A stretch of 64,000 bases of DNA from Haliotis cracherodii (Eukaryota), in assembly GCF_022045235.1 (NCBI RefSeq), contig NW_027266341.1, positions 9,982,001-10,046,000 of the forward strand, in the 5' to 3' direction. The notes beneath the pieces were generated by a model, which was not told the DNA's origin, searched no databases, and saw only the letters and a list, made by a program, of their open reading frames with translations. This document shows, piece by piece, positions 1 through 64,000 of this stretch. The stretch's first letter is position 1; each line of letters opens with the position of its first letter. Made by a program: the position numbers and the translations under genes.

Positions 1-208
1 GCTCGTGTGTGAAATCTTGCTTTTTCAGGGGTGGAAGTTCAGGTTCCCGAGGCGTCGGTGGGTCATGCTTCCTTCTGCTTGACCAGATTTTGTAAACAAG
101 AAATGAACAAACGCCTACTAAAGCCAGATTCAACGGACTTCCAAATAATTCAGACAAAAATTTGGATAAAAATCCGCTTCCCGCTTCCGAATTTCCTGAG
201 TCCGCCAT
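1..208 (-). CDS. PGRMC1: Membrane-associated progesterone receptor component (PGRMC1/2-like), first coding exon, truncated by the window edge
   Basis: ATG at 208 reads MADSGNSEAGSGFLSKFLSELFGSPLNLALVGVCSFLVYKIWSSRRKHDPPTPREPELPPLKKQDFTHE. This matches the PGRMC N-terminus (SPLNL, transmembrane helix ending YKI, LPxLKxxDFT before the cytochrome b5-like domain). It is open to position 1. PGRMC1 versus PGRMC2 orthology cannot be resolved. Confidence 0.9.
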   Translation of the reverse strand, partial: MADSGNSEAGSGFLSKFLSELFGSPLNLALVGVCSFLVYKIWSSRRKHDPPTPREPELPPLKKQDFTHE

Positions 209-842
209 ATTTGTTTAAATTCTGACGTGTTTCATAAAGGTCAAGGTCTCGCGTGCACTTGCCTGATTGAGGGATCTATGGTTCCGAGTGCTTACTGATA
301 GAATATCGTTGAAACGAGCGCTTTCAATTCAATGGAAGCTCTTTCTATGTTTCGATATTTGAAATAAATCGTCTGAGTTCCATATAATAGGCTCATGTGC
401 CCGAAGAGCGGTACACCAGTGATATGTCGCATTCGGACGCCGTACAACAAGAAATACTCCCTCCGCGGGTAATAAAGAATATAGACTTGCTGGGGGCGTT
501 ACAGAAACTATTCATGATCACAGCGAGAGGGATATTATGTCTATACATGTGTTTCATGAGACAATTAGTTTCATGAGACAATTAATTCTAAATTGCTATT
601 GTATTCAAATGTAATTTATATGCTCCATCGAGGAACACAATATATCCTTCGTGGTAAAATAGAAATTACCCGTGTGTGTTTAATCCTGTAAAATTCTACA
701 TTTTTATACCCATATCTACATTATATTAATTTGCCATTACGGGAAATTTTCCCCATATCTATCATGTCCTGTATTATTCTTATTGTTGATTTTAATTAAC
801 TGATTTTAATTTTGATTTCAAAAGGATATGTTGTTTCATGTA

Positions 843-969
843 TACTACTCTAAAGAAGTTAAGGATCACCCGATTCTTTCATAATGGTAAAGTTAATCTG
901 TCATGACATGAGAGATTAACTATAGTAATATGAAAGAATCAGGTGATCCTTAACTTCTTTTGAGTAGTA
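843..969. mobile_element. Short palindromic MITE (Tc1/mariner-like)
   Basis: Almost fully self-complementary (TACTACTCTAAAGAAGTTAAGGATCACC...GGTGATCCTTAACTTCTTTTGAGTAGTA), flanked by TA on both sides. Confidence 0.75.
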
Positions 970-1377
970 TATAATTCTTTGTTAATTGTCAAGCCCGGGC
1001 ACAGCTGTTTGGTTAAGGAAGGGTGAAGTTTGTAAGTTACCATACGGGTGCTAGATGAATGCTTTTTTCACATAACCAGTTATATAAATGTCTTACATTA
1101 TTATTTTTATTTTTTTTAAAGTGTCAGTGTGCACCTCTGCTATTTGTGACAAAATACAAAGAGTGAGTGAATTAAAGAAATGGAAGCACAAAGAGCATAC
1201 TGCTCAGAAATTGAGTGTCTTTGGGTTTTTTTCCATGGGACAGTGGCCATGACCCTCGGCGATATACGTCATATGTGGGCGGTAGGGTGGCCTACTGGTG
1301 AAAGTGTTCGCTTGTCATGCCGAACACCCGGTTTCGATTCCTTACAGTGTGTGAAGCCAGTTTATGGTACCACCCCA

Positions 1378-1727
1378 GAACCCGTGGTTAGTCACGTGAT
1401 ATATTGTTTAATGACAAAAATGATCTAAAACTCTATGATTACACTACAAGTCACTAATGTTCGCATTTCATTCTGACTATGCACCCATTCTTTCTGACTT
1501 TTCATATGGTTGAATAAAGATATAACTTAAGTCAACTTCAGTGTATGCATGACCAGATTGTTAAAATCATGTATCTTATTACGTTTTGCCAGGGCGCTAT
1601 GGTAAAAAAAAAAATCCCAATCGGACATTTTGAGACATCTCTTGAGACCTACAGTGGGTACCCGCGTCGGGTCGGATAATAGAGGGGTGGGTACCCGGGT
1701 AGTAAATGTGGACTCGCCCCAGCCCTA
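1378..1727 (+). mobile_element. hAT-type MITE, partial copy inside a family-B SINE
   Basis: Same internal sequence and 3' end (CCCAGCCCTA) as 15136-15553. The SINE head lies at about 1277-1375 and the SINE tail resumes at about 1728. Confidence 0.7.
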
Positions 1728-4255
1728 GCTAGAATATTGCTAAAAGTGGCGTAAAACCATATTTAAGATACATTTTAAACATGAATTTGCATTACGGTAA
1801 TTACTTGAACGAGTCCTACACAGGCCCACTTAAATACGGAACTCTGACAGTTCAGATCAGAAACCTGACGTGAGCTTTTGTGTTGTCAAGTGAAACCTAC
1901 ACTTCAGTGGCATTCAATGTACAGGGGTTTATTTTTAATCTGCTGAGGTATGACCTGTAGGGCATGTTCGGGTTTTTTTAAAGAAATAAACAACGAGCAT
2001 GAGTCGTTTGTTTCCTATATGAGATATCAACATTATGTATAGCCTCTTAAAGGATGATGATAAAATGTAAAAGCTTTAAAAATATTTATTTCATGCACAG
2101 GGGGGTATTTCCCGCATAATCTCACAATCAACACGCCGATCGATTATCTGTACCTATTCTCCCAATACCGATTGTCACATCTTTCCCGGGTTTTTTTTGC
2201 CTTTATCTGCGTTGCCCAGCTACGTTGCCCCCCCCCTCTAAAAAATAACGTCGTCCAATATACGGCGTTATCAAATTGCGAGCGCAGGTTCGAATTTCCA
2301 GAAATGACGTCATGATAGAACAATATTTTATCGTGAAATAAACCACGCTGTGTTGTTAATTGTTCTTTGCGATTTATCTCGTAGCTAGATCAAGATCGAG
2401 GCATGCGTACGAGTTGTTTCACACTGTCATAAATCATTTGGACTGCTTGAATAATTCTCCAAGTGCAAATAATAGGTTTTGAGTGATCAAGCAGAAAGTT
2501 TGATACCTTAAAGCTCGTACTAGTCACATATTTTAAGTGTAGTGTAATGCAGTGTACAATTACGAAGTCCCCAAATATAAAATAAAATTAATTTCATACA
2601 ACCATTAAACATATGTGTAACTCTATATGGAAGACTAACTTTAGCCATGATATACGCAATCTCATTAAAATCAGCCATAGCGAGATCTAAGATTTGATTT
2701 TAATGAGAATGGTGGACTTATGGGTAGATTGAATCGGAAATACATGCATTATCAATTTGTTCAAAGTGTATTTTTACCTTGTGGTTTAACGCGGAATGTG
2801 TTGCATACATGGATTCTATTTATTAAATATATCAATCATAATTTGAAAGACGGCTTGAATTCCAGCATTATATATATAAGATATTTGCCACAAACACACC
2901 AGGGAGACACTTTCTTCGCAGCCACCGCTGGTAAAAAAATGTACGTGCGCTTCAGTAACTATTGAGGAAATAGTGGGTGATTAACGTTCCCGGAATGTTG
3001 TACAACTCAACATATCGCAGTACACGCAATATATGGATAACAACTTCTTTCTTTTACAGAATTGGCGACGTTTCTGTAAAGATCCTTATACCGTTGTCAA
3101 GCAAGGCTGAATAATGAACATGGTACAGAATATATACACATGGAAATTAGTTAAGCAACCCCCTTATATTCTCAGACCGGGCAACTTTAATGAACTAGTG
3201 TTTGAAACGTGTACTGGATTTCCAAACCAAATACATTACCATGAAATAATGTGGTGTGTACGTCGTTTATTTCGGAAGGTCTCCGACCCGGCGTTTATCG
3301 GGGCTGGCGTTGTTTTGCACACCAATTGTTTTCCCAATATTGTTTCTTATTACCTACGAGAGCAAACGTGTCGAGGTTCATAAAAATCATATGCGCTCTA
3401 GGGTCATATAACCTCTGAGACAACAGTGTATTGTTTCCGTCATCCGGACGGCATTGTTGACGTCATTCGAATCTTATTGTGACGTGAGGTCGGAATGACG
3501 TCACACTAGAAACGACGTCATATCTGAAGAATGTTGACGTCATTTAATAAATAGAGAATCTCATCCGAGTGTCTTTTGACTTGTTGTATTTGTAGGTGGA
3601 CACTGATTCCGTCTCTGTATGTGGACATCTTCGGTAATAAATACACTCGTGCCTAAATACCGGTAATTCCCTCGCCGTCGTTCGGGAAACACCGGAATTT
3701 AGACACCCATGTCGTAAACATCGTATGACATGAACACTCTATATATATGTCTCACCCCCATTTCTCTTCGTTCGATTCATTGCGTCGAATTAACCTGACG
3801 TTTATTCTAAGATTATCCGTACAGCGCAGGGTTCCCTTCGAAACTGTGTCAACACACCAGCATAGTTCACGATATGTCATTATATAAGCGAAATACTGTG
3901 TTACTGTGGTAAACTGTGCAATTGGCATAACGCATTTTGAACTCATTTTTAATTTTTTGGCATAGTCTTCAAAGGCGCCGCTATTCGCAATGTCAGTCAC
4001 GATAGTCTGAAACCTACGATAGTCAGATGAATCAACGATTCGTCCCGATTTTGTTTCGAGGATTGTGAGTACCATACCGGGCCGTGCTCTTTTGTTTAAC
4101 CAAATAGTAAACGTAGGAGACCTGCTTCACTTCGGGATTTCCCCACCACAAGCCGTCGCGCCGTGACATTACTGGAATACTGTTTAACGTAGCGTTAAAC
4201 CCAACTTACTCAATCTTAACAAGTGATAATCGTTTTCATCATTAATATTTTCATC

Positions 4256-4448
4256 GTTCTGAATACCCCGCGTCAAAGCTTTCGAGGTTGCATGATTAGA
4301 AATCACATTCCGACTGTCACTTTCATGATCTGGTAAGCAACGCTCTGATTGGTCGGATGAAAGGTCATTCTAACGTGACTCCTAATGGGATGTCCTCAGA
4401 TCTTTGTTTAGTGATAGCGAGTACTTAGATCTAATTTTAATGAGATTG
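4256..4448. mobile_element. Truncated copy of the long-TIR MITE seen at 47320-47669
   Basis: Shares GAAATCACATTCCGACTGTCACTTTCAT...GATGTCCTCAGATCTTTGTTTAG...TTTTAATGAGATTG. Confidence 0.7.
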
Positions 4449-4724
4449 ATTTTCATCAAAACTCTCATCTGACGCACTCTCCTCGCCAAAGTTGCATGCT
4501 TGCAGTTTGCACGTACTGGTCGATTTCAGCGTAGTTGACATGTGCATCTGCAAGACAGCTGCAAGACAGCTGCAGGTGCGGATAGAGAACACATCCGGGA
4601 ATCCCAAAGGGCAATTACAATATTCATCTATTCTGGTTTCTGTATGATCCGTCCAAAGCGAGGCATTTTCTTTCTTGCACCTGAAAGGTTTGGACTGCTG
4701 GTTTGACCAAGTACCTAACAATGG

Positions 4725-5000
4725 GGTGAGTGTGAGTGACTCTGAGTTGGGTTTAACGCCGCTTTTAACATTACTCCAGTTATATCATTGCGTGTCAGCT
4801 TAATGTTGGAGGAAAGCCCGAAGTGATGCAGGTCTCAGACGTTTACCACTTCGGTGAAACCCACGAGCACGGGTATGGTGCTGACAAACCTAGAATCATA
4901 ATCGGGGCGAATCGGGATTCCAACCCACAATCATAGGTTTCTCGCGTGCCCAGGGGACGCAACTCTGCACAGCGAATCGCGGCGCCTTAGACGACTGGGT
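4725..5000 (-). mobile_element. SINE family D copy
   Basis: Similar to 11592-11869; flanked by direct repeat TAACAATGG. Confidence 0.8.
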
Positions 5001-6181
5001 ACATAACAATGGAAATGAGCGAAAAAGACTTAAGACTAAAGAGAAACACCATGAAATACCACTGTCAGCCAAGTTGAATGGTTTACCATATGTCTGTGTT
5101 GTTGTCCTTACCTACATGCAAAATAATTAGCTCAGGGCAAGACATGAAAACCTCCCGTATCATCCTTTTCGACACATTTTAACCTAACTCATACATTTTG
5201 ATTTTTTGTTGTGAGAAGTCAAAAACAAAAATGTTGACATGATAAAAGTCTAGTTCTCATTGCAATGAACACATCTGGTAAGAATTTCTCCTTAATTTGC
5301 TTATTTCGTAAATAGCGTAGACCTTGTGGCCCCCATACAGCCCTCACCCAACCTGTGCCTTTTGCCAGAAACGGGAAACAAGTGTAAACAGACCTATCAT
5401 TGTCTTGTCATTGCTTCACTCAGCAATATTCAAGCTACATGACGGCGGTCTGTAAATAATCGAGTCTTGACCAGACAATCAAGTGATTGACATCATGATC
5501 ATTGATCTACACAATTGGGATACGATGACATGCATCAACCAAGTCAGTGAGCCTAACTACCAGATCCCTTTAGACGCCTCTTGCGACAAGCATGGGTTGG
5601 TAAAGCCCAATTCTTGCCCCGATCGTCACAGGAATGAGTCAAGAGTCCTGTCAGCTACAATGCATTAACACTCTATCATGAATCCATCAACTTTTCAGCC
5701 TGTTTGGAAAGTTCACAATGTATGACTGATATAAAATAGGAGACATACATGGGTGCCTAACCTACAATGTCGCTTCTGCATATAAAGTGTGATCCTGTTA
5801 ATGAAATATGTTTCTTAAACTGAAGGTTCAATCACAAATTTAATTTTCAAATACGGTAAAACTTGAGTGTTTTTTCAAATACAGCAATCATACAACACAC
5901 AGTTTTATTCTACTTTTTTTTGTTGCAAAAAGGCCAGTTATAAAACAATATTCTTGTTTCTCAATTATTATTTTTAAACTGACTGGGTAGTGAAGGATCT
6001 TAACTTTTATTTAGTGTACCAGATCTGTTTTGTCATGGAATGTCATGGAATGTGGTGGCACGTGTTCCTGTGCACAGCGCACAGGTCACAAATTAGGTGA
6101 AGTTAAGCAACGTCGGTCACTGTATGGGCGTTTCGGCAGCTTGGCTTCTGAGAGCTTCTAGGGCTTCAATCCTGCCCCTAA

Positions 6182-6446
6182 CTGATTGGTTGGTTGCTTT
6201 GTTGTTTAACGACGCACTCAGCAATATTCCACCTATATGACGGCGGTCTGTAAATAATCGAGCCTGGACCAGACAATCCAGTGATTAATAGCATGAGCAT
6301 CAATCCACGCAATGGGGATTGATGACATGCATCAAACAAGTCAGCGAGCCTGACCACCCGACCCCGTTAGTCGCCTTTTACGACAAGCATAGTTACGGCA
6401 AGCATGGGTTGCTGAAGACCTATTCTACCCCGGAATTTTCACGGGT
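6182..6446 (-). mobile_element. Retroposon family C copy, inserted in an older SINE
   Basis: Full family C sequence from ACCCGTGAA to the AACAA/ACCA tail; it interrupts the element that continues at 6447-6730. Confidence 0.85.
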
Positions 6447-6730
6447 ATGCCCCACACTGAAGCACATGTAAAACATGTGGCGTCTCCTTGGGCAAGTGAC
6501 TTTGTTCAAAATGTACCTCTATTCACCCAACAGTGAATGGGTACCCGGGAGGATGAGATGGTAAAGTGGTTGTTAACCTTCTAGCGCCTAACAGGCAGCT
6601 TGGGTTGTATACTCCCTAGGGAGCTGAGAATGATTCTTGAGTGCACACTAACCCAGTGACCGGGGTAATAATAGCGCTTTGAGCATGACCCCGGAGTGGC
6701 GATGAAATATGCGCAATGTAAATGGCATAT
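6447..6730 (+). mobile_element. Older SINE with CORE/Deu(Nin)-like central motifs; second copy at about 58680-58930 (minus)
   Basis: TCCTTGGGCAAGTGACTT and TCACCCAACAGTGAATGGGTACC motifs, and two dispersed copies in the window. Superfamily assignment is by motif resemblance only. Confidence 0.55.
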
Positions 6731-9451
6731 TAGTATTATGAAAGGACGGACCAAGGGATGGCTCGGTTCCCCTGTAAAGCTCACAGTGTGAATGGCATGG
6801 TGTGCGCAAAAAGTCGGAATCTGTTGCAAAAATGATTTGCGAAGAATTTTGTTTCCCAAGAGTCCTTTTAAAAAGAAATATCAAGAACAGGACCATTTTA
6901 GTAACAGACGAGTCATGGGGAAAAATAATTACATCAACAAGGCTAACACCATCAGTTGCTACGAGCAATCCGAGGGTTTGTACTAGACTAATATTTAGTC
7001 TCTGAAATCTTATATTACACAATATCCTTCTTGACTCTAAAAAATAAAAAAATCCCTATGCTGTGGAATAGAGCTAGCTTGAGCTGGCTAGACTTGCTTT
7101 TGTATGCATTTCTAGATTTTCTTTTTTCATAAAATAAATATATTCCATGGTCATGGTGCAGAACTAGGTTTGGACCAAAACAAATAGTTAACACACGTTC
7201 TAATTTGCAAACCCCGTTGATTCCGACCTTGCCAGCCAAAGCAACAAGGCACAGCTGCTGTCACCATATATCTGTGCTGCTCCCTATAAACGACTTTGGT
7301 CTTGACTTGTAGCTAAAGATCACATAGATGCACTGTCATGGGAAATGACCACAAAAAGAAATATTTCTTTAAAGCGATCTTAGCGCTACGACTATTGTAA
7401 GCCTATGTTAAAGTATGGGAGTTACGATCATCTTAGCACTAAGATCGCTTTGTGCAAGTGGGCCCTGGACCCACTGATCCATGTTGGAAGGTCATAACAC
7501 AAGGTGCTCGCTGTGCCTCAGAGTAACTGGATGTGACAGCATGAGTGACAGGCCATGGGCATATTCTGGGACAGGTTGTATCAAGCAGATGGAAAAATGT
7601 GGATGCAGAATCTATACATTTCACATCAGTTGAAGGGTAAAATGTAGGCCATACATAAGTAATTGTTAAGACTTGAAAGAGAAGACAATGGTAGTTACCA
7701 TGCTCTTCTGTCAAAATGAGCATTTTTTTGTTAGACAAAAACACTTTGCTTGAAGAGATGTAGTTATCCATTCAGAAAACTTTAGTCTGCATAACTTAAC
7801 ACATTACTAAAGAAAAAAGGAAATGTCTGTCAGAAACAGTGAAAACTTGAGTCCTTAACATGGAGCAACTGCTTAGAATACCTTGCTTGTACTGATATAT
7901 TTTGTCAGCACACACTGAGTGAGTACTGTTTTATGCTTTAGCAATATTCCAGCAATATCACACCAGAAATGGGCTCCACACATTGTACTATTTGGGGAAT
8001 CAAACCCAGGTCTTCGGCATGACGAGTGAACACTTTAACCACTAGGCTACCCAAGCGCCCCCTAAGCACACACTGGCTATGAAGTTGGTTCCTAATGAGA
8101 AGAACTTGTTTCCATGCAGTGTGTGGGTGTTGTTGTCAAGCAACTTAGTGGCACTTGATGTTTATCCAGGGATGCAACATAACCTGAAACTGGACTGAAT
8201 GGTGACAACATATTGGGGGAGACCCCACTACCAAGCCTGGAGTTCTCCCTCCCATTTGGATTCCCGTCATTAACAAGTGAACCCGAGCCAGCAGCCTGGT
8301 GTTAGTTTACAACACTGTTATTTCTGGCTTGTAAATCTTAAGAAGGTCGGCTAGAAACATTGTTTCGTGTATCGGACTTCTGTGTTATGAGCACTCAAAC
8401 AACATATTTTATCTCTATCATGTTTTATACCTGAAATGGATAGAATTGTAATTTAACTGCCCGCATGTTGCCACTGTAACTTGATAATGTCCTCATATTG
8501 CATGACGACGGGCCATTATCCTGTCCGTTGTTGGCTGACATATTGATGTTCAATGGTGATGTCACCTGGTTTGTTAGTTATGAAGTTTCCATATTTGTAT
8601 AAGTGGGTCAGTGACGATCGTGTGTTGATTGCAGTAAAGGTTCAAAACAGATCTTGTTTATTTTTATTTGATAACAAATTCTATCCATTTTAGCTATAAT
8701 AACCGTAACACTATTTTTCGGGGCATTATCATTTACAGAAGCCCTCGGTCTTTTCAACTGCCCTTCTTCGTCGGGCAGTTAATGGAAGTCCTCGGGCTTC
8801 TGCAAATGATAATGCCCTGAAAAATAGCATTACCCTTAAAGCAAATAGTCCTTGATCCTATTGTAATACGTCGCTGAAAGCCAGGAAAGTGATGCAGGTG
8901 TAAGATGTGTACCACTTTGTTGAAGCCAAGAATGATGTGGCTGACAAACAAAGAAACAATATGGGCAAACCAGGATTTTTACGGAAGATCATGGGTCTCA
9001 GTGCTCCATGCATATAATTTTAACTATTATGTTGCCTTTTAAGCCCAATGGAACCTGTTTCGTTGGACTATTCTCTAGCATTGACAATTATATTTCCTAT
9101 AATGACCGAGCAGAGATCATAAAATAGGGATATCTATTTTATGGTCTCTGGCCTGAGGAACACTACTCACTGGACAGCATTGTTTGGCGCCTTTGATGAC
9201 TTGCCCACCCATAACGGTACGATACTTTTTTCTTAAACATAAAGTTGTATCCAAAAGTGGATAAAATATATAAAGAATTACTATCAGTTTGGATACAATA
9301 ATGTTGACACAGTAAGTGAAAGCGCTATTGACTTCTATAATAAGGTGTAGATTTAGCACGGCTGTCAACACACAACAATCAGCCTTGAACAACAGAAAAT
9401 AGTGAAAATAGCAGGGAAGAAAGGAACCAACAAAGTGTTTATTATTTCAAG

Positions 9452-9795
9452 GTGAGGTGAGGTGAAATTGGGTTTAACGTCGCGTCCAAGATTATTGCAC
9501 TTATATAGCGACGTGCATGTACGTGTATGTGTTTGTGTGGCTGCTTGTACTAGTGCCGATTTATAGTGCTAGCTCACTGAGATACCATGCCGCAATTTAA
9601 CATGAATACCCCACTCAGACACAGTATACTGACTCCTAGCCGACCAGTTCTTGTTTGAGCCCTTTAATGCCGAGCGCCAGACAGGGTAACAACAAGTACC
9701 ATTTTTTAACGTCTTTTGGTATGACGCGGTCGGGGATCGAACCCCGGACCTTCCGCTTTCCGGGCGGACGCTCTACCACTAGACCACGGAGGCGG
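9452..9795 (-). mobile_element. SINE family A (tRNA-derived, about 345 bp), full length
   Basis: Pol III A box TGGTCTAGTGG, B box GGTTCGATCC, (CACCT)n tail, 13-bp TSD TTATTATTTCAAG (9439-9451 and 9796-9808). Confidence 0.9.
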
Positions 9796-10548
9796 TTATT
9801 ATTTCAAGAACATTCACACATTTTCTGACCTCAACAAAGAAGACACCTAAGAAGGGATGGTAATCTGCGACCATGTTTGCAATGGTTCGATCTGGCATAG
9901 ATATGATGCTTAACGTCTAAATCAAGACAAGTTTAGTGTGCTTGAAAGATGAGCACTACCTGTCACATCAATATTGTAATCATGGCAAAGCAGTTACCAT
10001 GGAGACTATTCCTGAAGAGGTAGACACAAACCAAGCCCTAATCATGTATAACTAAACCCGTCAACATTTATCAATATTTATGGACACTTTATCCATATCA
10101 ATATTTGATTTGACTGTGAGCCATGTGCCAGTGTCCACTCCTGCAATAAACACTGACCTATTCTTAAAGTACTGTCAGAATTGTTAGAAAAATGCTTTTC
10201 TGGCTTCATTTAATAAATACGAATCATAGGACTATGAAAATAGAATACATCAGAATAACACAAATCTACCTAATCTGGCCTATCCTAACTGGCACTGTGA
10301 TTAGCCTTAAAGGCCTTTACAGGGGAAATTATGATAAACAGAAAATATTTGTGTGTTGTCATTCATGTAAGAGGTAATTACCTAACACCTGTCCCGAGGT
10401 GATGACCTCACACCGCCCGTACATTCTCACAGGTACTCATATCCCCGGAGTTATGGGGTGGTCTCAAAATATTGCTGTTACAATGTCATGTGACCGTGTT
10501 GTGCCGCAAGGACATCTGTCCTGTACTTTACTGGTTTCTTATTCAAGC

Positions 10549-11252
10549 GACCGCCTCCGTGGTCTAGTTGTAGAGCGTCCGCCCGGAGAGCGGAAGGTCC
10601 TGGGTTCGATCCCCGGCAGCGTCATATTGATAAATGTTGACGGGTTTACTTATACATGATTAGGGCTTGGTTTGTGTCTACCACTGCAGGAATAGTCTCC
10701 ATGGTAACTGCTTTGCCATGATGACAATATTGATGTAACAGGTAGTGCTCATCTTTCAAGCACACTAAACTTGTCTTGATTTAGACGTTAAGCATCATAT
10801 CTATGCCAGATCGAACCATTGCAAACATGGTCGCAGATTACCATCCCTTCTTAGGTGTCTTCTTTGTTGAGGTCAGAAAATGTGTGAATGTTCTTGAAAT
10901 AATAACCGCCTCCGTGGTCTAGTGGTAGAGCGTCCGCCCGGAAAGCGGAAGGTCCGGGGTTCGATCCCCGACCGCTTCATACCAAAAGACGTTAAAAGAT
11001 GGCACTTGTTGTTACCCTGTCTGGCGCTCGGCATTAAAGGGCTAAAACAAGGACTGGTCGGCTAGGAGTCAGTATACTGTGTCTGAGTGGGGTATTCATG
11101 TTAAACTGCGGCATGGTATCTCAGTGTGCTAGCACTATAAATCGGCATCAGTCCGGACTAGTACAAGAGCCACACAAACACACACGTACATGCACGTCGC
11201 TATATAAGTGCAATAATCTTGGAAGCAACGTTAAACCCCATTTCACCTCACC
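10549..11252 (+). mobile_element. SINE family A, chimeric: 5' fragment, then an inverted copy of 9796-10077, then a full SINE
   Basis: Whole block is bounded by TCTTATTCA(A/G)GC at 10537-10548 and 11253-11264. Confidence 0.8.
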
Positions 11253-11591
11253 TCTTATTCAGGCAAATTATCTCCATGAGTTGTTTCCTTTCAGATGGTC
11301 TGATGTCGACATTGCAAGATGTCAGCTATTCCTGCATGGTCACCTTCAGACAACTCACAGTTGGCGCGACAGTATCTGGTTCCCATACGTTATAATTGGC
11401 GTTAACCATGACAATGACGTTGTTCGGATTGGGCAGTAGCTGACGTTCCAACCAGTCTATGAACACCTCACAATTCATTTCCTTATGATAATCACCAGTT
11501 TTCTTTTCACCTCGAAAACTAGTCCTCAATAGGCCACAGATCACAGGCTCTGGCATACAAAACAATGACATGATTACCTTTACCTGATGGT

Positions 11592-11869
11592 GAGTGAGTG
11601 AGTTGGGTTTAACGCCGCGTTTAACAGTATTCCAGTTATATCACAGCATGTCAGCTTAATGTAGGGGGAAGACCCGAAGTGATGCAGGCCTCACAACGTT
11701 TACCACTTCGGTGAAACCCACAAGTACGGTTATGGAGCTGACAAACCTAGAAACATAATCGGGGCGAACCGGGATTCCAACCCACAATCATAGGTTTCTG
11801 GCGTGCCCAAGGGACGTAACTCTGCACAGCGAATCGCGGCGCCTCAGACGACTCTGCCACCCATGCCCC
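11592..11869 (-). mobile_element. SINE family D, full length
   Basis: tRNA-like head, (CACT)n tail, 15-bp TSD CCTTTACCTGATGGT (11577-11591 and 11870-11884). Further copies at about 32168-32370, 36570-36750 and 49620-49870. Confidence 0.9.
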
Positions 11870-12540
11870 CCTTTACCTGATGGTACCATGGGTGCTTTTA
11901 TTATCTCACAATAGCCACATGTAGAAAGTGGAATGATTCTTATTCACCCAGGTTTCATCAAGGTAAATGATTCTGAATGCCCCGACTGTGATAATTATGA
12001 ATGGGGCTGAGATAATGCGACCTATTGGTCAACATGGATTATTTTACCCTGAAAACTTCTCTGTCCTCGACACATGCTGTGTATCGAAATCCCATCTCGT
12101 GAAGAGCAATAATCAATTTAGTCCAGAAAACATTAATTGTCTTTAATTTTCTGTTGAATTTTACTACAAGTCGGGGTACCTTCTGCTTATAAGGCTTGTA
12201 CACTGTACACCTAATCACCCGGGTATCAGAGCTGTCTAACATCCCTTTATGTCCCAGTTTTGTTTTTGAGACGACCCCTACCTTCTTTGTTTAATTTATC
12301 ACACCACTGACTGAGTTTGGGCAGTTTGGTACTACACCCTATCTCAACTAATAAACGGTTTCCCTCGATCTCTCTCAAGTGAAAAGAACCTGTATACATT
12401 TCCTATTACAGACTCCATGCCGTGTACCATGGCTATAACTATACAAGTGTAATGCAACACGCTTCATGGGTGCAGTGTCATTTTTTATTAATAATGTGCA
12501 CTTTTAGAACTTTTTCCAGATGACTTGGTTTTTTTTTAAT

Positions 12541-12713
12541 AGTGAGTGAGTATGGTTTTACGCTGCTTTTAGCCACATTCCAACAATATCAGGGGGGGGG
12601 GGGGGGGGGGCGCACCAGAAATGGGCTTCACACATTGTACCCATGTCGGGACTCGAACCCAGATCTTCGGCGTGACGAGCGAACGCTTTAACCACTAGGC
12701 TACCCGACCAGCC
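12541..12713 (-). mobile_element. SINE family B (tRNA-Asp-like head, about 165 bp)
   Basis: TAGCCTAGTGG A box, CGCTCGTCACGCCGAAGA..GGTTCGA B box, (CACT)n tail. Further copies at about 7916-8062, 14846-15014, 34840-34997 and 53471-53625. Confidence 0.85.
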
Positions 12714-13243
12714 CTTTTAGTGAATAAGATGTTTTATGAAGCCTACATTATTGTTATTATTATTACAGAGTCACATGTGCATATTTCTTTAGTCCGTGTC
12801 AGACTTCCCTCATTGGACTTAGTTTATTTCTGAACGTGCTGCTTTCATTCGAATTTCTCTCCTCTAAAATTGTCGATAGGACACCTTGTGACTGAAATAC
12901 TTCAAACCAAGGTTTGTTGATCATTGATACTCGATATTACAATAGTACCACTCTGTGAAAAATTCTATCTTTTAACAGGCAAAAAGCAGTTTACTGGTAT
13001 TTCTGACAGTTCTTAAATATATACTTCAAACATTCGGCTTCAGTTTGGCAGATCTTGTTCAACAAACATTTTCAGTTCTTTTTTTGTTGTTCTAGTTTAT
13101 TAAAACAAGGTTTTCTTCATTGACGCTTTCTGGATACAAGTAACACAGAAATGGTTATGGGACAGAAAACACAAGACAGTCATGGTAATTTCTGCATCAA
13201 AGAGAAACTTTTCTAGCTCTTATCCCTTAACATGATACATGTA

Positions 13244-13592
13244 TACCGTATTCGACGTGATAAGAGCCCCGCTCTAATAGGCGCCCACGGTGATATTTGC
13301 TAATATATTGGCTAGTGAACAATCCCAATTAGCACCCCCTCCGATTGATCAATGTACACAAGACTTATTTATTTGCGTATAATACGCACTCGTGTGTTAT
13401 ATGCACCCTAAATTATGGGCAATTAAATTCTGGATAAATATATCTGTCATATATAAACATTTCAGGCTGTCAGTATAAACCATGAAATTTATCCTTTAAC
13501 TTTGTTTTTTTTCACCAAAATAATATTCTAATAAGAGCCCCCTATTTCTAATTTTGAGAGCGCCCTGGGTGCTTATTACGTCGAATACGGTA
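13244..13592. mobile_element. MITE (pogo/Tigger-like)
   Basis: Terminal inverted repeats TACCGTATTCGACGT(G/A)ATAAG with TA ends; no coding capacity. Confidence 0.8.
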
Positions 13593-15135
13593 TGTGGGAG
13601 TCGATGGATCTTTCTGGCCCCAACAGAATCACATCAATGCCATGGTTGAGAATCAGTTCTCTGAATATCTCTACCACAAACTTGGTATATGCTGGATGGT
13701 CACAGGACGGCGAGTGGGTGAGTGGGTGAGTATCCAGGAATTAATCTTGGATCCAAACTAAGTGCCCTTGGCAGGCAAATTGGAAAAAATTGTTATTTGT
13801 GTTCAAAATTGGGATTCTTTTAAAGGTTTTACTTCCTTATTTACAAGTGATTATTACAGATGCATTAGCAATTGTGCAAGTGAGTATGTAACCATATTGA
13901 ACGCTTCTATTTAACATATGGTAAGCACAATTTTAGGGGGCTGAACATATAAGTTTGTAGGTAGTAGAATATAATACATATTCCATAAACCTAGCTTTTA
14001 CAGTCCTGCCTCATTGTCCTTTCAGCTAATAACCTACAACCAAACACAAGACTCTTTAGACCAAAGCCTAGAAGAGTCTGGGGATGATACAATAACAGCG
14101 TAGGGTTTATATCCCCACCCTCACACATATCCTCGTGATGCTACAACTCAGACATGTTCAAAAATGACTTAACACAACCTTGTTTACAAATAAATATATT
14201 GCATGATAATATACATAATAAACGCAAACAAAACAATGAACATTTTCAGTTGAATATATCAATCAGTATAGACAACATGTGGTCCATTTCTGCATTGAAA
14301 TCACACAGAACAAACTCTGGCTCACCAAATAAACACATCCAAAAGATCAAATGTTTCACATCACTCTATCAGCCTACATCAAAACACAAAAAACTACCAT
14401 ATTTATCCGTACTCCTAATGTTCTCCTACCATTGCAGAGTGTGACAGAGGTGTACATCCATCAGTGAGTAACTATCAGGTGTGTTTGTCCGATCTGACTT
14501 TGAGAGGGGGCCAATTCAACAGCTGGCCCTGTTCCCATTTCAAGCAAAACTGATACAAAAATGGCAGTGACCTGATAGGCTTAAATTGAAATATACATGC
14601 ATTGTTTGAAAATAATATGAACGTCACAGGATCCTTGTCTTAACCTTAATACTACCATCTAAAGATTGAGGAGTTCTTTGATTCAAGTCCTTTTGGAGCA
14701 GGTTTCAAGGTCCCCAAGTCATATCACCACAACTGCTTTGTGAAATGGTACTCAGATATTTTCAACAACAGCAGGCCCGACTGGTGAGTAAATTGTCATG
14801 TTTTGACCCTAACCCTGATAAAGAAAGTATTTTTGCTGTTTAAAGAGTGAGTGAGTGAGTGAGTATGGGTTTATGCCGCTTTTAGCAATATTCCAGCAAT
14901 ATCACGGCGGAGGACACCAGAAATGGGCCTCACACATTGTACCCATGTGGGGAATCAAGCCCAGGTATTCGGCAATACGAGCCAACACTTTAACCAATAG
15001 GCTACCCTACCCCCTTAAAGAAGTATAGAAATATATGTCCTTTGTCTATAGAATTCCAAACAAACAAGTGGTAATAGGTCACATGTTTGTAACTACCAGC
15101 ATTGGTGGAACAGATTGGGTTAGTTGTGTCCCTGA

Positions 15136-15553
15136 TAGGGCTGGGACGGGTAACTCGGGTACTCGGGTCGGGTGGTTCCTGAGTAGGACCCGGGTACCCA
15201 CAGTACTACCGGAACCGTGGTCAGTCACGTGATATATTGTTTAATAGCAAAAGTATCTAGAACTTCCACGTTTGCACTATAAGTGACTAATGTTTGCATT
15301 TCTTTCTGACTGTGCACGCATTCCTTCTGACTTTATAAGTTTGAATAGAGATAAAACTTCAGTCAACTACAGTGTATGCATGACCAGATGGTTTTATTTG
15401 AGTATCTAAATACAATTTGCCAGGGCTACGGTCAAAATATCCCCAACCTGACATTTGTACCTATCTCTTGAAACCAACAGCGGGTACCCGGTTAGGGTCG
15501 GGTAATAGTGGGGTGGGTACCCGGGTAGTAAATTTGGACTTGTCCCAGCCCTA
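15136..15553 (+). mobile_element. hAT-type MITE, full length
   Basis: TIR TAGGGCTGGGAC...GTCCCAGCCCTA, 8-bp TSD GTCCCTGA (15128-15135 and 15554-15561), subterminal CGGGTA repeats. Confidence 0.92.
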
Positions 15554-15988
15554 GTCCCTGAGATCATTCATCAGCTTCATGTTAGCTAGGGGCGTCATGA
15601 CATGCCTACCTCTTGATAAATTTCCACAGTTTTTGCATAAACATTCCCCATGTTCAATAAAGCCAGGCTGACATTAGGTGGTTCCTGTCAACCAGTTTGT
15701 GTACTTAACTTCCACAATAGGTTTATTTGGGCTGGTTCTCACAGAATATTCAATCAAATTTAGTGCTGTTTCCTGACAGTGGTCATTGTAAATCTTGTCA
15801 ATATTTCTTTTTAAATCAATCTGAATCTGAATTACATCATGGTAGGCACATCATGTATTGAATCGTAAGGCGTATCATCATCGGTGAATTATGACACGCC
15901 CAGTTGAAACAGAGTCTGTCTTCCCACCGCCAACATCCCTAACTTGAAGCTGTATACTGTGTGTCACAAAGGTCATGGGTCGGTGCAT

Positions 15989-18900
15989 CTACATGCCGTT
16001 GTACGCAGGCCCCTCCCCTCCCTGAGGACACACCCAGTTGATGTTCTGGGAGGGGTCCTTGATATCACAAGTCTTGCAGTGGATGCAGTTCTGAGCATTG
16101 ATCTGGAGCCTTTTGCCGGTGCCATCTTCTGTCTCCACATACTCGTACACCCCTGGAGATAAGAGACTAAGTTTTAACTCATGTTTCTGACTATAGTTAC
16201 ACAAACTCACTCGAGTCAAAGGGTTCATTGTTACAGGGTATTGGAGAAATGTACCTGGGGTACTTTTCTATTCAGGAAACTGCCTACCCTTTGGTACAAC
16301 AATCTTGTTTGGGGGGTCCATCTTCAGACCAATCAAGCACAATCCATAAATTCTTTAGACAATGAAAAGACTTCTTTGTTAAGATGTTCTATAAATATCC
16401 CACTATAGTAATTATTTTATATCTTCAATAGGTTGCATAAATGATCTGCTACCATGGCAACAGAGCTGACATGTACCTCATGGTGAAAGTGGTCATCAAC
16501 AAGGAAATGTCATTAGACCCTCCTGAAATTTACTTGTCTCCGACTAGCAAACTTAAATTAATTTTGAATCCTGATAATATTATATATAATACACAAAAAG
16601 GCAAAGTCCCCCATATACCCTATAATCCTTGCAAATGTATCTAAGTGATTCGGCAGGGAATAATCAGAAACAGGGGCCATAACTCTGCAAAACATAACTT
16701 GTTTTATGATATTTTTTAACAGATTTAACTAATCTACCCCTTAACAATATATTCAAAATGTTATCCTTGTAGCCATAGCAGTTTCCCAGAAAAATGTGTC
16801 CCATTTAAAGGTACAGTGTCCAATGTCCAAATAATAAGCATACATACAGCATATCTAGAGCAAATGGACAGGACACCAAAACAGTATGCTATACAAGTCA
16901 GTTTGTTATAAGGGTGTTTGTTATAATCATAATTTACTGTATACGTAAAAAAACAATGTGTACACTTTGCAGATTTACACACTGTGCACACAGGAATTTA
17001 CGTTTATATCTCCACATATCGCATTATATATTGAACAAAGTCTAAAATTTGCCCAACTTGCTAGCAGTGGAACCTGAGAACATGACCACGGTAACTAAAG
17101 CCTTTGAATATAGATCTCAGTGAGGGAGCAAACATAGATGTTACCTGCAGGACAGAATCTCTGCTCCGGGCCATCAAAGAGGGCAAGATTTCGGTTGACT
17201 GGGACCGAGTCGTCCCTGAGTGTGAGGTGGGCAGGCTGGTCATGGTCATGGTTTGTGCCGGTCAAGGCCACTGAGGTCAACAGGTCAAAGCTAACTTCTC
17301 CATCAGGTCTGGGGTAGTCGATGGGCGTTGATTCAGCAGCAGGCTTCAGCTGATCGTGGTCCCCTCCTGTGGTGGAAATTACAAGATCATTTCATCTGAT
17401 TACTCAAAGTAATTGAGTATACTGCCTGGCCAGTCATCTTCTTGTACGAACCCATACAAGTCGGATGGTCTGCACTAGGGCTGGGACAAGTCCAAATTTA
17501 CTACCCAGGTACCCACCCCTCTATTACCCTACCCTATCCGGGTACCCACTGTAGGTCTCAAGAGGTAGGTACAAACTGTCTAATTGGAATAAGTTCGACC
17601 GTAGCTCTGGTAAAATGTGTTTAGATACATGTATGAAACGATCTGGTGTATACCCTGAAGTTGACCAAAGTTATATTTTTATTCAAACATATAAAAGTCA
17701 GAAGGAATGGGCGTAGTAGTCAGGAAGAACTGCGGACAATAGTGACTTGTAATTTAAACATAGAGGTTTAGATACTTATTGGCATTAAACAGTATATCAC
17801 ATAACTAACCACAGACCCTGGTAGTCCTGTGAGTACCCGGGTCCTACTTAGTACCCACCCGACCCGAGTACCCGAGTACCCGAGTTACCCGTCCTAGCCC
17901 TAGTCTGCACGGACATCATACCGTCCAAAACATGTGACATCATCTGCTTGTCACATAATTGACCCTGTTGACATTTAGAGTTACCATGTAAAACCCACTG
18001 ATGGTAGTAAGGTAGATCTGATATTGTCTCACAAACATGTTCCGCCACAAATAAGTTTCTGTACTGAACTGGTAATGATGAATCTGTTCCATGTGCCCCT
18101 AGCGGGTGTGCAGTATCTCATGAGCTGAACGTTCATGGACAGGCCTCCACCTTCTGTCTAGTGGCGTAAATGGCCATTCAGCTCGTACCATCTGACAATC
18201 AGTTGGTGACAGATGTTTTGTTTGTTGTCTAACGCCACACAGTAATATTCCAGCTATAATACGGCAGTCTGTAAATAATCAAATCTGGACCAGACAATCC
18301 AGTGATTGACATCAAGAGCATGGATCCATGCAATTGGGATACAATGACATGCATCAACCAAGTCAGCAGGTCTGACTGCCTGATCCCGTTAATCCCCTCT
18401 TACAACAAGCACAGCCGCCTCTTACGGCAAGCAGGGGTTGCTGAATACCTATTCTAACCCGGATCTTCACAGGTCTGGTGACAGATGTAACCCATAGTAT
18501 TCAGAAATACTTAAATAGGGTATTAAATACATCATAGAAATATTTAGAACCATGTCCAAGTTGGGGACGCCAAGCAGTGTGTGGGTGTGGTGAACACACT
18601 CCCTGAAATTCAAGGTGAACTAAACACATGATAAGTTGACATGTAAGTTGTCTTACAAAAGGGTGTGATCATCCCCTACACAAACCCACCCTTTGCGACC
18701 CTACCTTTGTGTGACAGCGTCCAGGGCTCCTTGCCCCTCAGCATCCAGTGGAAGAGGCCGGTATACAGGATTCCTCCATATAGCCCTAGGGATGTGTTGA
18801 ATGACGGACGGACGTTACGGACAGCCTTCAGCTCCTTCCAGACCCAGCTGTCCCGGATACGTTCCTCATAACACTTTGGATCTAGACCTGTCACCAACGC

Positions 18901-21900
18901 GAACCCAAGACATGTGAGATGTAGATTGACAATGGTAGTGTCACAGCAACACTTCAGTAGGTAGGGCTAAAAGCTCTCCAGTTACATCATGGTGTATATG
19001 TTTCTGGTGGGTATAACATCTGCTGGTCAGAGGGACTGGCAGCACAAAGAAATTGTGCTAGTCTGATTTTATTTGTTTGTTTGTTGTTTAACGCCACACT
19101 CAATAATATTCCAGCCGACAGTGGTTTGTAAATAATCAAGACCAGACAATCCAGTGATTGACATCATGAACATCATTCCACTCAAATGGAATACCATGAC
19201 ATCCAACCATGTCAGCAAGCCTGACCACCCGACCTCGTTAGTCACCTCTTACAACAAGCATAGCTGCCTTCTACTAACAATAATCATATCCTTATAATAA
19301 AAGGCGTATTGTTTCCCCAAAAAGTATTTTGAGAGTGTTGTTTGTTTAACATTGATACATTATGGACCATGCATTTGGCCTCTGAGAAGTACTGAGGTAA
19401 CATTGTTTCACACACAGTCGACTAGCCCAGCTGCTTGTGAACCATGCAGTTGTCAACAGTGTACATTGCTGTATTACGATTTCAATGGGAACATTTCTGC
19501 AGTACCCTATACAACAGTGACTTCGTCAGCATTACTGGGCACCTAGCCTCTCTGTCCCACACAGCTCCATGTCCACGAGATACCTACCTACAGTGGGAGA
19601 GTTGAGATTCTCATCAAACATGGTGTCGAACACCGACTCAGCTGCCACCATGCCACTCTTCATGGCGTTGTGAGTTCCCTTGATCTTCGGGACGTTCATG
19701 AAACCAGGGCTGCAGCCCATCATACAGCCCCCGGGGAATGTGAGCTTAGGCACACTCTGTAACAACAACACTGTGTGTCATAGGCTGTATCTCTAATATC
19801 GATCCCTTAAAGAAAGCATATCTAGACTAAAATTACTCTAAATAATTTATCAAAATCTTTCACTCCGATATGATACCACTGTGTTATGATCTGACAAGGC
19901 CTCCATAGGATGGCATTTTAGCCAATCAGTGTCAAGGTTAAAAAATTCTCAGTACAAATGAGCAAATATCAGCACATCTAATATTTTTCATATTTGTATC
20001 TTGAAAATAAACATAAACAGGCAGTTCCAAATGAAAACATTAAAGGCCAGGCTAACCATGTGTGTTTCAGCAGCCTGGACTCATCTGTGAGTATTACAAG
20101 TATACACAGGTGTTTTTAGTGAGTGATTTACCATTTTAAAGTAACCTTAACTGACTGACTGACTGAGTTGGGTTTAATGCCGCTTTTAACAGTATTCCTG
20201 TTATATCACGGCATGTCAGCTTGATGTGACGTGATGCAGGTCTCCGAGACGTTTACCACTTCAGTGAAACCCACGAGCATGGGTATGGTGCTTACAAACC
20301 TAGAAACATAACCGGGGCACCCGGGATTCAAACCCACAATCATAGGTTTCTGGCGTGCCCAAGGGACGCAACTCTGAATAGCGAATTGCGGCGCCTTAGA
20401 TGGCTGGGCCACCCGTGCCCCGTAAAGTAACCTTAACAGTATAACAGCCAGTTTGGAACTAGATAAAGTAATACATCTGTGTAATATAAAACCTGACAAA
20501 ATACAGCATTAAAATAGGTAGCAACTATCACACATTTGCATTCTAGACTTGTCTGAACATTAATAAATATTTATTGTTGAGTGCAGGATTAAATACACCT
20601 TTGATTTTCCAGTGTATTACATCATCAGTTTAACAATGTCCCCCTTCGCCACCAAATTTCATTTCAGAAGTGGTGTCTCCATCTTTCTTATCACCAACTT
20701 AGTATAGCATCAAAGAAACAGTGATCTAAGTAGTTGATCCCGAACCTGCAGTCCTCCTTCATTGAGAGCCCTGGCGCCATAGCAGATCCTCTTGCCTCCC
20801 CGGAACAAGGGCTCCATACTTGGGTGGTGTTTGAACCTCTGGAACTCCCGGAACGGGCTCAGGTATGGGTTTTCATAGTCCAGGCCGATCTGCAGGGTTT
20901 GAAATTAACATAAGTTCATTAGTACAAGACTAACATTCACAAAGGAAAAGTGACATTTTCTTGTGGACTACCACTTTTACCATGCAATTTAGATCATTTT
21001 TGCAGACTGATGAAAAACAACAGTGAATTTCTCACCCTGATCAATACAACAAATGTAACTCCAGGGGAGGCGATAAATCAACTGTGCAATCCGATACGTA
21101 TACCGATACCTTGCTCACGATCCGATATGTACCCCAATACTTGCATGTGTTTTTATCTGCGGTGCGTAAGCTTTTTTTTCATACACAGGATGGCCAAATA
21201 CCTGCCACACTGACGATTTACAGTTGGCTGGACTTTTAAGCCAGACCATCTTGCCATTGTCCTCCATAGTGCAAGTCGACAAACTAAATTGTCATGATTG
21301 GATACTGTCCAGCTGCTTAGAACTAGAAGGGAGGTAACTCTATATCAACTGCATTGATACTATTCAGTTACCCAGGTATGTAGCTGAGTGAGTGTGCCAG
21401 TGTAAATTATGGCACAATGGATGAAAATATTTACGTTTTCACTTCTAACTAGTGTTTGTTTGGCATTACAGTTACAAAAGCAAAGATTTAAGGCAAGAAT
21501 AAATATATTTTTTACTTATTGTATCACTGTGATCAATACTTGTGGAATGTCCTAACACAATGTAACTCCCTGCTTGAGTTTTGTGTTCTACAAAACATGA
21601 ATCTGTATTGGTCTGGTCTTGCATGAAATTACTATGTGATCAAAGTTATTTTAACAAATTTGTACTGTTTTCTGAATCTACAGATCTGCAGGCTATACTG
21701 ACTGAAGTGAGCAGAACTGATAACTTTACCTGAAATTTGAATTTCCGTTTAATTAATCCATAATCATAGAATGATGTTTATTGTATATACTTTTCTTGCA
21801 TAACATACTGCACATTGATCTTAGTAGCGAAGTCCTAACTGGAAATGAATGACAATCTATCAGCGTCTTCAGCAACTCTTTTCCACACCATGATCTCCAT

Positions 21901-24900
21901 GACCCTCGTGATATCTGGTGTCGCCCCCTATATGTTATTATTGTTTTCGAACATCCCTCGGGGCTGATGGTACATTGGGTAGGAAGACATCAGTCACACA
22001 GGGTAATGCAGGATAGGTATATAAAATAGACATAATACTCTGATTATGGAATACTTTTAACTTATCCTGCATTACATATTGCACTTTATCCGACGGTAGG
22101 TGGTGATACCTTCAGTCCGGTGCTAGGATAGCTGTCACACGTCGTGGCATCTCGTAGAGTGTCCCTGTAGGTTGGGCTGGTCTGAGATGGTTAGTCTCCG
22201 CTACTCACTCAACAGTGGACAGCTGCAACAGCAGCACATGAGAACAACAAGACATAACTTTTGGTACAGATGACCACTGTGTTGCCTGTGGCAATCAGCA
22301 GCTTGGCATTGGTCAGTTGATGAGACCAAAGCTGTACTGCCAGGATGAAGGTTTCCAGTTCCAAGTTGTTGATGTGCCACTGTTTTTGTCCTGGAGACCA
22401 CATCCCTGAGGCTGTCTGGTCCAAGAAGTGGGCAACCCTTCCATGGAGTGAGGCATTGAGGAACAGTTTATCGGATGCTTTGACCTCCATCAAGGACACG
22501 CTGTCTAAGGCATTCGATGGGATTAACCACCAGTCAAGGATTTGGCAAAGGCGGTCTGGCAACATGATCAAAGTCCAGTCTTGCTGCCTCTGTAGATGAG
22601 GCACCAGAAACAGTTGAAATGGCCTGATGTTGAGCCTCCCCCTGCCTGTGAGGTTCTGTGCCCTTGAGAGGTGGCCAAGTGGCACTTGCCACTGATGAAC
22701 GGTTTGAGGGCCATCAATCTGGTGGGAGGCGCATGAGGCCACTGGTGGTATCGAAGTAGCCTCATATGAATGTCAGGCTCTGGGTCGAAGTTAGTTCCGA
22801 CTTTGCTGAGTTGAGTTACCCACCCTGTGGGTGGAACAGGTGCATCATAAAATCCCGTCCAGAAATGAGTTGTTGTCTCTCAAGGTAGTTCATGAAGCAG
22901 ATGGTTATGTACGACATGAAGCCAATCCCCCTCAGGTGTAGGTAGGAGACGATCAGCTTCATTATGTGTACAACCGTGGGGCATGGAATGACAAATGGAA
23001 GAACAGCTCACTGGTAGTGGTGGTTGTTGAAAACAAATCTCAGGTACTACCAGGTGTAGGGACATGGAGGTAGGCGGATGTCTAGGGAGATGACACAGTC
23101 GCCTGGAGTGATGGACAGACATAGCTGCAGAGCATGATCAGCCTGAACCATGGTGGAGACTACATAGCACTGATTGAACACACTCATGTTGTGAATCATG
23201 CACACTTTCTCTGAATCTTTCTTTGAGGCAAGGAGCTGGTTGTGATCTCAACTGAACTGCTCGTCATTCATTTCCAGTTAGGACTTTGGTAGTAACAGGA
23301 ATGTGCAATATGTAATGCAGGATAAGTTAAAAATGTACACATTGGTATTAAAAATGAAGGGGTCCTGTGGCCCTGTGGCCCTTGAGGTCCTCTCCTGTGG
23401 AATTCACGGGACCCCTCAATGTTTAGGTTTTAACATCAGGGTAATGACAAGGACATCATGACTTTCATGCTTCATTTCAAACACTGGCTACAATATATCT
23501 TATTTGGCTCTTGTCTGGGTGAAGTTTCAAAACAACACTACATGTTTTCCAATTCTGCATTCAACACATTCAGAGAATAACCAACGAGCGACAAGGAATA
23601 ACAGATCCCCTGTCCCAAGTAAAGGCATGGGGTAAGAATTTGGTGTGGCACTTTCAGCATGCCATGATTCATTCATGAGGGACACATATCCCCGTTATTC
23701 TATATATTTCTCTCTGACGGTAAACATAATATTAATGAAATGTCAACACCATGGAGGAACTGCACTGAAGCCAGCCTTTTGTCCAGATGATGTTATGTTA
23801 AGCACGTGAAGGCTATAGCACATGTTACACACGTTGCACGCAAAACAATGTTTGTGCATTCAGGGTTCAAAATTAACATAACTCCACGAGTCGCAAACAA
23901 GTAATACTCAGGAAGGACAATGGACATATACTTGTGGACTTCCACTTTCACCATTAATCAAATGGCAACACATTTCTTCAGACTAGTGTGAATGATCAGA
24001 CCACTTGCTGGCCTGCCTCTCTGGAACACGACCTTGGCTTATTGACTGGTTAAATATAACTGCAATAGGTGAAGGAGCGTAGTGTACACAGGACAGGTTG
24101 GGTGTTGTGTTGTGTTGTGTTGTGTAACTGCTTGTACTAGTCGGACTGAAGCTGATTTATAGTGCTAGCTCACTGAGATACCATGCCACAGTGTAACATG
24201 AATACCCCACTCAGACACAGTATACTGACTCCGAGCCGACCAGTCCTTGAAGGAGCGTAGTGTACACAGGACTTGGAAATGTTGACAATCTTCCTGCCTG
24301 TACAGGTCAGGTGTGTTGTATTGTGTTGTGTTGTGTAGCTGCTTGTACTAGTCGAAGGAGCCGATTGACTGAAGCCGATATATAGTGCTAGCCCACTGAG
24401 ATACCATGCCGCAGTGTAACATGAATACCCCACTCAGACACAGTATACTGACTCCAAGCTGACCAGTCCTTGTTTTAGCCCCTTAATGCGAGCACCAGAC
24501 AGGGCACCAACAAGCACCATCTTTAACGTCTTTTGGTATGATGCGGTCGGGGATTGGAACCCCAGACCTTCCTCTCTCCAGCTGAGAATCTACCAGTAGA
24601 CCACGGAGGCGGTCACCTGTACAGGTAGTATGTTATGTTTGTTATCAACTATGCATCAGCAGAAACTTACCACCATGCCCACAACAACCTGCGGTGCTCC
24701 CTCCCCCAGATGGTACAGGAACGTCCCTCCGTAGGTGTGTCTGTCCTGAACAAAGGCACATTAGCTTATTGAATAATTGTAGATAAACACAAGCCGCTAC
24801 AGGCAAAGTACAATAAAACTTGAAAGCATCTTGACCACTTTAGCATGTCTAGTCCTGCGTTAAGCTATATTAAGCAGTCTGTAACTTTAGCTACGGGTAC

Positions 24901-27900
24901 AAACCCTGAATCTGAAAATTATGAATAGACCAGTAAGCTTATTCTAATAATAACATCGAAATCAAATCTATGGAAAATGATTCTTACAGCAAAACTAGTA
25001 GATGTAAAAGATTTTGGAATAGACTGGTCAAGTCTTCAAGATATTTAATCCCTGGACCCTCGGCCAACATCACTCACGAATGGCCATCCCACAGTGTGTT
25101 CCACCCGACCAGGACGATGTTTCTCTGGCTCTACTTCCCACAATTCCTTCAGGCCGATACCATACGTCTGAGGCTGACAGTCTTTCCGCAGATCAAAATG
25201 CTTGTACAGCTGCTTGGCAAGATGTCCGTGACAACCTTCCCCAAACATGGTCACCTTCGCATGCAGCTCCATACCTCGTTCGAATGTTTCCTAGGCAGAA
25301 GCGGGGATGGGATGCATGCAAGTTCAATGACGTACTCATAGTGTGGCAGGAAACGCTAACATTTGCTTGTTTGTTTGTCTGCAATATTCCAGCTATATGA
25401 CAGCGGTATGTAAATAATCGAGTCTGGACCAGACAATCCAGTGATTGACATCATCAGGATACGATGACATGCATCAACCAAGTCAAGACAACCCGGATCC
25501 CATTAGTCGCCTCTTAAGCATGTTAAGACTAGCTTAGTTACCTTTTACGGCAAGCATTGGTTGCTGAAGACCTATTCTACCCCAGATCTTCACGCTAACA
25601 ATGAGTTTCACATGTGCTACCATGCTCGGTACGATCTGAATTTTACAACATTAAAGTTCTGAGTGATGCAATTCCATGGTCACATTAAAAAGTCACATGA
25701 TACCAGAGATTTGGAAGCCTTTAGGTATCACTCAATGACAACCTTCAAATGACAATGATCATTGTAAAGCCAGGCAACATCATAATCAGCACAAGATGAT
25801 TAAAACCATCAAATAAGACAAGCATGCCCCATCAACCTTACTTTGGGTGATCCGTCCTTGTAGATGCCGACATCATTTGTGGCAATACCCTTCACACTGC
25901 CATCTTCATGAAACAGCACCTGCATGCAAGTACAAGGTATGATGAAATCAACGGTAAAGTTACTGACAACCACATCCTTCTAACAAGCTTCACTTCCTAC
26001 CAGAAAGTAAGGCTGCACAAATATTCTAAATGTAGTTAAATTTAAATCTCGGTCAACTTCATTTAAAGGGAGGTAACTTCATAGCATTAAGTAAATCATT
26101 TTTATCCTTCCGTTTAACTAACTTGGACGGGCTGGGACGTAACTTGACGTAACTTGGGTACTCAGGTCGGGAGGGTACCGAGTAGGACCCGGGTACTCAT
26201 AGTACTACCCGGACCCGTGGTTAGTCTCATGACATAGAGTTTAATGACAAAGATTATCTAGAACTCCATGGTTTCACTGCAAGTCACTGATGAGACCATT
26301 TCTTTCAGACTATGTACCCATCCCTTCTGACTTTTATATGTTTGAAGAAAGATAACTTTCTATCAACTTCAATGTATGCATGACCGGATCACTTTTTATG
26401 TGTGGCGAAATACTTTGTGCCAGGGCTCCGGACAAATTATTTCCAATTGAACATTTTGTACCCAACTCTTGCAGCTACAATGGGTCGGGTAATAGAGTTT
26501 TGGGTACCCGGGTAGTAAAGTTGGCCCCAAAAGCTAGTATACTGACCTCACTGGCAGCATATCCTGGGTAGATCTCCACCCCCAATTCCTCTGCTTGTTC
26601 TCCGAGCCACCTGACCACGTTGCCAAGACGGACGATGTAGTTACCATGGTTATAGATGGTCATTCCTGGAGCAAAAGCACTGCATTTTATGATCACCTGC
26701 ACATCATGATGGACAACAACAGAGAACATTAAGAACAACATACATTCATCTTTAAATACCATATGGTGTTTATGCAGCTTAGGTTTATCAGCAATATCAA
26801 AGCAGGAGACGGTGGCCAGTAATTAGTCAAATCTGGACCAGACAATCCATTGATTGTTATAATGAGCAACAATTTACACTGATGACACGCCATCATTGAT
26901 TAAGTTGCATCTTGCGACCAGCATAGCTTGCGGGGACCCGTTCTAACCCGGAATCCCCTTGGGGAGACCTGCATAGTTTGCGGGGACCAGTTCTCACCCG
27001 GAATCCCCTTGGGGAGACCAGCATAGTTTGCGGGGACCAGTTCTCACCCGGAATCCCCTTGGGTAGACCAGCATAGGCTGCGGGGACCAGTTCTAACCTT
27101 GAATACCCATGAGGAGACCAGCATAATTTGCGGGGACCAGTTCTCACCCGGAATCCCCATGGGGAGACCAGCATAGATTGTGGGGGACCAGTTCTAACCC
27201 GGAATCCCCATGGGGAGACCAGCATAGGCTGCGGGGACCAGTTCTAACCCGGAATCCCCATGGGGAGACCAGCATAGGCTGCGGGGACCAGTTCTAACCT
27301 GGAATCCCCATGAGGAAATCAACATAGATTGTGGGGGACTAGTTCTAACCCGGATTCCCATGAGGAGACCAACATAGGTTGTGGGGGAGTAGTTCTAACC
27401 CGGAATCCCCATGAGGAGACCAACATAAGTTGTGTGGGACCAGTTCTAACCCAGAATCCCTAAGGGGAGACCAGCATAGGTTGTGGGCGACCGGTTCTAA
27501 CCCGGAATCCCCACAAAGGGTCCATTCAATGATGATCCAGACTCACTTGAGTCATATCGCTGAGAAACAGTATGTTGTTTCATTTTATTGCCTTAACTAT
27601 CAATAGCAAAGTGTTGAAACAAGGTCAGCTACTGATACTATGAAACTATGTATTGCAATCATGCCATGGACAAACGCAATGCATAGATAGATCGATTAGT
27701 TGTTACACCCCCAACATACAATAAGCATGAAGGATCCTTGCATCAAAGTATTGTAACTGATCAGTCACAGGAATATTGTTAAAAGCAACTATACTTAAAA
27801 AGGACTAATCATTTACTTTGCTATTTGGTTTGGTCAAAAGCAAACCTTGAGATGGAGTTGTCCATTCAGAGAAAATGTTCAAATTTAACAATAATCAGTA

Positions 27901-30900
27901 GTGCCTCCCAAAGTGCCTCGCCATCTGCTGGCCTCTTGAAAATGTAGATATTTAATTCCAACTACAAAACTTGTTTTTGCACATACTTGGCCAGAGTCAC
28001 TGAAGTGCACATTAAATCACTTTGCATGGACAGAGTGTCACCATCGTCACATAATGTCTTTCTTTAGGTGAGTTTAAAGTTCTTTGATAACAAAAAGGGC
28101 ACAAAATGTTTTAAAACCGATCTAAAATGCACTAACTGAATTCCAACACAGAGTTGGGGAAACTGAAACTGAACCCTCGACAATCAGCAGAAACAAAAGG
28201 TCACCGTGACTCTCTCAATCTCCATACTTTTACATAGACAGAGCATAGCTATAGCATTGCTGGGTGAAATAAAGCCCAGGACCGAACTCCTGTCTATTAT
28301 TGATTATATATTATTACCTGGTAATACTGGAATGGGGATGCGCCCCTTCTCTGTGAGGAATGCAAAGGAGTCTTCTGTTACAGGGGTATGGAAGGGGGCC
28401 TGAAAATGGCATAACAAATATCTTAATCATAATAAGAGTATATACATACAACATGTATGTGTTTTTAATAGTGATTGGCTGGATATTTTCAGTCAGCATG
28501 CAAAGGAATTGACATTCAGGATAATGAAATGTAGTTCATAAAATGATTGATCTAGGCACAGAATTACTCTCCCTCATGACTTTGATATCAACAACCAGTT
28601 AAAGAGTGTCTTTTGAAAGAGATTTCAGCATCGATCTGATAGCATGAGGCTAAATCCTAAGACAGGGGGTGTTAACTCACCCCGATCTCAAAGACGTCAC
28701 TGATAACATGGGTCTTAATCCTATGACGGGTTGTTTAAATGTTAACTCTTCCCCCTCTCAAGGTCATCTAACAGATAGCATGGGTCTAAATCCTATGACA
28801 GGTTGTTAACTCACCCCCCTCTCAAGGTCATCTGATAACATGGGTCTAAATCCTATGACGGGTTGTTAAGTTAACTCACCCCCTCTAAAGGTAATCTAAC
28901 TGATAACATGGGTCTAAATCTTATGATGGGTTGTTAACTCACCCCCCTCTCAAGGTCATCTAACTGATAATATGGGTCTAAATCTTATGATGGGTTGTTA
29001 ACTCACCCCCTCTAAAGGTCATCTAACTGATAACATGGATCTAAATCTTATGATGGGTTGTTAACTCACCCCCCTCTCAAGGTCATCTAACTGATAACAT
29101 GGATCTAAATCTTATGACGGGTTGTTAACTCACCCCCCTCTCAAGGTCATCTAACTGATAACATGGGTCTAAATCTTATGACGGGTTGATAACTCACCCC
29201 CCTCTCAAGGTCATCTAATTGATAACATGGGTCTAAATCTTATACCGGGTTGTTAACTCACCCCCCCCTCAAGGTCATCTAACTGATAACATGGATCTAA
29301 ATCTTATAACGGGTTGTTAACTCACCCCCTCTCAAGGTCATCTAACTGATAACATGGGTCTAAATCTTATGACAGGTTGTTAGCTCACCCCCCTCTCAAA
29401 GTCATCTAACTGATAACATGGGTCTAAATCTTATGACGGGTTGTTAACTCACAAGGTCATCTAACTGGATCTAAATCTTATGACGGGTTGTTAACTCACC
29501 CCCCTCTCAGGGTCATCTGACTGATAACATGGATCTAAATCTTATGACGGGTTGTTAACTCACCCCCCTCTCAAGGTCATCTAACTGATAACATGGATCT
29601 AAATCTTATGACGGGTTGTTAACTCACCCCCCTCTCAAGGTCATCTAACTGATAACATGGATCTAAATCTTATGACGGGTTGTTAACTCACCCCCCTCTC
29701 AAGGTCATCTAACTGATTACATGGGTCTAAATCTTATGACGGGTTGTTAACTCACCCCCCTCTCAAGGTAGTCTGGAAAGAGTTCACTAATAGCATGGGG
29801 CTCCACACAGGCCCCAGACAATATGTGCCCACCTGGAAAAAGGAAAAATTGATTTTTTTCCAGACAGAATTATTTGCAAGCCTAAACTTTGCATTAATTC
29901 TAACACTGATTATGACAACAATAGATTTTATCAAAGCATATTTCATTTAAAAATGTTTAATCAAAATGTTCGACTCTTCTTGTAATTGCTTGAGTACTGC
30001 TGGCTTTTAATAGTACAAAACTGTATCAAAGAAATAAACTTTTTGATCTGACGAACCAATTTCTGCTGCCTTCTCCACCAAACACACACGGAGTTCCTTC
30101 CCCTGCTCGTTGGCCATCTGTTTGAGGCGACAGGCAGCTGACAACCCTGATGGCCCTCCACCCACGATGACAACATCAGCCTCATCTGCGAAGCGCTCCA
30201 TGTCCACATCTTCAGGGAAAAGGACAGTAATTTTTAGTGAAACGTCAGTATTTTTCAAAAAATGATGAAATAGTGAATTATGTTTCATGCTGCAGTTAGG
30301 AACATTCAAACTCTGTAACGGGAGTGGTCTATTATAAATTCTTGGTGAGGAACACAAAGACCGATCCATGCATGAGAAAGAAAGCAAGAGAGAAGTTCTC
30401 TACAATCTATATGCTCCAGAATTCAGTCCAAAGATTACAACCCGTGAAGATCGGGGTAGAATAGGTCTTCAGCAACCCATGCTTGCCGTAAAAGGCGACT
30501 ATGCTTGTCGTAAGCGGCAATTAACAGGATTGGGTGGTCAGGCAAGCTGACTTGGTTAAAGCATGTCATCGTATCACAATTGCGTGGATCGATGCTCATG
30601 ATATCAATCACTGGATTGTCTGGTCCAGACTCAATTATTTACAGACCGCTGTCATATAGCTGGAATATTGCTGAGTGCGGCGTAAAACAACAAACCAACC
30701 AAAGATTACAATCGCATTAGAACGGTTTACAACATATTTACACATAATACATACACATTCAAAGAGCATCGGTGGAGCGACACTCAATCTGCCAGTCATC
30801 ACATTACAACTACATGTATCAGATACTCATTAAGCATCTTAATATGAGCCCCGAATCACATACGTTTAAATTTCTGCTACTATCATTATATAAAACTAAG

Positions 30901-33900
30901 AGATGAGTAAAATTCAAAACGTCTTTCATGTCACATCAAATATTTGCCCTCTTAAACTTAAAGCTTAATTAGCATGGAAAGCATATTGAGTTATCAATAG
31001 TTAGAGACAAGCTGAGTCCTGATAATAGACTTCCATCTGATGTTGACTGGACTGTCTTGAAACCCAACTCAAGTTGGCAAACCATAAGCTTGCTATCATG
31101 ATCTTAAAATATGCAAATGATGTCAACTAGCCATGCTAGAAGAAATTACATTTAATCAGCTCCATATATCAATACATGGCCTACTTGCAGTAAAAGCTAC
31201 TGTCACCTGCAGAGGTTTTTCTCTGTATGAGTCCTTATGTAAACATGGCTGCAAATCAACTGGCACTGTATGATAAATGGGGCAGTTAACTAAGACATGG
31301 TATTCCTTCAGTTACCTAGCTGAATGAAACTATGGCTTCAACAATCAGTTCCTCATGACTGTAGGAAACAGGTGTTTGTACAAGGCTGATATCATGTATG
31401 TACTTGTATGTGTTGTAAACATGGTTAAGTGAATTTAGAAACAAATAAAGGAAATGTTTTCTCGGACCAGGCAGGTCACTTTAGATCCTGCACGATAGTC
31501 ATTATTATTGCTTCTAAAAATATATTTGTCAAATTCCCTGCTTCATATGAAATGTATGAAGCATATTATCATGTTATTATAAGAGAACGTTACAAAAATC
31601 CAAATTTTGGATAACAAATATTTTTTTCAAAATTTGGCCAACCATAAACATGATAAAAAACTTAGTTGAAAATCCTGGCTATCCCATGTATTTTGCTTGC
31701 CAAAAACCCATTTCAAATGCCTAATTCAATTATTATTCCAAATGCATTACATTTACAAAATAAAAACACTCAGATTACAAGTACTTAATGTCATTATTGT
31801 ACCTATCAGCATGATCAGACAAACCTTTCAGAGACCTCAAAGAAACTCAAAAGTGACCTGCCAAGACCCGAGAAACATTTCCTTGTTTCTATAGCCTTAC
31901 AACATGTACAATAACATACATGATATCCATCTTGTACATGTCGTGTTGACACTAACACGTTCCTGACAACCATGATAATGAAAACCTGCCACCAGGAATA
32001 AGTATGTGGCTGACCTTTCCACCTTGGATCCTTGTCTCGAGGATGGATGGTATAGTGTGTGGTGATGCGAGGTGTTGTCTGTGATGAGTATGCACGACTC
32101 TGGTACAAACACTGACGCACAAGACGAGCTGAAATCAACAAGACATGAGTCACACAATAACACTATAGTGAGTGAGTGAGTGAGTTGGGTTTAACGCCAC
32201 TTTTAACATTATTCCAGTTATATCGCGGCGTGTCAGCTTAATGTGGGAGGAAAGCCCGAAGTGATGCAGGTCTCAGACGTTTACCACTTCGTTGAAACCC
32301 ACCAGCACGGGTATGGTGCTGACAAACCTAGAAACATAATCGGGGCGAACCGGGATTCGAACCTACAATCAATAACACTAGAACCATGATAAAACTGTAA
32401 GCTCCACCATCAATTTTCAATCACAACATCAATTTGAAGAGACATTTCACAGTGGAATGAATACTGTTTCTAGATCAGTGTTCAATACTGTTCAAGGTGT
32501 GGGGATTATCTCCTTATTTGGAGCACAATGATAACAGACATCATATAGGTAGGAATTAAATTCCAACATGTCAAAATTTAAGTAGTTTCTGTTGGAATGG
32601 TTATCTCAACATGCTCAACTAATAGTAATTTTGGTTGGGATTATCATGATCAGTGGAGTAGTTCCAGTTGCTAATGCTGTCAACTAATGCTGTCTGTGCC
32701 ATAAAATAATCCAACCTGGCTCTTGGCTGCATCATAATCATTTCATTAGATTTCTAAGTTCAGTTTACCAAACATAATTTTACTAGACTCAGACTTCAGG
32801 CTAATGTTGGGAGCACTGTCAAAATCATGTCTCAGGCAAGAGTGCCTGTTCCATTTGTCCACTGATTCCTATCAATAATAGGCTTACTGTGAATGACAGT
32901 TTAGGCGATGTTGCAATGTAATTCAAGTAAGTCAGTGCATAGTATTAAAATGCCTTTCATGTATTTAACATGATAAGGATTAAAAAGAAGTCCAACAATA
33001 CACATTCTGGGGGTAAAGAAGTGAGCCCATGCAATATACATGTATTACTATTAGGGCCAAAGAAGTCACTTCACACAATATTAGAGCTAAAAAAATCTCT
33101 GGAAGCAACAATAAGCTATAAGGCAGGTAAATCGACATTAAAATACAGAAATTTAGAAATTGGCACTAGTCCTCTAGTCCTTACCAAACTGCCCAACTGA
33201 TAAGATATCACGGGGACTAGCAGAAATGTGATATTTTTAAGGGTTTTGCTATATGTTATCATTATAAGGACTAGCTCGTGGACTAAAAATGTTAGTTTCT
33301 ACTGCTGTAAATATGACCTTCATTGCTCAGGAAGTAGATTTTGCTATTTCCCGCTCAATTTCCTGTGCACATACACAAAATGGCTGTAGGCATCCCGATA
33401 TTCTAGTAATTAATTAAACTATAGAAGTTGGGATAGACATCAGTTATATAACTTATGTAAGTTATATAAGTTATATAACTTGTGTCAGAGTACACTTGCT
33501 ACACTAACATACAACAAACAGAAAACCTATTCATGTTGCTAAAGCTTAAAATACACTGGAATGCAGACTTGTGATATCAATGTGACAGTGTACAATGTTT
33601 CTAGTGGGTAAGAGATGCAATCACTAAAATTTTAGTGATTGGCAGCAATTATTATCATCCCTTTCAGGCATAATTTGTTATCAGATATTGCAACATTCCG
33701 TCATGGTGTATCAGGAAAAGGAAGAGAAATATCCTTCCATCCACCTTCATAAAATCCAAAGGTTCCACAAGACGCTGTACTCTGTCACGTCTACTTGTTA
33801 TTGTCATTGGACTTTGACCGGAATATTCATACAGTGAAGCACTGTTCGTTACTAGGATTACTGTAAACTCGTAATTTTTAGGATAAAGGTAGTTCAAAAA

Positions 33901-34039
33901 CACGTGTTTTAAGCAATTCAAACTTTTGTCTGTCAGCATTTAACACGTTAATGCCACATACACAAACTGCATCACAGAAAGCGCAAAAGGTTTGTTTACC
34001 TGATGCCAAGACACGTCTGTAGCTTGTATAAGACGCCAT
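15989..34039 (-). CDS. ETFDH: Electron transfer flavoprotein-ubiquinone oxidoreductase, mitochondrial; complete, 14 coding exons, 610 aa
   Basis: Exons in transcript order: 34000-34039, 32015-32128, 30057-30209, 29756-29832, 28318-28399, 26547-26665, 25842-25919, 25078-25290, 24671-24745, 20746-20889, 19588-19756, 18705-18887, 17145-17366, 15989-16152. All introns are GT-AG with compatible phases; total 1833 nt. Motifs: FAD-binding [29 protein letters not shown], 4Fe-4S RFCPAG and [14 protein letters not shown]-terminus [10 protein letters not shown]. Confidence 0.97.
17476..17902 (-). mobile_element. hAT-type MITE in an ETFDH intron
   Basis: Same TIRs; 8-bp TSD GTCTGCAC (17468-17475 and 17903-17910). 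Another decayed copy at about 26128-26525. Confidence 0.92.
20152..20422 (-). mobile_element. SINE family D, full length, in an ETFDH intron
   Basis: 15-bp TSD TAAAGTAACCTTAAC (20137-20151 and 20423-20437). Confidence 0.9.
22000..23332 (-). mobile_element. Decayed DIRS-like retrotransposon (RT/RNase H remnant) in an ETFDH intron
   Basis: RNase H-like peptide [12 protein letters not shown]...ASGMWS...[14 protein letters not shown], typical of DIRS elements; perfect 30-bp inverted repeat at 22055-22084 and 23303-23332. Confidence 0.75.
24100..24614 (-). mobile_element. SINE family A with a local partial duplication
   Basis: SINE body segment occurs twice, each time preceded by TGAAGGAGCGTAGTGTACACAGGAC (about 24070 and 24248). 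Confidence 0.75.
26916..27515. repeat. 50-bp minisatellite (about 12 copies) derived from the family C 5' head
   Basis: Unit CGGGGACCAGTTCTAACCCGGAATCCCCATGGGGAGACCAGCATAGGCTG, period 50; adjoins a family C body at about 26790-26915. Confidence 0.92.
28640..29768. repeat. About 64-bp minisatellite (about 18 copies) containing the ETFDH exon-4 end and donor site
   Basis: Unit CTCACCCCCCTCTCAAGGTCATCTAACTGATAACATGGATCTAAATCTTATGACGGGTTGTTAA; the last unit overlaps the exon at 29756-29768. Confidence 0.95.
30441..30698 (+). mobile_element. Retroposon family C (SINE-like, non-tRNA head), full length
   Basis: 13-bp TSD CCAAAGATTACAA (30428-30440 and 30699-30711). Other copies at about 5415-5630, 18215-18475, 19070-19270, 25365-25594, 40292-40558, 43982-44242, 49420-49620, 57320-57592, 58936-59217 and 63197-63455. 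Confidence 0.9.
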
Positions 34040-36105
34040 TGTTATTTTCAGATGCGATGACGGCATGTTGATAAATGCTTAAATGAAAAACTATGTTTTC
34101 CTATAAATTATTGAAATTTATACACGAAAACTCTTTTCATAACGAATGTAAAGATGTTCAGTGTTATAACAATATTACGTGTTAAAAGTTGTTGCGATAC
34201 TGTATGTCGTAAACTGTCAGAGTTTTTTCCCTTGGGCCAACATTTTCATATTAATTTTCATAACTTAGCGGGTTAGTTGATTTGCACGCGTAAAGTATTA
34301 CTGGTGATGATTTTATCATTATTATTCTATTCTAAACTTATCTACTGAATGTGTTGTTTGTTTTGTGTTAGGTTCAATGACAAGAGTAATGTAGGTACGT
34401 GGAGGACTTCTAGGTTTGAAATGTGTGAACGTCCTTATTTGACGTATAAAAAATACACTGCTATGAAACCATTATTATGAAAAGTGTAAAACTTTGTTTA
34501 CGTTTTAATTGGGGTGGGGGATAGTGGGTTGGGGATCTTTCCGAGTCAGAATATATAATTTTATAAACAGTTTATTCACATAAATGTACTTGTTTCAAAT
34601 ATGAATAGCGCCATTTAGTTTTATTCTTTCATTTACTTGTTACAAAACACATTCAACCGGATAAATATGAGACGAAAAAAGTTAAACTGAATGGTTTTAA
34701 TGTTAATCTACTCAATCATTAATCCATTTATAAATACATGATAATCACTTCATTTTCATTTAATGTTGCATATTTTAAAAAATGTTTTCTTCTTTTGTTA
34801 ATCATCAATCACTTTGTACATACTATTTTGATACCCTCCGGGGCGATGGGGTAGCCTTGTGGTTAAAGTGTTCGCTCGTCAGAAGATACGGGTTCGATTC
34901 CCCGCAATGGTACAATGTGTGAAGCCCATTTCTGGTATTCCCCGGAACTGAAATACTGGAATATTGCCCAAACGGCGTAAAACTATACTCACTCACTTGA
35001 TAGACTACTCCTTACAACAAAGTAGTGGTTTTTAAAAATGGGTACTCTACATTGCTGTCGATCGAGTGAACTTAAGAATAAATATCATATATATGTTTTG
35101 AAGGGTGCAATGACATGACAAGGGGTTGCTTGCTTTCTGAAATTTAGATATTTTGTTCCACGCGCATTTGCGATATTGAGTTTACACGAATAATAAAGCT
35201 AACAGTAATTGTTAAGTAAGGGCAGGTAGATTATATATCATTTAACCCCAAACCCCACTACAAATATCGAAGGAGAAAAAAACTGAAACGAACAAACAAA
35301 AAAATAAAAATCGTCATTTGTATTTCATTATGTGTTTTTCATTTCAACAACCGGAATTTTGGAATTGTTTTGGTAAATCTTTTAAAAACATATGCCAACA
35401 AAAATTAATAAACATGAAATATGTTTGAATGAATGAATAATCATGGCAATCTCCGTACTGTGATTCAGCCACTCCAGTTCTCCACCATCCAATACCAGAC
35501 CTTGAGGGCAGCCCGAAGAGATGAAGGTCGCTGACAAGTATGGTGCATACAGACCAAGGATAGATTCAGGACAAATCAGGATTCGAACCCACGATTAGCA
35601 GATCCTGTCACGTTTAGGTAACGCAACTCTGTAATGCGGGCCATCAGTACCCCTGACTTTTGTACACATTCATGTGCTCCTTCTCAACTATAGAACTCAA
35701 TTTCCATTGCTTGTTCTAAAAACACAAAGGCCAGCAATTTTTAACAAATGTTTATTAAAAATATAGTGGCCGTATATGCCGTACATAAATAAAAAACAGA
35801 TATATGTTCATTTTCACGAGTGCGCCGTGCAATGCCGCTTTTCGTGCGTATATATATTTATTTAATACAAGATGTATTTGTAAACATTTTATGTATGAAA
35901 GAATATCGTTTATCACATGTTTGAAAAAATGAAAACTATAATAATATTATATACATATATATACTGCATCTGGAATTGTGCCTCACATACATTTAAAATA
36001 TAATGAGTATACAATTAAAACTCAGATCAATGTTCGACAAAGTTGGATTATTCAAATATCCTCTCCCTTTCGCTTGCGAAACAATAGTCTCTCTGGAGTC
36101 GCTGT

Positions 36106-36854
36106 TTATGTGACAACATAGGCCTTGTCGGCAGGGAACTTTTTCCCGAAGTTCTTCTCATACTTGTCTGCCTCGCTGGCGTAATACTCTGTTCTGTACA
36201 TCCAGATGGGAGGACAGCAGGCAGCGGACGGAACGTGGCTCTGGCCGTCGTTGTGGTAGTTGTTGGGGTTTGGCGGCGGGGGAATCAGGTCGTCCAGGAG
36301 GAAGGGCATGCTCGGGGGAGCCTGTCCTGGGTCCACATCCACCCATCTGACGAAAGGGTCATCCTCGGGGCCGTTGTAAGGTTCTGAACAAACACAGTCT
36401 ATTAACATCACATAGATCAAAAGAAATATTTACCTCATAAGCATCACGACGTAGGTGGATCCAGAGGGGGTCTCCCCGTTTGAAAACAAAATGTATGTTG
36501 CAGACCGCCCCCACCAAACACACACAAACACGCACGCATGCACACGCACCGGTACACACACACACACACACGGTGTGCCCCGTATATGTTTCTGGGTTTG
36601 TCTGGTCCATATACGTGCTGGTGGGTCTCACCAAAGTGGTAAACATCTGAGACCTGCATCACTTCGGGCTTTCTTCCCACATTAAGCTGACACGCCGTGA
36701 CATAACATAGCAACGTTAAACCCAATTCACTCTCTCACTTACTCACTCATTCGCCTGCCGAAATACAATGAGTAAAAGAGTCGCACTTACCCAGGGATTT
36801 CTTGAATTTCTTGATTTCATGTACCGCCATGGCGAGAAAGGTCAGAAATATCAT
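36106..36854 (-). CDS. Uncharacterised small protein, paralog A (113 aa), 2 coding exons
   Basis: Exons 36791-36854 and 36106-36383 (GT-AG, phase 1); putative non-coding exon with donor at 37161/37162; AATAAA at 35751-35756. Protein MIFLTFLAMAVHEIKKFKKSLEPYNGPEDDPFVRWVDVDPGQAPPSMPFLLDDLIPPPPNPNNYHNDGQSHVPSAACCPPIWMYRTEYYASEADKYEKNFGKKFPADKAYVVT. Exon structure, reading frame and stop position are shared with paralog B. Confidence 0.8.
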
Positions 36855-37244
36855 CTTGGTTTGAGGTTCTGGAAAACAACAACAACTTTAGAAAGGTATT
36901 TCGTTCTTCAAAGAATAACGAAATAAATAGACCGCCCTATATCCTTTTGGTATTTGTTCTGATGCTAGCATCTTCGATAATGGTCAATAAGACAGTATTT
37001 TGTTACACAGATAAAACTCTTATCAAAATATATTCTGACTGAAATATTAATTTCATTTTAACGCTACGTCAATAAATTTCAATTTGACCAAGATGAATAT
37101 GAAAGCACAGCTAAACAGTTAAGCCAACTGGCTCACAGCAACAAACGCGTCCATAGCTCACCTTTTCCAGATTAAAGGGTTCAGATTTCCCGCTCTGATG
37201 TACTTGTATGTCTGACAGCATCGACACCTTCAGCTGGTCTGATT

Positions 37245-37320
37245 GTTGTGACGTCATAATCAACGTCACATGACTCTACGTATCCACTTGGCCTGGCAGG
37301 CACATTGTGACGTCATACAG
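37245..37320 (-). promoter_or_regulatory. Paralog A upstream region: two CRE palindromes and an E-box-like site
   Basis: TGACGTCA at 37249-37256 and 37308-37315; GTCACATGAC at 37265-37274. The first CRE and the E-box align with the paralog B promoter. Confidence 0.55.
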
Positions 37321-37518
37321 TAAGTAAAGATCCCTCTCCCGATAGTGTAGAAATTTGTCTGTTTGATTTTATTTGTATAAAAGCGGTCTACAAAAGCCTA
37401 TATGGAGAAGCTATTTGACGTATATAGCCCTCCATGTGGTCGTGTACACCAAAAGTGGAAGTGTCCGCTACGAAGGGAAAGTTTAAATTTGTCATTCGGT
37501 CTAGCACTGTGATACATA

Positions 37519-38377
37519 TACTCAACAACAAAAGTTCTACAGTGGTGCAGACAGCGTCTACGCGGGACGGCCATGCAGTGGGGACAAGTTCTATTCACTG
37601 ACGAGTCTCGTTTTCACCTCAGCCACAGCGATTGACCGATTCGAGTGTACCGACATCGAGGTGAACGTCAATCATTGTGTCGTGGAAGAAGATCGGTTCG
37701 GGGGCGGCAGCGTTATGATATGGGGTGGGATAACAGCAAGACAGAGGACCCGTTTGATAGTGGTAGAGGGAAATCTCAATGGACAGCTCTACCGCGACGA
37801 GATCATCGGCCCTGTTGTTCTACCGTTTTTGCGTCGTCATGGCCCAGGCATTACCTTTCAACATGACAACGCCTGGCCTCATATTGCTCGACTTGTTCAG
37901 GATTCCCTTCAACAAAACAACGTGAATGTCATCCCCTGGCCGGCTCGCTCCGCTGATCTCTCACCAATCGAGCACATGTAGGATGAGATGGATCGGCGCC
38001 TACGACGTCAACCACGTGTTCCACAGACACTCCAGGAACTTCGAAACATGCTCCAGCAGATATGGACAGATATCCCACAGGACCTTGTGCGACGCCTGGT
38101 CCATTCCATGAGACGAAGATGTGTTGCTTGCATCGCAACCAGAGGTGGACACACACGCTATTGATTTGTAAATTGACATTTTGGCATGTTCATGTTTTTT
38201 GGGTTTTTTTTTTTTATGAAATCACGCATTTTCTGAAGTCAGGATGGCAAATTAAACCATTTGAACACGTACAGGAGTCTTTTATTTGTTGTAAACCGAA
38301 ATTGTTTCAGAGTTGGTTAAAAACATAACTTTGCATTAAATCTGATTCAATGTCACAGGAACTTTTGTTGTTCAGTA
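37519..38377 (+). mobile_element. Internally deleted Tc1 (DD34E) DNA transposon
   Basis: TIRs TACT(C/G)AACAACAAAAGTTC with TA TSDs. Transposase remnant VLFTDESRF, GGGSVMIWGGI, FQHDNA-(34 aa)-PIEH, GGHTRY, with stops and a frameshift; the N-terminal half is missing. Confidence 0.93.
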
Positions 38378-41300
38378 TATATCAAATAACATTGAATTGT
38401 ACCGCATATATTCCATACTGTTAAATGAAATATCGTCACAAACTCCAGTGTCAATTTTCTGCTTCCTTGGTGCAGGAAAGTAAATACAAGACTATTTCTA
38501 GATAATGTGGCCTTGGAACTATATGTTGTAATGTGGCAGTAGAGATTTGTTGTTGTAAATGTAGTAGTAGTAATTGTGACAGTAATCAGTGGCAGCAAGT
38601 GATTGGTGGGGTAGTAAAATGTCAACTGGTATTTAGAGTTACCGCCCTTTTTTACTGATCATGGCAGACTTGATCATTCGAGAAGCCTCGGTATTGAACC
38701 GTTTCTGGAAGGCTGGTTGTACCTACATAAGGGCGAATCGAGTTGACATGTGTTTTATCGACTTGCCAAGTACCTATTTGAAATTAAAAATAGACAAAAC
38801 ATTTCCATAATAAGGGCGAATCGAGTTCTTTTATGACTTGACACGTGTTTTATCGACTTGCTAAGTGCTTATTGGATACCCATTTGAAATTATTTTTTAA
38901 AAAAACAAACAACATTTCCATAATCATAAGAAACCTCTACTACAAGCAGAGTTCGAATCCGACTACATCATGAGCGTGTGTTCATGAATCACTATCAAAT
39001 AGTGATGATACCAGGTGCTCGTGAAAAGTGGGCGTATATGTTGCCTCAACTCTGGCACTCGTCACAAATACATGTAAAGGCAAGCCAATTGTTCACTCAA
39101 TTTAATTAAAATCAGATCTGGCTACTGCTACACACTGATCTATATTTGTTTAGCTGCAGTGTGAACCAAGATCTGATTTGTTCAGTGAGATTGATTGTAT
39201 ACCTAACAATACCATTTTTCTCACTGAAGCGTAAAATTTGGAAATGTCCTCCACATGTTTGTATCCAGACTAGATATTTTCTCAGCTACAGGTACAAAAC
39301 GATAAAGGTTGTTTTTCTATTTAGAACTATGAGCCTGAATTCTTTTTAACGAAAAACACCTTGCAACAATATTAATTTTTGTGGCACGCAATTTCATTTT
39401 TTGAAGCATAATTTTCAAGAAGCTCTATCTAGCGACAATATATACATTTCGATAAAATCTTGCCTGAATGTCTTGTCTCCACATTTCACATAGATGTTAT
39501 CAGTGAGGAAGTCCAGCAATTCACATATTGTTTTCTCAGTAACATCCACATGAAATTTTGTAAAACACTGAATTCCTGCCAGCTTCCATTACTTTTCCGG
39601 ATTCAAGAACAGACACAGGCCTGTTTCAAGCGTTGAAGATATTCGACAGTGACCAATGGATATTGATAACAAACAGTCATGTGGACCAATCATCTGTTAT
39701 TTATATGATAAAGGCATTTACAAGCATTCAGACAAAATAGGGAAGGCACACCTTATGGATCATCTTTGTTGGAGAAATTTAAGGAACCCGTAATCAACGT
39801 CTATTTTCCGTAGTGAAAACGTGAAAACTGTAATGATTTCCTTTAAGGTAATTAAAGATTACTTAATCTTGTAGTGGCGAAGTGACGATTTACATTTTTC
39901 ACAAATTTTTATAATATCCTCACATCCTTAAGTAATCGGGATTATTTTTTTTATTAAAGTACTACTAATCTTACAACCATTCTTATTGGTTTAACTGGGA
40001 GGGGGGGGGGGGGGGGGGGGGGATGTAAACAGAGAACATACCTTTTGATTGTTAGGACTTCTTTTTCACTTCTGATATTCATACGCCAACTCTTGACTTC
40101 TCATCCTCAAGAGTCGCCGAAATGACAAGAGTGGGTCACCAATGGAATTGCAGTTTTGTGCATGTAAATGATTTTGTTGTTACACAATTTATTAATTCAA
40201 ATGCAGTGTCTGTAAGGGCTAGGGGAAACACCATTCACAGCATGGTATAGTGAGAGTGTTTCTGTAAACAGACCAGGGATTATTTGGCCTCATGTTTTGT
40301 TTGTTTGTTGTTTAACGCCGCATAAAGCAATATTCATGCTATATAACGGCGGTCTGTAAAAAAAATCGAGTATGGACGAGAAAATCAAATGATTGCCGTC
40401 ATGAGCATCGATCCACCCAATTGGGATACAATGACATGCATCAACCAAGTCAGCGAGCCTGACCACCCGATCCCGTAGTTGACTTTTACAACAAGCATAG
40501 TTGCCTTTTACGGCAAGAATGGGTTGCTGAAGATCTATTCTACCCCGGATCTTCACGGAGTCGCAGACACATTATAAAGACACTGCCTTAATTCTCTGTA
40601 CGGAATACACGTGTAGGTAACTTGAGAATGCTCTGTCTGTTCTCATTCCCTGTATTGTTTCTGTATTCCCTTCACACATTTCATCTCAACTGAATGGACA
40701 GTTTAACGGGTGTAACAGAAAAACCAGAGTGCCATCATGACGGTTACGATTGATTGCGTACAACCAACTAATACCTCAGTGGTTAAATCCCCTCAACATC
40801 TTTTGTGGCAGAACACTTCATTCGTAATGTGCAGACTGCGCGGGTTCGAATTCTTCTGCCGACACACGATTTCCATCAAATTGCTAGTAGTGCTGTCATT
40901 GTCAAAAGGTCTCTTACTGACAATTGCATGGTTATGCATAACGATTCGAAAAATACGCAAATATGGCGAAACTTCAATTTCGTGTTTGATGTGAAAACTC
41001 GACAGAGAGGCATGCACGTACAACTCCGCTGTTTAATGACACGCCAATTGTAACTCTCTGACATGATGCAGTCAAGTGCAGCCATATGATGGATGTATCG
41101 GTCTCAAAATAACTAAAAAATTAATTGTGCAGCAATCTAGTCTAACAGCGCCAAGCCAAAAAAAAACTTGTTGCAATCAAGTGCACCCTTACGCTGTTTG
41201 CGACACTTCTTAATCTGAATTGATTTGAGTCATGTGACGATGCAAGGGTGTGTGATATCGCCGGATCCCACCGCATTCACTTTGCAACGATCTATTAATC

Positions 41301-41534
41301 AAGTCCTTCTCATTATTGTAGCGAAATGTCTGATATACACTCTAGAATTCAAGGCGTCTTGGAAATATATTATATATCTAATTCTTATATAAATACACCA
41401 GCATGTATAAGACACGTTTCGTGTTAAAGCAAAAGATAGAAAGGCAATCTTAAGCAAACGACAATGCACGTATTTCCCATTCATTCGTAAATGAACACAA
41501 CGCAACGATGACAAACTCGCTGAGTAACTACTTA

Positions 41535-41565
41535 GTGCCACGTGAGGTTGATTATGACGTCACAA
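41535..41565 (+). promoter_or_regulatory. Paralog B upstream region: E-box and CRE
   Basis: CACGTG at 41539-41544 and TGACGTCA at 41555-41562, about 80 nt before the first donor site. Confidence 0.55.
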
Positions 41566-42096
41566 GCAGCGGGAGGTGTCGATGCTGTCAGACATACAAG
41601 TAGATCGGTGCGGGAAATTTGAACCTTATAAACTGGAGTAGGTGAGCGATGGACGCCATCTGTTGCTGTGAGCCAGTTGGTTTAACTGTTTAGCTGTGCT
41701 TTCATATTTCCATGTAGTTTCTTGGTCAAATTGAAATTTATTGACGTTGCGTTAAAATGAAATTAATGTTTCAATATATTTTGATAGAGTTTTATCTGTG
41801 CAACAATTACCTATTATCGAAGATGCTAGCACTAGAACAACTCTTCAGATCCGCTCACATAGTCCCTCAATAATCTGTCCTTAATGGATGTTTATTGCCA
41901 TAGTGAAAACTCAATGTTTTAATCTCTTACCCAAATAATGTTTTATGACTGAGTATTTGAGTGCCACGAATCTACTGGATCCTGTACTTTAGTCGACATG
42001 GGGTAGTCTTAGTTCCTTAATTATTCTTTCTGTTTGGAGAAATAAATACGTCTTCATAGCTCATTTGTTTTATACTTCAGAGCGTGATTGGTCAAG

Positions 42097-42787
42097 ATGA
42101 TTCTAATGACCTTTCTCGCCATGGCGTCCCAAGAAGTCAAGAAATTCATGAAGTCTCGTGGTAAGTACTCCACTAAAGTATTGTCACGTGTCCTCTATCT
42201 GTCATAGAGCAATCAAATTCTCGATTTTCACGAGAGGGGCATCCTAGTATCTAGCAAATAGTTCCCGCAAAAAACCCAACTCTTTCCATTTCCACTCCTA
42301 AGAATCGGCGTAAATCTCTGGGTACATTTAGCTAAGCGATCTTTGTATTAAGTGTATTTGTCGGACCACATCATCAACGTGCTACACGTGACTCAAATGA
42401 CGACACGTGACAATGAAAGGAAAGGCGAATGTGTGAGACAGAAAAGCAAATCCCAAGACTAAAATCGATTACACAGAAGAAATAAAAATACAGGATGCTA
42501 ATGAAGTAATTTTTTTTATTTAATTGAATCCATATGGCGTTAATAGCATAATTGCGTTTGTTTTAGAGCCTCACATCGGCCTTGAGGATAACAGTTTCAA
42601 CAGATGGAGGGATATGGACCCAGAACAGGCTCCCTACCTCCTGGACGACCTGCTCCCACCACTTCAGCACCCCAACAACAACGACAACGAGGACGACGGT
42701 CTGTTCACTGCCTACCGCCCTCCCATCTGGATGTACAGAACAGAGTATTACGTCAGTGAGGCAGACAAGGCCTTCGTTGTGACATAA
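42097..42787 (+). CDS. Uncharacterised small protein, paralog B (94 aa), 2 coding exons
   Basis: Exons 42097-42160 and 42567-42787 (GT-AG, phase 1); putative non-coding exon with donor at 41641/41642; AATAAA at 43157-43162. Protein MILMTFLAMASQEVKKFMKSREPHIGLEDNSFNRWRDMDPEQAPYLLDDLLPPLQHPNNNDNEDDGLFTAYRPPIWMYRTEYYVSEADKAFVVT. Confidence 0.8.
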
Positions 42788-45061
42788 ATACAGTACTGGC
42801 TCCAGAAAAAAGTAGTGCCGTTTGCGTGTGGTGCACTGGCGTTTAATAATTTTACAATGGAATTTGAAGGTCACAGAACACTGATAACATGCGTATTTAA
42901 TGTTCAATGCATTTTGATATTTGTTAAAACCAGATTCAGTATTTATAATACTGAATGAATCCGTCATATGATGTTATTTACAACTTTACAATAAGCCATA
43001 TTGTCCGTCATGAAGCGATAACATATTACAGAATATATTTTTATTTGCTATTTTTTAATGAACATTATTGTTACAAATGGCCTTCTTTGTTTTCCATGTA
43101 GTATTCCAAGATACTGTAATCTCTTTTCATTCATACATGTACAGAACGTTTGTTTTAATAAATATCTCTCATGGTTCAGTGAAAGTGTTGCCATAGAAAC
43201 AAAACTGAGGTCATGTTTATTATGTGTTGCAAGCTTCATTTTTATGTCATCAAATCTCCTTTCCAGATATTAGCGACTGACCTACAGAAGCAATGTTCCA
43301 GATTTTGTTCAGTTACTTAATTTTGCCCAGGTGGGATTCTGTGTTAGAACAGGTCTCAAGTGATATAAGCTTGTTGCTTGGTGACTGTTTCTTCCATGTT
43401 ATCGAACCCTGATGGCATGGGACATTGCTCATTGTATCAATCACTGGTTTGTCTGGTCAACTGGACTAGTACATGACTATGAATGCACAATGCCATATAG
43501 AAAGTGGTCAAATGTAACAAATGTTATATTTGGGATAATACTTTCTTAGTAAAGTACAGATTCTCATCCTGATTTGGGTTGAGTCCCGTAATCTTGCACT
43601 CTTGTATAACGACATACAAATAACAACACATCATAATCTGTGACAATTCGCAGGATGAACAGGACTTTTACGAGAAAGAGTATACTGATAAATCAATTTA
43701 CAAAGTCATTAACAATTTCACAATGGTGCATCCCCGTGGTGCCCAGTTCCAATTAACATAAACAAATGGACTCAATGGTAATATCTTTATTTACATGATA
43801 TATATGATGTATGTACAAAGTCTGCCACATTAACTGACAATGCATCAAACACAGTACTGATGTAGAAAATAACAACCTTGGACATCAGGAAGTACGCAAC
43901 AGTTAATCAAACTATCAGTTGGATCCATCCATGGCCAAATGACAAATTACCACTGATACTGCATTGCTGCATTGGCAAAAGATCCGTGAAGATCCAGGGT
44001 AGAATAGATCTTCAGCAACCCATTCTTGCCGTAAAAGGCAACTATGCTTGTCGTAAAAGGCGACTAATGGGATCGGGTGGTCAGGTTGCTGACTTGGTTG
44101 ATGCATGTCATCGATCCCAATTGTGTGGATCGATACTCATGATGTCACTCACTGGATTGTCTCGTCCAGACTCCATTATTTACAGACCGCCGTCATATAG
44201 CTGGAATATTGCTGAGTGTGACATAAAAAACAAACAAACAAAGCATTGGTAAAGTACAAACAGATATCATGACAAGAAAAAATACTGATGACTGTCCGAA
44301 ATGCACCTTGTTTGCAGAGACGTGTGGGTAATATACCCAATATGTTGCAAATTCATATCAAACAAAAACAGCTGTACCAATATTTGCGTTAGACTATAGG
44401 ATCAGAAAGAAGTGTAACCAAGCGATACAAGCAAACAGCTTGAACATCTTATATTGATAGATGCAGTAGTGGCAATGACAAACATTTTCAATATGCTTAC
44501 CATGTTGAAAATTATGAATCCGTGAGCATGTTGTGACACAATTGCTTGAGACAAATGCATTTTGACAGCTTATAAAAAAATAAAAATTCAGAATAAACAA
44601 AAACTGGATAATCAAAGCGATATGGAGAATATATATATATATCATATATATATACAACATATCAATTGTCATTACATACTTTTTCATAATTCCATACTTT
44701 AAACTGCATAATGAGCAATAGGTTAATATTGTTCTTATGGCTGCTGTTTAAAATTGAATAAAAATTCTATGAGAATTACTTGACACAATAGCTGGAATAT
44801 TTGGCCATGTGGTTTAGAGGAGATGTCAAAATGTTACACAACAGATGGACATACAATGCATCACACCATGAGATCACATGTGAAGAGCATTGCAAGACTG
44901 TTTAATATCTAAGCCACAACATTTGTATCAAAATGCATAAAGTTCTTAGCTGGAGTAACAGGGACAACAGCATCGTAAGTTAAAAAGTTTGATTTCACAA
45001 TTCACAGAAGCAACTGAATAATTTATAGATGTTTATAATATATCAAGATGCAGGAACAAGG

Positions 45062-45512
45062 CTCTAGGTCATCGCTTCTTGAAAGTACAAGGATCTAGGT
45101 CATCGCTTCTTGAAGGTACATTGATCCAGGTCACTGTTTCTTGTAGACACACATGGGTCCATAATATCGCTACTTGGTGATACATTGATCCAGAAAATCG
45201 TTCCTTGTAGACACATGGATCTAGGTCATCGCTTCTTGAAGGTACATGTGTCTAGGTCATTGCTTCTTGAAGGTACATGTGTCTAGGTCATCGCTTCTTG
45301 AAGGTACATGTGTCTAGGTCATTGCTTCTTCAAGGTACATGTGTCTAGGTCATTGCTTCTTGAAGGTACATTGATCTTGGTCACTGCTTCTTGAAGATGA
45401 ATGGATCCAGGTAACTGTTTCTTGTAGATACGTGTCCAGAAAATCACCTTCTTGAAGATACATGTCCAGGTCATCGCTATCTTGGTTATCGCTTCTTGTA
45501 GATACAGGGGTC
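45062..45512. repeat. 31-bp tandem repeat (about 14 copies) of the RRP8 terminal codons and stop, in the 3' UTR
   Basis: Minus-strand unit resembles CTAGATCCATGTACCTTCAAGAAGCGATGAC; the true gene end is CTGGACCCCTGTATCTACAAGAAGCGATAAC. Confidence 0.9.
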
Positions 45513-48500
45513 CAGTTCAATGCTTGAGTTGAGAGGGGCTTCCTTCATTCCACGCACCTTCTTAAAGTGGAACAGGTAGAACATCTTGTTGGAGGTGTCC
45601 TGAAATATTATTAAGTTGTCATTGTGAAGTACTTGAATCAACAAAGGACCATTTCTTTGTCACAAAATGCAACAATATCTCAAATGTCAACCCCATAGAC
45701 CTGATAAACAGGAAATGTGGGATTAAAACCCTGAACCAGCATATTCTGTCATCGCTAAGGCATAGACTGTCTGACTATTGATCAAAATAGCTTCCAACAT
45801 CAGGGTTTAACCTTGACTACATGGGATCCCCAATAATTAGTTATAAGGGTCCTTGCATGGAATATGAGGGTCCTGTAAAGTAGTGAAATGGTGTTGTGTA
45901 CTGTACGTTTGGATAATTACTTTAGAGCCTGAATGAATCAATGATCATGTGGACAGTGGCCATGATTGATGGAAGAAATGACAGATGCCCATAACTGCTC
46001 CTGTTGCACTGTAGGTACAATGAACATTACTGTGCATCTCTTTGGATGCAGGATGTACCCAATCTCAACATTTGTGCATACAGGATGCACATTTCTGCGT
46101 CGCATAAAACCCTGCAACATCAATACTCTCTTGCATCCAATGAGATTTGCAGTGGATATTATTTCCATCTATTATCAAAATCCTGATTATCCTTTAAAAT
46201 TACCATCCATTCCACATTTTCATCAAAACCATCCCCAAAACCACCATGAGCAAGACCTACCTTGTTGACAATTTCAAATCCAAGTTTTTCAACTTTTGAT
46301 ATGAAAGCACCAACTTTCTGAAAACGACTCTCAACTTCAGCAATCATCATTACGCCCCTGAAACAACAAAACAAACAATATTCAAAATAAGTGAAAGTTG
46401 TTTAACTCCACAGTCAGCAAGATTTCAACTATATCATGGCAGCCTGTAAAAAATCAATGTGGACCAGTAAACCAGTTGTTGACTCCATGAGGGTGAAATA
46501 TCACTGAAGGTGTTATCGTCGGCACAGATACTACAGAAATGTACCCCAGGTACGATTTTGTATACAGAAATGTACCCTAGTCAAAATCAAAATACAGTAG
46601 ACTACGGCTATAACGAACTCGAGAGGACCACTAATTTTAGTTCATACTAACCGCAGTTCGTTATATGCATACATACAGCATATATACAACAAATGGTCGG
46701 GACTAAAAATAAGTTTGTTATATCCGTCAGTTCGTTATAAGCGTGTTCGTTATAAACATAGTTTACTGTACAGAAAAAGTACCTGGTACCCGAAACGGCG
46801 GGTGAGTCCATATTCCCCAACATTAAACCAAAACCAGTTCATGTTTAGTTCCAGTTCGCCTGATTAGTATGATTACGAATGTATGCATGCATCGCGAATA
46901 TTGCCAGATTATTACATTAATGTACGTACGTCACTGTGTGTGATTGTTTCCTATATGATACGCTGGAATGCAGCTTAATTCAAAAGCTTCGCCTGACGAA
47001 CGCATACTGCCACGTTAAATGTAACGTGGTTTGGCTACAGGAAGTGACGAATACCTAAAGAACCGATTACAAGCATTGCGCCCTTCAACGGAAAGGACTC
47101 AACCTAGGGTACGTTTCTGTATTTTGATTTTGGCTAGGGTACATTTCTGTATACAGAAACGTACCTGGAGTATATTTCTGTAGTACCTGAGCCGACAATG
47201 ACCCCCTTCAGCTCAGGTGACACCTTGTACCCACCAAATCCTCATTAGTCTTCCAACAAGCAGTGGGCAGTGAGACCTATCTCCACAGGGTGTAGACTAT
47301 TCACAAAAACAAAATGTCACAATCTCATTAAAATCAGATCTTAGTTTTCGCTACTGCAAAACAAAGATCTGAGGACATCCCTTCATGGGTCACTTCAGAA
47401 TGATCAAAAGATCATTCTGGAATGACTTATAGTTGGCCTAGATTGTATGGATATAATCATAAAACCTGTAACTGTCGTTCGGAATACCCTCTGTTAAATA
47501 TTTCGAGGTTGCATAGTTAGAAATCACATTCCGACTGTCACTTTCATCATCTGGTAAGCGACGCTCTGATTGGTTGGATGAAAGGTCGCTCTGATGTGAC
47601 CCGTAATGGGATGTCCTCAGATCTTTGTTTAGCGGTAGCGAAAACTAAGATCTGATTTTAATGAGATTGCAAAATGTCACTGTGCTGTATAACCCATGAT
47701 AGAGTTGTCAGTTTTAAAGCAACACTTCTTGGTATGATGAAACAAAAGATGAGCTTTCAGTTACAACCTATTATCCAAATCAAAATCTAACATAACTGCA
47801 AATATGATTCTTATAGTTTAACTTTCTTTCATCCCTGACTGAACATGCTGAACATAGTAAAAGTCTTACCCTTTTTTGAGAATCCTGTTTGCTTCCAGTA
47901 GGTAGTCAACAAGATTTGTGCCCATCAGTGACAGACAGAACACAGCTACATCCACACACCCAGCATCTAGGGGCACCTGCATATACAACATAGTTAGAAC
48001 CATCAGAGACAGACAGAACACAATTCATCCACACACCCGGCATCTAGGGGCACCTGCATATACAACATAGTTAGAACCATCAGAGACAGACAGAACACAG
48101 CTACATCCCCACACCCGGCATCTAGGGGCACCTGCATATACAACATAGTTAGAACCATCAGAGACAGACAGAACACAGCTACATCCCCACACCCGGCATC
48201 TAGGGCACTGCATATACAACATAGTTAGAACCATCAGTGACAGACAGAACACAGCTACATCCACACACACGGCATCTAGGGGCACCTGCATATACAACAT
48301 AGTTAGAACCATCAGTGACAGACAGAACACAGCTACATCCACACACACGGCATCTAGGGGCACCTGCATATACAACATAGTTAGAACCATCAGTGACAGA
48401 CAGAACACAGCTACATCCACACACACGGCATCTAGGGGCACCTGCATATACATCCACACACCCGGCATCTAGGGGCACCTGCATATACAACATAGTTAGA

Positions 48501-51500
48501 ACCATCAGAGACAGACAGAACACAGCTACATCCACACACCCAGCATCTAGGGGCACCTGCATATACATCCACATACCCGGCATCTAGGGGCACCTGCATA
48601 TACATCCACACACCCGGCATCTAGGGGCACCTGCATATACATCCACACACCCAGCATCTAGGGGCACCTGCATATACATCCACACACCCAGCATCTAGGG
48701 GCACCTGCATATACATCCACACACCCAGCATCTAGGGGCACCTGCATATACATCCACACACTCGGCATCTAGGGGCACCTGCATATACATCCACACACCC
48801 GGCATCTAGGGGCACCTGCATATACATCCACACACCCAGCATCTAGGGGCACCTGCATATACATCCACACACTCAGCATCTAGGGGCACCTGCATATACA
48901 TCCACACACCCAGCATCTAGGGGCACCTGCATATACATCCACACACCTGGCATCTAGGAACACCTGCATATACAACATGTGTTGATATAAACTGTTTACC
49001 ACATAAAACCACTTACCTTTGACATATCACACGCAGTGACTCTTTCATTGACTGAGACAAGGTCAAAGGAATGAACTTTGACCCCAGAGATACTTTGAGC
49101 CAGTCTTGCACTTCCACATCCTAAATCTGCAATGACAGTCTTTGGGGTTCTGAAAAAATACAGTCCAACATTATCATGTTCATAAGCATACTATCTATGG
49201 TTGTCTCGCTTGTCTCAGACTTACAGTTAGCGTTGGGAATCAATTGGGAATTTATCATTTATCAGTTTGTTCAAACTTGTTAGTTTCTATTACTTAAAAT
49301 ACTTGATTTGTTGAATATTGATGATCATGATGATAAATATGTGTTCATGTGTAATTGTTCACAGATCAAAAAAATGTTCGAATACCGTATTTTATATATT
49401 TTGAATAAATAATATTCAAAGGGGAATCCTGGTTAGAATTGGTCCATAGCAACCTATCCTTGTTGGAACAGGCAACTAAATCGATCGATGATCTTCCTCA
49501 GTGATTTAGTTGATTGCGTGCCATCACTCCCTGACAATCTGAAATGCTGCACACATTAATCACTGGATCCCCTGGTCCAGACCTAATTCTATACAACCTG
49601 TCGCCATACAGCCAGAGTAAGCTTTTAAGTTTGGTTTAACACCGTTTTGAACAGCATTCCAGTTATTATTACATCAAGGTGAGACAGATTGATGTGGGAA
49701 GGGATGCATGTCTCAGACGTTTACCATTTCAGTGAAACCCATTAGTGGGTATGGTGCAGACAAACCTAGAAGCATAAACTGGCGAACCAGGACTCGAACC
49801 CATGATCATCATAGGTCTCTGGCGTGCCCAAGGTAGGTAACTCTGCACACAGAATTGTAGCACCTTATTGCTAGAATATTCTGAGTGTGGTGTTAGACAA
49901 CAAAAAAAAAAAATGTGTGACCTTACTTATGCCTGGCGTTGATCTCGTTGATGATGATGTCCAGTGGATCGATTGGCCACTTGCTGACCTGTGACCTATA
50001 ACCTTCGTGATATACATGGAAGGCCTCCTCATCATCAGCAAACAGCTGCGCCGCCTCGGTGCCCGTTGTGGTGTACATCTGCTCATTGAGATAGCGGAAC
50101 CGCGCAGCTGACAGGCGTTCATGCATCCTGTCTGTTAAAGACTTCCCTTGGTTCCTGTCTCTCCTTTTCACTTTCTTCTCGAGGTCCTCCTTCAGAGTGT
50201 CCATCTTTTTCTTCTCAGAGGACATAATTTCTTTCAATTTCTTCACATCAAAATTTTCTTTTGGGGGAGTTTTTATTTTCGCGGGACTGCTTGAGGTGTC
50301 ACTTGTACCGTTTGTAAAACCCTTCTTTTTATTCACCTTCTTAGGTGTTTCTGTAACCTCCACTGATTTTCTCTTTTCTGTTTGTCCATTACCAGAATTT
50401 GTTTTCTTCACAGACTGTTTCTTATCAGAGGAAATGATCTCTTTCAATTTCTCCAAATCGAAACTGTGTTTCTTGGGAGTCTTCAACTTCGACACATTCC
50501 CAGAAACATCACTCTCAGATTTTGACTTTTTTTTCTGCTTCTTTCCACCACCACTTTTTTCAACAACATTATCTTCTGAATTCTCATCAGTTCTATTTTC
50601 ACTAAGTGTAGAGACATTCATATTCACTTTTTTATTTTTCACCTGTGGACTTGGACGATCAGAAACCTCTAAATTCTTCTTACGTTTCTTTTTCTTCTTT
50701 TTGTCTAAAGATTGTCCACTAACTGGCTTAGTTTCGCCAGTATCACCCATGTTTTTCTTTAACAAAACAAATTGGCCTTTCACATCTGGGTCTGAAGCTA
50801 CAGCCACACTGCTTGTGCTCCCATCGGTGCTGTCCGATTTTTTACTAGCATCAGCTAGATGTTTGTATTTGTTCTTCTTACATGTCTTCTTCTTATGCTT
50901 GTGTCTTCTTTCCTTCCTTGTCAGGGGGGTATCCCCTCCAACTCTACTTTCATCCTGCCCCTGGGTTTCTTGAATGTTTAGCTTCTTAGATGCTGACTCA
51001 TCATCTTTGTCTTTTTCTCTACTTATTTTTTTCCTTTTTAATTTCTTCTTCTTGTCACCTTGGGAATTTTCAGACTGATCAGGTTTTGCAACATTTTCTT
51101 GTGAATTAGGCACATTTTGTTTCTTTTTCTTCTTTTTCTTTTTAGCTTTTCCCTCGCTGCTGATATCCCCAGCACTTTCTGGAGATACTGATATTTTCTT
51201 CTTCTTCTTCTTGCTCACTGAATGACTGTCCTTGTGAAGGTTTTGTTTTCCAGATTTTGCTACTACTGGTGTAATGTTTGTATTTCTCTCCTCACTGTTC
51301 TTATTTTTCTTTTTCTTCTTCGGCGTAGGACTGGTTTCGTCAGCATGTTTTCTCTTCACGGGAGACTTTGTGTCACTGGTGTTTGACAAGTTTGGATCAG
51401 AATGCTTCGACTTCTTTTTCTGAAAATACAAGTGTAATCAAATATGTTTTTTCAGAGCAGATTTCAGTGAATACTGGACCCATTACCGGTAAATATGATA

Positions 51501-52767
51501 ACCCAGGCATAAGATATATACAGTCAAGTCCCATTAATCTGACATTGTTGGTTGCATATGATTATGTCGGATTAACGAGTATGCCAGATAAACAAAATTA
51601 GGTAGTACAAACAATCGTGATTGAAAATTAGACAACTACACGATAGATAACGATATGAACACCTAGGAAAAGGAAAAGTGAAATATACATATTGTTGAGT
51701 TACATTGTCAGATTTTCTAATCATGCAACCACTAAAGTAACACAAAACTACTGTTAAGGACTGTCTGAGCGATTCAAACTTGACTGATTTTTAAAGCATA
51801 GATTTTGTATCCGATTTTAATGAGATTAGGTAATCTAGGCAAGTGATTAATCTGTTTTGTTTATTTAAAGCAGTAATTGTTTATTGTTAAGCAAGTTTAT
51901 CTCTGCAGCAGTTGAAATATGCAGCTACTCGCTGCGGGGCTGTGTACTTGCGGGCAGATGACCATGGAGTACGCTGATCACTGTGTTGGATTAATGAGAC
52001 TGATTAATGAGTGATTTCAGCAATTCGTTGCAAATTAGGTGTGTCGGAGTCGGAGTGCGAGACTGTCGGATTAATGGGTCTAAATAGCACTGATTAAATC
52101 GGTTCCCATCATTTGTGTCGGATAAAGCCGATTGTCAGATAAACGAGTGTCGGATTAACAAGACTTGACTGTATACAACCATGGGATCCCATTTGCTCAG
52201 AAATGTTTGTTTGCTGTGAAACGCTGTACTGGTACTCAGCAATATTCTAGCATTGGGCCAATCACACAGAGACACAGATATATGACAGATATTATGAGCA
52301 CCGATCAACGCTGTTGGGGTACGATGACATGCATTCAACCACTAAGCCTGCTCAAATTAGTAAGTGTTTCAATGAGTGAATGAGTGAGTGAGTGAGTGAG
52401 TGGATGGGTGAGTGAGTGAGTGAGGAAGGATGGCCTTCCAACAATGTACCCATGCAGGGAATTGAACCCAGGCATGACTAGTGAATACTTTAACCACTAG
52501 GCTACCCCACTACCTATTGTTCAATCTGAAGCACTGAAGTCACAGTTTGTGATATGTAAATTAATAATATTTCTTACATCAAGTAAGACCTTAACAAGTA
52601 GCATTGATGTTGTATAAGTGGACTTTCAGTAAAATGCCCACGGCAAAAGAATCTTTCCTGACATTACTGACCTTATTTCTCGGAGGAGTTGGTGTGACAG
52701 GGTCAAACAGAGAAGACGCAAGATGGGCCGCCTCGCCATCCACATTCCAGTCCTCGTTGTCAAACAT
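45486..52767 (-). CDS. RRP8: Ribosomal RNA-processing protein 8 / nucleomethylin (SAM-dependent rRNA m1A methyltransferase); complete, 6 coding exons, 679 aa
   Basis: Exons 52672-52767, 49927-51419, 49017-49149, 47870-47976, 46261-46357, 45486-45599; GT-AG, total 2040 nt. Motifs [25 protein letters not shown] motif [30 protein letters not shown] and terminal PCIYKKR. Long Lys-rich N-terminal region. Confidence 0.96.
46504..47211. mobile_element. MITE with TIRs of about 100 bp, carrying a nested Tigger-like MITE (46595-46768)
   Basis: Outer TIR CTGAAGG..TTATCGTCGGCACAGATACTACAGAAAT... is mirrored at about 47105-47211. The inner CAGTAGACTA...TAGTTTACTG element with TA duplication splits the left TIR. 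Confidence 0.8.
47320..47669. mobile_element. Long-TIR MITE with 10-bp TSD (Mutator-like)
   Basis: TIRs of about 80 bp starting CAATCTCATTAAAATCAGATCTTAG; TSD CAAAATGTCA (47310-47319 and 47670-47679). Confidence 0.85.
47923..48980. repeat. Compound minisatellite (78-bp and 37-bp units) containing the RRP8 acceptor site and exon start
   Basis: About 20 copies of minus-strand ATATGCAG|GTGCCCCTAGATGC; it fills nearly the whole intron 47977-49016. Confidence 0.95.
51521..52171. mobile_element. Tigger/pogo-like MITE in an RRP8 intron
   Basis: TA|CAGTCAAGTC...GACTTGACTG|TA termini and repeated GTCGGATTAA subterminal motifs. Confidence 0.8.
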
Positions 52768-52820
52768 TGCTGTACTCTGTCCTGTACTCAGCTCTCTCTG
52801 TCAGCATGCATCAGTTGGCA

Positions 52821-53470
52821 GACCTGCAGACGTGAGGGAGTTAGTGAGTGGACGAGTGAGTGAGTGAGTGAGTGACCTGCAGACGTGAGTGAGTTAGTGA
52901 CCTGCTGAAGTGAGTGAGTGAGTGAGTGACCTGCTGAAGTGAATGAGTGAGTGAGTGAGTGACCTGCTGAAGTGAGTTAGTGACCTGCTGAAGTGAATGA
53001 GTGAGTGAGTGAGTGACCTGCTGAAGTGAGTGAGTGACCTGCTGAAGTGAGTGAGTGAGTGACCTGCCGAAGTAAGTGAGTGAGTGATCTGCCGAGTGAG
53101 TGAGTGAGTGACCTGCCGAAGTGAGTGAGTGACCTGCTGAAGTGAGTGAGTGAGTGACCTGCCGAAGTAAGTGAGTGAGTGAGTGATCTGCCGAGTGAGT
53201 GACCTGTCGAAGTAAGTGAGTGAGTGAGTGAGTGACCTGCCGAAGTGAGTGACCTGCCGAGGTGAGTGAGTGAGTGATCTGCCGAAGTAAGTGAGTGAGT
53301 GAGTGAGTGACCTGCCGAAGTGAACGATCTGCCGAGTGAGTGAGTGAGTGACCTGCCGAAGTGAGTGACCTGCCGAAGTGAGTGAGTGAGTGACCTGCCG
53401 AAGTGAGTGAGTGAGTGACCTGCCGAAGTGAGTGAGTGAGTGACCTGCTGAAGTGAGTGAGTGAGTGAGT
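52821..53470. repeat. Compound (GAGT)n / GACCTGC(C/T)GAAGT repeat at the acceptor of the first RRP8 coding exon
   Basis: Expanded tail of the family-B SINE at 53471-53625, interleaved with copies of the minus-strand GCAG|GTC junction. Confidence 0.9.
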
Positions 53471-55059
53471 ACACATTTAAGCTTAAGCTGCTTTGGCCAA
53501 TATTCCAGCAATATCACGACAGGTAACACCGGAAATGGACTTTACACATTGTGCCCCTGTATGGAATTGAACCTGGGTCTTCGGCGAGACAAGTGAACGC
53601 TTTAACTACTAGGCTACCCCTATACCCACCTACACAAGTAAACAGCCAGCATGACAACAGTGGAATCTGTCAAAATTATAGACCATATCGGATCTCTGTC
53701 AACGAAACCTAGACCATTCCAAACCTCTGTCAACAAACAGTCAACACAGGACCAAATGTATGGTCTTCTACTTACTGGCACTGTGTTTTTTTATCATAAT
53801 AAGGCTTGTATTTGGCCTGTCTGTACTTATCTCAGTGTATGTGCATTTGTTTACAAACAAGAGAAAAGTCTGGTCATGTGATAAGTCTATGCCTGCAGTG
53901 TCGCCACTGGAGCAGAAATTCATAATGCGGAATAAGGCAAGCAGAGCTGAATAATCTAGGGGGTAATCAGCTTTTGTTTACAAACTATGCTTCAGAATGG
54001 TCAACACCCGGTCCCTTTAAAGCCTTCCAAAGGTCCCGTAGAGTCAAAAATGTAAATTTTCAAGGGTAAAAAGTAAGGCCCAAGAATGGCTCTATTTGTA
54101 CATTCAAATACACAACAAAAACAAGTCAGTCAACACACCATTTTTCTGAGTTATAGACAATTCTTTTGATGATGTCATCAACCATTAATACAGAAACCAT
54201 GAATGTAACTTCTATTTAACAGAACGGTTAACAACACTGGCCAAATTCATGACATATCTGATCAAATTTTCAAGAAAAAATACAAATAATATAAAACTAA
54301 GGCCTGAAAACGGGTAGCCTGCCAAATTTCAGGCATTTGTCAAGGGGGACATAGATCAGGATTGGCAGTACTAGAAAGTTTGATCAAAATCAATCACTAC
54401 ACACACAATATCTCAATAAAATATGACACATAGAGTCTAGTCGTCGTGGATGCTCCCTGCACAAACTCTGCTTTCTGAGGAAAGCCGGTAGTATGAGATA
54501 TCTGCCATTAAACAGATCTTAAACATGTTAAACGTTTGAAATGTTTGATAGGCATTACCATGGACCCTAAATATCGTATTAAGTGTCCATGCCATTACTT
54601 CGAAGTGGACGGATGTCAAAGTAGACAAAATTTGTGGACAACAACTTCTTTATTCATAAACTGTGTCTACTTTGTCATGTTAACTTGCTGTTGTCCCTTA
54701 TGCCTTTTATCAACTGGAAATTTTAAAAGTACGTCCAACAATATATTGATAGCATCGTGTACGTGTGACGTAAACTTATAGAATGAATTGAATAGAAGTC
54801 AAAGGAAAATGAACAACGAAACTGAAAAATACATGTGACGGTGTGGTCTCCAAACGAAACATCAAAAGCATCCTGCATGTAATAACTGACCAGATTCTAC
54901 CCAAACGTACCGTTATATTTACAAGCACATGTTTTCACATTTGCACGTTTCAGTGTTTACGATATTTAATTACACACCAATTGCCTCCCTTATGTATAAC
55001 AAAAAGCGCGAAAATCGAAACACGACTTATTCGAGTTGTTGATCTCATTCCGGATTACA

Positions 55060-55445
55060 ACTCTCACCTACATAAAAACGGAAGTACAACTTCGCCATGT
55101 CAATCATAGACCCGATAACCCATTTTGACGAAACCATTATTACACTCGATTATCCATTTTTGCACACATTACAATCGGAAAGCCCTCAAGCTTGAAAGAA
55201 TGTCAACAATTTGATGATTTCGAGTTTCATGCGATCTACAAAAGCCATGGATAATTTGGAAACGTAAAATATCACCCCAGTGAAGGATTTACAAGCTGGT
55301 ATCCGTGTGAGCTTAAATAAGACCTCATTCTTACACCGACAGTGAGAATACTCCCGCTTACTCCGGAAACCGCTTCCAAGTTTCCAAGGAGGTCAAGCTT
55401 GGGTGTTATTTATTTCGGAAACTTTATTTACCTCAACAAGCAATC
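55060..55445. promoter_or_regulatory. Putative bidirectional promoter shared by RRP8 and ILK
   Basis: Divergent genes. Candidate RRP8 non-coding exon donor (TAG|GTGAGA, minus strand) at 55067/55068 would join the acceptor at 52823/52824. ETS-like CGGAAGT at 55079-55085 and YY1-like CGCCATGT at 55093-55100. Transcription starts cannot be seen from sequence. Confidence 0.55.
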
Positions 55446-58400
55446 ATGGATGATATTTTCACGCAAGTGCGAGAAGGCAATGCCTTCCATGTACGAGTAT
55501 GGCTGGATAACACCGAGAACGATCTGAACCAAGGGTAAGGTTTGGTTTTATAGGCCTAACACACACAGTTCCATGAATCATAATGATAAAGTGTTTGTCG
55601 TAGTAATGAATTTATGTACATTATAACATATTGTTACACCCGTAAGCGCCAGTGCAGCAATTGGCACATACAATCTATATCAAACATTGTTAATGGTCTG
55701 TTTTATTAGATAGAAGAAGAGCACCTGTTCTATTTATAGCATCAAGTTGTTGAAATGAGCTAAAAACGGATTCTGATTGGCTCAGCTTTTGCAACCAAAA
55801 AGGAGATAGAGGCAGGAGTCCATCCCTGTTACTCATTGACTTACTGGTCCTTTAACGGGATGGAGCAGGTTGTTGATACAGGGGTGTGGGGGAAATATAA
55901 ATAAACATAACTATGTGTACTTCTGGAATATAACTTTCACACTGAACACATACACATATGTGATGCTGAATGTGTGTACTTTAGATTCTCACAGAAACTC
56001 TCATCTTTATTATACATATTATATATGTATCTGGTGTTACTGCCATAGGTGAATGGCTTACTTTTTAATTTTATTATCTTTTTTTTTTCCAGAAATATTC
56101 ATGTTTAAATGAGGATATGAAATTAACTAGCTCGATTAGTCATGTTACCAGACGTTTGAAAGGTAAATCTGTATTCGGAAGCAGCATATTACATGCACAG
56201 TTTCAGCCCGAAATACAGAGTAAAGGTAGCACAGATTTGACACATTTTATTTCATGAAAAATTAATGTAGTAAATTTCTAACCATAAATTTGGCCCAGTA
56301 TGGAAAAGATCCAGATGAGTAAGGTTTTGACAGATTCACTCACCCGCGTTCTGTGTTTTCGAGGCCTTAGAAGTATTTCTCATTATGTATCTAGTAACAA
56401 TCGCAATACACTAAAATTAAGTCTTACCTTTGAGAACATTTATTTCTGTTACAATTGGATAGTCAAATAACCACATCTTGTCAATTTAATCGTGAAAATG
56501 CCTCGCCAAGCGAGACAAGTCAATCAGGTGCCATCTTGTTACCGTCACCTTTTTTCGGCCCCTCCATGACAGTCAAGTTAAAAATAGATCCACAACATGA
56601 TCAGCCACATGACATTACAGACAGGAAGTTTACAAATAGCAGCAGATATATCATCGGTGCATACAATTGTTGTGGTGCAAAATTATCATCAGGTCAAGTT
56701 TGATTAAAATGTGAAAAAGTAAGCTTTGAGGTATGTTTGCATTACTTATTGAATATCTTACCTTGTTAAGCTTAATTTGTAACTTAACTTCAGCGATTAG
56801 TTGCGAACACTTTGGCGTCTTAAGTGAGCTGTGAACGTCTACCTTGATTACATCATTAAGCACATGGCTATGTATTGTTAAGGGGCTCGAAAAGAGGTGA
56901 GGCTTGAAAACGTGTTAGGTGGGGATTTGGGCAGGGATGGGTAACTCGGGTACCCAGGTTGGGTGGGTACTGAGTAGGACCTGGGTACCCACAGGACTAC
57001 CCGGACCCGTGGATGTGACGGGAGTAGCGGTCAAACTATTCCGAATCAGACATGTTTTACTTATCTCTTGAGACCTACAGCAGGTACCCGGGTAGGGTCG
57101 GGTAATAGGGGAGTGGGTACCCAGGTAGTCAATTTTGACTCACCCCAACCCTAGTGGGGATATACAAAACCTCAAATATGATGCAGTGGTACACAGTTCA
57201 GAGATTTGTTGACATGATAAGGGTTTTACCAAATGCAAAATAGTGTGTCCTATACCAATATAAATGGAGAAGGGACAAAATGATGTTCACTGTCACATCC
57301 AGGGAGACAAATGTGTAGACCTTGCTTGCAGTAAAATGCGACTATGCTTGCCGTAAAAGGCGACTATGCTTGCCGTAAAAGGTGACTATGCTTGTCGTAA
57401 AAGGCGACTAACGGGATCAGGTGGTCAGGCTCGCTGACTTGGTTGATGCATGTCATTGATCCCAATTGCGTGGATCGATGCTCACAATATTAATCACTGG
57501 ATTGTCTGGTCAAGACTCGATTATTTACAGACCGCCGTCATATAGCTGGAATATTGCTGAGTGTGGCGTTAAACAACAAACAAACCAACCAACGACAAAT
57601 GTGTATGGCTGCAGGGTTCGAAATTCCAGCATTCCTTGTATGAAGAATGTCATTGGCACAGTTAAAGTAAGATGCCATTGCCAAAATGACGCACTAAGAA
57701 ATCATACGACACTGCTAATTTTGCTGTATAACGTTTCAGAGATGACCATCGGTTCAGTTTGTTGCACTGGGCAGCACGAGAGGGACGTACCAACATAGTC
57801 GACATGCTGATACAGCGAGGTGCTAGGATCAATGCCACCAACATGGGCGACGACACAGCGCTGCATCTGGCAGCTGGACACGGGCACCGGGATGTCGTCG
57901 TCATGGTGAGCAAGGGAGATAATGACCAGACATCTGAGTATCACTACAGAGGTCCAGATAAGATGCATATATGTGTAAATACGCAAAATACATCACCTTT
58001 ACCCAATTAATTTTAAGGTACTTGTGGGGCGGTCAGGTAGCCTAGTGGTTAAAACGTTCGCTCGTCACGCCGAAGAACCGGGTTCGATTCCCGACATGGG
58101 TACAATGTGTGAAGCCCATTTCTTGTGTCCTCACCACGATATTGATGGATTATTACTAAAAGCAACGTAAAACCATACTCACTCACTCACTCATTAAGGT
58201 ATTTGCGGACAAAGTGAGGTGAAATGGGGTTTAATGTCGCATTCAAGATTATCGCTTTGTGTGTGTGTGTGTGTTTGGACAAATGACGTTTTTATAGTCC
58301 TAGTCCACTGAGATACCATGGCACAGTTTAACATGAATACCCCACTTAGACACAGTATACTGACTCCGAGCCGACCAGTCCTTGTTTTAGCCCCTTAATG

Positions 58401-61400
58401 CTGAGCTCCATCTTTGGGTATGACGCAGCCGGGGGTCGAACCTTGATGTTTTAGCTCTTAATGTCGAGCACCAGACAGGGTTACAACAAGTACCATCTTT
58501 TAACATCCTTTTCGTATGACGTGTCTGGGGATCAAACCCTCCGCTCTCCAGGCAGATGCTTTACCACTAGACCACGGAGGCTGTCTCTTGTGTACTATAA
58601 CACATGAAGAATAACAGCACACTGTGTAATTACCCAATGTGTAATCCCAGTCATCCAGTCCCCAAGTGAATACTCATGGCACTACCTTATCATTACCTCA
58701 GTCAATGGATCCTTGTGCACTCAAATTTCATTCTCAGCTCCCTGGAAAATATATACAATCTAAGCTGCCTATGAGGCGCTAGAAGTCTAGCAGTCACATT
58801 TAAATCTCACCCTACTGGGTACCCATTCACTGCTGGGTGAGCAGAAGCATCCCTCAAACAAAGTCACTTGCCCAAGGAGACATCACATGTGCTTCATTGT
58901 GGGGCAGGACTGAAGCCCTAGACACTCTCATCCGACATGTGAAGATCTGGGGAAGAATAGGTCTTCAGCAACCCATGCTTGCCGTAAAAGGCGACTATGC
59001 TTGTCGTAAGAGGTGACTAACAGGATCGGGTGGTCAGGCTTGCTGAATTTGTTGTTGCATGTAATTGTATCCCAATTACGTGGATCGCTGCACATGATGT
59101 CAAATCACTGGATTGTCTGGTCCAGACTTGATTATTTACAGACCGCCATAGTATAGCTGGAATATTGCTGAGTGCAGCCTTGAACAACAAATAAATAAAC
59201 AAACAAACAAACAAACATTTGGCTAGAACTGTTGAATCGGCATTAGTGCAGACTAGTACCTGAAGCAACACACACAGACACACTTCCATGCACATCACTA
59301 TATTAAGGCGATATTAAATCTTCAACATGTTGAAAGCAACATTAAGCCGGATTTCACCTCACCTGGAATAATACTGAAAGTGACATCCAAGTCACTCACT
59401 CACTCACTCATTGTTTCAGCTCCTCCACAACAAAGCCAACATCAACGCCATCAATGAACATGGCAACACACCACTGCATTACGCCTGCTTCTGGGGATTT
59501 GACCAGATTGCTGAGGTAAGTAATACAAGTCTTAATTACAACTTTTATAGAACAGTAACGGTATGTTGCTGAATAATATATACTCCCCGCCAAAAGAAAC
59601 TCGAACCATAGAAACATGTAGTGACGTATGTACGTGAAGTAGAGATGTTTCCAATGTGTACCAATGGAATACAAAACTATCAATCAGTCAAGTGTTACCA
59701 CAGAGTGACTTCCTATTTACCATGATATGCTGCATGCGATTTCCAAACTTTAATGTTAAAAACCCAGTGCTAAGACTCAGTACTTACCATATGAATAATC
59801 CCAAATCCTTGTACTTTTGAAGTTCGTCTATAAGTGTGATGTAAGCAGCTGCAATTGTATCCAACAAATATGTCTTTTCTTCTGTCAGGATCTTGTCAAC
59901 AATGGAGCTCTGGTCAGCATTGCCAACAAATATGATGAAGTCCCACTCGATAAAGCAAAGCCATTTCTGACAAAGATGCTGAAAGGTAGGTTTTCTGACT
60001 AACACAGAACCAGCAGTATGGACGTTTCCCTGGTTATGGCCCAGGCCCCCTCCCATCTATTTGGAGGAACTGTTGAAGCAACCCCATGACCATATGTCAC
60101 TAGATGGGTATACTATAAGTTGTTGCAGGATCTGGAAGGGTACATGAGGATTTATGCGACCTGAGGCAAGGCGTCCTGCTACAATTAATTTATCTTACCG
60201 TCATGTTTTAATGTGACATTGTAAAAGAATTAACACAAATTTAAATTGATAGAAAACAGCTGTACGAATCAGCTGAGGTTAACTTGTGCTATGTAACGTA
60301 ACTTCCATTGACTTTGGGGGAAAAGTATGCAGGAAGCGGGGTTTAAGGGATTTATTCTGCCTCTGAGAAATGTACGTGCAGTCTGCATTGCTCCTGGCAG
60401 GGTATAAGAGATTTATTGCCTCACTGAGAAATTTATTCCCCTCCAAGGCGGGTTTACACAGTATTTTATCAAGATGACATGGGCCAATCAGACCTCGTCA
60501 TTCTGACATGGAGGTATGATAAAGACCTTACTTGTTGAATAGGCTGATACACCACAAGAACAAGGGGACACGTGTTACACATTTCTCATAACACATCCTG
60601 AGTTTTTCGGTGAACTATTGTGTGTGACAGTTTGATCTATCTTGTGACTGCCATAAGACTTTCAGCATGGTAACTTGAAGTGCCAACAGGGCCAAATGTG
60701 ACAAACAAGTGACGTCACACCAAACATTTTCACGTCATGATACTCATACAGGCAGGCCAACTGACTTAATGGGGTTTTACAAGATGGTAACTGGCCAGTC
60801 AAACAGCTACATTGTGTAACAAGTAGTGATAAGATCTTTTACTTTTGCTTTTGACCTTGATACAAGGGAGCAAAGCATTTGGTGCAGCACATCTAGGTTC
60901 CTTTAAGAAGACCGCCTCCGTGGTCTAGTGGTAGAGCGTCCGCCCGGAGAGCGGAAGGTCCGGAAAGTCCCGGCCGCGTCATACCTAAAGACGTTAAAAG
61001 GTGGTACTTCTTGTTACCCTGTCTGGCGCTCGGCATTAATGGGTTAAAGCAAGGACTGGTCGGCTCGGAGTCAGTATACTGTGTCTGAGTGGGGTATTCA
61101 TGTTAAACTGGGGCATGGTATCTCAGTGGGCNNNNNNNNNNNNNNNNNNNNNNNNNNNNNNNNNNNNNNNNNNNNNNNNNNNNNNNNNNNNNNNNNNNNN
61201 NNNNNNNNNNNNNNNNNNNNNNNNNNNNNNNNNNNNNNNNNNNNNNNNNNNNNNNNNNNNNNNNNNNNNNNNNNNNNNNNNNNNNNNNNNNNNNNNNNNN
61301 NNNNNNNNNNNNNNNNNNCCAATTTCACCTCACCTCCTTCATCAACATGATTGATTATGTTTCTCGGTTTCTCAGCACCATACCCATGCCTGTGGGTTCC

Positions 61401-63124
61401 ACCAAAGTGGTAAACGTCTAAGACCTGAATCACTCTCGGCAGATCTTCATGCATAAACAAATCAAGATGGATTAAATATTTTAATGAGTTTGTGCTGAAA
61501 AGGTGTGTATTTGCACCCCTTACCCCGGCACTTTGTCTTAGTCAGAATCGTACAGACAATTACAGCCAATACATGAAATGAATAAAACATTGTCATTATT
61601 GGAAACCTTATTCTCCAGATCGAGCCCTGGCACTGGGCCAGGATCTGAGTAAAATCCCCTTCAAGGACAGGAGCTGGCTGGGCTACAAGACAAGAAGTCG
61701 TGAGTAGCTGCTTGCATTATCACGAGGAAATTCACTAAAATATAATGTTTGTATGACCCATTTAATGTACCAATTTAGGGTATTAATATATACAAAACTC
61801 ACAGTTGCAGGTGCACTGTCTTATGGATTAATGTTTAATTTTTTTTATTAATGCCTATCTTTGTGACTAATCTATACCCACTGACCAAAACAACTTTTGC
61901 GTAATAAAATAAAATTTACTGAGTTGTTTGTATTTGTGGTTCAACAGACCCAAGGTATTTGGTTAGCGAAAGTCTAAAAGACATGGAATAAAAAAGTTGT
62001 GTGAAGCTCAGTTTGATAAATTCCCACTCTCACACCACTTGCACACACTTCTTGAAATTTAGGCTTTCCCTGTCCTACATCAATGTAAAAGTATAGGAGA
62101 TTGTCTTGTAACTAAGATTGCATTTTGGAATGGGTCCTAGGGCCCTGGCCCCATTCTACAATGTGATTTTAGCGCTACTACTGTTGTAAATCTATGTGTT
62201 ATAGTATGAGAGTTACCAACACATTTGCACTGAGATCGCTTAATCAAACGGGACTTTTGTCATTTTGTTCAAGTCTGTTTTTGCATTGTTTAGTGTGTGT
62301 GACTTTGTGCTGTTATTGTTGGAGAGTTTGGTACAGCTTGAACAACCCGAATGTGATAATGATCTACACCGTCTCAATCCCCAGGTGACGCCCTCCTGTC
62401 CCGCCACCCGGGTATTGACATTGCCCAGTTACAGCTGGTCGGCCATGTTGCCTCCACTCACTCAGGGGAGGTAAGTCAGGATGTGAAATGGGTGAAATGC
62501 TGATTATATAGTGCTAGCTCACTGAGATACCATGTTGCAATTTAACATGAATACCCCTCACAGTTTACTGAATCCGAGCCGACCAGTCCTTGTTTTAGCC
62601 CCTTAATGCCGAGCTCCAGGCAGGGTAACGACAAATACCATCTTTTAACATCTTTTGGTGTGATGAGGCTGGGGATCGAACCCCGGACCTTCCACTCTCT
62701 GGGCTGACGCTACTCTAGACCACGGAGGCGGTCTGTGGGATTGTGAGTCAGATGGATTTAACACTGCAAAAATTGTATTCCAGTTATATCACAATGTGTC
62801 AGGTTTTTGTTGGAGGAACACTGCTTTGAACAGTTGTATTCTTGAATACAAACCCTTTGAATATTCCTTGTGTGTTGATTTAGGGCCTGACCATTTCACA
62901 TTTTTTGTGGGGGAGAGGTGGTGGTGCTAAATTTGGTCCATTAAATGTTTGTTTTATGTTCATAATTTTAATTTTTTTGGCAGAGTAGGTTAAATGTTTG
63001 ATGTTTGTCTCCAGACATGGCGCGGTAGATGGCAAGATAACGACATTGTTGCCAAGATCCTCAACATTGTAGAGTGTACTCTCAGAAACTCACGGGACTT
63101 CCAGGAAGAATTCCCTCGCCTTAG
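55446..63124 (+). CDS. ILK: Integrin-linked kinase (ankyrin repeats plus start of pseudokinase domain); first 7 coding exons, gene continues beyond the window
   Basis: Exons 55446-55534, 57740-57905, 59420-59515, 59889-59985, 61619-61699, 62385-62470, 63015-63124. Starts [33 protein letters not shown], with ankyrin motifs [17 protein letters not shown] and [12 protein letters not shown], then [28 protein letters not shown]. Confidence 0.97.
56927..57153 (+). mobile_element. hAT-type MITE, internally deleted, in ILK intron 1
   Basis: Degenerate TIRs and 8-bp TSD GTGGGGAT (56919-56926 and 57154-57161). Confidence 0.85.
58026..58193 (+). mobile_element. SINE family B, full length
   Basis: A and B boxes, (CACT)n tail, imperfect TSD TTAAGGTA(C/T)TTG. 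Confidence 0.88.
58213..58584 (-). mobile_element. SINE family A, rearranged copy
   Basis: Matches the family A body; further copy at about 62483-62733. Confidence 0.75.
60910..61335 (+). mobile_element. SINE family A spanning an assembly gap
   Basis: Head and body lie before the gap; the CCAATTTCACCTCACCT tail follows it. Confidence 0.8.
61132..61318. other. Assembly gap (187 N)
   Basis: Run of N in an ILK intron. The flanking ILK exons join in frame, so no exon appears to be missing. Confidence 0.99.
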
Positions 63125-64000
63125 GTGAGTCTTGGCCTGTTCACAGAGAGGCAACAACATTGTCTGATAATTTCGATGGCTACAAAATTATTAGAACCAT
63201 GATGATCCGGTGTAGAATAGGTCTTTAGCAGCCCATGCTTGCCGTGAAGGGGACTCTGCTTGTCATAAGATGACTAATGGGATTGGGTGGTCAGGTTCGC
63301 TGACTTGGTTGATATATGTCATTGTATCCCAATTGTGTAGATCGAGGCTCATGATATCAATCACTGGATTGTCTGGACCAGACTCGATTATCTACAGAAG
63401 GCTGTCATATAGTTGTAATATTGCTGAGTACGGTGTTAAAAAACAATGAAAACAAAATTATTGTACTGGTTCAACCTTTGTCTTGGGCACTGCCAACATC
63501 AGTCGACCACTTCCCAGCATTCATTGCTGCCAGGGTGGCACTTTGTCACATTGACAAATATAGATAAAAGAGAACTGCACTGACTTGGAAGAGGCATCGC
63601 CTGAAAGCCATGTAATACTTATTACTGTAAAGAAACACAATTTTACTCCATTTATGTCAACAGTAACAATATTTGCATGGAAATCGAGGGGGCTCTCCCA
63701 TACATCTTATTTTAAAGTTGTAAAATTTTGTTGAAGCATTAATAGATTCATGTACTGTAGGAACCCAACTGAAGGGTACCATTACCTTCTATATTTCTGT
63801 GACTGATTACTGACTTAGTGCCTCTTCCTGAATTTGTTATGTACAGTTGATATAATGTAATCTCATTGAGATGAGATCTTTTACTCTGATTTGATACCTC
63901 TCTGCGTAAAGCTCTGACGGCATTGACATGGGAGGTCATGTCAGGTGAACTTTCTAATCAGCCAATCAGCTTGGAGCTCCTACCTTTTCCGTACAAGTGG

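Follow-up and report, generated by a model that had tools for sequence, protein, structure and literature searches.

Short tandem arrays at exon edges, three shown and one predicted, in two genes of Haliotis cracherodii

Do tandem repeats arise more often at the edges of exons than elsewhere, and how does a gene that carries them remain intact? The question is raised by a 64,000-nt stretch of Haliotis cracherodii DNA (the window; all positions are window positions), in which a first-pass annotation had placed four of the five long tandem arrays on a functional boundary of a gene. Analysis of the window with TRF returned five arrays longer than 400 bp (Table 1), and the four short arrays in ETFDH and RRP8 copy the exon edges of those genes, three of them demonstrably and one by prediction. 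The annotation therefore stands for an ETFDH donor, an RRP8 acceptor and the last RRP8 codons, whereas its fourth boundary is a predicted acceptor only.

Table 1. Positions of the arrays, genes and neighbouring features in the window, with the span returned by TRF where there is one
Feature	Position	Strand	TRF span	Description	Basis
ETFDH	15989..34039	-		14 coding exons, 610 aa, zero internal stops	gene model + Pfam
ETFDH coding exon 4	29756..29832	-		end seeds array A; matches ETF-QO 2GMH 79-102	
ETFDH next coding exon	28318-28399	-		matches 2GMH 103-129	
RRP8	45486..52823	-		nucleomethylin-type methyltransferase, PF05148; 6 coding exons, ATG 52767, 679 aa, zero internal stops	gene model + Pfam + homology
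RRP8 coding exon 4	47870..47976	-		genuine acceptor, last array B copy	
Unique 5' part of array-bearing RRP8 intron	48964..49016	-		53 nt to first AG	
Array A	28629..29769	-	28629-29769	64-bp minisatellite, 18 units including the genuine one	TRF + unit decomposition
Array B	47922..48974	-	47922-48974	37-bp and 76-78-bp units; 19 decoy acceptors before genuine one at 47976	
Array C	52821..53470	-	52832-53470	compound (CACT)n + CAG/GTC units, 17-53 nt (about 25 bp)	
Array D	45052..45518	-	45052-45484	31-bp copies, n=14, 58-81% identity	TRF + unit decomposition
Array E (exception)	26916..27513	+	26916-27513	50-bp intronic minisatellite, about 250 nt from nearest exon	
SINE-like repeat	53452..53619	-		(CACT)n tail continues into array C	

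Gene models and arrays in the window

The reading frames of both genes run without internal stops in spite of the arrays (610 aa for ETFDH and 679 aa for RRP8), as the annotation had maintained, and GT and AG are present at all modelled introns of the two genes. In the Pfam search, five RRP8 pieces lined up with successive parts of PF05148, and exons of ETFDH matched the ETF-QO families; the three of 12 pieces that gave no match were two short ETFDH exons, both of which could be placed by their matches to 2GMH, and the gene at 2-214. Splice sites were scored with a matrix built from 24-25 sites of the window only, and the scores are therefore rough.

Each unit of array A consists of 14 nt of ETFDH exon 4 and 50 nt of intron 4. 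The first donor, at the exon end (29756), is functional, because the two flanking exons match consecutive residues of 2GMH. The same 9-nt donor as at the genuine site is found in 14 of the 17 further copies, GT is kept in 16 of the 17, and the most diverged units are the distal two (77-80%). The acceptor of this intron is unique sequence that is unrelated to the array units. Use of any of the 17 decoy donors is predicted from this haplotype to give a premature stop at 130 aa.

Array B contains 20 copies of the acceptor of RRP8 coding exon 4, of which the last is the genuine one. Its 37-bp unit holds about 7 nt of intron and 30 nt of exon, and its 76-78-bp unit 24 nt of intron with a branch-point motif and 54 nt of exon. 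The edge itself is confirmed by homology, since the exons on either side of the array match PF05148 73-115 and 116-149, as well as 2ZFU 69-107 and 110-142. AG is present in all 19 decoys and the branch-point motif in 6 of them. Thus the view of the annotation that the copies form decoy splice sites is borne out at both genes, by the genuine 9-nt donor in 14/17 ETFDH copies and by the branch-point motif in 6/19 RRP8 decoys. For all 19 RRP8 decoys a stop would precede the normal end, since the exon-adjacent unit is 77 nt long and contains a stop; a perfect 78-mer preserves the frame and has no stop, and other alleles with perfect 78-mers could differ in the outcome of decoy use.

The array-bearing RRP8 intron starts with a unique stretch whose seventh codon is an in-frame stop, and retention of this intron is predicted from the sequence to end the protein at 580 aa. 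The intron minus its array measures 53 nt, whereas none of the 23 further modelled introns is shorter than 224 nt; in the alleles of X5 and X15, described below, the same unique part measures 60 nt owing to 7-nt insertions. Its donor has the top score of 25 and a sequence unrelated to the unit, which indicates that the intron was there first and was lengthened by the array. The annotation had also proposed that such arrays offer a route to new exons and introns. We see no sign of this, as every decoy in this haplotype leads to a premature stop and the RRP8 donor is strong and unrelated to the unit.

Array D lies behind the RRP8 stop codon (45486-45488), where the PF05148 match ends at the edge of the array. 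Its unit corresponds to the last 10 RRP8 codons and the first base of the stop, and TGA is recreated at most unit junctions. The first ATTAAA is at 44906, and the array is likely to lie wholly inside the 3' UTR. It is not a splice signal and sits behind the stop, so its description as an array on a gene-processing signal does not hold.

The annotation had further counted two RRP8 acceptor arrays, and the count is sound for array B. The edge copied by array C is predicted, its unit includes only 3 nt of exon, and the array is fused to a SINE tail. The 23 copies of array C precede a 5'-UTR acceptor predicted at 52823, which has a branch-point motif and a score of 10.8, within the range of -2.8 to 14.6 for the 24 window acceptors. 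The array has its start within the simple-repeat tail at the 3' end of a SINE, which is the mark of a SINE-tail microsatellite and applies to array C only; a CACT run also closes each of the six other SINE copies printed for the window. Array C probably arose as a SINE-tail microsatellite and took in a predicted acceptor which the SINE tail helped to form. A (TCAC)n run at 59396-59419 (+), identical in motif to this tail, forms the pyrimidine tract of an acceptor in the plus-strand gene described below and may represent the unexpanded starting state for array C.

Array E, the exception, is similar to the terminal part of a dispersed repeat of about 260 bp. Copies of this family seed tandem repeats at 26916-27513 (the 50-bp array, from its end), 57323-57410, 58975-59019 and 44025-44066, and 22-bp repeats occur within several copies.

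The window holds other features of interest. RRP8 lies head to head (55040-55450) with a plus-strand ankyrin-repeat gene, the start of which is in the window and which we take to be ILK-like; an intron of this gene contains a 187-N gap at 61132-61318. A non-coding first exon of RRP8 is predicted, with its donor near 55070, and contains an upstream ATG. Two small paralogous two-exon genes are found in opposite orientation at 36106-36869 (-) and 42081-42787 (+), and each adjoins a related repeat of about 280 bp (37000-37282 and 41529-41806). An inverted pair of about 630 bp with 95.6% identity (9454-10077 and 10624-11254) carries a dispersed repeat in each copy. A transposase-like frame interrupted by a stop is present at 37505-38161 (+), presumably of Tc1/mariner type, and decayed reading frames in ETFDH intron 9, at 22200-23250 (-), are retrotransposon-like in our estimation. 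At 1-205 (-) there is the first exon of a membrane-anchored protein, which we assume to resemble PGRMC; the piece gave no Pfam match.

The RRP8 acceptor array in other sequencing runs

Part of RRP8 was found in 17 of the 21 listed runs, and six runs were compared with RRP8 stretches holding about one array unit. Three of them (X7, X14 and X15, from organisms A, C and B, respectively) were treated as RNA on account of their exon-exon joins, although none of the runs with RRP8 is on record as RNA; in all three, the upstream exon-exon join appears as a loose end, as in cDNA. The DNA and RNA runs come from different individuals.

Array B is present under three organism labels, with unit-to-unit junction contigs in X7, X14 and X15 and deep coverage of the unit in the DNA run X10 (organism B). 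The DNA run X5 (organism A, from a separate study) holds an allele with a 7-nt insertion and substitutions relative to the window, and in this run contigs of the 37- and 78-type units reach a depth of 108-146 compared with 30 for the flank, so array B is not an artefact of the assembly. The 37/78 depth ratios and the unit variants differ between X5 and X15, contig depth being no measure of copy number. Sampling of about 1/100 of the raw DNA run X19 left the unique parts of RRP8 uncovered.

In X14, a 1185-nt contig joins the upstream exon via GT..AG to a single unit that is followed by genuine exon 4. As this contig joins letters of the unit to those of the genuine exon, the genuine RRP8 acceptor is in use. 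The X7 data connect the upstream exon with the start of a unit and skip the unique part of the intron. The array-junction contigs of X7 and X14 are shallow despite the many copies (depth 4-7 compared with 21-24), the unit-to-unit contigs of X7 reaching 6-7 compared with 24. The X7 and X15 contigs span the RRP8 stop and the 16 nt behind it. We infer the downstream RRP8 exon joins from the depth of one contig on three exons.

The X15 run presents a different picture. One contig of 1863 nt has the upstream intron spliced out and runs unspliced through the unique part of the array-bearing intron into the array, and a contig of a 78-nt cycle has a depth of 195 compared with 11.5-17 for the exons (11-17 times), a ratio similar to that of about 12 estimated for the DNA of X10, which bears the same organism label. 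These data hint at many array-bearing transcripts in the X15 sample, one of three RNA-like runs, but no ranking of gene parts can be drawn from contig depth, and a short spliced path lying next to a deep repeat may be lost in assembly. No spliced contig was found at the array intron in X15, which is not evidence against splicing, as contigs drop variants; likewise, the introns neighbouring the array intron are not covered in the contigs of the RNA-like runs, and contig data of this kind are not evidence either. When three in-frame 78-bp units were used as a protein query, there was no match at E <= 0.001 among 6130 candidates; RRP8 itself was missed as well, and the result is uninformative. 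For VNTR-tuned splicing, as suggested in the annotation, X15 is one weak hint.

Placement, origin and tolerance of the arrays

To judge the overlap with exon edges, we used a null with 65 boundaries in which seeds lying wholly inside exons were rejected. The probability that a seed spans a boundary was 0.03-0.08 for the whole window and 0.04-0.12 for its genic parts, and the probability that at least four of five arrays do so was 3e-5 and 1.4e-4, respectively. For at least three of five, the corresponding values were 1.2e-3 and 3.8e-3, and with RRP8 counted once the probability of two in three was 0.028. Four of five would be expected by chance in about 3 of 20,000 five-array windows, and three of five in about 77. 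None of the 12 short TRF hits lay within 200 nt of a boundary. The non-random placement proposed in the annotation is thus upheld within the window (P between 1e-4 and 4e-3), but chance alone would produce such an overlap in a few windows per genome, and because this window was chosen for its edge arrays it cannot prove a genome-wide bias.

Two points of the annotation carry no weight here. It described the copying as 'outward'; whenever a tandem duplication crosses an edge, the exon stays intact and the extra copies come to lie on the non-coding side, and we discarded direction as evidence, since it is a geometric necessity for a donor, an acceptor or a stop alike. Survival had been offered as one of two explanations of the pattern, but it cannot give the excess alone, as the null already drops the exon-internal seeds. 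With purging accounted for in this way, the excess, if it is real, requires that duplications start near exons more often.

On balance we consider it probable that the arrays are exon-edge tandem copies of the type known as mirages, born of local duplication and mostly tolerated, with the genuine site mainly spliced. The first step was likely a local duplication of 25-78 bp across an exon edge. Short shared letters at the junctions may have guided it, with 4 nt for the 37-mer and 1-2 nt for the others; for array A, no clear junction microhomology was found. Growth likely followed through slippage or unequal exchange. The excess at edges likely reflects duplication that is commoner in or beside exons, which are GC-richer DNA, with wholly exonic events being purged. 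The GC content is 54% in ETFDH exons and 41% in introns, but arrays A and D, at 42-43%, are near the intron value, so that GC alone is not the whole cause. The fact that a stop codon was also hit hints more at the neighbourhood of exons than at the splicing machinery. Because the units contain intron sequence, an origin from spliced cDNA or from exon circles was ruled out.

Such arrays are likely tolerated since the exon remains whole and the genuine site is mainly spliced, the repeats themselves being likely ignored for the most part. Exon definition would select the copy that adjoins the exon, and decoy-spliced RNA with premature stops would be removed by nonsense-mediated decay, an established fate of RNA of this kind. 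Further observations weigh against this explanation. The unspliced contig and the deep 78-nt cycle in X15 indicate that array B may not always be silent, and, as regards a bias in origin, the sample comprises five arrays, of which RRP8 carries three, and the window was selected for the trait.

A simpler view is that these are ordinary minisatellites free of any edge bias which have piled up by chance in a window picked for it. The window counts expected by chance and the gene-level P of 0.028 leave room for this, as do the 12 short repeats away from any edge, the large share of SINE tail in array C and the lack of a splice site in array D. The in-window P values speak against it, as does the occurrence of the same structure at several amphioxus loci, as described in two papers (PMC3087553, PMC3902484), and we regard chance as unlikely. 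Assembly artefact is barely credible. The gap in the window marks it as a scaffold, in which exact copy numbers may be off, but the units are set apart by numerous substitutions and indels, arranged in ordered blocks, and, for array B only, unit junctions recur in X7, X14 and X15 and deep units in X5 and X10. The birth of an intron or exon in progress, by way of a duplicated AG/GT proto-splice site, is highly improbable. CAG/GT is found in the units of arrays B and C, the perfect 78-mer would extend the frame, and a birth model has been put forward both for mirages (PMC3087553) and for internal tandem repeats in humans (PMC2812944); but the donor of the array B intron shows that the intron predates its array, all decoys in this haplotype give premature stops, and the repeat would land inside the methyltransferase domain. 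Intron gain of this kind would draw both intron ends from the duplicated unit, whereas the donor at array B and the acceptor at array A are unique sequence.

A further possibility is that the arrays act as allele-dependent brakes on splicing, whether selected or as a side effect, such that more complete decoy acceptors delay the removal of the RRP8 intron and less full-length protein is made. The selective lack of splicing in the X15 contig, the depth of its 78-mer and the retention of array B under three organism labels would fit, and there is a precedent in the ABCA7 VNTR beside a donor, for which read-through transcripts are described (PMC13747324). This evidence comes from a single run, and from contigs rather than reads, in which depth does not order the parts of a gene and a spliced path may go missing; the array-junction contigs of X7 and X14 are shallow, the DNA and RNA derive from different individuals, and there is no sign of selection, so we find a brake distinctly improbable. 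It is also quite unlikely that two bolder claims hold together, namely that abalones preferentially duplicate exon edges and that the RRP8 acceptor array, being old, variable and present in three organisms, brakes splicing, with alleles rich in 78-bp decoys retaining the intron or splicing in-frame repeats into a large share of transcripts. Mirage-type copies that are mostly tolerated remain the favoured reading.

Comparison with known systems

The closest parallel is offered by the 'mirages' of amphioxus, minisatellite-like duplications of intron-exon boundaries described in Adh3 and in the globins BflGb6 and BflGb9, with units of 10-160 bp (PMC3087553). According to the same paper, they occur at donors and at acceptors, many keep AG/GT, splicing is mostly unaffected and the end units are less homogenised (PMC3087553); they are unstable in length, their mechanism is called unclear and an intron-gain model is offered (PMC3087553). 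Further amphioxus mirages, in troponin C and PGBD5, are described in a second paper (PMC3902484). In the abalone, the units of arrays A and B straddle an exon-intron boundary of their gene, as those of array C do by prediction only, while array D spans a stop and not a splice site and can be viewed as a stop-codon analogue. The units (64, 37/78, 31 and about 25 bp) and the 14-24 copies are of mirage size, GT is kept in 16/17 array A copies and AG in 19/19 array B decoys, and the divergence of the distal units of array A is similar to the exclusion of boundary units from homogenisation described for amphioxus (PMC3087553). The abalone arrays differ from those of amphioxus in the mollusc host, the stop-codon array, the compound array with a SINE tail and the hint of retention in one RNA run.

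Human genes provide further comparisons. The 31-bp VNTR of CBS, c.1444_1467+7(16_21), comprises an exon end and its donor in 16-21 repeats (PMC2630376) and, as judged from the title of a reference, is linked to lower CBS activity (PMC2630376). In CBS 844ins68, a 68-bp intron/exon junction is duplicated, and splicing favours the site that preserves the exon (PMC2630376). An exon edge is repeated or duplicated in these cases as in the abalone, but they are, by that account, single human loci with known population variation. Internal tandem repeats at human exon-intron boundaries are reported in connection with segmental duplications and cryptic splice sites (PMC2812944); these belong to young paralogues and often give new introns or alternative transcripts, as presented there, whereas here the genes are single-copy housekeeping genes and there is no new intron. 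For the ABCA7 intron-18 VNTR (PMC13747324) and for human splicing-associated repeats (PMC10078293), length is stated to alter splicing in some cases and to give premature stops. The ABCA7 repeat is described as adjoining a donor and not as a copy of an exon edge, and its effects were measured in cohorts, compared with the hint from one run here.

A search of the open-licence literature found neither mollusc mirages nor a genome-wide test for enrichment at exon edges. None of the papers found explains how mirages originate, and a mollusc with four arrays in two genes is well suited to such a test. The arrays are, moreover, a natural experiment in the choice of the spliceosome among about 20 near-identical sites, and if the hint of retention is true, repeats of this type would supply a farmed animal with heritable variation in the splicing of its housekeeping genes. 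Taken together, the comparison indicates that the structure is of an already known kind, to which the mollusc arrays add.

What the first reader, a model, noticed from the sequence alone, without database searches (positions are those of the whole stretch)
35750..43165. Divergent pair of unrecognised small-protein paralogs between ETFDH and RRP8
Seen: two inverted three-exon genes share a 64-nt first coding exon, a phase-1 intron, frame-preserving indels and the same stop position. Conserved blocks are TFLAMA..E.KKF.KS, RW.D.DP.QAP, LLDDL.PP and PPIWMYRTEYY.SEADK..VVT. The ORF track shows only the last exons. I recognise no family. Inference: a lineage-restricted microprotein family under purifying selection, with a short hydrophobic then basic N-terminus (targeting or secretion signal) and short linear motifs in a Pro/Asn-rich linker.
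Basis: partly seen in the sequence, partly recalled or inferred. Interest (0 to 1): 0.75.

Follow-up and report, generated by a model that had tools for sequence, protein, structure and literature searches.

The report
Abalone-only fast-evolving small protein pair
Two head-to-head, spliced genes encode related small proteins found so far only in abalones, and they likely act as stress-switched, unstructured binding proteins inside the cell with a short patch that likely changes fast between species; their job is untested.

Summary
The pair is real. The spliced reading frames match RefSeq 'uncharacterized' Haliotis cracherodii proteins of 113 and 94 residues letter for letter. Contigs of public runs join the predicted exons (gene A 4 of 4 runs, gene B 3 of 4). 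Homologues were found only in Haliotis; Pfam, PDB, ESM Atlas and Foldseek gave no family. Plain purifying selection is only partly right. Paralogue dN/dS is 0.57 (bootstrap 0.32-1.13). All 10 listed coding differences in gene A exon 3 against relatives' contigs are non-synonymous, and 6 of 9 in the one fully listed contig lie in residues 67-81. H. rufescens gene B carries five A-type residues, which suggests gene conversion. Each copy has its own CRE-containing promoter. A 188-nt block of intron 1 is 93% identical between the copies, more than their coding sequence. A secretion signal is doubtful and there is no transmembrane helix. Best reading: a CRE-driven, disordered intracellular adaptor or decoy with conserved motifs beside a diversifying patch (0.35). 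A resemblance to Engrailed EH1/EH2 motifs fails membership tests and remains a bold lead. This is a new orphan family of a familiar kind, of modest interest.

The parts
37308..37315 (.). Full CRE palindrome, distal, gene A promoter
   Evidence: 8 in the window against 0.86 expected; 3 of the 8 lie at these two genes
37249..37256 (.). Full CRE palindrome, proximal, gene A; aligned with the CRE of gene B
37162..37265 (-). Gene A exon 1, non-coding for the main frame; 5' end approximate; holds an upstream ATG whose 25-codon frame stops across the main ATG
   Evidence: donor; exon 1-2 join in X1 and X2; upstream frames; 5' reach estimated by hand from the depth table
36955..37161 (-). 5' part of gene A intron 1, 93% identical to the same part of gene B
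   Evidence: 14 differences in 188 aligned nt
36791..36868 (-). Gene A exon 2; ATG at 36854; codes the hydrophobic-then-basic residues 1-21
36384..36790 (-). Gene A intron 2, phase 1, 407 nt, with a high-copy repeat at about 36571-36706
36106..36383 (-). Gene A exon 3 coding part, residues 22-113 and stop
36283..36303 (-). Conserved acidic-hydrophobic motif, residues 49-55, [FY]-[LH]-L-D-D-L-[ILV]
   Evidence: present in 7 of 7 aligned proteins
36205..36249 (-). Hypervariable patch, residues 67-81
   Evidence: 6 of 9 changes against X7; scan P 0.025 for a 15-codon window
36181..36210 (-). Conserved aromatic motif, residues 80-89, P-x-W-M-Y-R-T-x-Y-Y
   Evidence: invariant in 6 of 6 A and B proteins except x
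35857..35862 (-). Candidate poly(A) signal of gene A; a second one lies at 35751-35756
   Evidence: contigs of X2 and X4 stop at 35849 and 35851, a weak hint only
37505..38164 (+). Broken DDE transposase (Tc1/mariner-like) fragment in the spacer; not part of either gene
   Evidence: Pfam DDE_3 E 2e-5, below its cut-off; many contigs per run; in-frame stop
41555..41562 (.). Full CRE palindrome, gene B promoter
41537..41641 (+). Gene B exon 1, inferred from homology to gene A; its 19-codon upstream frame stops at the exon end
   Evidence: no contig cover
41642..41839 (+). 5' part of gene B intron 1, partner of the 93% block
42081..42160 (+). Gene B exon 2; ATG at 42097
42161..42566 (+). Gene B intron 2, phase 1, 406 nt
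42567..42787 (+). Gene B exon 3 coding part and stop; lacks a 39-nt stretch near 42764-42768 that contigs of X1 and X4 keep
   Evidence: table 5c
43157..43162 (+). Candidate poly(A) signal of gene B

Best explanation
These are two spliced abalone paralogues from an old inverted duplication, and they likely encode CRE-induced, mostly disordered intracellular proteins that would bind partners through short conserved motifs while a neighbouring patch likely diversifies under conflict. Shown: gene models, splicing, separate A and B lineages across Haliotis species, CRE sites, conserved motifs, an excess of amino-acid changes in residues 67-81. Predicted: no stable fold, with one N-terminal helix. 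Inferred: CREB/ATF factors switch the genes on under cAMP or stress signals; the Met-Ile start is acetylated (NatC class) and the hydrophobic-then-basic residues 1-21 tether the protein to the cytosolic face of a membrane or to a hydrophobic groove; the acidic motif at 49-55 and the aromatic motif at 80-89 dock on conserved host proteins; the variable patch meets a fast-changing ligand, most likely from a pathogen. Occasional gene conversion between the inverted copies would spread new variants.
For: Gene models and splicing. AlphaFold2 mean pLDDT 51.8, pTM 0.19, only residues 1-20 near 70; the Atlas model of P0008 has pLDDT 0.35. No transmembrane-strength window; net +3 in residues 1-21 and -8 to -10 in 22-75. 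Met-Ile or Met-Leu start in 6 of 6 proteins compared (P0009 taken from residue 44), a NatC class in PMC6063853 (passages). Three full CREs at the two promoters, 8 in the window against 0.86 expected. 10 of 10 listed exon-3 changes in A and 3 of 3 listed in B are non-synonymous; neutral probability 0.018-0.041 for the 13. Inside residues 67-81 pN is 0.18, outside 0.018. Residues 1-21 are identical in P0003 and P0005. Five A-type residues in H. rufescens B, one of them found only in the two H. rufescens proteins.
Against: No expression, localisation or binding data. The selection signal is thin: the four runs share most changes and so amount to about one comparison; gene A alone gives P 0.04-0.11 against neutrality; clustering is significant for one of three window sizes (P 0.025, 0.083, 0.27), and the patch exceeds the 3' UTR rate at P 0.013-0.34 depending on the run. 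Exon 2 differences and 6 of 9 gene B differences were not listed. Low pLDDT may reflect an alignment of only 6 rows. Amphipathicity is not above shuffles (325-4289 of 5000 reach it). The constancy of residues 1-21 is not significant (P 0.35). CREs are common in promoters of many kinds (own knowledge). PMC3626706 says in its title that NatC acetylation is not a general determinant of localisation (search listing only). Independent C-terminal deletions in two gene B lineages also fit relaxed constraint.
Confidence: 0.35

Rival explanations
1. Weakly constrained, partly dispensable duplicates: the proteins are made but drift at close to the neutral rate, and gene conversion keeps some blocks alike.
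For: Exon 3 pN over all sites is about 0.044 (9 changes in 204 sites), near the lower 3' UTR estimate of 0.05. The paralogue dN/dS interval includes 1. Gene B lost 13 residues in the window and 4 in H. rufescens. A third copy in H. rubra diverges after residue 82.
Against: Frames, splice sites and stops are kept in all A and B proteins; A is still 85% identical between H. cracherodii and H. asinina; intron 2 and 3' UTR are unalignable between paralogues (47-50%) while exon 3 is 81% identical; changes outside residues 67-81 fall below the UTR rate (P 0.008-0.12).
Confidence: 0.2
2. A gamete or gonad protein that evolves fast under sexual selection, working like the disordered acidic abalone sperm protein FITZAP (sp6).
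For: Small, acidic in the middle, predicted disordered, duplicated and fast-evolving, as FITZAP is in PMC6952181 (passages); tandem duplication of sperm proteins is known in abalone (PMC9022041, abstract).
Against: No N-terminal poly-Asp, no clear signal peptide, no sp6 or lysin-family name among the hits. Gene A transcripts were joined in 4 of 4 runs from 4 studies, though those runs were chosen for holding the sequence and their tissues are not given.
Confidence: 0.15
3. A secreted peptide precursor: residues 1-10 are a very short signal peptide and the Lys-Lys pair at 15-16 is a convertase site.
For: Residues 1-11 average 2.1-2.6 on the Kyte-Doolittle scale and Lys-Lys at 15-16 is kept in 6 of 6 proteins.
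Against: No basic n-region, and the only small-residue cleavage pattern would leave a 10-residue signal, shorter than usual (read by hand, own knowledge). Basic residues follow the hydrophobic run, which favours a cytosolic C-terminus (own knowledge). No conserved cysteine pattern or amidation site.
Confidence: 0.12
4. A homeodomain-less microProtein that carries Engrailed-like EH1 and EH2 motifs and sequesters Groucho/TLE or PBX in the nucleus.
For: Residues 80-88 share 5 of 9 positions with the EN1 EH2 peptide printed in PMC5976472; score 28-32 of 70 in the six A and B proteins, reached by 0-4 of 3000 shuffles. A loose EH1 spacing pattern at 49-55 is present in 7 of 7 proteins, upstream of the EH2-like motif as in Engrailed.
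Against: The comparison was picked after the fact from memory. The first Trp of the WPAW start, required for PBX binding according to bioRxiv 10.1101/2023.03.14.532566 (section 9), is Pro here. The strict EH1 pattern fails at this site; 7-13% of shuffles of the A and B proteins match the loose one. Four unrelated peptides in 84,679 residues of the window's six frames score as high. P0009 scores only 19. No homeobox protein appeared in any search.
Confidence: 0.07
5. A transposon remnant, haplotype duplicate or other artefact.
For: A broken DDE transposase fragment lies between the genes.
Against: Spliced joins at canonical sites; both copies annotated in two species; 65% protein identity between copies; few contigs per exon position against many on repeats.
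Confidence: 0.02

Closest known systems
RefSeq uncharacterized proteins XP_071087127.1 and XP_071088147.1 (H. cracherodii), LOC124146960 and LOC124146973 (H. rufescens), XP_067661578.1 (H. asinina), LOC124281880 (H. rubra)
   Same: The first two are identical to the window's spliced frames; the rest are homologues.
   Different: They are automatic models without a name or function; no paper in the library cites five of these accessions.
FITZAP (sp6), abalone sperm protein
   Same: Small, acidic, disordered, fast-evolving, abalone lineage (PMC6952181, passages).
   Different: FITZAP has a signal peptide and an N-terminal poly-Asp run and is cut by furin to 3-4 kDa; no such run is present here and no search linked the two.
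Engrailed EH1 and EH2 motifs
   Same: Spacing of hydrophobic residues at 49-55; Pro, second Trp, Tyr, Thr and Tyr at 80-88; same order.
   Different: First Trp absent, CTRY run only half kept, no homeodomain, hydrophobic N-terminus not known in Engrailed (own knowledge).
NatC-class proteins with an N-terminal membrane-binding helix (Arl3/ARFRP1 type)
   Same: Met-Ile/Met-Leu start and a predicted N-terminal helix.
   Different: No GTPase domain, and the helix is hydrophobic then basic, not significantly amphipathic.
Taxonomically restricted (orphan) genes as a class
   Same: No homologue outside one genus; short; fast-evolving; duplicated. PMC7162840 puts orphans at 10-30% of eukaryotic genes (start of abstract).
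   Different: This family shows a local amino-acid hotspot, signs of conversion and a promoter block better kept than the coding sequence.

Membership tests
Any Pfam family | HMM match above the gathering score | tested here: not met
   0 families at E up to 10 for P0003 and P0002; 0 at E up to 1 for P0004, P0005, P0007, P0008, and one at E 0.17 below cut-off for P0009
FITZAP (sp6) | N-terminal poly-aspartate run behind a signal peptide, both in exon 1 | tested here: not met
   feature from PMC6952181; the N-terminal coding exon here is net +3 with no Asp run
FITZAP (sp6) | Acrosomal location and binding to lysin or sp18 | not testable with these tools
   no tissue or binding data
Engrailed EH2 motif | WPAW start with both tryptophans | tested here: not met
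   first Trp is Pro in 7 of 7 proteins; requirement
Engrailed EH2 motif | Similarity over the rest of the motif | tested here: inconclusive
   5 of 9 core identities; 0-4 of 3000 shuffles, but chosen after the fact and matched by 4 unrelated window peptides
Engrailed and related ANTP proteins | Homeodomain downstream of the motif | tested here: not met
   stop at residue 113 or 94; no Pfam match
EH1 (Groucho-binding) motif | F/Y/H first, then hydrophobic residues at positions 3, 6 and 7 | tested here: inconclusive
   loose pattern in 7 of 7; strict pattern (I/V/M at position 3, recalled) fails at this site in 7 of 7; 7-13% of shuffles match the loose one; F/Y/H rule from PMC4901127
Single-pass membrane microprotein | 19-residue hydrophobic segment | tested here: not met
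   best mean hydropathy 0.68-0.72 in A and B, 1.18 in P0009, under the usual 1.6 (own knowledge)
Classical secretory signal peptide | Basic n-region, hydrophobic core, cleavage site about 15-30 residues in | tested here: inconclusive
   core present; n-region absent and cleavage fit only after residue 10 (read by hand); SignalP not available
NatC substrate class | Met followed by Leu, Ile, Phe or Trp | tested here: met
   6 of 6 proteins compared; rule from PMC6063853; 28% of human proteins fall in the NatC/E/F class, so this is weak
NatC substrate class | Actual N-terminal acetylation and membrane targeting | not testable with these tools
   needs mass spectrometry and imaging
Transposable element fragment | High copy number or transposase domain | tested here: not met
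   two copies in the window; few contigs per exon position; no Pfam match; genome-wide copy number not testable
Known non-coding RNA in the conserved intron 1 block | Rfam match or covarying structure | tested here: not met
   0 Rfam matches at E up to 1; 0 of 51 predicted pairs with changes on both sides in 2 sequences

The most novel reading that the evidence does not exclude
The pair encodes homeodomain-less microProteins that present a Groucho-binding EH1-like motif and a PBX-binding EH2-like motif in Engrailed order, are switched on through CRE sites, and act as inducible decoys for developmental co-factors, with the residues next to the key tryptophan in an evolutionary arms race and new variants spread between the inverted copies by gene conversion.
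Probability: 0.07. Interest if true: 0.75.

Novelty: new member of a known kind. Interest (0 to 1): 0.3.

Why it matters
Mollusc genomes hold many unnamed lineage-restricted genes, so one more pair is not surprising in itself. This pair is a clean, testable case: exact gene models, spliced transcripts in several studies, and a short patch where amino-acid changes pile up between abalone species. If the conflict reading holds, it would be a candidate immune or stress effector in a genus hit by disease, including the endangered black abalone. If the EH1/EH2 reading held, it would be an animal microProtein built only from co-factor-binding motifs. The locus is also a small example of inverted paralogues whose promoter-side block is more alike than their coding sequence.

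Tried and rejected
No whole genome is held, so genome-wide copy number was not counted. Homology searches found nothing outside Haliotis and one unnamed contig protein: word-indexed searches gave 1, 3 and 5 hits (near lengths only); phmmer of gene A exon 3 over 1.84 billion representatives gave 2; viral contigs 0 of 16 and metagenome contigs 0 of 121 candidate stretches confirmed; phage records none; PDB sequences none under E 0.7. ESM Atlas: no usable hit for P0003; for P0008 best feature score 0.84, under the 0.9 bar, and the parvovirus and CRESS helicase clusters at 0.81 and 0.77 were dropped as chance. Foldseek on the low-confidence model: none at E 0.001 in PDB or viral libraries. Homodimer prediction for P0003: no answer, score 0.03, alignment not used; no evidence either way. 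No RNA holder was listed on record as RNA, and gene B exon 1 had no contig cover; neither blank is evidence. A frameshift in the tail of P0009 was tested by back-translation: best match at the expected residue 85, but 30 of 300 shuffles scored as well, so unproven. Amphipathic helix: not above shuffles. Hidden RNA gene in intron 1: no Rfam match, no covariation. A conserved upstream-ORF peptide: lengths differ (25 and 19 codons) and X1 has other letters at the end of exon 1, so not supported. C4orf46/RCDG1, recalled as the small human gene beside ETFDH: no Pfam match and different gene orientation; recalled, not fetched. LIR, clathrin-box, paxillin LD, dileucine and IAP-binding motifs were checked by eye against recalled consensus patterns and did not fit across homologues. 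Literature: 0 papers for five accessions; 0 for four peptide motifs; one search was swamped by an unrelated word; searches listed nothing on these genes; 2 supplementary files of PMC13229213 held none of six terms, and I did not check whether they use RefSeq accessions. Earlier findings of this scan: none.

Full report
1. Observation. The window holds two inverted, head-to-head copies of one small gene. Gene A (minus strand) has an exon 1 donor at 37162, exon 2 at 36868-36791 with its ATG at 36854, a 407-nt phase-1 intron and exon 3 from 36383 to the stop at 36106. Gene B (plus strand) has exon 2 at 42081-42160 with its ATG at 42097, a 406-nt phase-1 intron and exon 3 at 42567-42787. Each exon 2 carries 64 coding nt. 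The coding gaps are 12, 6 and 39 nt. The spliced frames equal P0003 (113 residues) and P0006 (94 residues), which NCBI lists as uncharacterized Haliotis cracherodii proteins. Pfam supports ETFDH on one side and RRP8 on the other.

2. Splicing. I laid 4 of the 22 listed runs; they come from 4 studies and 3 coded organisms, are kept as contigs, and are RNA only by the tool's guess. The exon 2-3 join of gene A is in 4 of 4, that of gene B in 3 of 4, and the exon 1-2 join of gene A in 2 of 4. Exon 1 of gene B was not covered and rests on homology. Whether the joined forms also exist as DNA was not given. Listed exon positions are covered by one contig in most runs, while the repeats in intron 2 and the spacer are covered by many, which argues against a transposon origin.

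3. Range of the family. Three word-indexed searches, one full phmmer scan, and scans of viral contigs, metagenome contigs and phage records returned only Haliotis proteins and one unnamed contig protein. The set is gene A in H. cracherodii, H. rufescens and H. asinina; gene B in H. cracherodii, H. rufescens and P0007; and a divergent H. rubra protein, P0009, 50% identical over 82 residues. A and B separate at 100/98 support (7 rows, two of them trimmed, midpoint root), so the duplication likely predates the split from H. asinina. Pfam, PDB sequences, the ESM Atlas and Foldseek gave no family. For a short, fast-evolving protein these blanks do not prove absence in other molluscs, and no mollusc genome could be searched directly.

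4. Selection. Between the paralogues dN is 0.204 and dS 0.358 over 94 codons; the ratio is 0.57, bootstrap 0.32-1.13. Against the relatives' contigs, all 10 listed coding differences in gene A exon 3 are non-synonymous. For X7 the list is complete (16 of 16: 7 in the UTR, 9 coding); for X1 it covers 19 of 20; for X4 18 of 22; for the coding piece of X2 8 of 9. Seven of X7's nine residues equal those of H. rufescens P0005, so these contigs are orthologues of A. Nine of nine has probability 0.0001-0.0004 under dN/dS 0.2 and 0.06-0.11 under neutrality. With the 3 listed gene B differences (3 of 9, all non-synonymous) the neutral probability is 0.018-0.041. Six of the nine X7 changes fall in residues 67-81 (pN 0.18 against 0.018 elsewhere); the scan P is 0.025 for a 15-codon window and 0.27 and 0.083 for 10 and 20. 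The UTR rate is 0.05-0.10; the lower figures assume all unlisted differences lie in the UTR. Residue 81 is Ile, Ser, Val or Met in different species and Leu in X1 (two changes read together by hand), inside an otherwise invariant block. The runs share most changes, so this is close to a single comparison. My reading is a conserved scaffold with a likely diversifying patch; relaxed constraint is not excluded.

5. Conversion and decay. In the C-terminal half H. rufescens gene B matches gene A at five positions where the other B proteins differ or are gapped, and Ser81 occurs only in the two H. rufescens proteins. That suggests recent conversion from A to B, or a faulty gene model. The 5' part of intron 1 differs at 14 of 188 sites between the window's copies, against 18 of 63 synonymous sites (P 5e-5), while intron 2 and the 3' UTR align at 47-50%. 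This block is either converted or under regulatory constraint; it has no Rfam match. Gene B in the window lacks 13 residues that X1, X4 and P0007 keep, and H. rufescens B lacks 4 at the same place.

6. Protein anatomy. Residues 1-11 are hydrophobic, 12-21 basic, 22-75 acidic and proline-rich, and the C-terminal part holds the aromatic block. No 19-residue window reaches transmembrane strength. AlphaFold2 on 6 rows gives mean pLDDT 51.8 and pTM 0.19, with helices at 2-21, 31-36 and 81-100, only the first near 70. Amphipathicity of residues 7-21 does not beat shuffles. Six of six proteins compared start Met-Ile or Met-Leu, the NatC class (PMC6063853, passages), a common class. Met9 is invariant in 7 of 7 rows (in P0007 that part is translated intron) and lies in a strong start context in both genes, so a form without the hydrophobic run is possible.

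7. Regulation. Each gene has its own copy of the promoter; they lie about 4.3 kb apart with a broken DDE transposase between them. The full CRE palindrome occurs 8 times in the window against 0.86 expected, twice at gene A and once at gene B. CREB/ATF control by cAMP or stress is inferred from knowledge of this site and is untested. Both first exons carry upstream ATGs; in gene A their frame stops across the main ATG, in gene B before exon 2.

8. Mechanism. The reading I commit to (0.35) is an inducible, mostly disordered intracellular protein, tethered by its N-terminus, that binds conserved partners through the motifs at 49-55 and 80-89 while residues 67-81 face a changing ligand, most likely from a pathogen. 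Gene structure, splicing, conservation and the pattern of substitutions are shown; disorder is predicted; induction, location, partners and the source of selection are inferred. Rivals are drift with conversion (0.2), a gamete protein like FITZAP (0.15), a secreted precursor (0.12), an Engrailed-like microProtein (0.07) and artefact (0.02).

9. Comparison with known systems. FITZAP has a signal peptide and an N-terminal poly-Asp run (PMC6952181, passages); these proteins lack the run, so they are not members, though small, acidic and fast-evolving alike. PMC9022041 was seen as abstract and outline only. From memory I noticed that the two best-kept blocks resemble Engrailed EH1 and EH2. Against the EN1 peptide printed in PMC5976472 (passages) the core has 5 of 9 identities, and 0-4 of 3000 shuffles score as high. 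But the first tryptophan, required for PBX binding according to bioRxiv 10.1101/2023.03.14.532566 (passages and section 9; figures and supplements not visible), is missing. The EH1 match needs a loosened pattern (PMC4901127, passages), four unrelated window peptides score as high, and there is no homeodomain. Membership fails; working like a co-factor decoy stays a low-odds lead.

10. Literature and novelty. No paper in the library holds five of the accessions or four peptide motifs. Topic searches listed nothing on these genes. PMC13229213 (passages and 2 supplementary files) and PMC9936805 (passages) did not mention them in what I saw. Subscription papers and most supplements were not searched, and expression tables there may list these genes. 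Earlier findings of this scan gave nothing. The family appears undescribed, but it belongs to the familiar class of genus-restricted, fast-evolving small genes.

11. Verdict. Observation confirmed; interpretation partly supported; new member of a known kind; interest 0.3. The boldest reading not excluded is an inducible EH1/EH2 decoy microProtein (probability 0.07, interest 0.75 if true).

Noticed in passing
window 3458-3542: Three full CRE palindromes within 85 nt, with further near-matches, and a fourth at 2305; possibly a promoter or a repeat end.
   Followed up: no
window 45938-52800 (minus) and 55460-60000 (plus): RRP8 and an ankyrin-repeat gene that I read as ILK lie head to head; I recall the same pairing in human, which would make it an old microsynteny (names and human order recalled).
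   Followed up: partly
window 37505-38164: Broken Tc1/mariner-like DDE transposase in the spacer, covered by many contigs in all 4 runs.
   Followed up: partly
window 36955-37161 and 41642-41839: Non-coding block 93% identical between the paralogues, higher than their coding sequence; conversion or a regulatory element. A TATA-like hexamer lies just before the gene B exon 1 donor, so an alternative start inside this block is possible.
   Followed up: partly
window 37219-37221 and 41582-41584: Upstream ATG in both first exons; in gene A the frame overlaps the main start codon, which could dampen translation, while X1's gene A contig ends exon 1 with gene-B-like letters.
   Followed up: partly
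P0009 (H. rubra XP_046573852.1): Third, divergent copy with a 43-residue N-terminal extension that resembles a translation of exon 1 and a tail that departs after Trp82; possibly a frameshifted copy (test not significant).
   Followed up: partly
window 42764-42768: The 39-nt stretch missing from gene B lies between two short direct repeats in gene A, as in a slippage deletion.
   Followed up: no
window 36571-36706, 40292-40559, 43983-44228, 30449-30706: Two families of high-copy interspersed repeats with very high contig depth.
   Followed up: no
window 45025-45525 and 47871-49044: Tandem arrays with 31-nt and 37/78-nt units inside or beside RRP8.
   Followed up: no
window 61132-61318: Run of 187 N, an assembly gap outside the finding.
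   Followed up: no
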